Origin: a virus | Lineage: Duplodnaviria > Caudoviricetes | Direction: 5' to 3' (one strand) | Length of the DNA stretch: 37,357 nt | Virus record (IMG/VR): IMGVR_UViG_3300031520_000199 | Location: 1 to 37,357 of that record | Shown: one piece after another, positions 1 to 37,357 of the stretch | Layout: every line of letters starts with the position of its first letter | How positions within the stretch are numbered: position 1 is the stretch's first letter | The notes under the pieces: model-generated | What the model was told of the DNA's origin: nothing | What the model saw: only the letters and a program-made list of their open reading frames with translations | Database searches by the model: none | Translations under genes and position numbers: made by a program

Positions 1-321
1 ATGCTGACAGAAACCATAAAACCCGACATTCGCGCCGTTGCCCGGCAGCTTTGGGAAGACAGCATTGCGGCAGAGCCTGCCCTTGTCGCCGTGTATCTCT
101 TTCCGTCCGACAAAGAAATCCGGCTGGTACATCTTGACCCAACAGCGGCACCAAACCGCGACGGCGGAATGATCAGGCCCTATTACTTTGGCACCAACGC
201 GGCGCACGGCCTGCCCTACCCTTCCGCCATTGCGCTGATCAGGCCCGAAGAGAAAGACGCACTTCAGCCGCCGGAAGACTGGGGCACTTGGGCACAGGCA
301 GAACTGGTGTGGCAGGCTTAA
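1..321 (+). CDS. Hypothetical host protein; possible degenerate nucleotidyltransferase-like partner of the downstream HEPN gene
   Basis: 106-aa ORF 3 nt upstream of a HEPN-like gene; 'VAVYLF' resembles the first MNT strand but the GS/DxD motifs are absent. The start may lie before the window. Confidence 0.5.
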   Translation: MLTETIKPDIRAVARQLWEDSIAAEPALVAVYLFPSDKEIRLVHLDPTAAPNRDGGMIRPYYFGTNAAHGLPYPSAIALIRPEEKDALQPPEDWGTWAQAELVWQA

Positions 322-324
322 CTC

Positions 325-885
325 ATGCCGCACAACTGGCGCACTGCCACCCTGCGCCAAGCGCATTCCGACTGCGAGATGCGGCGGCTGCTGCTGAGCG
401 ACAATGATGTTGACGTTTGCCAAGTGCTTCACTACCTGCAAATGACAACAGAAAAGCTTGCCAAGGCATTCTTAACGCCGCCAGGGGGACGTTATCCAAA
501 CACCCACAATGCGTTTGCCGAGTTCGTGCGCGTGGTCAAGCGCCGCCGAGAGTTCCAGGCCGCCTGCGGGTTCAGCCAGGCAGTTCCGTTTCGCGCCTAC
601 ATAGACGGCTTGCTTCCTCTCGCGCAAGCGGTGGAAGACCTTTCCCCTGACGGCGGCGACCACCCCAACCCAGAGTACCCCTGGAACGTCGGCGGCATGA
701 TCCTTGTTCCGGCAGAATACGCGTTTCCCGGCTTAAGCCTGAGCAGCCCAAAAATGCTGAAACTGCTGGAGTTTATCGCGGCTTGTTTCTCCATAGCGGG
801 AGAGCAGCACGAAGCCGAAATGCGCCAAGGAGAAGCAATCAGCGGTATACTTCTGTATTGTCATCAAAGAAAGAACCCTAAATGA
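325..885 (+). CDS. HEPN-like domain protein
   Basis: HYLQMTTEKLAKA...THNAF...PEYPW follows the HEPN pattern Q..EK.LKA / TH / YP. Confidence 0.6.
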   Translation: MPHNWRTATLRQAHSDCEMRRLLLSDNDVDVCQVLHYLQMTTEKLAKAFLTPPGGRYPNTHNAFAEFVRVVKRRREFQAACGFSQAVPFRAYIDGLLPLAQAVEDLSPDGGDHPNPEYPWNVGGMILVPAEYAFPGLSLSSPKMLKLLEFIAACFSIAGEQHEAEMRQGEAISGILLYCHQRKNPK

Positions 886-1589
886 AACTTAGCCCATTCG
901 CTGTCGGCTCCATCCTAGCTGCCACCCTCGCCGCGCCAATGGCGGCGCACGCCCAAACCACGCACACCTACACCGGCAACGGCGCAAAAGGCTTTAGCGG
1001 CTATCTAGGCCAAGGCAGTCTCACCGTCACCCGCGACGCGAAAGGCGACCTGACATTCTCGCTCGCCCCGCACAGCGGCAGCCTCGGCGGGAACGGCATG
1101 GCTTTGTACATCGACTCCGTGCCGGGCGGCTTCGCGAGCACGTCCCAGTTCAGCGACAACGGCGATCCGGGCCATGAGATTATCTCTGGGGCCAATGCGG
1201 GCACCAATCGCAAGATCAACGGCAAAAACCCGGCCTCGCGCAGCCTGGTCAAGTTCGCGCCAGGCTTCAAGGCCGACTACGCCATTTCGTTTGAGGGCAG
1301 CTTTGTGGGGCTGTTCAAGCTGGCGGCGGGCAAAGACAATTCGCTGGTTTATATCATGGGAGCAGGCCAAACCAAAGCGCCGTACACGATTACCATTCCA
1401 GGCTCCAAGATTGGGGTCAAGCCCGGCGGGAGCTTCAAGTTTGTGGGCACGCTCATCAGCGCCGCCAACGCCTACCGTTCCAACGAGACTTTGGGGCTAA
1501 CCGTGCAGGGAAGCAGTGGCCCCGTGCCCGGCTTCAACGGCGGCGTGACCTTCACCGGCTTTGACACGTTCCCCATGGCTGCGCATTAA
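882..1589 (+). CDS. Secreted beta-rich host protein
   Basis: N-terminal signal peptide ending AAHA-Q; Gly/Ser/Thr-rich mature part. Confidence 0.7.
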   Translation: MKLSPFAVGSILAATLAAPMAAHAQTTHTYTGNGAKGFSGYLGQGSLTVTRDAKGDLTFSLAPHSGSLGGNGMALYIDSVPGGFASTSQFSDNGDPGHEIISGANAGTNRKINGKNPASRSLVKFAPGFKADYAISFEGSFVGLFKLAAGKDNSLVYIMGAGQTKAPYTITIPGSKIGVKPGGSFKFVGTLISAANAYRSNETLGLTVQGSSGPVPGFNGGVTFTGFDTFPMAAH

Positions 1590-1656
1590 CTGCACTCTGG
1601 TGAAACAGTGATGCCTGCAAATTGTGCAACAAAGCTAGGGGCAAAAACCAAAAACC

Positions 1657-1686
1657 TTGACTTGCCCCCGGCCCATCGTCTATAAT
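1657..1686 (+). promoter_or_regulatory. Sigma-70 promoter of the tRNA
   Basis: TTGACT (1657-1662), 18-nt spacer, TATAAT (1681-1686), 10 nt before the tRNA. Confidence 0.8.
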
Positions 1687-1696
1687 AACTTCTGGT

Positions 1697-1768
1697 GGGT
1701 CGGTAGCTCAGCGGTAGAGCATCTTACTTTTAATGAGAGGGTCCTGGGTTCGAGACCCAGCCGACCCA
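1697..1768 (+). tRNA. tRNA-Lys(UUU); probable prophage attachment site (attL)
   Basis: Acceptor GGGTCGG/CCGACCC+A, D arm GCTC/GAGC, anticodon arm TCTTA-CTTTTAA-TGAGA, T arm CTGGG-TTCGAGA-CCCAG; CCA not encoded; integrase follows directly. Confidence 0.95.
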
Positions 1769-1938
1769 CGCTTTTCGCGGAAACATGGTCGGGATTGTTG
1801 GCGCAATCCCGACACTTTCACCCCAAAGTGAGAGTAATTTCCGGGTTTAGCATCCCACCAATGGCCTGCTTTGCTTGTGTCGTGGACACGCTCCCAAGTC
1901 CTTTTTTCGCGGCGAAAATGCCGCAGAAAGGCTCCAAA

Positions 1939-3045
1939 GTGTCGTCTACAGGCTCTCATTCATCATTCCGCAAAACTTTGCGCGGCGCGGCTTCCCCTGC
2001 ACCGCCTGCTGTCCGTGCAGGTCTCCCCACGCGCGATCTCCCCCGCTTGCTCTCTGCTTATGTGCAGGAGGGTGTTTATCTGCGCCTGTCTCCCCGCACA
2101 CAGGAGGCGCGGCAGTCCATTGTGGGCAAGCTTGTGTGGTTTCTGGACAACGAAGGGCACGCGCAGTGCGGCCAGGCGGAAATCCGCGCCTTTTTGACGT
2201 ATCTGGCGACGGGGCATCAGGATAAGGGTGGACGGTGGGGGCTTGCGCCAGAAGGCGAGCGCTTTTGCCGTGCTCCCGCTGCGTCTACGCTGAAAACCTA
2301 CCACACGTACCTGCGGGCGTTCTTCGGCTGGTGCGTGGATCAGGACTTGGTTGATGTGCATCCGATGGCGCGCATCAAGCCTCCCCGCGTCCCGGACGTG
2401 CGGCAGCAGCCGTTTACCCCCGCCGATCTTGCTGCGCTGGAAGCTGCCGCGAAGCACACGTGCTGCCCGCGCCGGGACACGGCCATCCTGCTGCTGCTCT
2501 GGGACACAGGGCTGCGCGTGTCCGAATGCGCAGCCCTGACGATGGGGGATGTGGACATTGTGGCAAAAACCCTGCTTGTGCGGCATGGCAAGGGCGACAA
2601 GGAGCGGGTTGTCAGCTTTGGACTGCGCGCGAGCCGCGCTTTGTGGGAGTACCTGCGCTCGGAAAAGCGAGATTGGACAACTGCCGCTGTGCGGGACGCC
2701 GAGGGCGAGTGCGCCCGCCGCGCCCTGTTTGAGATGGCCGCAGGGCATGGCAGGCGGGGGAACCTGGGCCTGACAGCCTCCGGGACCAAACAGATGATGG
2801 AGCGGCTGACCGCAATGGCAGGCATCACGCGGCCCAGGCGGGGCTGCCACACGCTGCGGAACACGTTTGCGTCCTCAGTGCTGCGGGATGGCATGGCTGT
2901 GCAGACGGCGCAGGCAGTTTTGGGACACACGACGGCGGCGATGACGTATCATTATGCCGCTCCCGACCAGGGCGATGTGTGCGCGGCCCAGCGCCGGCAT
3001 TCGCCGGTAGACAATGCCAAAAAGAAAGGCAAGCGAGGATGTTGA
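1939..3045 (+). CDS. int: Phage integrase (tyrosine recombinase)
   Basis: TGLRVSE (R), GKGDK (K), HTLR (HxxR), LGH and MTYHY (Y). Start taken as GTG 1939 after AGAAAGG (ATG 1918 is an alternative); the ORF-track start overlaps the tRNA. Confidence 0.92.
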   Translation: MSSTGSHSSFRKTLRGAASPAPPAVRAGLPTRDLPRLLSAYVQEGVYLRLSPRTQEARQSIVGKLVWFLDNEGHAQCGQAEIRAFLTYLATGHQDKGGRWGLAPEGERFCRAPAASTLKTYHTYLRAFFGWCVDQDLVDVHPMARIKPPRVPDVRQQPFTPADLAALEAAAKHTCCPRRDTAILLLLWDTGLRVSECAALTMGDVDIVAKTLLVRHGKGDKERVVSFGLRASRALWEYLRSEKRDWTTAAVRDAEGECARRALFEMAAGHGRRGNLGLTASGTKQMMERLTAMAGITRPRRGCHTLRNTFASSVLRDGMAVQTAQAVLGHTTAAMTYHYAAPDQGDVCAAQRRHSPVDNAKKKGKRGC

Positions 3046-3051
3046 TACGCT

Positions 3052-4011
3052 CTAATTGTCCAGCAGGTCGCCCAGGAGCTGCGTGATCTCGCCCTGATGG
3101 TCGGCGCGGGCATCGTCGTAAATCATCAGGGTTTCCAGCTTTTTGTGCCGGGAAAGCTTCTGCACGCGACGCACGTCGCCGCCGGTGGCTTCCAGCGCGG
3201 CAGTGATCGCGGAGTGTCGGAGCTTGTGGGGGGTCAGCACCAATCCGCATTGCCGGCCACGCGCCTGCACCATTGCGTGCAGTCCGTCCACTGTGAGCCG
3301 CGCGCCCGCGCCCTGCGCACGCCGGTCGCAGGAGCGAAACAAGGCCCCTTCGCAGTGTCCCGCCAGGGCGAGGTAGACCTGGATGGCCCGGACAGTGGCA
3401 GGAGATAGGGTGACGCTTTCCTTCTCCGTGCGCCCTTTGCCCAAAATGAACAAGCGGCGCTCGGCGGGCTGAAAGTCGGCCATGTCCAGGGCGCAGACTT
3501 CCGCGCGCCGCAGCGCGTTGTCGATCAACAGGCGCAGCAGGGCGAAATCGCGCCCGCCGCGCACGGTCGTGCGGTCGGGCACGACCAGCAGGCGTTTGAG
3601 ATTGGCTAAATCCGTGCCGCGCGTGTCCCGGTACGGCTCCACCCGCTCGCCGTCCACCAGGCCGCGCCCATCGGTCTGGCAGTAGCCCAGGCGAAAGGAA
3701 AACTTGAGCAGGCTTTTGACGGCAGCGAGGCGGCGATTGATGGTGGCGGCGGACAGGCCCCGCGATAGCATCTCGGCCCGCCACTGCGCCAGGCGCAGGG
3801 CAATTTCGGGCACGGGCAGGGCGAGGAACGCGTGGACGGCGGCGGCGCCGGCATCCTGCCTAAAGAACTGATCCAAATCCTGCCGGTAGGCGCGGCGGGT
3901 GGTGAGCTTGCGCTTGTCCTGCAAGAGCAATGCCACAGGATTCAGCATTACCCCAGGGGTAACAATTTGGTGGCTTTGGGGGGCGACGGGCGCGGGCAAA
4001 TTATGCGTCAT
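3052..4011 (-). CDS. Second tyrosine recombinase (XerC/D-like, resolvase type)
   Basis: NALRRAEV, GKGR, PHKLRHSAIT, LSRH and LMIY motifs; SAM-like N-domain (ATINRRLAAVKSL). ATG 4011 fits a promoter immediately upstream. Confidence 0.9.
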   Translation of the reverse strand: MTHNLPAPVAPQSHQIVTPGVMLNPVALLLQDKRKLTTRRAYRQDLDQFFRQDAGAAAVHAFLALPVPEIALRLAQWRAEMLSRGLSAATINRRLAAVKSLLKFSFRLGYCQTDGRGLVDGERVEPYRDTRGTDLANLKRLLVVPDRTTVRGGRDFALLRLLIDNALRRAEVCALDMADFQPAERRLFILGKGRTEKESVTLSPATVRAIQVYLALAGHCEGALFRSCDRRAQGAGARLTVDGLHAMVQARGRQCGLVLTPHKLRHSAITAALEATGGDVRRVQKLSRHKKLETLMIYDDARADHQGEITQLLGDLLDN

Positions 4012-4082
4012 GCCATCTATGGTACTGCATAATTTTACGGGTGTCAATTGGTACAGATAATGGCTGTTCAGCGTACCATAGA
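3999..4082 (-). promoter_or_regulatory. Promoter of the second recombinase, overlapped by inverted repeats (candidate res/operator site)
   Basis: Minus strand TTGACA (4047-4042), 17 nt, TACCAT (4024-4019). Inverted repeats AATTATGC/GCATAATT (3999-4006, 4027-4034) and TCTATGGTAC/GTACCATAGA (4016-4025, 4073-4082). Confidence 0.65.
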
Positions 4083-4089
4083 ACATGGC

Positions 4090-4119
4090 ACAGGCCCCGG
4101 CAGTAATGCCGGGGCCTGT
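4090..4119 (-). terminator. 13-bp perfect hairpin closing the leftward three-gene operon
   Basis: ACAGGCCCCGGCA-GTAA-TGCCGGGGCCTGT; no clear U tract. Confidence 0.55.
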
Positions 4120-4146
4120 CATGGTTTCAGGGGTAGTTGATCCTGA

Positions 4147-4545
4147 TTAACCGTCCTCGGTGATAAGTCTCTCAATGTACCCGGAGGCATTGCCGGTGGC
4201 TTTGGCCTTGTCCCATGCCTCATCCGAGATCGTAATGCCGTGCGTTTCCTTCCGACCTTCCGGCTTGACGCTTCCGGGCGGACGGCCAGGCCCGCGCTTG
4301 CGGTGATAGAAGCCGAGCCAGAAGCTAGATTGTTGCTCGTTAGACAAGGCTTCGGGCATCTCGCCAATCCCTGTGACCAGGGCGGAGATTTCGCCGTTTT
4401 CGCCGTCGCCGGTGGCGCGAGCAATGGCCGGGAGTAATGTACCGCGCAGATTGTGGGTGACGGCAACGGCGGAGTGGTCATCCGCCCAGCCTGCCGAAAT
4501 CAGCAGGTTGAGAAGCTGGCCCATCATGTAGGCGGGTTCGCGCAT
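4147..4545 (-). CDS. Cas11/Cas8c-C-terminal-like domain fused to AT-hook and ribbon-helix-helix; candidate Acr/Aca
   Basis: PAYMMGQLL...MPEALSNEQQSSFWLGFYHRK resembles Cas8c C-terminal motifs; then RGPGRPP and THGITISDEAWDKAKATGNASGYIERLI (RHH); RBS GAAAGGA. Confidence 0.65.
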   Translation of the reverse strand: MREPAYMMGQLLNLLISAGWADDHSAVAVTHNLRGTLLPAIARATGDGENGEISALVTGIGEMPEALSNEQQSSFWLGFYHRKRGPGRPPGSVKPEGRKETHGITISDEAWDKAKATGNASGYIERLITEDG

Positions 4546-4557
4546 CAGTGTTTCCTT

Positions 4558-4794
4558 TCAGTCTTGGTCTGCTTTGATAGGCAGGCTTGATTTGATGGTG
4601 TGCGGGTGAGAGGAGCAGTACCAGTCCAGCATTCGGGCGGTGGCGACGGGGCCAAAGCCCTGCCGCCATAGTAGCTGCACAAGGTCTTCCATGCCGGGCG
4701 GCTCTGGGGCATCGTTCTCACGCGCCGCCTGCGCTTTTTTGCGCCAATTGGCATCCGGGTGCATGGTGCGGCCCTGGGAGAGTTTTTCGGGCAT
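4558..4794 (-). CDS. Small hypothetical protein (78 aa), candidate anti-defence
   Basis: ATG 4794 after AAGGAGG; middle gene of the operon. Confidence 0.7.
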   Translation of the reverse strand: MPEKLSQGRTMHPDANWRKKAQAARENDAPEPPGMEDLVQLLWRQGFGPVATARMLDWYCSSHPHTIKSSLPIKADQD

Positions 4795-4807
4795 GGCAGC
4801 CTCCTTG

Positions 4808-5137
4808 TTAGGCGAGGAGGGCGGGGAGATTGGGGCCGTTGGTGTGGCGGTTGTCAATCCACCAAGCCGCGCTTGTCTGCGTCATGACTTTGTTCCACCC
4901 GGCCACAACCGGGGCGGCGGCGGCGCTGATTTCGTCTTCCGTCATCTGGCCTTTGAGCGAGACAAGCACGTCGTCAAACCAGCAGAAAAACTCTTTGCCT
5001 GCGCTGAGCCGGATGGTGCGCGCCCAGTTGATTTGTTTCTCGCTGCCAGCCAGGGCGGGCAGAGCGGCATCAGGGTTCATTTTCTCGATGGTGGTGTTGA
5101 AATCTTCGTAGGAGTAGGTTTTTGTCTCGGTAATCAT
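4808..5137 (-). CDS. Small phage protein with GSEKQIxWAxxIR...WWIDNR motifs, candidate anti-defence
   Basis: RBS AGGAG; motif pair recognised from small mobile-element proteins; first gene after a strong promoter. Confidence 0.75.
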   Translation of the reverse strand: MITETKTYSYEDFNTTIEKMNPDAALPALAGSEKQINWARTIRLSAGKEFFCWFDDVLVSLKGQMTEDEISAAAAPVVAGWNKVMTQTSAAWWIDNRHTNGPNLPALLA

Positions 5138-5173
5138 TGCAGCGCTCTCCTGTGTTTCGTGTCTTATGTATTT

Positions 5174-5221
5174 ATTATACTCTAGTATTTAATTGTTGTC
5201 TATAGGTTTTATACTCTAGTA
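5174..5221 (-). promoter_or_regulatory. Strong promoter with two 13-bp operator boxes
   Basis: Minus strand TAGACA (5202-5197), 17 nt, TATAAT (5179-5174). TTATACTCTAGTA is repeated exactly at 5175-5187 and 5209-5221, each containing the palindrome TACT-nn-AGTA. Confidence 0.8.
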
Positions 5222-5334
5222 AAATATATTTTCACAACTATTTTTTCAGGCTCAAAATTGCACCCACACAATCCCGCACTGTTGCCAGCCTAGAGAAGCG
5301 CCTCAGGAATGGCATAATAGAAGTGCGGCCCTCG

Positions 5335-5478
5335 CAGGGCGCGGGTAGTTGTTTTATCTGTTATCAACCGCCCGCGCCCTTCTAATTTGCGTTGACCTGC
5401 GCAAAGCCTGGGCACAGGACGCGGGCGGCTGTTTTCTTTCTCATTGGTTTTCAGCCGCCCGCGCCTTCCTAATTTGTG
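5335..5478 (+). ncRNA. Two tandem homologous stem-loops at the head of the late region (candidate structured RNA)
   Basis: Units 5335-5391 and 5415-5478, about 16-bp stems, each followed by CTAATTTG; compensatory change GTTG/CAAC vs GCTG/CAGC. Confidence 0.5.
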
Positions 5479-5653
5479 TTTGTGCCATGCGGTGATTGCT
5501 TTCGCCCCTCCCGCGTGACTGCCCCAGCCAGCACCCTGCCCTACTTGGGTCTGCTATCGCTGGCACTGTTTTTTGCCATCATTATATTGCCGCCTCCAAG
5601 CCGTCCACTTTTGGGCGGCTTTTTTGGCGACTCGCTGCACTCGTACATTTACC

Positions 5654-5935
5654 ATGCTGCAAACCACTCCCACAGCCACGCCGCGCCGCGCCCTCCTGAC
5701 GCCCACCCACACCCGCGCCGGACGCCGGCTTCGTGTGCCGCAGGCCACCGTGTCCGGCGCGGCCCGCGCCGCCATCGCCGCGCTGTCGGTTGCTCCGCTC
5801 CATCTGGCGGCCACCACCACCGCGCGGCCCGATGTGTACGCCGCGCTCCTAGAATGGGGGCCGAAGGCCCGCATTGGACGCACGCGCAGCCGCATCCTGT
5901 ACTGCGAGCGGTTTCCCATCCCCAAAGAGGCGTAA
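5654..5935 (+). CDS. Hypothetical basic protein
   Basis: ATG 5654; stop overlaps the next start (TAATG). Confidence 0.45.
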   Translation: MLQTTPTATPRRALLTPTHTRAGRRLRVPQATVSGAARAAIAALSVAPLHLAATTTARPDVYAALLEWGPKARIGRTRSRILYCERFPIPKEA

Positions 5936-6177
5936 TGGTGGCAGACAGCACTTTGGAGCAGTACGCCAAGTTTTTGCGCCTGCGGGACAGCAACCCCGCG
6001 TTCTGTTGGGGTGTGATCGCCAATCTGCCGGATGTGGACACCGAGCGCGCGGCCAGCTTGATGGGCGTGCCCGTGCCCGAAGCGGCGCACCAGTTGCACG
6101 AGGCGCGGCAGAGGCGAGTGCCCGGCCAGCAGTCCGGCTTCGCCCTGCACGTCCATCAAAAACGGAACAAACGATGA
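5935..6177 (+). CDS. Small protein with possible sigma-region-4-like HTH
   Basis: RBS AGAGG; TERAASLMGVPVPEAAHQLHEARQR fits an HTH pattern; ATGA overlap with the next gene. Confidence 0.55.
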   Translation: MVADSTLEQYAKFLRLRDSNPAFCWGVIANLPDVDTERAASLMGVPVPEAAHQLHEARQRRVPGQQSGFALHVHQKRNKR

Positions 6178-6446
6178 ATGCACCCAATAGTGCTTCCAGC
6201 GCCGAGGCTGCGCCCATCATGGATACGTTTTTAGACACCAATGCGGCAGTGGAAAGTGTTCGCCAGGCCTATGATGGCGTATCAAACAAGCCGCGCCCGG
6301 AATGGGTGCGCGGCGAGTGCCCGCAGTGCGGCGATGCTTTGGTTTCCAATTGCTACTATGTGGGTGGGCGCGGTTATTTAGTGATCTGGGAATGTTGGTC
6401 GTCGCTGGGAGCCAACCCGACCTGCACGTACCGCAAAGTGCTGTGA
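6174..6446 (+). CDS. Zn-ribbon protein
   Basis: CPQCG...WEC...CTY. Confidence 0.65.
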   Translation: MNAPNSASSAEAAPIMDTFLDTNAAVESVRQAYDGVSNKPRPEWVRGECPQCGDALVSNCYYVGGRGYLVIWECWSSLGANPTCTYRKVL

Positions 6447-6684
6447 TTAATGTGTGTGGCCGAGGAACAGGTAAGCGCGGTGTATTCCAGGACGTTCCTT
6501 CATGCTTCCCGCCGCCCCACACATTAACCAAGTTTCATCGTTTATTTTAGCGATAGAACGCCCATGCCGATGTGATCGGCATGTCCACTGCATATGCCGA
6601 TTTTTTGTGCGAATGTCGGCATGTGCCGCTGCGGGTTACATCCCTTGACTTGAAAACTTGATTCTCACCCCCTTTTTTAACGAT

Positions 6685-7188
6685 ATGGCGAACGGTCACG
6701 GCGGCGCGCGCGATGGCGCGGGCCGCAAATCCAAAGCGGAAGTTTATAAGAGCGAAATCCAGACGTTTAACGACGCCTGTGCGCAGTCGCTCCGGCAACG
6801 CTTTGACGCGCTGGACGCGCTGGCAGAAGGGGCAGAACGCACCGAAGAGCGCTACGAGCTAGCCTTGTCGCTCACGGTAGACGACACCGAAATGAACCCC
6901 AGTGGCGTGGTGGTCAAAATCAAGCGTCAGTTGTTTCCCCATGCCGGGCCGGACGAAATGAAGCTGGTGGAACGCAAGGTGGTCACGCTGGAGCCGGACC
7001 GCGCGGCCAACGAGTACCTGGTGGATCGCGTGATGGGCAAGCCGGTGCAGCAGGTAGACCTACCGGAAGACAGCAACGTCGGCGGCGCGCTGCTGGAAAC
7101 GTTCGGCGGGTCGCTTGTCAAGGCTTATGGCGACGATGGAATTGACGACGGAGGCGCAGCGCCAGAGGGCGCAGCGGCAGGCGGCTGA
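6685..7188 (+). CDS. terS: Putative terminase small subunit
   Basis: N-terminal HGGARDGAGRK, C-terminal DRVMGKPVQ; overlaps the terL start. Confidence 0.65.
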   Translation: MANGHGGARDGAGRKSKAEVYKSEIQTFNDACAQSLRQRFDALDALAEGAERTEERYELALSLTVDDTEMNPSGVVVKIKRQLFPHAGPDEMKLVERKVVTLEPDRAANEYLVDRVMGKPVQQVDLPEDSNVGGALLETFGGSLVKAYGDDGIDDGGAAPEGAAAGG

Positions 7189-8572
7189 ACGGTACGTCCT
7201 CGCAGCGCAGGCGGCGGGGTGTCCACGAGAGCAGATCGCAAACTTCTTGCGTGCCGGCGTCGTGCTTCAGCCGAAACAGCTTGAGGCATCGTCGAAAGCG
7301 CGGCTTTGTGACGTCCCGCTTGGCCCTACCAAGATCGGCTTTGGCGGGGCGCGCGGCGGCGGCAAATCGCATTGGATGCTGTCCCAGATGGGCGCGGACG
7401 ACTGCATTCGCTACCCCGGCCTGAAATGCCTGCTGCTGCGCAAGGTCGGCAAAGCCCTCAAAGAAGGCTTTGCCGACCTTTTGCCCAAAGTTCTGCCGAA
7501 CGTTTCCTGCAAATATGTCCCGTCGCGCTCGCTGCTGGTCTTTGAGAACGGCAGCCAGATTGTTCTGGGCCACTTCCAAAAAGAGTCGGACATTGACGCT
7601 TATCTGGGGCTGGAATACGACATCATCGGCACGGAGGAAGCCACCACGCTTTCGGCGTCCAAGCGCAAGAGCATTTCTACTTGCTGCCGCACGTCCAAAC
7701 CCGGCTGGCGTCCCCGCGAGTACGACACCACCAACCCCGGCGGCGTTTCTCACGCGCAGTATAAAGCCCTCTATATCGTGCCCTTCAAGGCAGGCAAGGA
7801 AAGCACGACCCGGTTTGTACCGAGCACGGTGGACGACAACGCCTTTGTCAACGCGGAATACACGCAGGTGCTGTCCACGCTGACGGGCTGGCAGCTCCGG
7901 GCCTGGCGGTACGGGGATTGGGACATTGCGGCGGGGCAGTTTTTCACGACGTTTCGCGCCGACATCCACGTGCGCGAAACGCGTCTGGGCAAAGATTGGC
8001 CCGCGTGGGGCAGCCTGGACTACGGGTTTACTCACTACACGACGGCGTACCTGATGGGGCTGGACGCGGACGGCGTGCTGCATATTGCGGACGAGCACGC
8101 CGAGCGAAAAAAACTGCCGCAGTGGCACGCGCCGGGAATCCTTGCGATGCTGGAGCGCAATGGCCGCACGCCGGGCAGCTTGCGCGACTTTGTGGCCTCG
8201 CCGGACGCTTTTTCGCAGCGCGGCACGGGCGCAACCATTGCCGAAACCTACGAAGACAACGGCCTGCGGCTGTGGCCCGCCAACAATGACCGCATCAACG
8301 GCGCGGGTGAGTTTCTGGCGCGGCTGGGCGACGTGGACGCGGTGGATAAAAACGGGGAGCCTGCCCCAACTGCGCCGCGCCTGGTGATTGACCCGCGCTG
8401 CGCCCGTCTGATTGAGTGCCTGCCCAATTTGGAACACGACCCGCACCGACCCGAAGACGTGCTGAAAGTGGACGCGGACGACGAGGGCCTGGGCGGGGAC
8501 GACTCTTACGACAGCGCGCGCTACGGGGTCATTGAGGCCCCGGTGCGCCGCCAGTCGTGGTTTGTAGTTTAA
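7127..8572 (+). CDS. terL: Terminase large subunit
   Basis: Walker A GGARGGGKS, Walker B IIGTEEA, TTNPGG; nuclease LDYG and DDSYDSARY. Confidence 0.95.
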   Translation: MATMELTTEAQRQRAQRQAAERYVLAAQAAGCPREQIANFLRAGVVLQPKQLEASSKARLCDVPLGPTKIGFGGARGGGKSHWMLSQMGADDCIRYPGLKCLLLRKVGKALKEGFADLLPKVLPNVSCKYVPSRSLLVFENGSQIVLGHFQKESDIDAYLGLEYDIIGTEEATTLSASKRKSISTCCRTSKPGWRPREYDTTNPGGVSHAQYKALYIVPFKAGKESTTRFVPSTVDDNAFVNAEYTQVLSTLTGWQLRAWRYGDWDIAAGQFFTTFRADIHVRETRLGKDWPAWGSLDYGFTHYTTAYLMGLDADGVLHIADEHAERKKLPQWHAPGILAMLERNGRTPGSLRDFVASPDAFSQRGTGATIAETYEDNGLRLWPANNDRINGAGEFLARLGDVDAVDKNGEPAPTAPRLVIDPRCARLIECLPNLEHDPHRPEDVLKVDADDEGLGGDDSYDSARYGVIEAPVRRQSWFVV

Positions 8573-8575
8573 TCT

Positions 8576-9856
8576 ATGTCCTTTTGGAACTCGCTCAAAA
8601 CCGTGATGACGACCCCCATCGGGAGGGGCGTGGCGCTGCCGTCGGGCAATGGCAATTTGCACTGGTGGGGCGACGGCACGGGGCCGATCTGGGGCAGCCT
8701 GGGCGCGCGGCCCGGCCTGGACATGAGGGCGGCGGCGGGCGACGTGAGCCAGAACTCCGTCGTGTCGGCGGCAGTGAACTGGCTGGCAACATCCTGGATG
8801 GAAGCGCCGCCCCTGGTGGGCATGAAGCAGGCCGGGAAGTTTGCGCCGAAAGCAGCGCATCCGTGCGCCCTGCTGCTCGCGCAGCCCGCGCCGGACTTTG
8901 CGGGGCAATGGCTGACCTGGGCGCTGCTGACCGACTACTTCCGCGATGGAAATGCCTACTGCCACATTGTCATGGGCCTGCGCGAGCCGGGGGAGCTGCA
9001 ATACTTGCCCGCCCGCTGCATAAGGCCTGTTTCGGACGCCCAGGGGAGGCTGGCGTACTACGAATACAAGCCGAAAGCGGGCACGGTCTATCAGCTAGAC
9101 CCGGCGCGCGTGGTGCATTTTCGGTTTGGGGTTGACCCTGGCAACCTGCTGCGCGGCGTGAGTCCGTTCGGCCCGGCCTCAGTGGAGATTGTGTCGGACA
9201 ACGCGGCGGCGGCGTATCCGGCCCACCTGCTGCATCACGGCGGCGTGCCGCCCGGCGTGCTGGTGCCGGAGCCGCCGCAAAAGGACTCCCGCACGGAGCC
9301 GATGACGCGGGAGGTGGCACAGACGCTCAAAGACGATTTCAACGCCAAGCGCCGGGCCACCCCCGGCGAAATCCCGATCCTCTCGGCGGCGCTGAAGCTG
9401 ATCATGCTGGGCTACAAACCGTCCGATATGGCCCTGCTAGAAGTGCGCACGATGCCGGAAACGCGCATCTGCGCGCAGATCGGCATCCCGCCCATCGTCC
9501 TGAACCTGTATTCCGGCCTCCAGCGCTCCACGTTTGCCAACATGGAGGAAGCCAAGAAAAGCGCGTGGACAGACGGCATCATCCCGCTGCAAACCCTGTT
9601 CGCGTCCGAGTGGACGCGGGTGCTGCTGCCCCTGTTTGGCAACTCGCACGGCCTGGTGGTGGGGCATGACTACTCCAAAGTGGGCGTGCTGCAAGAGGAT
9701 ATGACGGCGAAGCGCCGGCAGGCGCTGGACGAATACAACGCAGGCCTGCTGACCTACGAGGAAGCCCGCAGCGAGGGCGGACGGGATACGCCGGAGGGCC
9801 AGAAGCCGGGCGCGCCGCCTGTGCCCATTGTGGAGAAAGACCCACCCCAATTATGA
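8576..9856 (+). CDS. Portal protein (HK97-like)
   Basis: DGNAY, VVHFR, GVSP, GGVPPGVL, ICAQIGIPP, TFANMEE. Confidence 0.93.
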   Translation: MSFWNSLKTVMTTPIGRGVALPSGNGNLHWWGDGTGPIWGSLGARPGLDMRAAAGDVSQNSVVSAAVNWLATSWMEAPPLVGMKQAGKFAPKAAHPCALLLAQPAPDFAGQWLTWALLTDYFRDGNAYCHIVMGLREPGELQYLPARCIRPVSDAQGRLAYYEYKPKAGTVYQLDPARVVHFRFGVDPGNLLRGVSPFGPASVEIVSDNAAAAYPAHLLHHGGVPPGVLVPEPPQKDSRTEPMTREVAQTLKDDFNAKRRATPGEIPILSAALKLIMLGYKPSDMALLEVRTMPETRICAQIGIPPIVLNLYSGLQRSTFANMEEAKKSAWTDGIIPLQTLFASEWTRVLLPLFGNSHGLVVGHDYSKVGVLQEDMTAKRRQALDEYNAGLLTYEEARSEGGRDTPEGQKPGAPPVPIVEKDPPQL

Positions 9857-10089
9857 TCATCTTAATGAATATTCCCGCGTCGGAGACGGCGCATATCCAC
9901 AAGAACCTGACTGGAGACAAGTTCGCGTGGGTTGGCCCGGCGACGGGCTACGTGCAGATTTCGGATGCGTTCGCCGCGTCGCCGGAGTTTGCCCGTCTGC
10001 CGTGGAAGCTGCGCAAAGTGGGCGTGCCGCCGCAGAAGTCACCGCGCTGTACCTATTACAAGCGCGTTGTGGAGCGAAAAACTAAATGA
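9853..10089 (+). CDS. Hypothetical protein
   Basis: ATGA overlaps with both neighbours. Confidence 0.6.
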   Translation: MIILMNIPASETAHIHKNLTGDKFAWVGPATGYVQISDAFAASPEFARLPWKLRKVGVPPQKSPRCTYYKRVVERKTK

Positions 10090-10898
10090 ACACGGAAGAC
10101 CAAATTGTTTTCGGCGGCTCCGTCAAGGCGCTGGGCGATGGCAGGTACGAGGCCCCGCTCGTGACTTTCGGCACGGCACATCGGCCTGACCTCGCGCGGG
10201 ATTTTTTTACCAAAGAGACGAACTTCTGGACGGACTTTCCCCGCGAAGTGCCGCTCCTTTATTCGCACGGACTGGACGCAACGCTCAAGGCCACGCGGCT
10301 GGGTGTCGGGGGCACGACCACGCTGGAAATGAAGGACGGCGGCGTGTGGATGGTGGGCCAGCTCAACCTTGCCAATGAGTACGAAAAAGCCATTTACGGC
10401 CTGATCGAGCAGAAAAAGATGGGCACCAGCAGCGGCAGTGCGCCGCACCTGGTGGAGCGCGTCGCCGAGGGCAAAGCGTACAAAGTGCTTTCGTGGCCGA
10501 TTGTGGAAGCGTCGCTGACCCCGCAGCCATGCGAAAGCGCCAATTATGGGCGCGTCGTGTCTGTCAAGAGCCTGCCCGAACTGCTCGGCATCAAGGCTGT
10601 GCCGGAGACGTCTCCGGCAGCCACACTTGCCAGCGTGGAAGCAGAGGCGGAAACCGCGCTGGCGGCTGTCAAGGCGCTCCAAGCGGGCATGACCGCCCTG
10701 CCCCTATCCGCCATTAAAAGCGGGCTGTCGCCGATGCTTCGCAGCAAAATCGGCAGCGTCTCGGACGGCCTGCTGGACCTGCTTGGCATGGTGACAGCCG
10801 ACGACCGGGACGCGCTGGCAGCCGAAGCGGCCATTTTGCGCGCCGTCACCAGCGAAGCCAACGATCTCTATTACGACGCCCTCTACGACTGGGATTAA
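10086..10898 (+). CDS. Prohead maturation protease with possible scaffold tail
   Basis: LLYSHG, GTSSGS, WPIVEASLTPQPCE; lies between portal and capsid. Confidence 0.85.
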   Translation: MNTEDQIVFGGSVKALGDGRYEAPLVTFGTAHRPDLARDFFTKETNFWTDFPREVPLLYSHGLDATLKATRLGVGGTTTLEMKDGGVWMVGQLNLANEYEKAIYGLIEQKKMGTSSGSAPHLVERVAEGKAYKVLSWPIVEASLTPQPCESANYGRVVSVKSLPELLGIKAVPETSPAATLASVEAEAETALAAVKALQAGMTALPLSAIKSGLSPMLRSKIGSVSDGLLDLLGMVTADDRDALAAEAAILRAVTSEANDLYYDALYDWD

Positions 10899-10935
10899 TC
10901 CCAGTCGTTTAACTTCCATAATAAAGGATGTACAC

Positions 10936-12189
10936 GTGGACTATAAAGCACTAGAAGAGCAGCGCAAAACGAAGGCTGCTGAGCTTAAAACGCTGCTGGA
11001 CAAGCACAAAAACGACAAGGGCGAGTATTTGCCCACCCTGGATGTGAAAGAAGTCCAGGCCCGCAACGCCGAGCTGAACGACATCGGCGAAAAAGCGGAC
11101 GCCGCCCGCGCCGTCAAGATGGCGGAAGACAACGCGCTGAAACACAACCGCGTGCAGGTGCCCGCCAATCACAACCCCAATTATCAGCATCCCAAAGGCG
11201 GGCCGGAAGAGCCGGGCACGGCGCAGAAGACGCTGGGCGAGATGGTGATTGAGGCGTGGGGCGGACGCTCCGAGCAGAACCCGGACGCTTTCAAAAGCTA
11301 CGTGCCGGGCAAGGAGGTGCGCGGCGAAATCAAGCACGTGGATGTCAAGACGCTGATGACAACCAGCTCGGGCTTCGCCCCTGCCAACAACCGAGGCCCG
11401 GTGGTTGTTCCGTTCGGCCTGCGCCGCCCGGTGATCGCCGACCTGATCCCTTCGGACAACACAGACGTTTCGCTTGTGCGGTACATGGTGGAAACCACCT
11501 TTGACAATGAGGCCGCGCCGGTTGCCGAGGGCGCGCTCAAGCCGCAGTCGGGCCTCGGCTTCACCGAGCGGCAGTCCCCGGTGCAGAAAATCGCGACGTG
11601 GATTCCCGTCACCGACGAACAGCTCAAATATGTCCCCGGCGTCCTGTCCCTGATTGACAACCGCCTGACCCTGATGGTCAAGCTCACCGAGGAAGTCCAG
11701 CTCCTGCAAGGCAGCGGGGTAGCCCCGAACTTGCAGGGCTTTTTGACCACGCCGGGCGTCGGCGTAGTGGCGGCGGACTATTCGGGCCTGAACAACACAC
11801 CCGACGCGGTGTACCAGGCGTTCACCAAAGTGCGGAGCATCGGGTTTGCCGAGCCGAACGGCGTGGTGATCCACCCGGTCAACTGGCAGAGCGTGCGGCT
11901 GCTGAAAACAACCCAAGGCGCGTACATCTACGGCGACCCCTCGGTGGAAGGCCCGGAGCGGTTCTGGGGCAAGCAGGCGATTATCACCACGGCCATTGCC
12001 CAGGGTACCGTCCTGACCGGCGACTATGCGATGTATAGCCACATCAGCCGGGGCATGGACATTATGGTGGAAGTCGGCTTTATCAACGACGACTTTGTGC
12101 GCAACCAGAAAACCATCCGCGCCGAAGAGTATCTGAGCCTGGAAATCTACCGGGCGTCGGCGTTCTGCAAGATCAGCGGCGTCGTTTAG
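10936..12189 (+). CDS. Major capsid protein (HK97 fold with N-terminal delta domain)
   Basis: GTG after AAAGGA; N-terminal coiled coil; VAEGALKP, KIATWIPVTDEQL, QLLQGSG, IRAEE. Confidence 0.95.
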   Translation: MDYKALEEQRKTKAAELKTLLDKHKNDKGEYLPTLDVKEVQARNAELNDIGEKADAARAVKMAEDNALKHNRVQVPANHNPNYQHPKGGPEEPGTAQKTLGEMVIEAWGGRSEQNPDAFKSYVPGKEVRGEIKHVDVKTLMTTSSGFAPANNRGPVVVPFGLRRPVIADLIPSDNTDVSLVRYMVETTFDNEAAPVAEGALKPQSGLGFTERQSPVQKIATWIPVTDEQLKYVPGVLSLIDNRLTLMVKLTEEVQLLQGSGVAPNLQGFLTTPGVGVVAADYSGLNNTPDAVYQAFTKVRSIGFAEPNGVVIHPVNWQSVRLLKTTQGAYIYGDPSVEGPERFWGKQAIITTAIAQGTVLTGDYAMYSHISRGMDIMVEVGFINDDFVRNQKTIRAEEYLSLEIYRASAFCKISGVV

Positions 12190-12200
12190 TCACCAAATCG

Positions 12201-12232
12201 GAGCCGGCACACCAAATGGTGTGGCGGCTTTT
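12201..12232 (+). terminator. Rho-independent terminator after the capsid gene
   Basis: AGCCG-GCACACCA-AA-TGGTGTG-GCGGCT followed by TTT. Confidence 0.6.
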
Positions 12233-12257
12233 CGGCTACTTATTGAAAGGGAACACG

Positions 12258-12539
12258 ATGATTGCCAAAAACTCGTATGCGCTGACCGCTGACGGCGAGG
12301 CGGTGCTGGAAACCGACCTGAAGGCTGACACGCTGCTGGTGGCCGAAGGCGGCTACATCACAGCGGAAGATGCCAAAAAGTACGGCGTGGAAGCGGTGGA
12401 CGCGCCCACGCTTGGCTCCGACCCGCCCGGCCCATCCGTTGTGCTGGGGCTGGGGACGGCCAGAAGCCTGGATACCACGCCCGGATCTGACGCCACGCCC
12501 GCTGCGGCGAGGACTGCGGCCACCCGCACAAGCGAGTAA
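12258..12539 (+). CDS. Small post-capsid protein
   Basis: ATG after GAAAGGG; LLVAEGGYITAEDAKKYG. Confidence 0.7.
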   Translation: MIAKNSYALTADGEAVLETDLKADTLLVAEGGYITAEDAKKYGVEAVDAPTLGSDPPGPSVVLGLGTARSLDTTPGSDATPAAARTAATRTSE

Positions 12540-12548
12540 TCATCCGCG

Positions 12549-13280
12549 ATGCCCTTCACACCCGTTAACCACTACCCGGACGGCGACGCGCTCAAACAGT
12601 TTTTGCTGGGGCTGAGCGTCCTGGCCATTACTGCCGCCGTCGGCGGCATGGACACGGACGGCGCGGCGGCGGCAGCAGCGGATGATTGGGAGCGGCAGAC
12701 GCGCTGGCTGCCGTTTTTGTCGCCGGGACAGAGCGAAACCCGCACATTTGACCCGCCTGCCGATAGTCCCATTTTGTTCCTGTCGGCGGGCCTGCTGTCG
12801 CTGAGCAGGATCACCGTGAACGTTGTGGGAGGGTCGGCGGGCGTGCCGCTGGCTTGGGGGCGCGACTTTCGGCTCCTGCCGCAGAACGCGCCCGCGCAGA
12901 GCAAGCCCTACGAGATGGTGGAGTTTCTGTCGGGCGGATACCGGGCGGATGCGTGGCAGGCGGGCTTTGCGGGCATCGGGTACGGGTTTTCGCCGCTGGC
13001 CGGGGCCTATGGGCAGGCCGGCAGTATGCAGATCACCGGCGAATGGGGGCGCGTGCCGGCAGTTCCTGCGGATGTCGCGCAGGCTGTTTTGCGGATGGGC
13101 GCCTTGCAGCTCGCGCCGGAGCTGGCGGCAGCCATCAGCGGGGGATTGGTGGAACGCAAGGACGGCGACGAAACTGAGCGCTTCGCGGTCGGCTCCACAT
13201 CGGCCATGTCTACGCAGATGGCCGCGTGGGAGCGCACGCGGGAACGCGCCCTCGCCCGTTGGACAAGGCCAACCTACTAA
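12549..13280 (+). CDS. Head-tail adaptor/connector
   Basis: Position; ETRTFD and ITGEWGRVPAVPADVAQAVL motifs. Confidence 0.75.
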   Translation: MPFTPVNHYPDGDALKQFLLGLSVLAITAAVGGMDTDGAAAAAADDWERQTRWLPFLSPGQSETRTFDPPADSPILFLSAGLLSLSRITVNVVGGSAGVPLAWGRDFRLLPQNAPAQSKPYEMVEFLSGGYRADAWQAGFAGIGYGFSPLAGAYGQAGSMQITGEWGRVPAVPADVAQAVLRMGALQLAPELAAAISGGLVERKDGDETERFAVGSTSAMSTQMAAWERTRERALARWTRPTY

Positions 13281-13315
13281 TATAAGGCCAACCTACTAAT
13301 AGGGGTCGTTTTAAT

Positions 13316-13657
13316 ATGCCGTTTGTCCTTGTAAGTGTCCCCATCGTGCGCTCGAAAGCCACCACGAAAACCGCGACCGGCTACAGTGGCGCTGCTGCCG
13401 CCGTGCCGGGATCGCCGTTCCAGGCCCGTGTGTACCGCGTAGCTCAGGTAGCCGTCAACCGGGACGAAGCGGCTGCGGGGAGCACGACAGTAGATGCCAC
13501 GCGCAGAATTGCAATTTACGACCCGGCCTGTCCAGTGAAGGCTGGCGACATCGCCACATTGCCCGAAGCCGACGGCACCACCACGCAGGCTAAAGTGCTG
13601 CGTAAGCGCAGCTACACGAAAAGCGTGCAGTACGATTTAGAAACGGGCGCGGAATAG
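13316..13657 (+). CDS. Putative head closure protein
   Basis: Position, size and PVKAGDI motif. Confidence 0.6.
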   Translation: MPFVLVSVPIVRSKATTKTATGYSGAAAAVPGSPFQARVYRVAQVAVNRDEAAAGSTTVDATRRIAIYDPACPVKAGDIATLPEADGTTTQAKVLRKRSYTKSVQYDLETGAE

Positions 13658-14010
13658 TGGCAGGCTTTAATTCGCCCTCGGTGCGTGCTCGCGAGGTGCA
13701 GCGGCTGCAAGTGGCCTCGCTGACGGCGGCAATGCAGCACGCGATGGAGATGGTCGCGTGGTACGCCAATTCCGAGCACTCGTACACCCGGCGCACGGGC
13801 GAGACGGAAGCGACGACGGTGGGCGGAGTGCGGGAAGCGACGGCGGAGAAAATCGTGGGCGTTGTGTCTTCGGGCATGGATTATGACGTTTTCCTGTCCT
13901 TAATCAAGGATGGGAAATGGAGTTACTTATGGCCCGCAATGCTGGCCCATCAGGAAGAAGTCATGGCAATCCTGGGCGAAGCGGGCCTGGGGAACGAGGG
14001 GCGTAAATGA
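13657..14010 (+). CDS. Putative neck protein (HK97 gp10-like)
   Basis: YTRRTGE and YLWPAM motifs; position. Confidence 0.6.
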   Translation: MAGFNSPSVRAREVQRLQVASLTAAMQHAMEMVAWYANSEHSYTRRTGETEATTVGGVREATAEKIVGVVSSGMDYDVFLSLIKDGKWSYLWPAMLAHQEEVMAILGEAGLGNEGRK

Positions 14011-14259
14011 CCAAAAAAGAGTTTCTATCGAAGTTCGGTCGGTATGCCACTACCTATGAAATCCCGCGCTGAATGGCGTCACGCGGGGATGCTGGGTTCG
14101 GCTGTGGGCGTTGTCACCATCCGCTCCATACCTACTCTACAATTACGCTTGCAGTAGCGCGCCCATTTATAAAGACCAGGTGCGAAGGCCAGAACCATTA
14201 TACCCACACAGAGGGCTTTTGGCAACACTCGCTGACACAACCGTCAGCATAAACACAAA

Positions 14260-14664
14260 CCCGCCCCTCCTCCCCCGGCTAAAGCCAAGAGGGGGTTTCC
14301 GGGCCGGAGAAATACTGTGAAACACCACCCGGCTAAAGCCGGGGGCTTCGGGCCTTTCCCTCCCTGCGTGATTGTAGCGCAGTAGTTTTGTAGTGTGCGG
14401 CTTCGCCGGGTGGCGACGACCAGAAAGGTTGAGATTGACGTGACATTTTCACTGGCTTGCGGAAATTGTGGAAAACTGTCGACCTTGAGCAACGATAACC
14501 CTATAACGAACGGGAGTTGGCAGCAGGAGTGCGGGCATTGTGGGTGGTGGTGTGTTGCCAGAGTCATTTCTGAGCCAGTAACTGACCCTCGCCCGCTTGC
14601 CAATAGCAAGGAGGAGCGGCTTTCCTCCACCCAATAAATTGGGTGGTTTCCCGCCGCGAATACT
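14260..14664 (-). mobile_element. Non-autonomous IS200/IS605-type element (LE 14664, RE 14317) plus an abutting second left end
   Basis: Minus strand: TCAT|AGTATT...hairpin 14627-14646...GAAGCCCCCGGCTTTAGCCGGGTGGTGTTTCAC|AGTATT...hairpin 14272-14295; no tnpA, tnpB or iscB. Confidence 0.65.
14395..14637 (+). CDS. Small Zn-ribbon cargo ORF inside the IS-end element
   Basis: CGNCG...CGHCG; start uncertain (GTG 14440 possible). Confidence 0.5.
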   Translation: MRLRRVATTRKVEIDVTFSLACGNCGKLSTLSNDNPITNGSWQQECGHCGWWCVARVISEPVTDPRPLANSKEERLSSTQ

Positions 14665-15150
14665 ATGAGCCTGGCACCCAAAGTCGCTTTGTATGACATT
14701 CTTCGCAAAGACGTCGCGCTGGTGAGCCTGTTGGCCGCCGACCCCAATGTGGCGAATGAGCCGGCCCTGTTTCCGGGCGGCTCCATCAGCCGCGTCACGC
14801 CTGTTTATCCCTGCCTGACGTACCGCGCCAGCGACGGGGTGCCGGACAAGCGCTTTGGGCCGGTACTGCTCCCTCTGGTTGTGCCGGGGAGTGCGGGGGC
14901 GGGCGAAGAGCCATCGGTGCAAGACGTGTTTGTGGATATGGAAGCGTGGACGGACGGGGACGACACCGCGCCGGTGGAGGCTATTTTGGCCCGCCTGAAA
15001 CTGCTGCTGCACAACGTGCGATTTGCCACCACGGAAGGGGCTGTGCGCTCTCGGTGCATCACGGAGCAGCATGATCTGTACGACAAAACCCTGAACGCCG
15101 CGTTTGCCCTGATCCGCTTTTCCCTGCACATCACGACGCGCCCCGCCTAA
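14665..15150 (+). CDS. Tail terminator/completion protein
   Basis: ALYDILRKDVALVSLL, YPCLTY, VDMEAW; directly before the tail tube. Confidence 0.75.
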   Translation: MSLAPKVALYDILRKDVALVSLLAADPNVANEPALFPGGSISRVTPVYPCLTYRASDGVPDKRFGPVLLPLVVPGSAGAGEEPSVQDVFVDMEAWTDGDDTAPVEAILARLKLLLHNVRFATTEGAVRSRCITEQHDLYDKTLNAAFALIRFSLHITTRPA

Positions 15151-15230
15151 TATCACGATCCTAATATCACCACAACGCGCACCGCCTGGTCTCTAGCGGC
15201 GGGCTATTACCATAACAAAGGAAGTTTCCT

Positions 15231-15773
15231 ATGTCTGAAATCCGCATCTTTTCCACCGGCATCATCCGCGTGGGCGACATCGCCACCGCATCCGCCGCTG
15301 CCGGCTACGGCGCAGGCCCGGTGCTGTCCAGCCTCACCGACCAAGTTTACGACGTGCAGGACGTGGAAGTGCCCGTGTCCTACCAGGAGAAGGAGATGCG
15401 GGCCGCGCCGCAGGTCTCCAACTTCGCCCGTTCCCGCTCGTTCTACGGGGCCAAGCAGGAAGTCAACTTCACGGTGGGCGACTACAGCAAGCTGCTCTTA
15501 AAATACTTCGCGGGCATGACGGCTTCTAACGGCGGGCTGACCTATACGCTGGGCGCCACCAGCAAGCCGCTGTTCTGCCACCTAGAGCTGGACGTGCAGG
15601 ACGAAGCCGGGAACCCGGTCTCCTATGTGTTTTACCGCTTTTCTGCGCCGGGCCTGACACAGTCGTTCAAACTGGACGCCTACGTGGAGCCGGGCGTCAA
15701 AGGCCAGGCTGACCCTTCGCAGGTGGCGGCGACATTGAACCGGGTCACAGACATCTTCCTGCCAGCAGCGTAA
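15231..15773 (+). CDS. Tail tube protein, paralogue 1
   Basis: RBS AAAGGA; position; aligns with the next ORF from its residue 77. Confidence 0.7.
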   Translation: MSEIRIFSTGIIRVGDIATASAAAGYGAGPVLSSLTDQVYDVQDVEVPVSYQEKEMRAAPQVSNFARSRSFYGAKQEVNFTVGDYSKLLLKYFAGMTASNGGLTYTLGATSKPLFCHLELDVQDEAGNPVSYVFYRFSAPGLTQSFKLDAYVEPGVKGQADPSQVAATLNRVTDIFLPAA

Positions 15774-15848
15774 TTCTCTCCCCCTGATACGCCATCAGAG
15801 TGCGCCCGGCTAGGGGCAGGTTCACAGAACCTGCCCCTGGATTCTGCC

Positions 15849-16595
15849 ATGTCTACGACCTACAGTTTTTATCGCTCTTTGCAGCCGAACGACCCTCATG
15901 CGTATCCTATCGCGCTGGGCCTGACCGCGCCTACATTTACGGACGACGCCGTGCTGCCGGGCGTCCAGTATTGGTATCGCTACAGCAAAACAGTGGACGG
16001 CGGCCAACCTGTGTTTTCCGCCGACGTGTCCGCCATTGAACCGTTCCCCCCGTCGCCCGCCCCGAAAGGCAGCCAAATGTCCCGACGCATCTTTTCCACC
16101 GGCCAGCTCTTTTTCGACATCGGCTCCGGCCCGCAGGAGCTGGCCGTCCTGCAAGACATTGAGTACGCGCTGACCTTCCAGGACAAAGCCCTCTACACCG
16201 CCCCCTGGCTGGGCACACACGCGCGCACCCGCGCCTATTACGGAGGCGAGATGAAGATGAAGGCTACCAACGCCGTGTTCAGCGCGGCGGCCTGCGTGGC
16301 CCTGACTGGCGCGGCCAGCATCGCGCCAGTGGCGGCCAATCCCGGCGCGGTGCCGCCGGTCGCCGGCTCGCCGGGCATTGTGCGCCTGACGGGGACGGCG
16401 GCGCTGCCCCGCTTTTCGGGGCAGTTTACAACGCAGGACGAAAGCGGCAACCCGGTTGTGGTGACGTGCGGCAATGTGCGCGCGCCAGGGATGACCATTC
16501 CCTACAAACTGGACGACTTTGCCATGCCGAACTTTTCCATGATCGCCGACCCGGACAGCAACGGCAACGTCGCGATCTGGACGTTTGTGAATTAA
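15849..16595 (+). CDS. Tail tube paralogue 2 with N-terminal partial FN3 domain; internal start at 16077
   Basis: Shares RIFSTG, QDE.GNPV and APG.T...KLD with paralogue 1; ATG 16077 has RBS GAAAGG; residues 1-62 resemble FN3 strands C-G. Confidence 0.7.
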   Translation: MSTTYSFYRSLQPNDPHAYPIALGLTAPTFTDDAVLPGVQYWYRYSKTVDGGQPVFSADVSAIEPFPPSPAPKGSQMSRRIFSTGQLFFDIGSGPQELAVLQDIEYALTFQDKALYTAPWLGTHARTRAYYGGEMKMKATNAVFSAAACVALTGAASIAPVAANPGAVPPVAGSPGIVRLTGTAALPRFSGQFTTQDESGNPVVVTCGNVRAPGMTIPYKLDDFAMPNFSMIADPDSNGNVAIWTFVN

Positions 16596-16610
16596 ACGCG
16601 GGAGCCGCCT

Positions 16611-16901
16611 ATGGACACTACCGAGAACACCAAAACCGAAGCTCGCGCCACGTTGAACGCCTTGAAAGCACTACCCGAAAGCAGCATGGCGGCGGTCAAG
16701 TCTTCCAGCATCACGGCGGCAGGATATGACCAGACGCCAAACACGAGCACCGGCACGCTGCGGGTGCGCTTTTTCACGGGCGCGATCTACGCCTACAAAG
16801 ACGTGCCGGAAAGCGTCCATCAGGGCCTGATGGATGCGCCTAGCGCGGGCCAGTACCTTGTCACGCACATCAAGGGCAAGTATACGTTCGTCAAACTGTA
16901 G
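16611..16901 (+). CDS. KTSC domain protein
   Basis: VKSSSITAAGYD...TLRVRF..GAIYAYKDVP...LMDAPSAGQY...IKGKY. Confidence 0.88.
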   Translation: MDTTENTKTEARATLNALKALPESSMAAVKSSSITAAGYDQTPNTSTGTLRVRFFTGAIYAYKDVPESVHQGLMDAPSAGQYLVTHIKGKYTFVKL

Positions 16902-16948
16902 CATTAATGTTACAGATTGTAACCTAATTGTCACCAAAGAGGAAAATC

Positions 16949-17371
16949 ATGCCGGAAGAAATTATAGCCGTCTCCGTCCCCCGGTCTCAAGAAACCCTGG
17001 CCGGCGCATTGGCATCGCCGCGCGCGGTCGTGTTTGCCGGACACTCATTCTCTGTGAAGCCGCTGACGTTTAACAAACTGGTGGAAATTGAGGACGCCTG
17101 GGGGCCGCTGGACACGCTCAACATGAACAGCCTGGCCGTGCAGCGCTCGCTGGTTTCTATCATCTTGAGCACGTCCGAAAAGGCCGTCACCGAAGACGAA
17201 GTGGGCGAGATGCTCACCGTGGACGACTTGCGCGGCGGCTCCGAACTCATCACGGACGTGCTGCACTTTTCCGGGCTGCTCCGCTCCGAAGACGAACCCG
17301 CAAAGGATGCAGAGCCAAAGGATGATGGAGGAAAAAAGGACACGGGCCGCAAGACGGCCTCGCGCACCTGA
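16949..17371 (+). CDS. Tail assembly chaperone (gpG-like)
   Basis: RBS AGAGGA; acidic; slippery A AAA AAG near the end. Confidence 0.8.
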   Translation: MPEEIIAVSVPRSQETLAGALASPRAVVFAGHSFSVKPLTFNKLVEIEDAWGPLDTLNMNSLAVQRSLVSIILSTSEKAVTEDEVGEMLTVDDLRGGSELITDVLHFSGLLRSEDEPAKDAEPKDDGGKKDTGRKTASRT

Positions 17372-17619
17372 TTTCGTTCCTGGTCATACGCTGCGGGCGC
17401 TCGTTTGCCGAAATTGGCGAAATGACGCCCCGGCAGGCCCGCATTTTGCAGCGCCACGCGCCCGACGTGGACGGCCACGCGGAAGTGTGCACCGTTCTCT
17501 GGGAAATTGTCACCGCCTTGTTCCCGGCCAAAGACGACAAAAAAAAGCCGCCGCGCACCCGCGCTGACGCCTTGACGCAAAGATTTGGCAGCATTGAACT
17601 GCCCCCCACGTCCAAGTAG
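17332..17619 (+). CDS. -1 frameshift extension of the chaperone (gpGT-like)
   Basis: A AAA AAG at 17332-17338; the -1 frame is open (GHGPQDGLAHLISFLVIRCGRSFAEIGEMTPRQ...) to 17619. Confidence 0.85.
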   Translation, partial: KKGHGPQDGLAHLISFLVIRCGRSFAEIGEMTPRQARILQRHAPDVDGHAEVCTVLWEIVTALFPAKDDKKKPPRTRADALTQRFGSIELPPTSK

Positions 17620-17631
17620 TTCTAATCAGTT

Positions 17632-20600
17632 ATGCCAGAAGCCGTTTCACTAGGCACAGTTTACACGTCGGCGGAGATGCGTCTCGGCAATTTCAATGCC
17701 GGGTATGACCGCATCGTGACGGGACTGGAAACCCTGGAAAAAAAAGGGTACAGTCTCAAGTTCAGCACCAGCGGACTCACAAGCGAGCTGAACGCGGTCA
17801 AATTGCAGGTGGAGAGCCTGACAAGCGCCGTAGGCGTTGCTATCGGCAAGCTGCGCGACCTGGGCGAGGTCAACCTGCGTTTCAGCAGCCTGCGGGCGGC
17901 CACCCAGGACGCTCAGGCAGATTTGGGGGCGGTTGGACTGGCGGCGAAGGGGACAAAAGAGGAACTAGCGGGCTTGAACGGCGTCAAGTTCGCAGCGCCG
18001 GACACCGCCCCCGTGCTTGCTGGGCTGAAGGAAGTCTCTGCGCAGGCGAAGCTGACAGCAAAGGAAATTGCGGACGCCTACAAAGGCGTGGGGGCTGTTC
18101 CCTTGCCCGCTTCGCCGCGCCTCCCTGTACCGCCTCCGCCGCGCCGCAGCACTATTGACCCGCGCGTGGCCGCCGAGAACCGCCAGCAGCGCGACGAAGG
18201 CTTCAACATTCGCCAAAACAAGGCGATTGACAAAAAGCGAGACGACATGGCGGGCCGGGCTGCCGACGGCTTGACGCTGGCAGGCGCAGGGGCGGTCGGC
18301 CTCGCGGGATACGTTGCGGTCAAGGCGGGTGACTGGCAAAAGGTGCTGCTGGACATGAAGTCCAACACACTGATGACCCCGCAGGATTTTGGCCTGTTCA
18401 AACGCCTGATCCCGCAGATGGCAAGCGAGAGCGGCGCGGACATGACCGCGCTTGCCAACGCATTCAAGCGGGCTGAAAACCACGACTTCACCGGCCAAAA
18501 CGCGGTCAAGCTGGAGACGGCAGCCATGCAAAGCGCGGTCGCCACCTCATCAGACCCGGAAGCGACTGCCAACCTGCTCGCCCAGCAGATGTTCGCGTTC
18601 CACGTTGACCCGTCCAAATCCAAGAACGCCATGAACATGATCCACGTCGCCGCCAATCGCGGCAACCTGGACATGGGCGAGTTTGTGCAAAATGCGGGCT
18701 ACGGCATCAACTCCCTGGCAGCGCTTTCCAAAGACAAGTTCGGGCAGGATGCGGGCCTGGGGATGCGCGACGCCCTGGCCGCGTACTCCACGGCCACCAA
18801 ATACGGCTTTAACCCCTCCGAAGCCGCCACGCAAATCCGCGATCTCGGCGTCCACCTCATCAAGCCTACACCCCAAACCCTGAAAATCCTGGCAGCTCTG
18901 AAAGCGTCAGGCCGGGGCGATTTGCGCAGCGACTTCTCCCTGAAAGGCTTGCAGACAAAGGGGCTGCACGGCATTTTAGAGGATTTGGCGAAGGCCACCG
19001 AGGGCCACCCGGAAATTGTGATGCAGGCGCTGGGCGCGCAGCGCGGCGGCATCGGCGCAATGATCTTGGGGCAGGGGGGCTATTACAACGGCAAGAAAGT
19101 CAACGCCGGGCGCGGGCTGGACACGTTCCGCGACATCTATGCCCAATTGGGGCAGGCAGAGGCCGGAAAACTCGACCCCATCACCCCGCTGTACCAGGAG
19201 CGGCGCGGCACGGTCAACTCCAAGATGGCGCAAACGGAGAACAAGCTCCAGGCCGACATCGTGAAACTCGGAGACGACGGCGCGCTGGACGCCTTGGGCC
19301 ACTTCTTCGACCGGCTTGGCGCGGTGCTGGACAAGTTCGGCAAACTGCCCAAGAAAACGCAGACGGGCATCTTTGACGCCCTGCTCTATGGCGGCGCAGG
19401 CGCGGTGGCTGTGGACGGCGGCATCAAGGGCCTCTTGTGGATCAAGGGCCTCAAAGCCGATCTTGCGGAACTCGGCGGCGTTAAAGTCCCGGTGGGCTTG
19501 TCCAATGCGCTAAAAGGGATCGGCGGGTTTTTCGCACGCCTTTCCGGGATGAGCCTGTCTGGTGGGGCGCTGGGATTGCTGGCGCGCATCGGCCTGATTT
19601 CCGGGGGCGGGAGTGGCCTCGTCAATGCGGGCGGGCTAGGGGGAGGGCTGCTGCGCGGCGGAGCAGGGCTGGGGGCGGGACTAATCGGGGGCGGCATCCT
19701 GGCCGCCCCGGCGATGGTCCTGGCGTATGGCCTGAAAAAGATCACCGAGCAGCACAACGCGGTCAACGACGCTCGCGCACACATGGCAGGCATGGTAGAC
19801 GTGTCGCCGTTCGTGCGCGAGAAAAGCGCCCTGCGGCATCAGCTGCAAAAAGACCCCGGCGACAAAGCTGCCGCGCACAAACTCCGCATCGTCACCGACG
19901 AAATGAACCGGATTTTAGGCACGTACAACCGGCATTTTGCGGCTGCTCAGGGCAAGCTCGGGGCCTACCCAGCGTTTCTCACATCCATGCTGGCAAAGGC
20001 GGGCGCGCATCTGTCTGGAGGCATCTATCAGTGCGGTTCAGCTATCACCGCAGCGTATCAATCAGCGGGTCTGGGTACATCGGCCACGCAGACACGAAAC
20101 AACGGCAAGCGGCAAGGGGCCATCGGCACCGACCGCAATGGCAATCCGATGTACCCGAATGGCACGGAAGTGTTTCTGCCGCCGAACAACGGCAAATTGG
20201 ATGTGAAGGGCACCAATCAGCACTTTGTGCTGACATGGGTGGGCGGAGACGGCGTCCAGCGCGTGGCCGAGAACACCACAGCCGGCGGCGGCGGCTACCA
20301 TTACCGGGGAGATCGCACGCTCGCTGACCTGGTGGCCGCGCACGGCGGGCGCATGGAAGCATTCTTAGCCGGCAGCGGCGCAGGTCGCCCAGATAACCCT
20401 CGGTATGCGTCTCACCGTCACACACGCACGGAGCAGGTACCACAAGGCGAGCAGACACATAGCCATGACGGGGGCAAACACCACTCTGATGGCGACTGGT
20501 ACAGCACATTCCATGCGATGACCGATCCTGAGGCCGTCGCTGCCAGCAAAGCCGCGCACAAAGCAGAGGAAAAGACCCGCCGGGAATCCGCCGCGCAGAA

Positions 20601-22272
20601 AAGAAAAGCCGAGGCGCAGAAAAAGCGCGACGCAAGCTTTGACAAAACCCAGTCGGAGAAGGAGTTCGGCGAAACACACGGGGGCAAATACGACCGCCTG
20701 CGCCACCTGGCCCGCGCCGATGTGCCGAACAATATCCGGCTGTTTGAGCATCAGGGCGTCAGCCCCGCCGCCGCCCGCGTCAAAGCCGAGGGCGTCGCCG
20801 CCGGGCAAATCAAGGCGATTAACGCCGAAGAAGCCACGCACCTGGCCGACCTCCAAAAAAAGAAGGCGACTGCCGCCGAAACCGCCGCCAATAGGCAAAC
20901 TGCCGCCGAAGCGCGGGAAGCAAAAACGCAGGAAAAGCAGTGGGACGATTCTGTCAAAGCGGCAAAATCCGCGATTGGCAAGATCGCCAAAGAGCACGAA
21001 ATGGCCGCAAAGCACAAAGCGGCGGATGATAAGCGGGCGGCTGCTGACGCCAAGCGAGTGTCCGACGAAGAACTTCGCGCCGCCAAACGCCTCGCCGAGG
21101 AGGAAAAGCGGGCGCAGGACGAAGTGATGCAGTTTGAGTTCCAGCACCACAAAATCACGCTGCAAAACTATCTCGGCTACCTAAACACGCGGCTGACGGC
21201 GGCGCAAGCGGCGGCAACTGCCGAGGGCAAGCTGGCAAATGAGGACGTCATTGGCCTGACCACGAAAAAAGAGGAATTAGAGGCCACGCAGTCTCCCACG
21301 CGCGAAAACATCAACGTGCGCGAAGGGATGCGTGATGGTTTTCAGTCTTCCACCGAAGGCGCACTGCGCAACTGGAAGAACCCGCGCACGGCGGCCAAGT
21401 CCGTTGCTCACGACATGAAGAGCCACATGGCCGACATGGGGGCAAGCCTCGGCTCCAAGTGGCTCACAGGGCAGATTTTTGGCGGCGGATTGGGCTTAAG
21501 CGGCGGCCTGGGCGGGCCAGGCAAGTTATTTGGTGGCCTGGGCAATTTGTTCGGAGGCCTGTTCGGGCACAAAAAGGGCGCGGCAGGCGCGAGCGGCATC
21601 TTGGGCGCGCTTGGGGGCGGGGCAGGCGTTCCGTCCGGCGTCACCCCCGTGTATGTGGTCAACATGGGGAATGGATTTGGGGGCGCAGGCGGCTCGTTTG
21701 GGACTGGCGGAATGTCCGGCTTTGGGGGCGGGGCGAGCGGCGCCCTGTCAATGGCGGGGAACGTGGCGTCCTTGTTCAGCAAAGGCGGGGCGGGCGGGGG
21801 TCTCGGCGGACTGCTGGGCAAGGGCGGGGGGCTGAGTGGCCTTTTGGGGCACGGCGGCGGAATGCTGTCCGGGCTAGGCGCGGCCATGCCGTGGGTCAGC
21901 GGTGGGCTGATGCTCAACGGAGTGCTCGGCAACCCGCTGGGCAAAGCGTTCAAGGGCTTCAAGAAGCTGTTTCACTTTTCCTCCGGCGCATGGAGCGTTC
22001 CCGGTTCGGGCACGGGAGACAACGTGCCCGCGATGCTGGCGCCGGGCGAGCTGGCTATGCCGAGGCCCGCCGCACAAGCGTTCCGGGACTATTTCAAGGG
22101 CGGCGGACGCGGCCAGGGCGCGGGCTTCGGCGCGCAGCCGGGGCATGGGCCGGTGACGGTGACAGTTAACCATCACGGCGACATCAACAACCATGCCGAG
22201 GGCGAGCGCTTTCACGAGCAGACAGCCTGGCACGTCAAGAGCGCTCTGCCGGTGGCGACGCCGGGCACATAG
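17632..22272 (+). CDS. Tape measure protein with embedded CHAP-like domain
   Basis: 1546 aa, Ala/Gly-rich; TP901-like core; C-terminal VPGSGTGDNVPAMLAPGE motif. Confidence 0.93.
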   Translation: MPEAVSLGTVYTSAEMRLGNFNAGYDRIVTGLETLEKKGYSLKFSTSGLTSELNAVKLQVESLTSAVGVAIGKLRDLGEVNLRFSSLRAATQDAQADLGAVGLAAKGTKEELAGLNGVKFAAPDTAPVLAGLKEVSAQAKLTAKEIADAYKGVGAVPLPASPRLPVPPPPRRSTIDPRVAAENRQQRDEGFNIRQNKAIDKKRDDMAGRAADGLTLAGAGAVGLAGYVAVKAGDWQKVLLDMKSNTLMTPQDFGLFKRLIPQMASESGADMTALANAFKRAENHDFTGQNAVKLETAAMQSAVATSSDPEATANLLAQQMFAFHVDPSKSKNAMNMIHVAANRGNLDMGEFVQNAGYGINSLAALSKDKFGQDAGLGMRDALAAYSTATKYGFNPSEAATQIRDLGVHLIKPTPQTLKILAALKASGRGDLRSDFSLKGLQTKGLHGILEDLAKATEGHPEIVMQALGAQRGGIGAMILGQGGYYNGKKVNAGRGLDTFRDIYAQLGQAEAGKLDPITPLYQERRGTVNSKMAQTENKLQADIVKLGDDGALDALGHFFDRLGAVLDKFGKLPKKTQTGIFDALLYGGAGAVAVDGGIKGLLWIKGLKADLAELGGVKVPVGLSNALKGIGGFFARLSGMSLSGGALGLLARIGLISGGGSGLVNAGGLGGGLLRGGAGLGAGLIGGGILAAPAMVLAYGLKKITEQHNAVNDARAHMAGMVDVSPFVREKSALRHQLQKDPGDKAAAHKLRIVTDEMNRILGTYNRHFAAAQGKLGAYPAFLTSMLAKAGAHLSGGIYQCGSAITAAYQSAGLGTSATQTRNNGKRQGAIGTDRNGNPMYPNGTEVFLPPNNGKLDVKGTNQHFVLTWVGGDGVQRVAENTTAGGGGYHYRGDRTLADLVAAHGGRMEAFLAGSGAGRPDNPRYASHRHTRTEQVPQGEQTHSHDGGKHHSDGDWYSTFHAMTDPEAVAASKAAHKAEEKTRRESAAQKRKAEAQKKRDASFDKTQSEKEFGETHGGKYDRLRHLARADVPNNIRLFEHQGVSPAAARVKAEGVAAGQIKAINAEEATHLADLQKKKATAAETAANRQTAAEAREAKTQEKQWDDSVKAAKSAIGKIAKEHEMAAKHKAADDKRAAADAKRVSDEELRAAKRLAEEEKRAQDEVMQFEFQHHKITLQNYLGYLNTRLTAAQAAATAEGKLANEDVIGLTTKKEELEATQSPTRENINVREGMRDGFQSSTEGALRNWKNPRTAAKSVAHDMKSHMADMGASLGSKWLTGQIFGGGLGLSGGLGGPGKLFGGLGNLFGGLFGHKKGAAGASGILGALGGGAGVPSGVTPVYVVNMGNGFGGAGGSFGTGGMSGFGGGASGALSMAGNVASLFSKGGAGGGLGGLLGKGGGLSGLLGHGGGMLSGLGAAMPWVSGGLMLNGVLGNPLGKAFKGFKKLFHFSSGAWSVPGSGTGDNVPAMLAPGELAMPRPAAQAFRDYFKGGGRGQGAGFGAQPGHGPVTVTVNHHGDINNHAEGERFHEQTAWHVKSALPVATPGT

Positions 22273-22283
22273 ACTCTTTACCC

Positions 22284-23039
22284 ATGATGAATTACCTCCT
22301 GAAGTTCGGCAACTATGTGTTCCCGGCGACATTGATCCCCGATGGCGGGCCGCAGGACATCGACCTGGGCGAAAGCGAGCTGCCCCGGCAGGACGGATCG
22401 CGCCTCCAGCCGGGGCGGGTGAAAAGCCGGCTGCTGTCGGTCAAAGGGGGCGTGCAGGCGGACACGATGGACGCGCTGCGCGCCGCCCTGGACCCGCTCA
22501 AAAGCGCCTGCGTGCGCGGAACGGCAGCGCCACTTTTCTACGGCTGCGATGACCGCTATTTCAACGCGGTGGTGGAGAGCTTTAGCGACAGCTATTCGGA
22601 GGGGCAGTTGTGGGGGGCGCTCGCGACCATCAGCATCAGCTTTCGGTGCGGGGAGCCGTTTGCGCTCGGCCTGGTCGCCGACACCATCAATTTTTCCATG
22701 GGGCAGTCTTCCTGGACGCTGGACCCAAGCGGCGACGGCGACGTGCGTGTGCTGCCGCTGTGGACGATCACCGTGGGCGCAGCGGGCACCGGGCCGCTCA
22801 CGCTCACCAACCAAACCACGCAGGAAACGGCGACGCTGACGGGGCCATTCGCGGCAGGCGACGTGCTGACGCTGAACCGGGACGGCTACAAAGTCGCCCA
22901 GAACGGCGCTCCGAACTTCGGCCTGCTGTCCGGGCGCATCCCACGCCTGGTTTCGGGCGTCAACGCGGTGTCCCTGACGGCAGGCGGCACGGCCACCGTG
23001 AGCGCATTCTCGGCCACGTACACGCCGCGCTGGCTCTAA
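22284..23039 (+). CDS. Distal tail protein (Dit-like)
   Basis: Follows the TMP; PRQDGS, ISFRCGEPFA, PRLVSGVNAV. Confidence 0.8.
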   Translation: MMNYLLKFGNYVFPATLIPDGGPQDIDLGESELPRQDGSRLQPGRVKSRLLSVKGGVQADTMDALRAALDPLKSACVRGTAAPLFYGCDDRYFNAVVESFSDSYSEGQLWGALATISISFRCGEPFALGLVADTINFSMGQSSWTLDPSGDGDVRVLPLWTITVGAAGTGPLTLTNQTTQETATLTGPFAAGDVLTLNRDGYKVAQNGAPNFGLLSGRIPRLVSGVNAVSLTAGGTATVSAFSATYTPRWL

Positions 23040-23079
23040 TTCGGCTGATTGCTGGCTCTAATTCGGCTGGCGTTTTACT

Positions 23080-26000
23080 ATGTCCAACTACTTTGACATT
23101 GAAGCCCGCTTTTTCTCGCGGGCGACTGGCCTGCGCCTAGAGGTCAACCCCGACGACATCCTGCAAGTGGCGTGGGAGGAAGTCGAGGCAGGCGGCACAG
23201 GGCAGATCACGACGGAGCTGGCGCGGCCTTATGACGACCTGAACTGGCCCGTGCAGGGCGGGGACACCATTGAAGTGTGGGCGCTGGGCACGGGCGAGAC
23301 GACGCCGCGCTGCCGGGGAGCGGTCGGGCAGTACGAAAAGGTACTGGACCTCAAAGAGCGGTTTTTGCTGACCTCCTACGGGCGCATGGAGGACATGAAC
23401 CGGGTCGTGCTGGACCGCATCCTGCTGCATCCGGGCGGGGCGGACCTCAGCGTCTTCGTGGGACAGATCGCGGACGATTACGCGGCGCGCAGGCCCGGCC
23501 TCGCGTTCGTGCGGGACATCCAGTTTGTCAACGTCTCGCTAGAGCAGCTTGCACAGACCAACGCGACCGCACGGGCGAGCATGGACCAGATTGCGGCCCA
23601 GGCGGGCGGCAACGTGGTTTGGGGCTGGGACATCGACCCGGCCAGTGGGCTGGACAGGTTTTACCTGCGGCCTAAGACGGACACCATCGGCGAGCAGTTT
23701 TTTGTCGGCGCGAGTGTCAAGATGATGTCTGCGCCGTCCGAGCTGCAAAACCTCGTCAACGGCATTAAGCTCCAGGGTGGCCCGGCCAAATACCCGCAGC
23801 TTTTGACCAACCCCAGCCTGGAAGTGCCCACGCTGCCGGGGGAGGCGGGCGGGAACCTCCTTACCGACGGCGGCTTTGAGTTCGGGATCGCCTGGCATTA
23901 CGGCGGTGGGGCCTCGCGCGTCTCGCAGCACGATATCTCTGCACACAACACGACGGCTCACACAGGCAACTACTATGCCCTGCTCGACCATGCCGGCGAG
24001 GAAATCTGGCAGGAGTGTGCGGCCACGCAGGGCAAGACGTACCGGGCCAGCCTGTTTGACTCGCGCGAGTCGGGGAGCTTTGCCAGCCAGGGCACGCTGA
24101 TTATCGAGGGGCGCAGCGCGAGCGGGGCCGTCCTGGAAACCTATAGCCTGCCGCTCGCGCCTGCCAGCACGGCCTGGACGGGCGGCCAGGGCAGCACGGT
24201 GCTCGCCAGCGACGCGACGCAGCTTTCAGTCACGTTTGGCAGCCCGGCCACGACGACGGCGCGGGTGCGGGTCGTCTCGTCCAATGGCTCGAACACGAAC
24301 GGCCTGTGCATTGACGACGTGACGTTTGCGGATGCGGCGTCGGTGGGGCAGGTGGGGTGGTTTGCCAATGCGCGGGACGGCAAGACCATCGGGTCGCAGT
24401 TTGCGACCCTGGACTGGGCGTGCGGCGGGGCCGCTTGGGAAGGCGCCTATGGATTGCGGGCACGCGTGACGCCGACCTCCCAGTGGAACCCGGCCATTGA
24501 GCCGTATCCGGGCCTGGACGGCCACAATCAGGGCTTCCATTTTAAGCCCGCGCCGCAGCAGGCGCTGCGAGTCGGCGTGCGGGTGCGCATGGCGCCGGGC
24601 CTCGCGACGGGCGCGGGCCAGGTGCGCGCGGAGTATGTGGAATGGGCGGGGGACGGACACCAAACGCAGCGGATCAACGGGCCAGGGGTGACGATCCCCA
24701 ACGACGCCCTGTGGCACTTTGTCTACCAAGACGTAAGCGCGCACGGGGATGCGGCGTCGGCGACGGTGGGGCTGACATTTGGGACGGGCGGCGTGTACGA
24801 CGTGGACGGCTGGACGGCCCGCGACCGACAGGCAGGCGAGGGGGCAGACCCCGCCGATCCTCTGGGCGTACAAACCTTCCTCCGGGGCACCAATTTTGAG
24901 ATTTACGTGACGGCGGAGCAGGTGTGTCCGGTCGGCAGCGACGCCTACAACTCGTTTGCGATCTACGGACGGCAAGAAGCCGTTGTCAGCAACGACCAGA
25001 TCGTAGATTGGAACGCGGACGCGAAGCAGTGGGCGGCAGCGTATTTGGGGCGCGTGGCCGTGCCGCTGGTGCGCCCGCAGGTGCAGCTCGACCATGAGCC
25101 GGCGCGGCGTCCGAACCCCGGCCAGGGCACGCAGGTGCGCATCAGCGGCACCGCCACCGACTTGACCGATTGGTGCGCCAAAACGCGCTACGCATGGGCC
25201 AAGCTGCTGCTGGGCGTAACATTAGAAATGAGCAGCGACCGGCCTACCTGGGCCAAGCTGCTGCTGGGCATCAATAGCGGCGGGGGCGGAGGCAGCGCGT
25301 CCAGCATCGCGGCGGTGGCAAAAGGCGGGGGCGGGGGAAGCACCACGACGCCCGCGCCTGCCTATTTCGGCACGATCCCCCACACAAGCGCCGATGCCAC
25401 GCTGCACGACGCCTATTTTGCCGCGCCGCACGTGCCTCCCGCCACGGGGGACGGACAAACCCTGCGCTGGAATGCCGCCACCAGCGCTTATGTCGCCGAC
25501 CCGCTCGCGGTCAACAACGGCACGGGGACACTGACCCTCACCGCCCTGGGAGGCTCCAACACTGGCCTGACGCTGGTCAACCAGGGAACCACCGGCAACG
25601 ATTTTCCCGCCATTGCCATCGGCTCGCATGACGCGTACAGCACCATCTACGTGACCAACCACGGCCATCCGTTAGGCTGTATCACGGGCTACTATACGGT
25701 TGCCTCCGATGGATACCGCTTTCTCGGCGCGGACGGTACGGCGATTTTCTCAGGTTGGCAGAACGGCAACTGCACGGCAAAAGGCTTGTTTCAGGCAGGC
25801 GGATACGCGGCCAGCGACGGGACGGCGGGGGTCACCGGCACGGGCGGCGGCGGGGATACCATCAAAAACGGCCTGGTGACTGCCCTGGGCACACCCTCGG
25901 CAAGCGTCACGCTGTCCCAAGCTGTTCCGTCGGCAGAAACGGCAGGCACGGCGGGCAGCGTGGGGACGGCCACGACGGCGGCGCGGGCCGATCACGTACA

Positions 26001-27123
26001 TGCGATGCCTGCCGCCTACCCGCCGACCGCGCACGCGGGCAGTCACGGGGCGGGCGGTAGCGATCCGGTCAGCCCGGCCAGCATCGGCGCGGAAAGCACA
26101 GCCAACAAAGGCGCAGCGAATGGCTACGCCGGGCTGGACGCCAGCGGCAAAATCCCCACCAATGCACTGCCCGCCTCAGTCGTGGGCGGGATGGTGTATC
26201 AGGGGGCGTGGGACGCCAACGCCAACAGTCCCGCTCTAGCGAGTGGCACCGGCACGAAAGGTGCGTACTACAAAATCAGCGTGGCTGGCAGCACAACCCT
26301 GGACGGAAACAACGGCTGGCACGTAGGCGACTGGGTTGCATTTGACGGCGCGACCTGGGACAAGATCGACAACTTTGAGGCGGTCACCAGCGTCGCCGGG
26401 CGCGTCGGCGCAGTCACGCTCGCCACTGCGGACATTGCGGGCCTGGGCACGGCGGCGGTCGCTAACGTGCCTGCGGCGGGGAGCAATGCGTCCTCGGCGC
26501 AGGTGGTACGCGGCGACGATACGCGCTTGGGAGCAACGACGCCGCTTGCCACCACGATGCCAGCCGCAGAAACAGCGGGCGCGGCAGGGACGGTCGGCAC
26601 CAGCACCAGCGCGGCGCGCGCCGACCATGTGCATCCTCTGCCGGGGCCGTTCGCAGCCTCGGGGACAGGCCACGCGGCAGGGTTTGTGCCTGATCCCGGC
26701 GCGGCGGCAGGCAGTGCGCGGTTTCTGCGGGAGGATGGGGGCTGGCAGGTGCCTGTTTTGCGTCAGGCGACTGTCACCTTGTTTTACGGAGGCACACTGG
26801 CTACCGGGCTGTCGGGCCTGCCCTACTGCGTGCCGCCCGGCGTGACGCTCACAGTGACGGGGTTGCGGCTGCGCCTGGGCACAGCCGGGACAACCACGAC
26901 CAGCATCAACATCCAGAAATCCACAGGCGGCATCAGTGCCGCCTTCGCCGCTGCCGCAACAAGCCAAAACCTCTCGACAGCCACGGCCACGGCTCCCGGA
27001 GGCACAACCGACGCCATCGCCCCCGCAATGACATTTAACGCAGGCGACTTGATCGACCTCAACGTGGTCACTGCGGGGACGGGTGCCAAGGATGCCCAGG
27101 CCGAGTTGATCTGCACCTATTGA
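23080..27123 (+). CDS. Tail hub/central fibre with CBM-like domains and a low-complexity C-terminal fibre
   Basis: N-terminal hub-like region; LLTNPSLE and NLLTDGGFE CBM-like starts; fibre motifs ANKGAANGYAGLDASGKIP, YQGAWDA, VTSVAGRVGAVTL, ARADHVH twice. Confidence 0.85.
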   Translation: MSNYFDIEARFFSRATGLRLEVNPDDILQVAWEEVEAGGTGQITTELARPYDDLNWPVQGGDTIEVWALGTGETTPRCRGAVGQYEKVLDLKERFLLTSYGRMEDMNRVVLDRILLHPGGADLSVFVGQIADDYAARRPGLAFVRDIQFVNVSLEQLAQTNATARASMDQIAAQAGGNVVWGWDIDPASGLDRFYLRPKTDTIGEQFFVGASVKMMSAPSELQNLVNGIKLQGGPAKYPQLLTNPSLEVPTLPGEAGGNLLTDGGFEFGIAWHYGGGASRVSQHDISAHNTTAHTGNYYALLDHAGEEIWQECAATQGKTYRASLFDSRESGSFASQGTLIIEGRSASGAVLETYSLPLAPASTAWTGGQGSTVLASDATQLSVTFGSPATTTARVRVVSSNGSNTNGLCIDDVTFADAASVGQVGWFANARDGKTIGSQFATLDWACGGAAWEGAYGLRARVTPTSQWNPAIEPYPGLDGHNQGFHFKPAPQQALRVGVRVRMAPGLATGAGQVRAEYVEWAGDGHQTQRINGPGVTIPNDALWHFVYQDVSAHGDAASATVGLTFGTGGVYDVDGWTARDRQAGEGADPADPLGVQTFLRGTNFEIYVTAEQVCPVGSDAYNSFAIYGRQEAVVSNDQIVDWNADAKQWAAAYLGRVAVPLVRPQVQLDHEPARRPNPGQGTQVRISGTATDLTDWCAKTRYAWAKLLLGVTLEMSSDRPTWAKLLLGINSGGGGGSASSIAAVAKGGGGGSTTTPAPAYFGTIPHTSADATLHDAYFAAPHVPPATGDGQTLRWNAATSAYVADPLAVNNGTGTLTLTALGGSNTGLTLVNQGTTGNDFPAIAIGSHDAYSTIYVTNHGHPLGCITGYYTVASDGYRFLGADGTAIFSGWQNGNCTAKGLFQAGGYAASDGTAGVTGTGGGGDTIKNGLVTALGTPSASVTLSQAVPSAETAGTAGSVGTATTAARADHVHAMPAAYPPTAHAGSHGAGGSDPVSPASIGAESTANKGAANGYAGLDASGKIPTNALPASVVGGMVYQGAWDANANSPALASGTGTKGAYYKISVAGSTTLDGNNGWHVGDWVAFDGATWDKIDNFEAVTSVAGRVGAVTLATADIAGLGTAAVANVPAAGSNASSAQVVRGDDTRLGATTPLATTMPAAETAGAAGTVGTSTSAARADHVHPLPGPFAASGTGHAAGFVPDPGAAAGSARFLREDGGWQVPVLRQATVTLFYGGTLATGLSGLPYCVPPGVTLTVTGLRLRLGTAGTTTTSINIQKSTGGISAAFAAAATSQNLSTATATAPGGTTDAIAPAMTFNAGDLIDLNVVTAGTGAKDAQAELICTY

Positions 27124-27191
27124 GGGCCTGCACCTATTGATGGTCTGCACCGACTAACGCCACGAACCATTGCTCGGCAAACTGACTTACT

Positions 27192-27404
27192 ATGGCCGTC
27201 AACATCGAAAGCCAGCCGTCAACCCTCAGTGCGGCGGCGGCCTCTCATATCCCTGGCAATGCCGAAAGCCAGCCGTCCGCTCTCAGCGCGGTGGCATCCG
27301 TGCTGGTGCCAACCAACACGGAAAGCCAGCCGTCGGGCCTGAGTGCCACGGCGACAGCTCTCGCCGCCGCACGTCGGCGCGCGCCTTATGCCATCTTTTA
27401 TTAG
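27192..27404 (+). CDS. 70-aa protein with three NxESQPSxLSAxA repeats
   Basis: 57-nt period (27201, 27258, 27315) with synonymous differences between copies. Confidence 0.7.
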   Translation: MAVNIESQPSTLSAAAASHIPGNAESQPSALSAVASVLVPTNTESQPSGLSATATALAAARRRAPYAIFY

Positions 27405-27435
27405 CCGGTTATTTTGTTATTAGCGAGAACCGCCC

Positions 27436-28149
27436 ATGTCTGCCAATCCAACCTCCGCACGCGTGTCGGGCACGACCGGCTACACCCCGGCCAATCCCGG
27501 CACCAACGCTGCGGACGGCTCTGAGTCGACCGTCGTTGACCTCAATTATGTCACGCAGGGAACGACGGACACGCTGATGATTGACCTCGGAAGCGCCAAA
27601 AACGTACAGGGGATCGACCTGTATAACTACTATACGGTGCCGGCCACGCCCTACGCCTACATCGACGTGTTTGTCAGCAACGACCCTGCCAACCCTACCC
27701 AGGTCAACGCAGGCCGCATCATCAACGGCGCATCGGTTCCCGGCGCGCCCAGCAACAACGCGGTGCGCCTGACGTTCACCCAAAACGGTTATCGCTATGT
27801 GACATTGTCGCCGACCTTCCTCGCCAATGTCCCGGCGGGGCAAGGCAGCCCGCGCGCGTGCATTGTCTATGTGGGAGAAATGCTGGTGGAGACGAGCGGA
27901 ACCCCGGCTGCGCCCACCAACGTCACGGCGACAGGAAATGTGGGGGGGATTGCGGTCGCCTGGACAGCCAGCAGCAGCGCAACCTCCATGCCGGGGCTAT
28001 TCTACCGAGTCAAGCGCGCTTCCGGCACCGGTACTGGGCCGACCACGCAGATTGCCGACAATGTCACAGGCACAAGCTACAGCGATACCAGCGCCGGCGC
28101 GGGCCAGCCTTTCTCGTATGCCGTCACCGCCGTCAACCCGAACGGTTAA
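27436..28149 (+). CDS. F5/8 type C (discoidin)-like domain plus FN3 domain lacking its last strand
   Basis: AADG...LMIDLG...YRYV; then PAAPTNVTAT...AVAWTAS...YRVKR...TSYSDT...YAVTAVNPNG-stop. Confidence 0.8.
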   Translation: MSANPTSARVSGTTGYTPANPGTNAADGSESTVVDLNYVTQGTTDTLMIDLGSAKNVQGIDLYNYYTVPATPYAYIDVFVSNDPANPTQVNAGRIINGASVPGAPSNNAVRLTFTQNGYRYVTLSPTFLANVPAGQGSPRACIVYVGEMLVETSGTPAAPTNVTATGNVGGIAVAWTASSSATSMPGLFYRVKRASGTGTGPTTQIADNVTGTSYSDTSAGAGQPFSYAVTAVNPNG

Positions 28150-28162
28150 CGAAACGTCAAGG

Positions 28163-28915
28163 TTAAAGAGGCATTTTGCGCAGGACGCACATGAACTCGG
28201 CCCCGTTGGGTGTCAGCCGTTCCACCTGAACGGAAGCGAGATGCGCCAGGTGGTCGACCACCTCGCGAAACGTTTCCACTGTCCAAACGTGGTAATGCGT
28301 GTCTTCATCGGCCTCCAGCGCCTGGTTGACGCGAGATTCCAGTGCGGAGTCTTGCAGGCCGTGCCGGTGCGCGAAAAACTCCGCAAAGTGTCCTCGTCGG
28401 GACCAGGCAGGCCCATCTTCGTAATCGCGCACCACGTGGCTTAGAGGAGTCAACGGGCGACCGGCATCAAACGTGTGCCGCGCGTCGGGGATAGCCAGAA
28501 ACAGGATGCCCCCAGGCCGCAGGACGCGCAGATGGCTGAGCAGTGTCCCTATCGGGTCTTGGCAGTGCTCCAGAAAGTGGTTGGCGACCACGAAGCCCTG
28601 CGAGGCATTCGGGATTGTTTCCAGGTGTTCGCCATCGTCAATGATGTCCACATGAACGAGTGGCTGACCGTCTAAGTCCGTATAAAGTGCGCGTGATTGC
28701 TCTCGTGTGCGGCGGTCCACATACGAGACCTGCACGCCGTGCGGCAGGGGCTGAGGAAAGTTCAGCGCGCCGATCTCCAACCCGCGCCCTTGCAGAAACT
28801 CAGCGGCGAGCCGACACCGCACGGCGCTGTGGGGATGCGGGCCGGGAAATTGCCGAAAATAAGCATGGGCCAGAGGGCGAAGCATTTCCCTTAGCCGCTT
28901 GATGGGGTTAGACAT
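28163..28915 (-). CDS. Class I SAM-dependent methyltransferase (moron)
   Basis: GRGLEIGA, NHFLEH, LRVLRPGGILFLAIPD; antisense to the tail operon. Confidence 0.9.
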   Translation of the reverse strand: MSNPIKRLREMLRPLAHAYFRQFPGPHPHSAVRCRLAAEFLQGRGLEIGALNFPQPLPHGVQVSYVDRRTREQSRALYTDLDGQPLVHVDIIDDGEHLETIPNASQGFVVANHFLEHCQDPIGTLLSHLRVLRPGGILFLAIPDARHTFDAGRPLTPLSHVVRDYEDGPAWSRRGHFAEFFAHRHGLQDSALESRVNQALEADEDTHYHVWTVETFREVVDHLAHLASVQVERLTPNGAEFMCVLRKMPL

Positions 28916-28943
28916 ACGCTTATTCTGACAGAGAAGGAGAATT

Positions 28944-29315
28944 ATGGCAACCATCGTTACCCCTGGCACGTTCGCGCTGCCGGCAGTCAGTGACAACGGC
29001 AGCCGCTGCGTCAATGTAGATTTCGTCGTGTTCGCCGAGGCAAGCGAGAATGCGGGCGACCAGTCGCAGGCGCAGGTGATCGCCGAAAGCGTGCATCCAG
29101 GCGGCTGGGCAGCTACCCTCTCCGCCGACTTGACGCAGATCACCATCACCATGCCGGTGGGCACTGCGCCGGGCCTTTACTCCGCGCACCGAACTGTGCC
29201 GGGCAGCAGCACGCAGAGCGAAGGCGCTTTTTTCCGCGTCCAACCCGTTCTGACGCTGACGGCCACGCCACAGATCGTGGGTGGCAAGCCGTCGATTTTG
29301 CTTCAGGGACAGTGA
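28944..29315 (+). CDS. Ig-like beta protein ending in two FN3-like strands
   Basis: RBS AAGGAG; TQITITMPVGTAPGLY; C-terminus LTLTATPQIVGGKPSILLQGQ. Confidence 0.7.
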   Translation: MATIVTPGTFALPAVSDNGSRCVNVDFVVFAEASENAGDQSQAQVIAESVHPGGWAATLSADLTQITITMPVGTAPGLYSAHRTVPGSSTQSEGAFFRVQPVLTLTATPQIVGGKPSILLQGQ

Positions 29316-29370
29316 CCGTTTCGACCCGTAGATGTGGCCTAGACCATGACAATGCCCAAGATTAACAGAC

Positions 29371-29397
29371 AGTCAGCCCTTGCGGGCTGGCTTTTTT
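29371..29397 (+). terminator. Rho-independent terminator between the tail and lysis genes
   Basis: AGTCAGCCC-TTGC-GGGCTGGCT followed by TTTTT. Confidence 0.75.
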
Positions 29398-29542
29398 CAT
29401 TGCTGCGGTGGCCTTCGGCGGAGACTACGGAGAGTTTTTGCCTGCGCGTCGCTGCGTGGTGGGTGCTGATGCTCGCGCCGGGTCTGCACCTGTTTGCCAG
29501 TAACCCGGCGTTCCTCGCCCGCGTCGGCGCGGAGGTGTCACC

Positions 29543-30214
29543 ATGCAACAGCCCCTCCTGATGGGCCTGATGGCCGGCCTGTTCGCCTTGACGACTGCCA
29601 TTTTGACGCTGATTGGCGTGCTGGTTGCCACCAAGTCCAGCTTCAAGTTGGGGAAGCGCAGCGGCGATGTGCAGCAGCAATCGGCGGACACCACGCGCAT
29701 TGAGCAGCTTGTCGGGGAGACAGAGGCGCTGCGCAAAGAAATACGGGCGCTTTGGGCCGACAACACCGATTTGCGCCACAAGTTCGAGATGGCCGAAAAA
29801 GGCCACGAAGGCGAACGCGACCTGTGGGCGGCAGAAAGGCGCACGCTGACCGACAGGCAGGAAGCCGAGAAAAGCGCCACGACAGAGCGGCATCAGGCTG
29901 AGAAAAGCGCCACGACAGAGCGGCATCAGGCTGAGAAACTCGCGATGATTGACCACGCCGCCGCTGAGCTGCGGCAGGTGGCGACCGAGACGGTCAGCCT
30001 GCGGGCCGAAAACGCCGACCTGCGCCAAAAACTTGCAGAGACGGCCACGCAGATGGGACGCACGCAGGCCGAATTGGAGGCAGCGGTGCGGGGGCAAGCG
30101 CAGTCGGAAGCCGCACTGTCACAGGCACGGCGCACCATCACCGAAAAATTGCACGGCTCGGAAGATAATTGCTCGGAAGATAATTGCTTGGAAGATAAAG
30201 GAAAAACGCTATGA
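29543..30214 (+). CDS. Membrane-anchored coiled-coil protein (lysis module)
   Basis: RBS GGAGG; one N-terminal TM; long coiled coil with an 11-aa tandem repeat. Confidence 0.75.
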   Translation: MQQPLLMGLMAGLFALTTAILTLIGVLVATKSSFKLGKRSGDVQQQSADTTRIEQLVGETEALRKEIRALWADNTDLRHKFEMAEKGHEGERDLWAAERRTLTDRQEAEKSATTERHQAEKSATTERHQAEKLAMIDHAAAELRQVATETVSLRAENADLRQKLAETATQMGRTQAELEAAVRGQAQSEAALSQARRTITEKLHGSEDNCSEDNCLEDKGKTL

Positions 30215-30477
30215 AGTTTAATTTGTTGAAGATTAATTTATTGAAAACGCTGGGCCTGGCCCGGCTGCTCCATGGCCCCGTGCTACGCGATCCGCTCTTG
30301 AAAGCCCTCGCGCAGGCGGAAATCAATCGCGCCCTGGACGCCGCCCGGCCCGCCCTTAAGGGCGCGGCAGCCGACGCTTTAGGGGCACTGCCGCACGGAC
30401 ACCTCTACGACCAGGCGCGCGAGGACGCGGTGAAAGTGGTTGGGCAGGTGATTGACAACTGGCAGGTGACCCTATGA
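30211..30477 (+). CDS. Hypothetical lysis-module protein
   Basis: ATGA overlaps on both sides. Confidence 0.6.
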   Translation: MKFNLLKINLLKTLGLARLLHGPVLRDPLLKALAQAEINRALDAARPALKGAAADALGALPHGHLYDQAREDAVKVVGQVIDNWQVTL

Positions 30478-30728
30478 AAAGTGAAACTATGAAAAACGCA
30501 GCACATCTGGCCGCCCTGATTGGGCTGGCTCTCATCTATGGCGCGGCGGGCTTTTGCGTCGTCTACGCCTCGTCCAAAAACGTATGGGCGGCGGCGGCGG
30601 CGGGGCTGACCGCGATGGCGGGCTTTTTTGACCCTAAATCGGGGCAGGGCAGCAAGGCGGAGCTGGCCCGCACCATTGTGCAGCAAGTGAATGGGGATCA
30701 AACGCCGGCGGGAGACGCCGCCTCTTGA
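30474..30728 (+). CDS. Putative holin (2 TM)
   Basis: Two hydrophobic segments; two Lys-followed starts (30474 MKS, 30489 MKN). Confidence 0.6.
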   Translation: MKSETMKNAAHLAALIGLALIYGAAGFCVVYASSKNVWAAAAAGLTAMAGFFDPKSGQGSKAELARTIVQQVNGDQTPAGDAAS

Positions 30729-30739
30729 CATAGTCTCCC

Positions 30740-30859
30740 TTGACACTCCGCGACTTCGCCCTCAACATCATGGACAGCCTGGCCGCAAGCATCGCGCTTG
30801 TGGCCTTTTTGCTGCCTCGCCTCAAGAATCTGCCTCGCCTTAAGAATTGGAGAACCTGA
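30740..30859 (+). CDS. 39-aa membrane peptide (below the ORF-track cutoff)
   Basis: TTG start; ...SLAASIALVAFLLPRLKNLPRLKNWRT; stop abuts the next ATG. Confidence 0.35.
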   Translation: MTLRDFALNIMDSLAASIALVAFLLPRLKNLPRLKNWRT

Positions 30860-31288
30860 ATGTACGAACTATCCCCGAAAGAAACACTGCTGCCCCGTGC
30901 GGTCGCGTATCTGAAGTCCCAAGAGGACGTAAAGGGCAAATGCCTGTATTACTGCCGCCTGGCGCTCGCGCTCATTGGCGTTAGCCTGCCGACCGCCGAT
31001 TTGCTGATCAGCAAATACGGGCACTCCACCGCCATCAACGCCTATCACGTCATCAGCGCCGACCCATCCGCGTATGGCCTGGTGCGTGTCACACAACCCT
31101 CGGTGCATCCTATTATCCTCTGCTACTACGACAACTGCGGCAGAGACGAAAATGGCCTGGAGTGCGGACACGTCGCGCTGTGGGAGCAGGCCACGGATAT
31201 TCTGCGGTCGTCCAAAGATTATCCGAACTCCGGCTACTTCAAGTCCCGGCTGGTCGGAATGTTCGTGCCCGCGCCAAAGACATCCTGA
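30860..31288 (+). CDS. Putative endolysin, CHAP/NlpC-P60-like Cys-His peptidase
   Basis: GKCLYYCR and GHVALW; RBS GGAG; last gene of the late operon. Confidence 0.65.
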   Translation: MYELSPKETLLPRAVAYLKSQEDVKGKCLYYCRLALALIGVSLPTADLLISKYGHSTAINAYHVISADPSAYGLVRVTQPSVHPIILCYYDNCGRDENGLECGHVALWEQATDILRSSKDYPNSGYFKSRLVGMFVPAPKTS

Positions 31289-31410
31289 GACCTGAAAGCT
31301 ACCTGTAACACCATGTGACAGGATCGCTTTCAGGCTGGACACCAACCGCCCCTGGCAGCGCAAACCAGGGCGTTTACATAGCATCGTGGCCTGCGGGTCA
31401 CATTGGACGC

Positions 31411-31446
31411 AAAAGGCCCGTAGGAACGCTTCCTACGGGCCTTTTT
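31411..31446. terminator. Bidirectional terminator between the late and early operons
   Basis: AAAAGGCCCGTAGGAA-CGC-TTCCTACGGGCCTTTTT. Confidence 0.9.
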
Positions 31447-31607
31447 GCGCTTTCGGCTGTGCGGGCCGGTTTTGATTTGCGGGCCGGTTTTGATTTGTGC
31501 GGGCCGGAATTGCACCGGCTGCTGCTTTCGTCGGAACCACCGGCAGGGCGTCTATAGCCAGAACCTGCCAGCGGAACAGAGGGACGATCATTAGCTAAAG
31601 GGCAGCA

Positions 31608-31687
31608 GCAACGTCATTCTGCGTGTCACTGTCCACGCCGCCGCACAGTCGTTTCAATCCTCACCCGGCCCGTAGACCCGGTGCAAC
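31608..31687 (-). CRISPR. Type I-C-like solitary repeat / mini-array
   Basis: Minus strand GTTGCACCGGGTCTACGGGCCGGGTGAGGATTGAAAC (31687-31651), a 38-nt spacer (31650-31613), then GTTGC (31612-31608), identical to the repeat start. Confidence 0.8.
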
Positions 31688-31691
31688 TCTA

Positions 31692-31955
31692 TCAGGGGGA
31701 CAAACCCGGCTCCTTGAGCAGCTCCCGGCGCACCTGATCCCGCGTGTCGCTGCGGACGGTGACGGTGTGCATCAGCCACCGCAACCGCTCATACGGGCCG
31801 GGGTTGTCCCCGTGCATGAGCAGGACGTGGTCTTTGGCGGCCTTGATCTGCGCTTCCACCCACTGCCCAGCCTGCTCCCATATTCTCACACGCTGCGCGG
31901 GTGTCGATCCCCCCCAAAGCACCCCCCATAAACGCTGCCATTCTTCATCTGGCAC
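31692..31955 (-). CDS. Hypothetical protein, last gene of the leftward operon
   Basis: GTG after GGGGA; stop 4 nt before the CRISPR repeat. Confidence 0.6.
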   Translation of the reverse strand: MPDEEWQRLWGVLWGGSTPAQRVRIWEQAGQWVEAQIKAAKDHVLLMHGDNPGPYERLRWLMHTVTVRSDTRDQVRRELLKEPGLSP

Positions 31956-31995
31956 ACTCCCCGACCTTTCTGCGGCTCAGGAATATTATATCACA

Positions 31996-32238
31996 TTACG
32001 GCCTGACCTGCTCCTGCGCCGGGTCGCCGCCTGGCCTGCGCCTGCCGCTGGACGGATGCCGATACCACCCGGCTGGCTCAGCTTCTGTTTCCGGCTCCCA
32101 CTGCGCCATTGCCGCGACAGCCTGCCACACGGTTTCGTAGTCCCACTGATCGTCCCAGCTCGCGCACGACGGTTCTTCTAGCGCATCTTCATCTTCGGCA
32201 ATCCAGATTATGATGCGGACGGTGACATTGGCGTACAT
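31996..32238 (-). CDS. Small acidic hypothetical protein
   Basis: RBS AAGGAG; rich in D, E and W. Confidence 0.65.
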   Translation of the reverse strand: MYANVTVRIIIWIAEDEDALEEPSCASWDDQWDYETVWQAVAAMAQWEPETEAEPAGWYRHPSSGRRRPGGDPAQEQVRP

Positions 32239-32250
32239 GGTTTTCTCCTT

Positions 32251-32499
32251 TCACGGAAGCGACATTTGCGCGGCGTCTTGATGGGACGGAGGGAGAGTGC
32301 CGACAGGGCCTGCTGTTTCCAGCCAGGAGTCCGGCAGGCGCACCGGCTCCATTTCCCAATATGACTGCGAGAAAGTCACGCGCAGGAAGATGCGCCCCTG
32401 GCACGACAAGATTTCCGGCAAAGATCGGCCTTCGTGGGGCAGAGGCTCTTCGGCCACAACATCGCCGCGCAGATCGCGCAATTTGACAATGGTGCTCAT
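32251..32499 (-). CDS. Hypothetical protein
   Basis: TAATG coupling to the upstream gene. Confidence 0.6.
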   Translation of the reverse strand: MSTIVKLRDLRGDVVAEEPLPHEGRSLPEILSCQGRIFLRVTFSQSYWEMEPVRLPDSWLETAGPVGTLPPSHQDAAQMSLP

Positions 32500-32693
32500 T
32501 AGCCGCGCTCGTATGTGGTGGTCTTGGTCAGCAGAATGGTGATGACGTTGCCGCGCGCGTCATAGCAGGCGGAAGCGAACTCCCAGCCGGTCGTGTGCGC
32601 GTCGCCCATCTCGGTAGGTGTCAGGGGACGCACCGCGCCGTGCGCGTCATGGATTGGCCCCACCTGCCGGTACTCGGTTTCAACAATGGTCAT
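32499..32693 (-). CDS. Hypothetical protein
   Basis: RBS GAGGAG. Confidence 0.65.
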   Translation of the reverse strand: MTIVETEYRQVGPIHDAHGAVRPLTPTEMGDAHTTGWEFASACYDARGNVITILLTKTTTYERG

Positions 32694-32807
32694 GGTCTTG
32701 TCTCCTCAAATGTAGCAGGGGCGGGCGGCGCCGTTTCCGTTTACGTCCAGTGTACGCCGCTCGCCCCCGCGCTAGAATGCCGTTTGTCAGAATGCCGTTT
32801 ACCGGCC

Positions 32808-33335
32808 CTACGGCGCGCTGTCTGCGCTGATTGTGGCTGTGGACGTGCCCGAAGGCGCGCTGATTGTCACTGTGGACGTGCCCGAAGGCGTGCCCCCGGT
32901 CGGCGGCGCGTCCCCGGTCGGCAGGGCCGTACTGGTTGGCGTGGGCGTGACTGTGACCGGAGGCGTGGTCGGTGGGGTCGTGCCCGTCGGCGTGGCTGTG
33001 GGCGTGACCGCCGTCCGCAGCTTGTCGATCAGCGCCTGCGCCGCCGCCACTTCGGGGGCGTCGTCTCCGAGCTGCGCTTTTTGGGCGTTGAGCGAGGATT
33101 GCAGCGTTTCAATGGTCTGCTGGTCGGTGGAGAGGATCGAGATGATCTGATCCTCTTCCGCGCCCAGTTCGGTTAATTTGTCGGTCAGTGCTTGTGACAA
33201 TGTTGGTTCCTTTCGTTGCTGGTCAAAAGAGCGCTGGGCGCTTTTGAGTGCCGCTGCCATCAGATAGGCGATATAGGTCGTGTAGGCCAGGACAGCCAGT
33301 TGGAGGATGTCGAAGGCGGTGAGTTTCGGGGGCAT
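32808..33335 (-). CDS. TM + coiled coil + Pro/Thr-rich protein; internal TTG start at 33200
   Basis: AAGGAG before 33335 and GAAAGGA before 33200. Confidence 0.65.
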   Translation of the reverse strand: MPPKLTAFDILQLAVLAYTTYIAYLMAAALKSAQRSFDQQRKEPTLSQALTDKLTELGAEEDQIISILSTDQQTIETLQSSLNAQKAQLGDDAPEVAAAQALIDKLRTAVTPTATPTGTTPPTTPPVTVTPTPTSTALPTGDAPPTGGTPSGTSTVTISAPSGTSTATISADSAP

Positions 33336-33360
33336 GACATCTCCTTGTATGTGCCTTGTG

Positions 33361-33861
33361 TTATGTCCCTCCTTTCGCGGGTGAGTGGTTGGAAAAATCT
33401 GTCAGCATCGGCAGGGCGGGCGGCATCAGGCCGCGCTGCACCCCCGCGTCAATTTGCGGGCTGTAGAACTGCGCGACGGTCTGATTGTTGGGCAGCACGA
33501 CAGCATAAAGAAACGCCTCATCCACATCCACAAGGTCATTTTCAATGGCCTCCAAAGTGGCTTTGACGTACAGCAGCAGCGCCCGCCATTTCTGCCGCAG
33601 GGCTTGTTCCAGCGCGGCGTCTTTGGAGACGCGGCGGCGCGTGCCACTGCTGGAAAACATCAGCTTGGGATCGCCAAGCTGTGGCAGGCGGATGGGCAGG
33701 CGCACGGTGCGACCGTTCAGGCGAAACTCAATGGCGGCCATGTTGGTTTCTTTGTCCCAGGCATAGGCGAATCGGTCTGCTCCGTAGCGGCGCAGGGCCT
33801 GCTCAATTTCCTGCTTGGATTTGTCCACCGTGACCGTGGTTTGATTGGCGTAGGTACTCAT
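33361..33861 (-). CDS. Conserved phage protein of unknown function
   Basis: YANQTTVTVDKSKQEIE...RQKWRALLLYVKATLEAIE...EAFL is a recurrent phage early-region family pattern. Confidence 0.8.
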   Translation of the reverse strand: MSTYANQTTVTVDKSKQEIEQALRRYGADRFAYAWDKETNMAAIEFRLNGRTVRLPIRLPQLGDPKLMFSSSGTRRRVSKDAALEQALRQKWRALLLYVKATLEAIENDLVDVDEAFLYAVVLPNNQTVAQFYSPQIDAGVQRGLMPPALPMLTDFSNHSPAKGGT

Positions 33862-34217
33862 GCTGTGCCCTTTCCCCAGGGGCGGCCTGCCGCATGGGCC
33901 TGCATCCGCACGACGGCGCGGGCTGCCAGCGCCACTTGCAGCATTTCCCAGGCCGCCGGGTCTTGTTTCTGCATTTCCGCTTCCTCGGCCTCGGTCATCA
34001 CGTGGGTCTTGGCGTGTCCCCCCTCAGCCCCGCCGTCCAGCACGTACACGACGCCGCAAAACAGGCACATCAGCACGCAGCCAGGCTGCGGCTGGGCCGG
34101 GTGCGTGGAATATCCCCCCGCTGCATTCGGCTTCACCTCTTTGTGGGCCACGTTGGTTTTGTCGCAGTTCGGGCAGACAATGGGCAGATCAACAAGGGGC
34201 AGATCACTGGGCGGCAT
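33858..34217 (-). CDS. Zn-finger protein
   Basis: CPNC...CLFC; RBS AGGAGG. Confidence 0.7.
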   Translation of the reverse strand: MPPSDLPLVDLPIVCPNCDKTNVAHKEVKPNAAGGYSTHPAQPQPGCVLMCLFCGVVYVLDGGAEGGHAKTHVMTEAEEAEMQKQDPAAWEMLQVALAARAVVRMQAHAAGRPWGKGTA

Positions 34218-34641
34218 GGGCAACCTCCTGCGATTTCAGCTTGCGTCCCCTGGCGGGTCGCTGAACGTAGTCTTCCGGCAGGGGAATGTGCGGCCACTGG
34301 AACTGCCATTCCCCGGCGCTGACATCCCGGATTTCCCCGGTGAAGTGGTTGACGCTTTGCAAAGCGTCCGCGCCGGCATCCTGCACCTCAAAGGTGCTTT
34401 CCGGGCAGTTTTGGCGCAGCAGGCCCGCCACAAACTCGGCAGCTTGGGCGCTGTGATAGCTCATCATCAGCCGGGGCACAGGCGGAGCGGCTCTGGACTG
34501 CCGCCCGAAGCTGCACAGCCGGAACCGACGGAGCGGCCACCACTTCTCGCCATTGGCATCGGGGCGCGGGGCGGGGCGAGCAGGCGCAGTATCCTGCGAA
34601 AGGCGCTGCAACAGCGCAATGCGACTTTTGGCTTGAATCAT
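34204..34641 (-). CDS. Hypothetical protein
   Basis: ATGA-coupled to the replication gene. Confidence 0.55.
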   Translation of the reverse strand: MIQAKSRIALLQRLSQDTAPARPAPRPDANGEKWWPLRRFRLCSFGRQSRAAPPVPRLMMSYHSAQAAEFVAGLLRQNCPESTFEVQDAGADALQSVNHFTGEIRDVSAGEWQFQWPHIPLPEDYVQRPARGRKLKSQEVAHAAQ

Positions 34642-35750
34642 GGGATATAACTCTCTTCCGCGCTGTCGCCGACGCTGGGCGGGCCGGGATCGCCGTAGAC
34701 GGCTTCCAGGGGTGTGACGCTCGCCATACTCTCCTCAATCAGGCGGCGCACCTCTTCGGGCGGCGAGGCGGCAAGGTCTGCTTTAGTGGGCACGGTCACG
34801 CTGTGATCGCGGAGCTTTCGTATCAGAATGGTGTCAAAATAAGCCCCCGGCTTGTCGGGGGGATTGCGGCTCGCCATTTTTCGGCGCGTGGCGTTTAGAG
34901 CATCGGTGATAACGCTGTCGAGGCCATTCCGATCAGCGATTTCCGCGAGCTGGAAATAGCGGGCTTCGCTTCCGATGTCCCGCAACTCGCGGGCCAGGGC
35001 GATGGCTTGCTGGACAAACCAGGCGCGGGCACTGGCGGAGAGAGGCGAGCCGGGGGGAGAAACAGGCCGGGAAGAAGAGGCGGGCGTAACACTCGCAGGC
35101 GTTACGCCGTTACGCTCCGCAACGTTCAACGTTGATTCTGATTCTAGTTCTGGAGAATCAATACTCGGATAACGTTGAACGTTATTCTGACCCGCGCGCG
35201 AGGGGCGTAACGCACTTGTAACGCTTTCCGGCGCGCTGCCAGCGTTACGCCCCGATGGGGCAGGCGTTACGGTTTCGCCTAAAACCGTAACGGAAAGCGT
35301 TACGGTTTCGGGCAGTTCTTGGCCGCGTTCTGCAAGCTCTTGGCCGCGCAGGGCTTTCTGCCGCGCCCGCCAATCCGCTTGCCGGTCGGCGTTGGGCGCG
35401 CGGGCAGGCGACGGGGCCGGGCCGCGCCGGGCGGATGAGTCGCCTTGTGCCGGCTCGTCCTCACTCAGCAGATAGGTGATGAGCAGGCCGGCATTTGTGC
35501 CATTCGGCTGCCACTCAATGAGGGCGATGTCCGCGCGGCTCCACTTTGTCAGCCGCCGCTCCCACTGCGCGGTGGTGAGGCGCAGGGATAGGCGGCAGTG
35601 CTCCACGCGGGCGGCGGGAACAAAGGCGGGCGTGCGGGTTTCGGCGGCGTAGCAGCACAGGTTGAGGAAATCCCGGTACTCATAGCCGGTGATCATGCGC
35701 TGGAGCGTGGCGTCAAAGGCGCTGCGAGAGTCTAGACAAAAAGTGCTCAT
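34638..35750 (-). CDS. Putative replication initiator (lambda O-like layout)
   Basis: N-terminal wHTH-like region, NADRQADWRARQK helix, repetitive linker (ETVT/SVT), C-terminal DKPGAYF motif. Confidence 0.65.
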   Translation of the reverse strand: MSTFCLDSRSAFDATLQRMITGYEYRDFLNLCCYAAETRTPAFVPAARVEHCRLSLRLTTAQWERRLTKWSRADIALIEWQPNGTNAGLLITYLLSEDEPAQGDSSARRGPAPSPARAPNADRQADWRARQKALRGQELAERGQELPETVTLSVTVLGETVTPAPSGRNAGSAPESVTSALRPSRAGQNNVQRYPSIDSPELESESTLNVAERNGVTPASVTPASSSRPVSPPGSPLSASARAWFVQQAIALARELRDIGSEARYFQLAEIADRNGLDSVITDALNATRRKMASRNPPDKPGAYFDTILIRKLRDHSVTVPTKADLAASPPEEVRRLIEESMASVTPLEAVYGDPGPPSVGDSAEESYIP

Positions 35751-35755
35751 GGTTG

Positions 35756-35838
35756 GTGTGCGGCTCGCGTCATCTGGTGTGTGCGGCTCGCGTCATCTGG
35801 TGTGTGCGGCTCGCGTCATCTGGTGTGTGCGGCTCGCG
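35756..35838. repeat. 23-bp tandem repeat, 3.6 copies
   Basis: GTGTGCGGCTCGCGTCATCTGGT at 35756, 35779 and 35802, partial at 35825. Confidence 0.95.
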
Positions 35839-36141
35839 GGCTGGTACAGGATCGGCAGGGCCAGGGAAGCGCGGACGCCAGCGCTGATATGGGGGCGCTG
35901 CCAAACGCGCTAACAGGACGTCCCTTTCACGGGCGGCGGCGGCGCGGGCGCTCGCGGCACGCTGATAATTGCGCACGGCGCGGTCTACGGTGTCGCGCCG
36001 CTCGTCGTCAGGGATGGTTTTCCACCCGCTGGGGCTGAACAGGTGCGTCACGCGGGCGCGGGCGGCGTCTACGTCGCGTCCGCAGGCATGGAGATAGGCG
36101 CGGGCGTGCTCGCAATCGGCCTGTGTCACGTCACTGCTCAT
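35770..36141 (-). CDS. Hypothetical protein
   Basis: RBS AGGAGG; ATGA coupling. Confidence 0.6.
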   Translation of the reverse strand: MSSDVTQADCEHARAYLHACGRDVDAARARVTHLFSPSGWKTIPDDERRDTVDRAVRNYQRAASARAAAARERDVLLARLAAPPYQRWRPRFPGPADPVPAREPHTPDDASRTHQMTRAAHTR

Positions 36142-36320
36142 GGGCGGGCCTCCTGTGCGGCGGCGGCTTTCCGGCGGTCGTGCCAGCGCTGCGAACGCGC
36201 GTTGTCGCGGGCTTTGCGGCACTCGGCGCTGCCGCAGATTGTCTGCGCCGAAGACTGCGGCGTGAATGCTTGGTGGCAAAACGGGCAGGTCTTGGGGGGC
36301 AGATTAGAGGGAGACGGCAT
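36138..36320 (-). CDS. Small Zn-finger protein
   Basis: CPFC...CGSAEC; GGAG before ATG 36320. Confidence 0.6.
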   Translation of the reverse strand: MPSPSNLPPKTCPFCHQAFTPQSSAQTICGSAECRKARDNARSQRWHDRRKAAAAQEARP

Positions 36321-36738
36321 GAGGAAACTCCGGTTCATTTTGGGGGAGAGGGCCGGGGAGCGATTGGCGTCGCCCCCGGCCTTTTGGCTCGGCTTTGCGT
36401 GGTCGTGGACGCGCTCCCGCATCCGGTGTTGGTTTGTTTCCATCCTCACCCGCCCCGAGAGGCGGGTGCAGCGCCTGGGGCCGCTCTGGGGGTGTCCAGT
36501 TGGGCCACAGGAACAGTTCGGGGCGGCAGCACAGGTGCGCGGCGCCGCGTTCGGCGTAGGCGCACGTGGCCCGTCCGTGCAGCTCAATGGCGCGGGCATG
36601 GCGGGGGCAGACGCGCATTCGCCGAGCAAAGCGCTTCAGCCCGCCGGGGCCTGCATAGCCGGCGGCAATGCGGGCCGCTTCCAGCCGGGTTTTCGGCGGG
36701 GTGTGTGTCCCTCCTTTTGTGGGTGGTGAAAAGGTCAT
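36304..36738 (-). CDS. Cro/XRE-like HTH protein
   Basis: RLEAARIAAG...KRFARRMRVCPRHARAIE...AAHLCCRPELF follows the XRE helix pattern; ATGA coupling. Confidence 0.5.
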   Translation of the reverse strand: MTFSPPTKGGTHTPPKTRLEAARIAAGYAGPGGLKRFARRMRVCPRHARAIELHGRATCAYAERGAAHLCCRPELFLWPNWTPPERPQALHPPLGAGEDGNKPTPDAGARPRPRKAEPKGRGRRQSLPGPLPQNEPEFPHAVSL

Positions 36739-37019
36739 AGCGCGTCCACATCCAATTCGTGACAGCTAGATTCATGGTAGAGGTAAAGGTCGGGGACGGC
36801 CAGAGTTTTGACGGCTTCTGTCCAGGCCCGGAGGCTGGACAGCCGGGCGCGGAAGAGGCGGCCATCGTGGGACTGCTGCCATTCGGCGGGAGCGTCGCCC
36901 CATTCTTGAGCATAGCGGGCCACCAGCGTGTCGGCGTATTCGCACAGGCGGTCATGCGTGGGGGCCGGGCTGAGGCGGGCACGCAGGCGGGAAAGCAAGC
37001 TTGTGGGAAGGACGGTCAT
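36735..37019 (-). CDS. Hypothetical protein
   Basis: RBS AGGAG; ATGA coupling. Confidence 0.55.
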   Translation of the reverse strand: MTVLPTSLLSRLRARLSPAPTHDRLCEYADTLVARYAQEWGDAPAEWQQSHDGRLFRARLSSLRAWTEAVKTLAVPDLYLYHESSCHELDVDAL

Positions 37020-37357
37020 GGCTTGTTCTCCTGCACCCACCTTGCGGCCCCCTCCAAGAGACTGGGAATGAGCGTTTGGAACTTGTCTCTGGTGGAATCA
37101 TGTTTTTCCAGAAACTCCCCCAGGTCGCTGAGGCTGCTGCCCATGATGCCAATCATCGGTTTGTGACGGGCGTCGTCCTCGCTCAGTATGCTAAGAATGC
37201 GGAAGGCGGCTGCCGACATTGCTGCGTGCATCAAGATGATTTCGGCAGGACTCATCTGCTGCTCCACCGTTGCTTTGATCTTCCGCGCAAAAGCTTCTCT
37301 CTCTTCTTCCGGCAGCGCGGAAAGCAGCGTCTTTAATAAGTCGAGCGTGCTGTTCAT
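37016..37357 (-). CDS. Hypothetical helical protein at the window edge
   Basis: 113-aa ORF; may extend upstream of the window. Confidence 0.55.
   Translation of the reverse strand: MNSTLDLLKTLLSALPEEEREAFARKIKATVEQQMSPAEIILMHAAMSAAAFRILSILSEDDARHKPMIGIMGSSLSDLGEFLEKHDSTRDKFQTLIPSLLEGAARWVQENKP

What the first reader, a model, noticed from the sequence alone, without database searches (positions are those of the whole stretch)
4147..4545. Stand-alone Cas11c-like domain fused to AT-hook + RHH in a prophage with no cas locus
Seen: residues 1-83 start with PAYMMGQLL and end with EISALVTGIGEMPEALSNEQQSSFWLGFYHRK, followed by RGPGRPP and an RHH-like tail. Known: the Cas8c/Csd1 C-terminus, translated separately as Cas11c, is bounded by AYxxGRL and LSxxEQxxFxLGYYHQ motifs, and phage Cas-subunit mimics acting as anti-CRISPRs exist. 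Inference: a compact Cas11 mimic that enters or poisons host type I-C Cascade, while its RHH autorepresses the operon or tethers Cascade to specific DNA. I do not know this fusion as a characterised family.
Basis: partly seen in the sequence, partly recalled or inferred. Interest (0 to 1): 0.9.

Follow-up and report, generated by a model that had tools for sequence, protein, structure and literature searches.

The report
Phage Cas11c mimic with built-in repressor
This prophage gene encodes a shortened, acidic relative of the small Cas11 subunit of the type I-C CRISPR machine joined to a likely DNA-binding tail, and it is predicted to dock on that machine, would likely jam it, and would likely switch off its own promoter, a probable anti-CRISPR from a phage family not found described in the papers searched.

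Summary
Residues 1-84 are a distant homologue of Cas11c / the Cas8c C-terminus: the top 13 Foldseek ranks shown are type I-C Cascade chains, VIA Z is 9.0 against 5.3 for the next unrelated chain, and a sister subfamily reaches Cas11c at E 2e-7. It belongs to a set of 62 compact proteins that are shorter, acidic and lack the DRY..AS motif: 9 stand-alone, most others with RHH-like or HTH parts. A model docks it on a host-relative Cas11c (0.79 against 0.01 for the best control; may be memory of solved complexes). It ends a three-gene unit whose promoter carries two palindromes; two related phages repeat this layout with their own palindrome. New here: the prophage also holds two solitary type I-C repeats. 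'AT-hook' is not met; RHH is likely but weakly supported. Best reading: a bifunctional type I-C anti-CRISPR and autorepressor (0.55), the I-C counterpart of AcrIB4 with AcrIE10-like regulation. Nothing functional was tested and the host's own CRISPR content is unknown.

The parts
4147..4545 (-). Gene for the 132-aa Cas11c-like + RHH-like protein (P0001), last gene of a three-gene unit
4294..4545 (-). Compact Cas11c-like helical domain (aa 1-84); core 77 aa, net charge -6, no DRY..AS motif
4276..4302 (-). Basic linker with a GRP motif (aa 82-90); not a canonical AT-hook
4150..4248 (-). Likely ribbon-helix-helix tail (aa 100-132), also fused to unrelated N-termini in P0007 and P0009-P0012
   Evidence: weak support
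5174..5202 (-). Sigma-70-like promoter of the unit, TAGACA-17-TATAAT (11 of 12)
5175..5187 (.). 13-nt repeat copy 1 with TACT-N2-AGTA palindrome, over the -10 box and spacer; candidate operator
5209..5221 (.). 13-nt repeat copy 2, 34 nt from copy 1, just upstream of the -35 box; candidate operator
4808..5137 (-). First gene of the unit, 109 aa, phrog_16123 (unknown function)
   Evidence: (E 3e-11)
4558..4794 (-). Second gene of the unit, 78 aa, no family found
4090..4119 (.). Perfect 13-bp hairpin after the gene; possible end of the transcript (no T-run, not called by the terminator scan)
31651..31687 (-). Solitary type I-C CRISPR repeat R1, intergenic, 4 nt after a stop codon; Racr candidate
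   Evidence: (E 0.0023, under gathering score)
36436..36472 (-). Solitary type I-C CRISPR repeat R2, overlapped by two open frames; weaker Racr candidate
   Evidence: (E 0.00033, under gathering score)
1697..1769 (+). tRNA-Lys(TTT) next to the integrase; likely integration site, used to place the host

Best explanation
The gene encodes a shortened, acidic homologue of the type I-C small subunit Cas11c that is predicted to dock where native Cas11c binds, would likely leave Cascade unable to hold the displaced DNA strand, and carries a likely RHH tail that would repress its own three-gene operon. Steps: (1) shown: homology and fold, loss of about 20 residues including the DRY..AS motif and the basic HLxKLR helix, acidic charge, promoter with two palindromes, last place in the unit. 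(2) Predicted: the conserved terminal helix (aa 69-81) plus aa 23-30 packs on the middle helices of a Cas11c/Cas8c-CTD. (3) Inferred: on phage entry or induction the strong promoter gives a burst of protein; it takes a Cas11c position on Cas8c, and the R-loop is not stabilised. (4) Inferred: as protein builds up, RHH dimers bind the two TACT-N2-AGTA sites and shut the promoter; Cascade may titrate the repressor, as Cas7 does for AcrIE10. The solitary I-C repeats would be a second, RNA-based layer against the same system.
For: Fold: Foldseek ranks 1-13 shown are all I-C Cas11c/Cas8c, probability 0.82-1.00, E 0.07-0.93; VIA Z 9.0 for three I-C chains (rmsd 2.6-3.2, 84-90 aligned), next unrelated 5.3. 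Sequence; sister subfamily A9 to D. vulgaris Cas11c E 2.2e-7 over the whole domain. Divergence: core median 80 aa against 97-99, charge median -4 against +1/+3, motif in 0 of 61 against 57 of 70 and 25 of 26 (groups chosen by eye). Model: score 0.79, best of 3 controls 0.01; the mark was reached by 116 of 157 solved and 2 of 215 mismatched pairs; runs agree in at least 98% of contacts; partner pLDDT at least 85; like complexes are solved, so the pass may be memory. Context: all 4 members with a readable locus are on viral contigs (window, L003, L084, L088); no Cas7c in the 3 records tested. Regulation: the only repeated 4-2-4 palindrome in 37 kb sits on the promoter; L084 and L088 have different first genes but near-identical tails and the same doubled TGTACGTAC palindrome on their promoters. 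Target: two solitary I-C repeats; cas8c in 10 of 39 genomes of the likely host family. Precedent: AcrIB4, AcrIE10.
Against: No functional data. The host's own genome was not available and 29 of 39 family genomes had no cas8c match (many may be incomplete). No known acr gene was identified in the unit (PHROGs unknown or no hit; no Acr library was available). Direct hits of P0001 to Cas11c are sub-significant. RHH has no library hit and hhalign to RHH-labelled tails is weak (probability 18, E 0.0014; shuffles reach 14.9 against 20.5). Repeats and the mimic do not travel together in general: the complete phage of L084 has no repeat-end motif and the repeat-bearing phage of L024 has no Csd1 match (an insensitive query that also missed P0013). 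No spacer of 192 matched the prophage beyond 14 nt. Context is known for only 4 of 62 members. For AcrIB4 itself, entry into Cascade was not shown.
Confidence: 0.55

Rival explanations
1. Regulator only: the Cas11c-like domain is a Cascade sensor or an oligomerisation module. Binding to Cascade lifts RHH repression so that the upstream genes (the real counter-defence) are made; the domain itself does not inhibit.
For: 48 of 62 members carry a C-terminal RHH-like tail, one an N-terminal one and two an HTH, so fusion to DNA-binding parts recurs. AcrIE10 shows Cas-dependent derepression. The predicted docking fits a sensor too.
Against: 9 of 62 members are stand-alone, one as transposon cargo, so the domain has a role without a DNA-binding part. 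The same RHH-like tail sits on unrelated N-termini, as an exchangeable Aca-like module would.
Confidence: 0.2
2. Old exaptation: the domain came from Cas11c but no longer touches CRISPR; it acts on another host or phage target.
For: Long divergence, with compact domains on their own side of the tree (87/97, unstarred); most likely-host genomes lack a cas8c match; weak sequence similarity.
Against: The best-kept residues are those of the predicted Cas11 docking face; the prophage holds I-C repeats.
Confidence: 0.12
3. Co-option: the protein enters Cascade without killing it and its RHH tethers the complex, possibly loaded with RNA from the phage's solitary repeats, to operator DNA for gene control or competition between phages.
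For: The tail starts where the DNA-contacting terminal helix of Cas11c ends (inference); two solitary repeats lie in the same prophage.
Against: Repeat flanks have no convincing target in the window (best non-self 23 of 35); L084's complete phage has the fusion but no repeat motif; stand-alone forms exist; the palindromes are simply explained as autorepression.
Confidence: 0.08
4. It acts on another class 1 system (I-A, I-E, I-B or I-D small-subunit sites) or on a step other than interference.
For: Weaker fold matches to I-A and I-E small subunits, Z 3.6-5.0; the Cas3 homologue AcrVIA2 hits a different type than its origin.
Against: All strong matches are I-C and the phage's repeats are I-C type.
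Confidence: 0.05

Closest known systems
Cas11c / Cas8c C-terminal domain (type I-C; PDB 7KHA, 8DEX, 8G9S)
   Same: Helical fold, AYxxGxL start, PxxLxxEQxxFxLGxYH end, predicted subunit docking face.
   Different: About 20 aa shorter, acidic, no DRY..AS motif or basic helix, fused to a DNA-binding-like tail, own gene and promoter, no cas operon.
AcrIB4 (Listeria; bioRxiv 2023.06.24.545427, passages read; model in bioRxiv 2025.06.06.658234, passages read)
   Same: Mobile-element homologue of the large-subunit C-terminus that equals Cas11; proposed to replace Cas11.
   Different: AcrIB4 is type I-B, 38% identical to Cas8b, limited to Listeria, listed at 9.1 kDa and so without room for a fused regulator, and experimentally shown to inhibit. 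This one is I-C-derived, far more diverged, spread over several lineages and untested. I did not compare the two sequences.
AcrIE10 (PMC13530269, passages read)
   Same: One protein joining an anti-Cascade domain and an RHH that binds an inverted repeat with a 2-bp spacer over its own promoter; second gene of its unit.
   Different: AcrIE10 has the RHH at the N-terminus, binds Cas7 of I-E*, and is not described as a Cas homologue in the passages read.
Aca14 (PMC13551039, passages read)
   Same: RHH repressor of anti-defence operons through promoter inverted repeats.
   Different: Stand-alone 66-aa regulator; the paper's main text has no mention of Cas8, Cas11 or Csd1.
RacrIC1 / solitary repeat units (PMC10651486, passages read)
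   Same: Single I-C repeat in a prophage just behind a gene (11 nt there, 4 nt for R1).
   Different: R1 and R2 lie 27-32 kb from the finding, are of the 37-nt class and are untested.

Membership tests
Cas11c (genuine I-C small subunit) | Fold and homology to the Cas8c C-terminal domain | tested here: met
Cas11c (genuine I-C small subunit) | Encoded within or beside cas8c in a cas operon | tested here: not met
   no other Cas8c match and no Cas7c in the record; own promoter
Cas11c (genuine I-C small subunit) | Full-length core with DRY..AS motif and basic surface | tested here: not met
   77-aa core, charge -6, motif absent
Cas8c/Csd1 profile families (PF09709, TIGR01863) | Score above curated cut-off | tested here: not met
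   14.6 of 27 bits; 15.5 of 218.65 bits
Cas-mimic anti-CRISPR (AcrIB4-like kind) | Orphan Cas homologue on a mobile element, apart from true Cas proteins in a tree | tested here: met
   4 of 4 readable loci are viral; one side of a branch at 87/97, unstarred, so not rejected rather than shown
Cas-mimic anti-CRISPR (AcrIB4-like kind) | Binds or enters Cascade | tested here: inconclusive
   model 0.79 against best control 0.01, but like complexes are solved
Cas-mimic anti-CRISPR (AcrIB4-like kind) | Inhibits CRISPR interference | not testable with these tools
   needs a bench assay
Ribbon-helix-helix regulators | Beta-alpha-alpha pattern with profile or fold match | tested here: inconclusive
   alternating ITI stretch then two helices, pLDDT 62; Atlas neighbours RHH clan at 0.85-0.88, a lead only; hhalign weak; no Pfam, PDB or Foldseek hit; relative P0063 carries PF01402
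Acr-Aca bifunctional proteins (AcrIE10 kind) | Inverted repeats over the own promoter | tested here: met
   same layout in L084 and L088
Acr-Aca bifunctional proteins (AcrIE10 kind) | Binds and represses that promoter | not testable with these tools
   needs EMSA and reporter
AT-hook | RGRP core (recalled consensus) with flanking basic residues | tested here: not met
   PGRP here; no Pfam hit; HMG-I E 9.1
Racr / solitary repeat unit (R1, R2) | Single repeat matching a CRISPR subtype, no second copy nearby | tested here: met
   R1 is 35 of 37 identical to an array repeat of Armatimonadota and Chloroflexota (compared by eye)
Racr / solitary repeat unit (R1, R2) | Intergenic and transcribed | tested here: inconclusive
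   R1 intergenic; R2 lies under two open frames; expression not examined

The most novel reading that the evidence does not exclude
Phages keep a whole family of stripped-down Cas11c subunits that plug into type I-C Cascade and give it a foreign DNA-binding domain (RHH or HTH). In this prophage the hybrid complex, fed with RNA from the phage's own solitary repeats, is not just disabled but re-aimed by a protein at operator DNA: a protein-guided hijack of Cascade that couples counter-defence to sensing of the host's CRISPR load.
Probability: 0.08. Interest if true: 0.92.

Novelty: new variant of a known kind. Interest (0 to 1): 0.7.

Why it matters
Subunit poisoning through Cas11 has one candidate so far, AcrIB4, whose mechanism is unresolved. 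This gives a second, type I-C set of at least 62 natural variants, stand-alone and fused, with a predicted interface and a likely operator. That makes the question directly testable in well-established I-C systems with solved structures. Because the similarity sits below Pfam cut-offs for most members tested (3 of the 15 compact proteins reached or passed it), orphan-cas screens may have missed much of the family. If it inhibits, it is a small off-switch for compact I-C editing tools and a new guilt-by-association bait for the unknown genes in front of it.

Tried and rejected
Single-protein scan of viral contigs and the A2 scan of genome contigs found no relative; the metagenome scan returned only this element. 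tblastn in annotated phages gave only chance T4-like hits, true cas8c in one inspected record (the other fetched record was not examined) or HTH-only hits. A2 over 401 genomes of the likely host phylum hit 12 long ORFs of 563-750 aa, read as Cas8c, and no compact form; over 39 family genomes it hit 7, five long ORFs and two short weak tail-only matches not followed up. Two of the 18 hits (P0015, P0021) are repetitive false positives and were dropped; P0023 is a true Cas8c. P0022 and L034 were lost from the counts because no core was parsed. No RHH library or fold hit for the tail; the wide structural search of the tail could not be run. Repeat flanks have no target in the window; 192 spacers gave two 14-nt matches only. 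No attR copy of the tRNA end was found in the window. The scan's earlier notes held nothing. Rejected: chance motif match (several independent methods agree); remnant of a broken cas operon (intact gene, own promoter, 59-63% identical full-length homologues); AT-hook. No sequencing-run search was made.

Full report
1. The gene. Window 4147-4545 on the minus strand encodes a 132-aa protein, P0001. It has a purine-rich element before the ATG and GC3 of 0.71. Five full-length homologues are 59-63% identical (P0002-P0005, P0008). The window is a siphovirus-like provirus beside tRNA-Lys (1697-1769), with two tyrosine recombinases, terminase, portal, capsid and tail genes. It is rated 42% complete, and about 6.4 kb of its contig could not be read.

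2. The N-domain is a Cas11c homologue. Direct sequence hits are weak: Pfam Cas_Csd1 E 0.013 on profile positions 523-555 of 559, TIGR01863 E 0.0049, D. vulgaris Cas11c E 0.23. They all point one way. All 8 PDB hits of the domain profile A3 are Cas11c or Cas8c. An AlphaFold2 model (domain pLDDT 75-85) returns I-C Cas11c/Cas8c chains in every row shown for Foldseek ranks 1-13, probability 0.82-1.00, none with E under 0.001. VIA-align over 48,161 chains gives Z 9.0 for 8g9s_H, 8dej_I and 8g9u_H (rmsd 2.6-3.2 A, 84-90 aligned), 5.3 for the next unrelated chain, and 3.6-5.0 for I-A and I-E small subunits. The tool warns that Z under about 13 can be common for helical bundles; what counts here is the gap to the next row and the agreement with sequence. 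hhalign to 25 Cas8c C-termini gives probability 96.9, but over 39 columns only. The sister subfamily A9, reached by profile search, matches Cas11c end to end at E 2.2e-7.

3. It is a family. HMMER over 1.84 billion representatives gave 18 hits: 15 compact proteins, 1 true Cas8c and 2 repetitive false positives. A wider profile gave 328 hits among 7,998 scored candidates; 120 were listed, 111 of them new, which I sorted by eye into 41 compact and 70 Cas8c/Cas11c-like. With the earlier ones the compact set has 62 proteins: 48 with a C-terminal RHH-like tail, 1 ending just after the GRP motif (P0068), 1 with an N-terminal RHH-like part (P0018), 2 with HTH (P0029, Pfam HTH_3 E 7e-11; P0070), 9 stand-alone, and P0006. 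The RHH-like label is my reading except for P0063, which carries PF01402. Viral structure and PHROG libraries hold similar unnamed proteins (phrog_12690). Compact cores have a median of 80 aa (71-88) against 97 and 99 in two sets of true domains; median charge is -4 (54 of 61 at -2 or lower) against +1 and +3; the DRY..AS motif is in 0 of 61 against 57 of 70 and 25 of 26. The motif count is partly circular, since I used it in sorting. In a tree of 70 rows (32 compact, 38 true; a subset) the compact rows form one side of a branch at 87/97, unstarred, on 97 columns. In the alignment the phage domain keeps the first helix and the terminal PxxLxxEQxxFxLGxYH helix and lacks the DRY..AS motif and the basic HLxKLR helix. 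O'Brien et al. (bioRxiv 2022.06.15.496202, passages) report that positive and aromatic residues of Cas11c (H78, F117, K118) hold the non-target strand. Extending the alignment without gaps puts F117 at G87, inside the GPG break (inference).

4. Predicted binding. Folding A3 with a Cas11c domain from a host-family genome (G237, L067) scored 0.79 against 0.01 for the best of 3 controls. The mark was reached by 116 of 157 solved and 2 of 215 mismatched pairs; runs agree in at least 98% of contacts and partner pLDDT is at least 85. The counts hold only roughly with my own alignments. Cas8c-Cas11c complexes are solved and close cousins pass this test, so it shows likeness, not binding. The interface uses mimic residues 69-81 and 23-30, including W76, on host residues 51-70 and 84-96. 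The AcrIB4 model uses Cas8b residues 504-530 of 562, the matching middle part. By analogy the mimic would sit where the first Cas11 docks on Cas8; I did not check the direction in I-C structures.

5. The tail. The linker is RKRGPGRPP, a GRP motif but not the RGRP core of an AT-hook (recalled); there is no Pfam hit and HMG-I matches at E 9.1. The last 33 residues model as an extended stretch and two helices at low confidence. Atlas neighbours are RHH-clan clusters at 0.85-0.88, a lead only; hhalign to RHH-labelled tails is weak; library and fold searches are empty. The same tail, 52-69% identical in the alignment, sits on five unrelated N-termini, so it is an exchangeable module.

6. The operon. 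Three co-oriented small genes follow a near-consensus promoter, TAGACA-17-TATAAT at 5202-5174 (7 sites in the region against 0.7 in shuffles). Two copies of a 13-mer with a TACT-N2-AGTA core lie 34 nt apart, one over the -10 box and one above the -35 box; it is the only 4-2-4 palindrome repeated within 60 nt in the window. Two other phages test the idea. In L084 (complete, 54 kb) and L088 the Cas11c-like-RHH gene ends a two-gene unit. Their first genes differ, their tails are nearly identical, and both promoters carry a doubled TGTACGTAC palindrome. Tail and palindrome thus vary together in 3 of 3 fusion loci, though two are close relatives. In L003 the stand-alone form rides in a transposon with 32-nt terminal inverted repeats. 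No Cas7c was found in the window, L084's or L003's record; L088's record was not tested.

7. Type I-C context. Rfam finds two solitary CRISPR-DR9 repeats, R1 (31651-31687) and R2 (36436-36472), E 0.0023 and 0.00033, both under the gathering score. Both fold into the repeat hairpin (z -2.6 and -2.9), share 28 of 37 bases, and have no further copies. A pattern built from them found 20 loci in 15 genomes, 9 loci titled Armatimonadota; 11 of the 15 genomes have a cas8c match, 6 over cut-off (one of the 11, G012, is unpublished), and in 7 the gene lies in the array's locus. The host flank gene has a 51% relative in G167 of that phylum (2 of 251 genomes matched). In G167's family the tRNA is 97-99% identical in 12 of 39 genomes and 10 of 39 carry cas8c. 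The host is therefore likely of this family, and whether it has I-C itself is unknown. Camara-Wilpert et al. (PMC10651486, passages) found that 83% of prophage solitary repeats match a host subtype and that RacrIC1 inhibits I-C. Against a fixed partnership: L084's phage has no repeat-end motif and L024's has no Csd1 match.

8. Mechanism and rivals. Best reading (0.55): a bifunctional Acr-Aca. The domain keeps the docking helix, has lost DNA-holding surface and would poison Cascade; the tail would autorepress. Rivals: sensor or regulator only (0.2), exaptation away from CRISPR (0.12), re-aimed Cascade (0.08), another target type (0.05).

9. Known and new. It works, if at all, like AcrIB4 with the regulation of AcrIE10 or Aca14. 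It fails membership of Cas11c proper and of the AT-hook class. Six full-text searches (listings and abstract starts, plus passages of seven papers) showed no description of a phage Cas11c-like family or of this fusion. The library lacks most subscription papers, and Table S3 of bioRxiv 2023.06.24.545427 (358 orphan viral cas genes) was not seen and may list members. Verdict: new variant of a known kind, interest 0.7.

Noticed in passing
window 31651-31687 and 36436-36472 (-): Two solitary 37-nt type I-C repeats, Racr candidates. In R2 the T-to-G change in the repeat's 3' end removes what would be a TGA stop in the frame of ORF 36304-36738.
   Followed up: partly
P0023: A 1003-aa Cas8c with four tandem Cas11-like C-terminal domains (Pfam reports 4 stretches): the small-subunit filament appears fused in one chain.
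   Followed up: no
L036/L041 (G011) and L038/L042 (G013): In two Armatimonadota genomes cas8c is cut by a TAG stop and the Cas11c part is a separate ORF.
   Followed up: no
L003 6947-9407: Transposon with 32-nt terminal inverted repeats inside a phage, carrying a transposase (IS1595-like by my recall), a 270-aa unknown gene and the stand-alone Cas11c-like gene P0013.
   Followed up: partly
L024 10001-10037: Another phage with a single I-C repeat, 34 of 37 identical to R2, antisense behind dnaB and near a zinc-finger-like gene resembling the one behind R2.
   Followed up: partly
window 5333-5393 and 5420-5480: Two related hairpin units 87 nt apart (70% alike) in the non-coding stretch above the promoter; function unexplained.
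   Followed up: no
window 3052-4122 (-), promoter 4047-4019: A second tyrosine recombinase with its own promoter, converging on the integrase at 1657-3045.
   Followed up: no
window 325-885 (+): Host-flank gene with a weak HEPN match (E 0.003) behind a small ORF; may be a HEPN-MNT-type pair.
   Followed up: no
P0007, P0009-P0012: The same RHH-like tail is fused to five unrelated N-terminal domains; these are candidates for further counter-defence proteins.
   Followed up: no
window 35779-35815: Short tandem duplication of about 21 nt just before the replication-initiator-like ORF 34638-35750 (seen).
   Followed up: no

Follow-up and report, generated by a model that had tools for sequence, protein, structure and literature searches.

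A shortened Cas11c homologue in a prophage, a candidate self-regulated decoy of type I-C Cascade, accompanied by two lone I-C-type repeats

The window, that is, the whole stretch of DNA analysed here (37,357 nt; IMG/VR record IMGVR_UViG_3300031520_000199, positions 1–37,357; Duplodnaviria, Caudoviricetes), encodes a shortened homologue of Cas11c. On balance, it is probable that this protein acts as a decoy for the host Cas8c/Cas11 stack, likely repressing its own operon as well, and that two I-C-type repeats in the same prophage are likely separate RNA decoys, if they are active. The best reading is thus closest to an AcrIB4-like decoy with AcrIE10-like self-repression, to which Racr-type repeats would be added independently. 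The genes and sites of the operon are the following:

4147–4545, minus strand: shortened Cas11c homologue, 132 aa, last gene of the operon; residues 1–84 are the Cas11c part, followed by a G-R-P linker and an RHH-like tail (residues ~100–131)
4558–4797, minus strand: ORF of 79 aa, second gene of the operon; no PHROG match; anti-defence candidate by position only
4808–5137, minus strand: ORF of 109 aa, first gene of the operon; phrog_16123, function unassigned; anti-defence candidate by position only
5174–5221, minus strand: promoter and likely operators; sigma-70-like TAGACA-17-TATAAT (11/12 consensus) and two TACT-N2-AGTA palindromes
4087–4123, minus strand: strong hairpin 3' of the Cas11-like gene, the likely end of the operon; −37 kcal/mol over a 75-nt stretch

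Residues 1–84 of the protein are homologous to Cas11c, which corresponds to the C-terminus of Cas8c. A preliminary description of this DNA had already called the protein Cas11c-like, and this is borne out by family profile and fold. On its own the sequence gives weak matches (Pfam, E 0.013; NCBIfam, E 0.005), its identity to Cas11c being as low as 16–23%; the profile of its 22-sequence family reaches solved Cas11c with an E of 1.5e-11, and PF09709 matches 18 of the 22 members at E ≤ 0.05. The top three structures of the fold search are all I-C Cas11c or Cas8c (Z 9.0, the next row having 5.3), with an rmsd to Cas11c of 2.6–3.2 over 84–90 residues and a Foldseek E of just 0.07. The protein shares the fold and the terminal motifs of Cas11c (PDB 7kha_K, 8g9s_H, 9jhb_B), but, unlike it, is shorter, acidic and encoded outside any cas operon, as a stand-alone gene neither within nor beside cas8c. 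The span between conserved glycines comprises 69 residues (G9 to G78) versus 91–99 in 11 Cas8c C-termini, so that the domain is 22–30 residues shorter than host Cas11c. The internal gap takes out a basic helix, and the net charge is −3, compared with 0 to +8. From the alignment and published work (10.1101/2022.06.15.496202), the helix with the DNA-contacting lysines appears to be shortened by the linker.

As for relatives with a DNA context, scans with the close family returned only L013 and the phage contig, and broader scans returned L161, L162 or none. In a search of GenBank phages, the protein itself (P0001) gave noise, and the family member P0064 matched two unannotated gut phage records. 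PF09709, which is insensitive to the short form, found only one full cas8c in 10 virus records. Of 401 genomes of the host phylum, 81 gave a match, which was almost always a long Cas8c frame; among the candidate orphans, seven of the eight frames below 300 aa, and a further frame of 380 aa, were discarded as cas-operon genes or a tail-only match. A literature search without most subscription papers turned up no description of a Cas11 mimic for type I-C, although Table S3 (orphan viral cas) of 10.1101/2023.06.24.545427 may list such proteins.

The setting of the operon is a prophage, whose left end and link to a host are indicated by the following features:

1697–1768, plus strand: tRNA-Lys, likely integration site and left end of the prophage
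1657–3045, plus strand: tyrosine integrase (Pfam PF00589, E 3e-25), its true start likely past the tRNA
3052–4122, minus strand: second tyrosine recombinase; promoter-like site of its own, 4047–4019
7574–7610, plus strand: spacer match in the terminase gene; TTC, then 28/34 identity to an I-C spacer of the host-family genome G021

A 31-nt stretch at the tRNA-Lys has an exact match in 12 genomes, 11 of them titled Armatimonadota, and the host of the prophage is likely a member of the Capsulimonadaceae. Cas8c is present in 10 of 39 genomes of this family. On the earlier question of whether the host has type I-C, the likely host family carries it, with the repeat class seen in the phage, and the host itself may do so. 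One host-family spacer matches the phage terminase (82% identity; best shuffled spacer, 70%), and the same metagenomes also contain arrays with similar repeats. A scan of 47 of the 288 listed ORFs gave no match to Cas3, Cas5 or Cas7, the window excluding ~6.4 kb of the source contig, and to that extent the absence of these genes reported before holds.

The phage protein is predicted to dock on the Cas8c/Cas11 stack. Modelled with the C-terminus of a host-family Cas8c, it reaches a score of 0.81, the best of three controls being 0.00; at least 92% of contacts are shared between runs, and the partner pLDDT is at least 84. Of 157 solved complexes, 116 attain the score mark, as do 2 of 215 mismatched pairs. 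The Cas8c partner comes from another species, and the model's pass may come from the likeness of the complex to Cascades of solved structure. Since the phage protein still has an aligned residue at 20 of the 23 interface positions on the host side, a "capping" of the stack is not supported. It could be argued that the Cas11-like domain now serves only for self-association within an ordinary phage repressor that has nothing to do with Cascade; the low identity to Cas11c and a tail that is swapped among many phage proteins would suit that idea. It is nevertheless rather improbable, as the motif predicted to contact Cas8c (residues 69–84) is the best-conserved part of the family, and as the likely host family has I-C.

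The decoy reading proposes that the Cas11c homologue docks on the host stack as a decoy, and that this faulty subunit would block R-loop formation, as has been proposed for AcrIB4. AcrIB4, from Listeria, is a homologue of the Cas8b C-terminus/Cas11 (10.1101/2023.06.24.545427, 10.1101/2025.06.06.658234). Both are small viral homologues of the Cas8 C-terminal/Cas11 domain, and the phage protein is predicted by the model to contact Cas8 where Cas11 would sit; it differs from AcrIB4, a type I-B inhibitor, in belonging to I-C, in its greater divergence, its internal deletion and its RHH-like tail, and in that its inhibitory role is a prediction. If such a Cas11c-derived, self-regulating inhibitor is real, it would extend the co-option of cas genes from type I-B to I-C; it could also be used to turn off I-C editing tools and as a marker by which the small genes upstream are found.

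The tail consists of a strand-like stretch and two helices, although it is poorly modelled. Pfam leaves it unmatched in all 22 family members; among named Atlas clusters, RHH families come closest (0.86–0.89), which are leads only. The same tail is found alone and fused to other domains. The palindromes of the promoter lie at 5178–5187 and 5212–5221, and the motif occurs nowhere else in the window. Promoter, palindromes, small genes and terminator follow the same layout in four viruses (the present one, L161, L162 and L013), and in four viruses the Cas11-like gene stands last, in an aca-like position behind unrelated small ORFs. By analogy, the protein likely represses its own operon through the RHH-like tail, and binding to the palindromes of its own promoter would likely be the simpler job for this tail. 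The precedent is AcrIE10, an RHH Acr-Aca fusion for which Cas-triggered de-repression was shown (PMC13530269); here too, binding to Cascade may relieve repression. Both proteins are built of two domains, and both have small genes in one operon and, over the promoter, inverted repeats whose halves are 2 bp apart; the RHH domain of AcrIE10 is, however, N-terminal and the protein binds Cas7*, whereas the phage tail is C-terminal and its other domain derives from Cas11c. The two are likened by design and not by sequence.

These features have also allowed a different model, in which the protein is a sensor: Cas8c would pull it off its operators and so release expression of the two small genes upstream, the real inhibitors in this view. 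The aca-like position, the AcrIE10 precedent and the predicted binding to Cas8c all speak for it. This model is unlikely, however, because neither upstream ORF matches a known Acr and because family members without a tail exist (P0053, P0058, P0064, L013), indicating that the Cas11 domain is useful without DNA binding. The L013 protein lacks the tail, yet the paired promoter motifs are present there. No known acr gene was found in the three-gene operon, and no solved structural relative of the first gene product was found.

The second element of the prophage comprises the following repeats and sites:

31651–31687, minus strand: lone repeat 1, 37 nt, I-C type, 4 nt past the stop of ORF 31692–31955
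31613–31650, minus strand: 38 nt after repeat 1, described previously as a "spacer"
31407–31450, strand not assigned: terminator-like hairpin where the rightward late genes meet the leftward operon; −33.6 kcal/mol
36436–36472, minus strand: lone repeat 2, I-C type, inside the open frame 36304–36738 (gene status uncertain)

Repeat 2 had been missed by the preliminary description. Repeat 1 matches Rfam CRISPR-DR9 with an E of 0.0023, under the gathering score, and is identical at 32 of 37 positions to the commonest array repeat of host-family I-C loci; it has one stem mismatch and an intact 11-nt 3' handle. Repeat 2 (Rfam E 0.0003; 31/37 identical to that array repeat) has a perfect 9-pair stem and one handle change. 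Both are array-like sequences without a neighbouring repeat in a mobile element, and repeat 1 is intergenic. The repeat–spacer unit described earlier is therefore confirmed as regards the repeat and not as regards the "spacer": the 38 nt have spacer length (host spacers, 31–43) and are followed by just 5 repeat-like letters, but the covariance model finds no second repeat after them, and for the sequences following the repeats no target was found in the window, nor in viral contigs by exact 20-nt matches. No PAM-flanked seed match of at least 9 positions was found in 195.5 kb of cas loci of host relatives or in the window, nor any promoter-like site on the repeat strand between 30800 and 37357.

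The lone repeats resemble RacrIC1 and the solitary repeat units (PMC10651486), in which a lone prophage I-C repeat matches the subtype of the host lineage; RacrIC1 lies 11 nt past a stop codon. They are candidates that differ from RacrIC1 in their 37-nt repeat class, in their two copies, one of them inside an open frame, and in their place, 27 kb away from the candidate acr operon and not inside it. They also recall Cracr, viral crlRNAs and mini-arrays (10.1101/2024.10.29.618823; PMC11656645), where a repeat is followed by a spacer-length stretch, although for the phage repeat no PAM-flanked match in cas loci or viruses, second repeat or own promoter was found. By analogy with Racrs, Cas5d would cut the lone repeats and Cas7 would be soaked up on the following RNA; if they act at all, they likely do so as separate RNA decoys cut from a leftward transcript.

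Lone repeats also replace leader DNA of core genes (metK, mreB, rpsL) in genomes of the host family. At metK this is seen in 4 of 35 genomes, at the same junction on four separate branches (p-AU 3e-9); at mreB in 2 of 29; and at rpsL, leaving out G023 because of a spurious flag, one intact and two decayed repeats lie in the leader among 30 genomes. This suggests that lone repeats may be recombination scars, copied beside a protospacer by recombination with a host array, with the PAM erased, in which case the following sequence would be ordinary phage DNA. Empty metK alleles carry TTA at the junction end and look-alike empty mreB and rpsL alleles carry TTC, as this origin would have it, and repeat 2 lies within an open frame. 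The pattern of TTN is nonetheless patchy (mreB, 2 of the 10 closest empty alleles; rpsL, several alleles with GAAAC at the end instead), no empty allele was found for either phage site, and the density of lone repeats in the phage (2 in 37 kb) is far above that of the host genomes (~20, a lower bound, in ~180 Mb), which fits either targeting or selection. For the repeats alone, a scar origin is hence a serious but lesser possibility, and a scar could still function as a Racr. The presence of lone repeats in chromosomes without a Cas8c match weakens their anti-CRISPR reading, and given these host-chromosome repeats a lone prophage repeat need not be a Racr. No orphan Cas5d that would account for the chromosomal repeats was recovered: the extra matches that were inspected resemble Cas5 of I-E or another kind, and G019, G044 and G012 gave none. 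No paper on repeats inserted in core-gene leaders was found in a search without most subscription papers.

A bolder proposal, which we hold to be improbable, would make the Cas11c–RHH family a widespread I-C anti-CRISPR, both poison subunit and Cascade sensor, whose operon is on only in hosts with Cascade, while, separately, arrays would write their repeat over the target PAM in phages and host chromosomes alike, a process undescribed so far. Such writing, if true, would explain the origin of Racrs and could rewire core genes, as in four independent disruptions of the metK SAM riboswitch. With empty and filled alleles of metK, mreB and rpsL side by side, the origin of solitary repeats becomes testable.

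It had been suggested that protein and repeat form one system, in which the phage supplies guide and small subunit, and a hybrid Cascade would silence a promoter of choice or kill a competitor. Both parts do point to type I-C in one prophage, ~27 kb apart as first described, and the spacer-length stretch with its 5 repeat-like letters would suit a guide. They lie in different operons, however, and none of the 20 repeat-bearing virus records holds the protein, nor any of the 3 protein-bearing records the phage-type repeat, in a small, mostly fragmentary sample (completeness reaches 90% in just 3 of the 20, and there are four pairs of near-duplicates). Since either part was seen in related viruses, but not the two together, the lone repeats likely act alone. 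Together with the lack of guide targets in the sequences searched and of a promoter-like site on the repeat strand, the simpler likely role of the tail, and the expectation that the host's own Cas11c would serve any guide, this makes a coupled system very improbable; blocking immunity in two ways is plausible only as two independent ways. Thirteen terminase-related viral loci (52–62% identity, up to 10 kb on each side) held neither part and are too distant to count. When the three protein-bearing records were scanned for any hairpin followed by a tail, 8 weak candidates emerged, of which one in G051, 33 nt long, may be a repeat of another class.

P0001, the 132-aa product of the ORF at 4147-4545 (minus strand), was described as Cas11c-like, and for its residues 1-84 this description holds. 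The single sequence gave only a weak match to Cas_Csd1, its nearest relatives show 59-63% identity, and a profile search yielded 32 representatives, part of which share the N-terminal domain and others the tail only. The alignment of the 22-member family matched the solved Cas11c at E 1.5e-11, and in a fold search with the P0001 model the top three were I-C Cas11c or Cas8c (Z 9.0; next entry 5.3). The domain is acidic and retains both terminal motifs of the Cas8c C-terminus, and its conserved-glycine span is 69 residues, versus 91-99 in 11 Cas8c C-termini, a shortening through which the alignment indicates that a basic helix is lost. A complex model pairing P0001 with the C-terminus of a host-family Cas8c received a score of 0.81, versus 0.00 for the best of three controls, with contact agreement of at least 92% and partner pLDDT of at least 84. 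This mark was reached by 116 of 157 solved pairs and 2 of 215 mismatched pairs; as like complexes are already solved, the score demonstrates likeness rather than binding. The tail resembles an RHH domain, judging from its secondary structure and from Atlas leads below 0.9; a Pfam search of it gave no match. In the ESM Atlas, the Cas11-like fold recurs in viral clusters of 137-138 aa and in a 156-aa HTH_3 fusion, which suggests that it was repeatedly fused to different DNA-binding domains. In two I-C operons (L239 and L240, in genomes G129 and G435), the Cas11c part (141 aa) is framed separately from the remaining cas8c.

The P0001 gene is the third and final one of an operon with a strong hairpin downstream, whose promoter (11/12 consensus) carries two TACT-N2-AGTA palindromes that are absent elsewhere in the window. 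The viral loci L161 and L162, which encode relatives, have the same operon plan with a different palindrome, and a third, L013, resembles them in plan, having a direct repeat instead and a tail-less protein. The plan in the window is an acr-aca layout. AcrIE10, an RHH fusion, binds a 2-bp-spaced inverted repeat, the same type of site as the window's palindromes, and is freed by its Cas target (PMC13530269); AcrIIA1 likewise self-represses its locus (10.1101/787200); and AcrIB4, a Cas8b C-terminal homologue, blocks DNA binding (10.1101/2023.06.24.545427) and is proposed as a Cas11 replacement (10.1101/2025.06.06.658234). On balance, P0001 appears to be a new variant among Cas-derived, self-regulating anti-CRISPRs, which would act as a decoy subunit, like AcrIB4, and as a self-repressor, like AcrIE10. 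A role as sensor only is unlikely, and a protein without any link to Cascade is more doubtful still. The stretch from the operon promoter to the late genes holds two imperfect direct repeats of 61 nt (5333-5480), possibly a regulatory or packaging site.

The window is a temperate phage adjoining a tRNA gene:

1697-1768, tRNA-Lys, adjoining the phage

Its gene order is integrase, short leftward operon, rightward head/tail/lysis-region genes and long leftward operon, and the source contig extends about 6.4 kb beyond the window's right end. A 31-nt stretch of the tRNA recurs exactly in 12 genomes, of which 11 bear Armatimonadota or Capsulimonadaceae in their titles, and all 12 belong to a single 39-genome family; by this tRNA match alone, the host is likely a member of that family. 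Cas8c is present in 10 of its 39 genomes, some members of the likely host family having type I-C, and the cas5d-cas8c loci are flanked by arrays of the window's repeat class. One of 259 host-family spacers matches the phage terminase gene (28/34) beside TTC, the I-C PAM (10.1101/2022.06.15.496202). Arrays with like repeats also occur in metagenomes containing the phage, three of the five listed runs being possibly its source. A second tyrosine recombinase (3052-4122) lies tail to tail with the integrase and has its own promoter-like site, and a methyltransferase-domain gene (28163-29164, minus strand) lies antisense among tail and lysis genes. Short tandem repeats occur at 27200-27360 (57 nt), 32824-32889 (33 nt) and 35756-35838 (23-nt period), the last directly before a replication-like gene (34638-35750).

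The preliminary description had tentatively coupled P0001 to a phage repeat as small subunit and guide subverting the host Cascade. In a pattern scan, the window's repeat class turned up in 23 virus records; 20 of these were searched, and three array-only ones omitted. The short Cas11 protein was found in none of the 20, while three control records scored 1e-25 or better, two of them outside the alignment; these same three protein-bearing records held no repeat of the class (best E 0.2), one having a weak 33-nt candidate. This small sample (3/20 at least 90% complete; four pairs near-duplicates) fails to support linkage of protein and repeat, and is compatible with local linkage. With no repeat target found either, the coupled system is very improbable; protein and repeats are real parts, likely of two separate stories.

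The phage repeats are Racr candidates or scars:

31651-31687, minus strand, lone repeat 1, 32/37 identical to the commonest host-family array repeat
36436-36472, minus strand, lone repeat 2, 31/37 identical to the same

Over 24 distinct repeat copies, the hairpin shows covariation, with 97% of cells paired, versus 34-46% when slid. Repeat 1 begins 4 nt past a stop codon; RacrIC1 also follows one shortly (PMC10651486). The I-C class of repeat 1 stands, but not the repeat-spacer unit: neither a second repeat nor an own promoter was found, nor any target in the window, in host-family cas loci or, as exact 20-mers, in viral contigs, so that it does not answer to the Cracr definition (10.1101/2024.10.29.618823) and is not a mini-array (PMC11656645). 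Elsewhere, a lone repeat in another virus (L001:3001-3037) differs from repeat 2 at 3/37 positions in another gene context, two further virus records have two lone repeats apiece (L127/L128; L131/L132), several directly before a ribosome-binding site, and in L134 the repeat is in frame within an ORF.

Single copies of the class also occur in host leaders of metK, mreB, rpsL, gap, a cold-shock gene and others (names read from translations), including genomes without a Cas8c or Cas5d match:

L046, L048, L096, L098 (genomes G019, G046, G044, G045), metK leader repeats
L043/L249 (G012), L092/L250 (G016), mreB leader repeats, native ribosome-binding region replaced
L094/L280 (G045), L286 (G039), L288 (G038), rpsL leader repeats in the same place, one intact, two decayed

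At metK, 4 of 35 genomes (33 in the first comparison, two added) have the repeat substituting the identical 8 nt at the SAM riboswitch 5' edge. In a tree of 32 metK genes these four require four changes, their grouping as one clade being rejected (p-AU 3e-9); their stems differ and the 11-nt handle is identical. No Cas8c match was found in G019, G044 and G045. The mreB leader has the repeat in 2 of 29 genomes, adjoining the start codon in G012 with its own GGTGAGG at Shine-Dalgarno spacing, and the rpsL leader in 3 of 30; G042, with a look-alike rpsL allele, is without the repeat and reads TTC at the junction. Empty alleles often, inconsistently, show TTN there. These empty and filled alleles suggest that lone repeats are inserted by copying next to protospacers; the phage's repeats would then have the same origin. 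This does not explain four hits at one metK site, and horizontal transfer of the leader may have acted instead. More lone repeats (L100, L041, L037, L087, L090, L095) lie just past promoters of host genes, among them gap-like, cold-shock, sugar-binding and nuoA-like ones.
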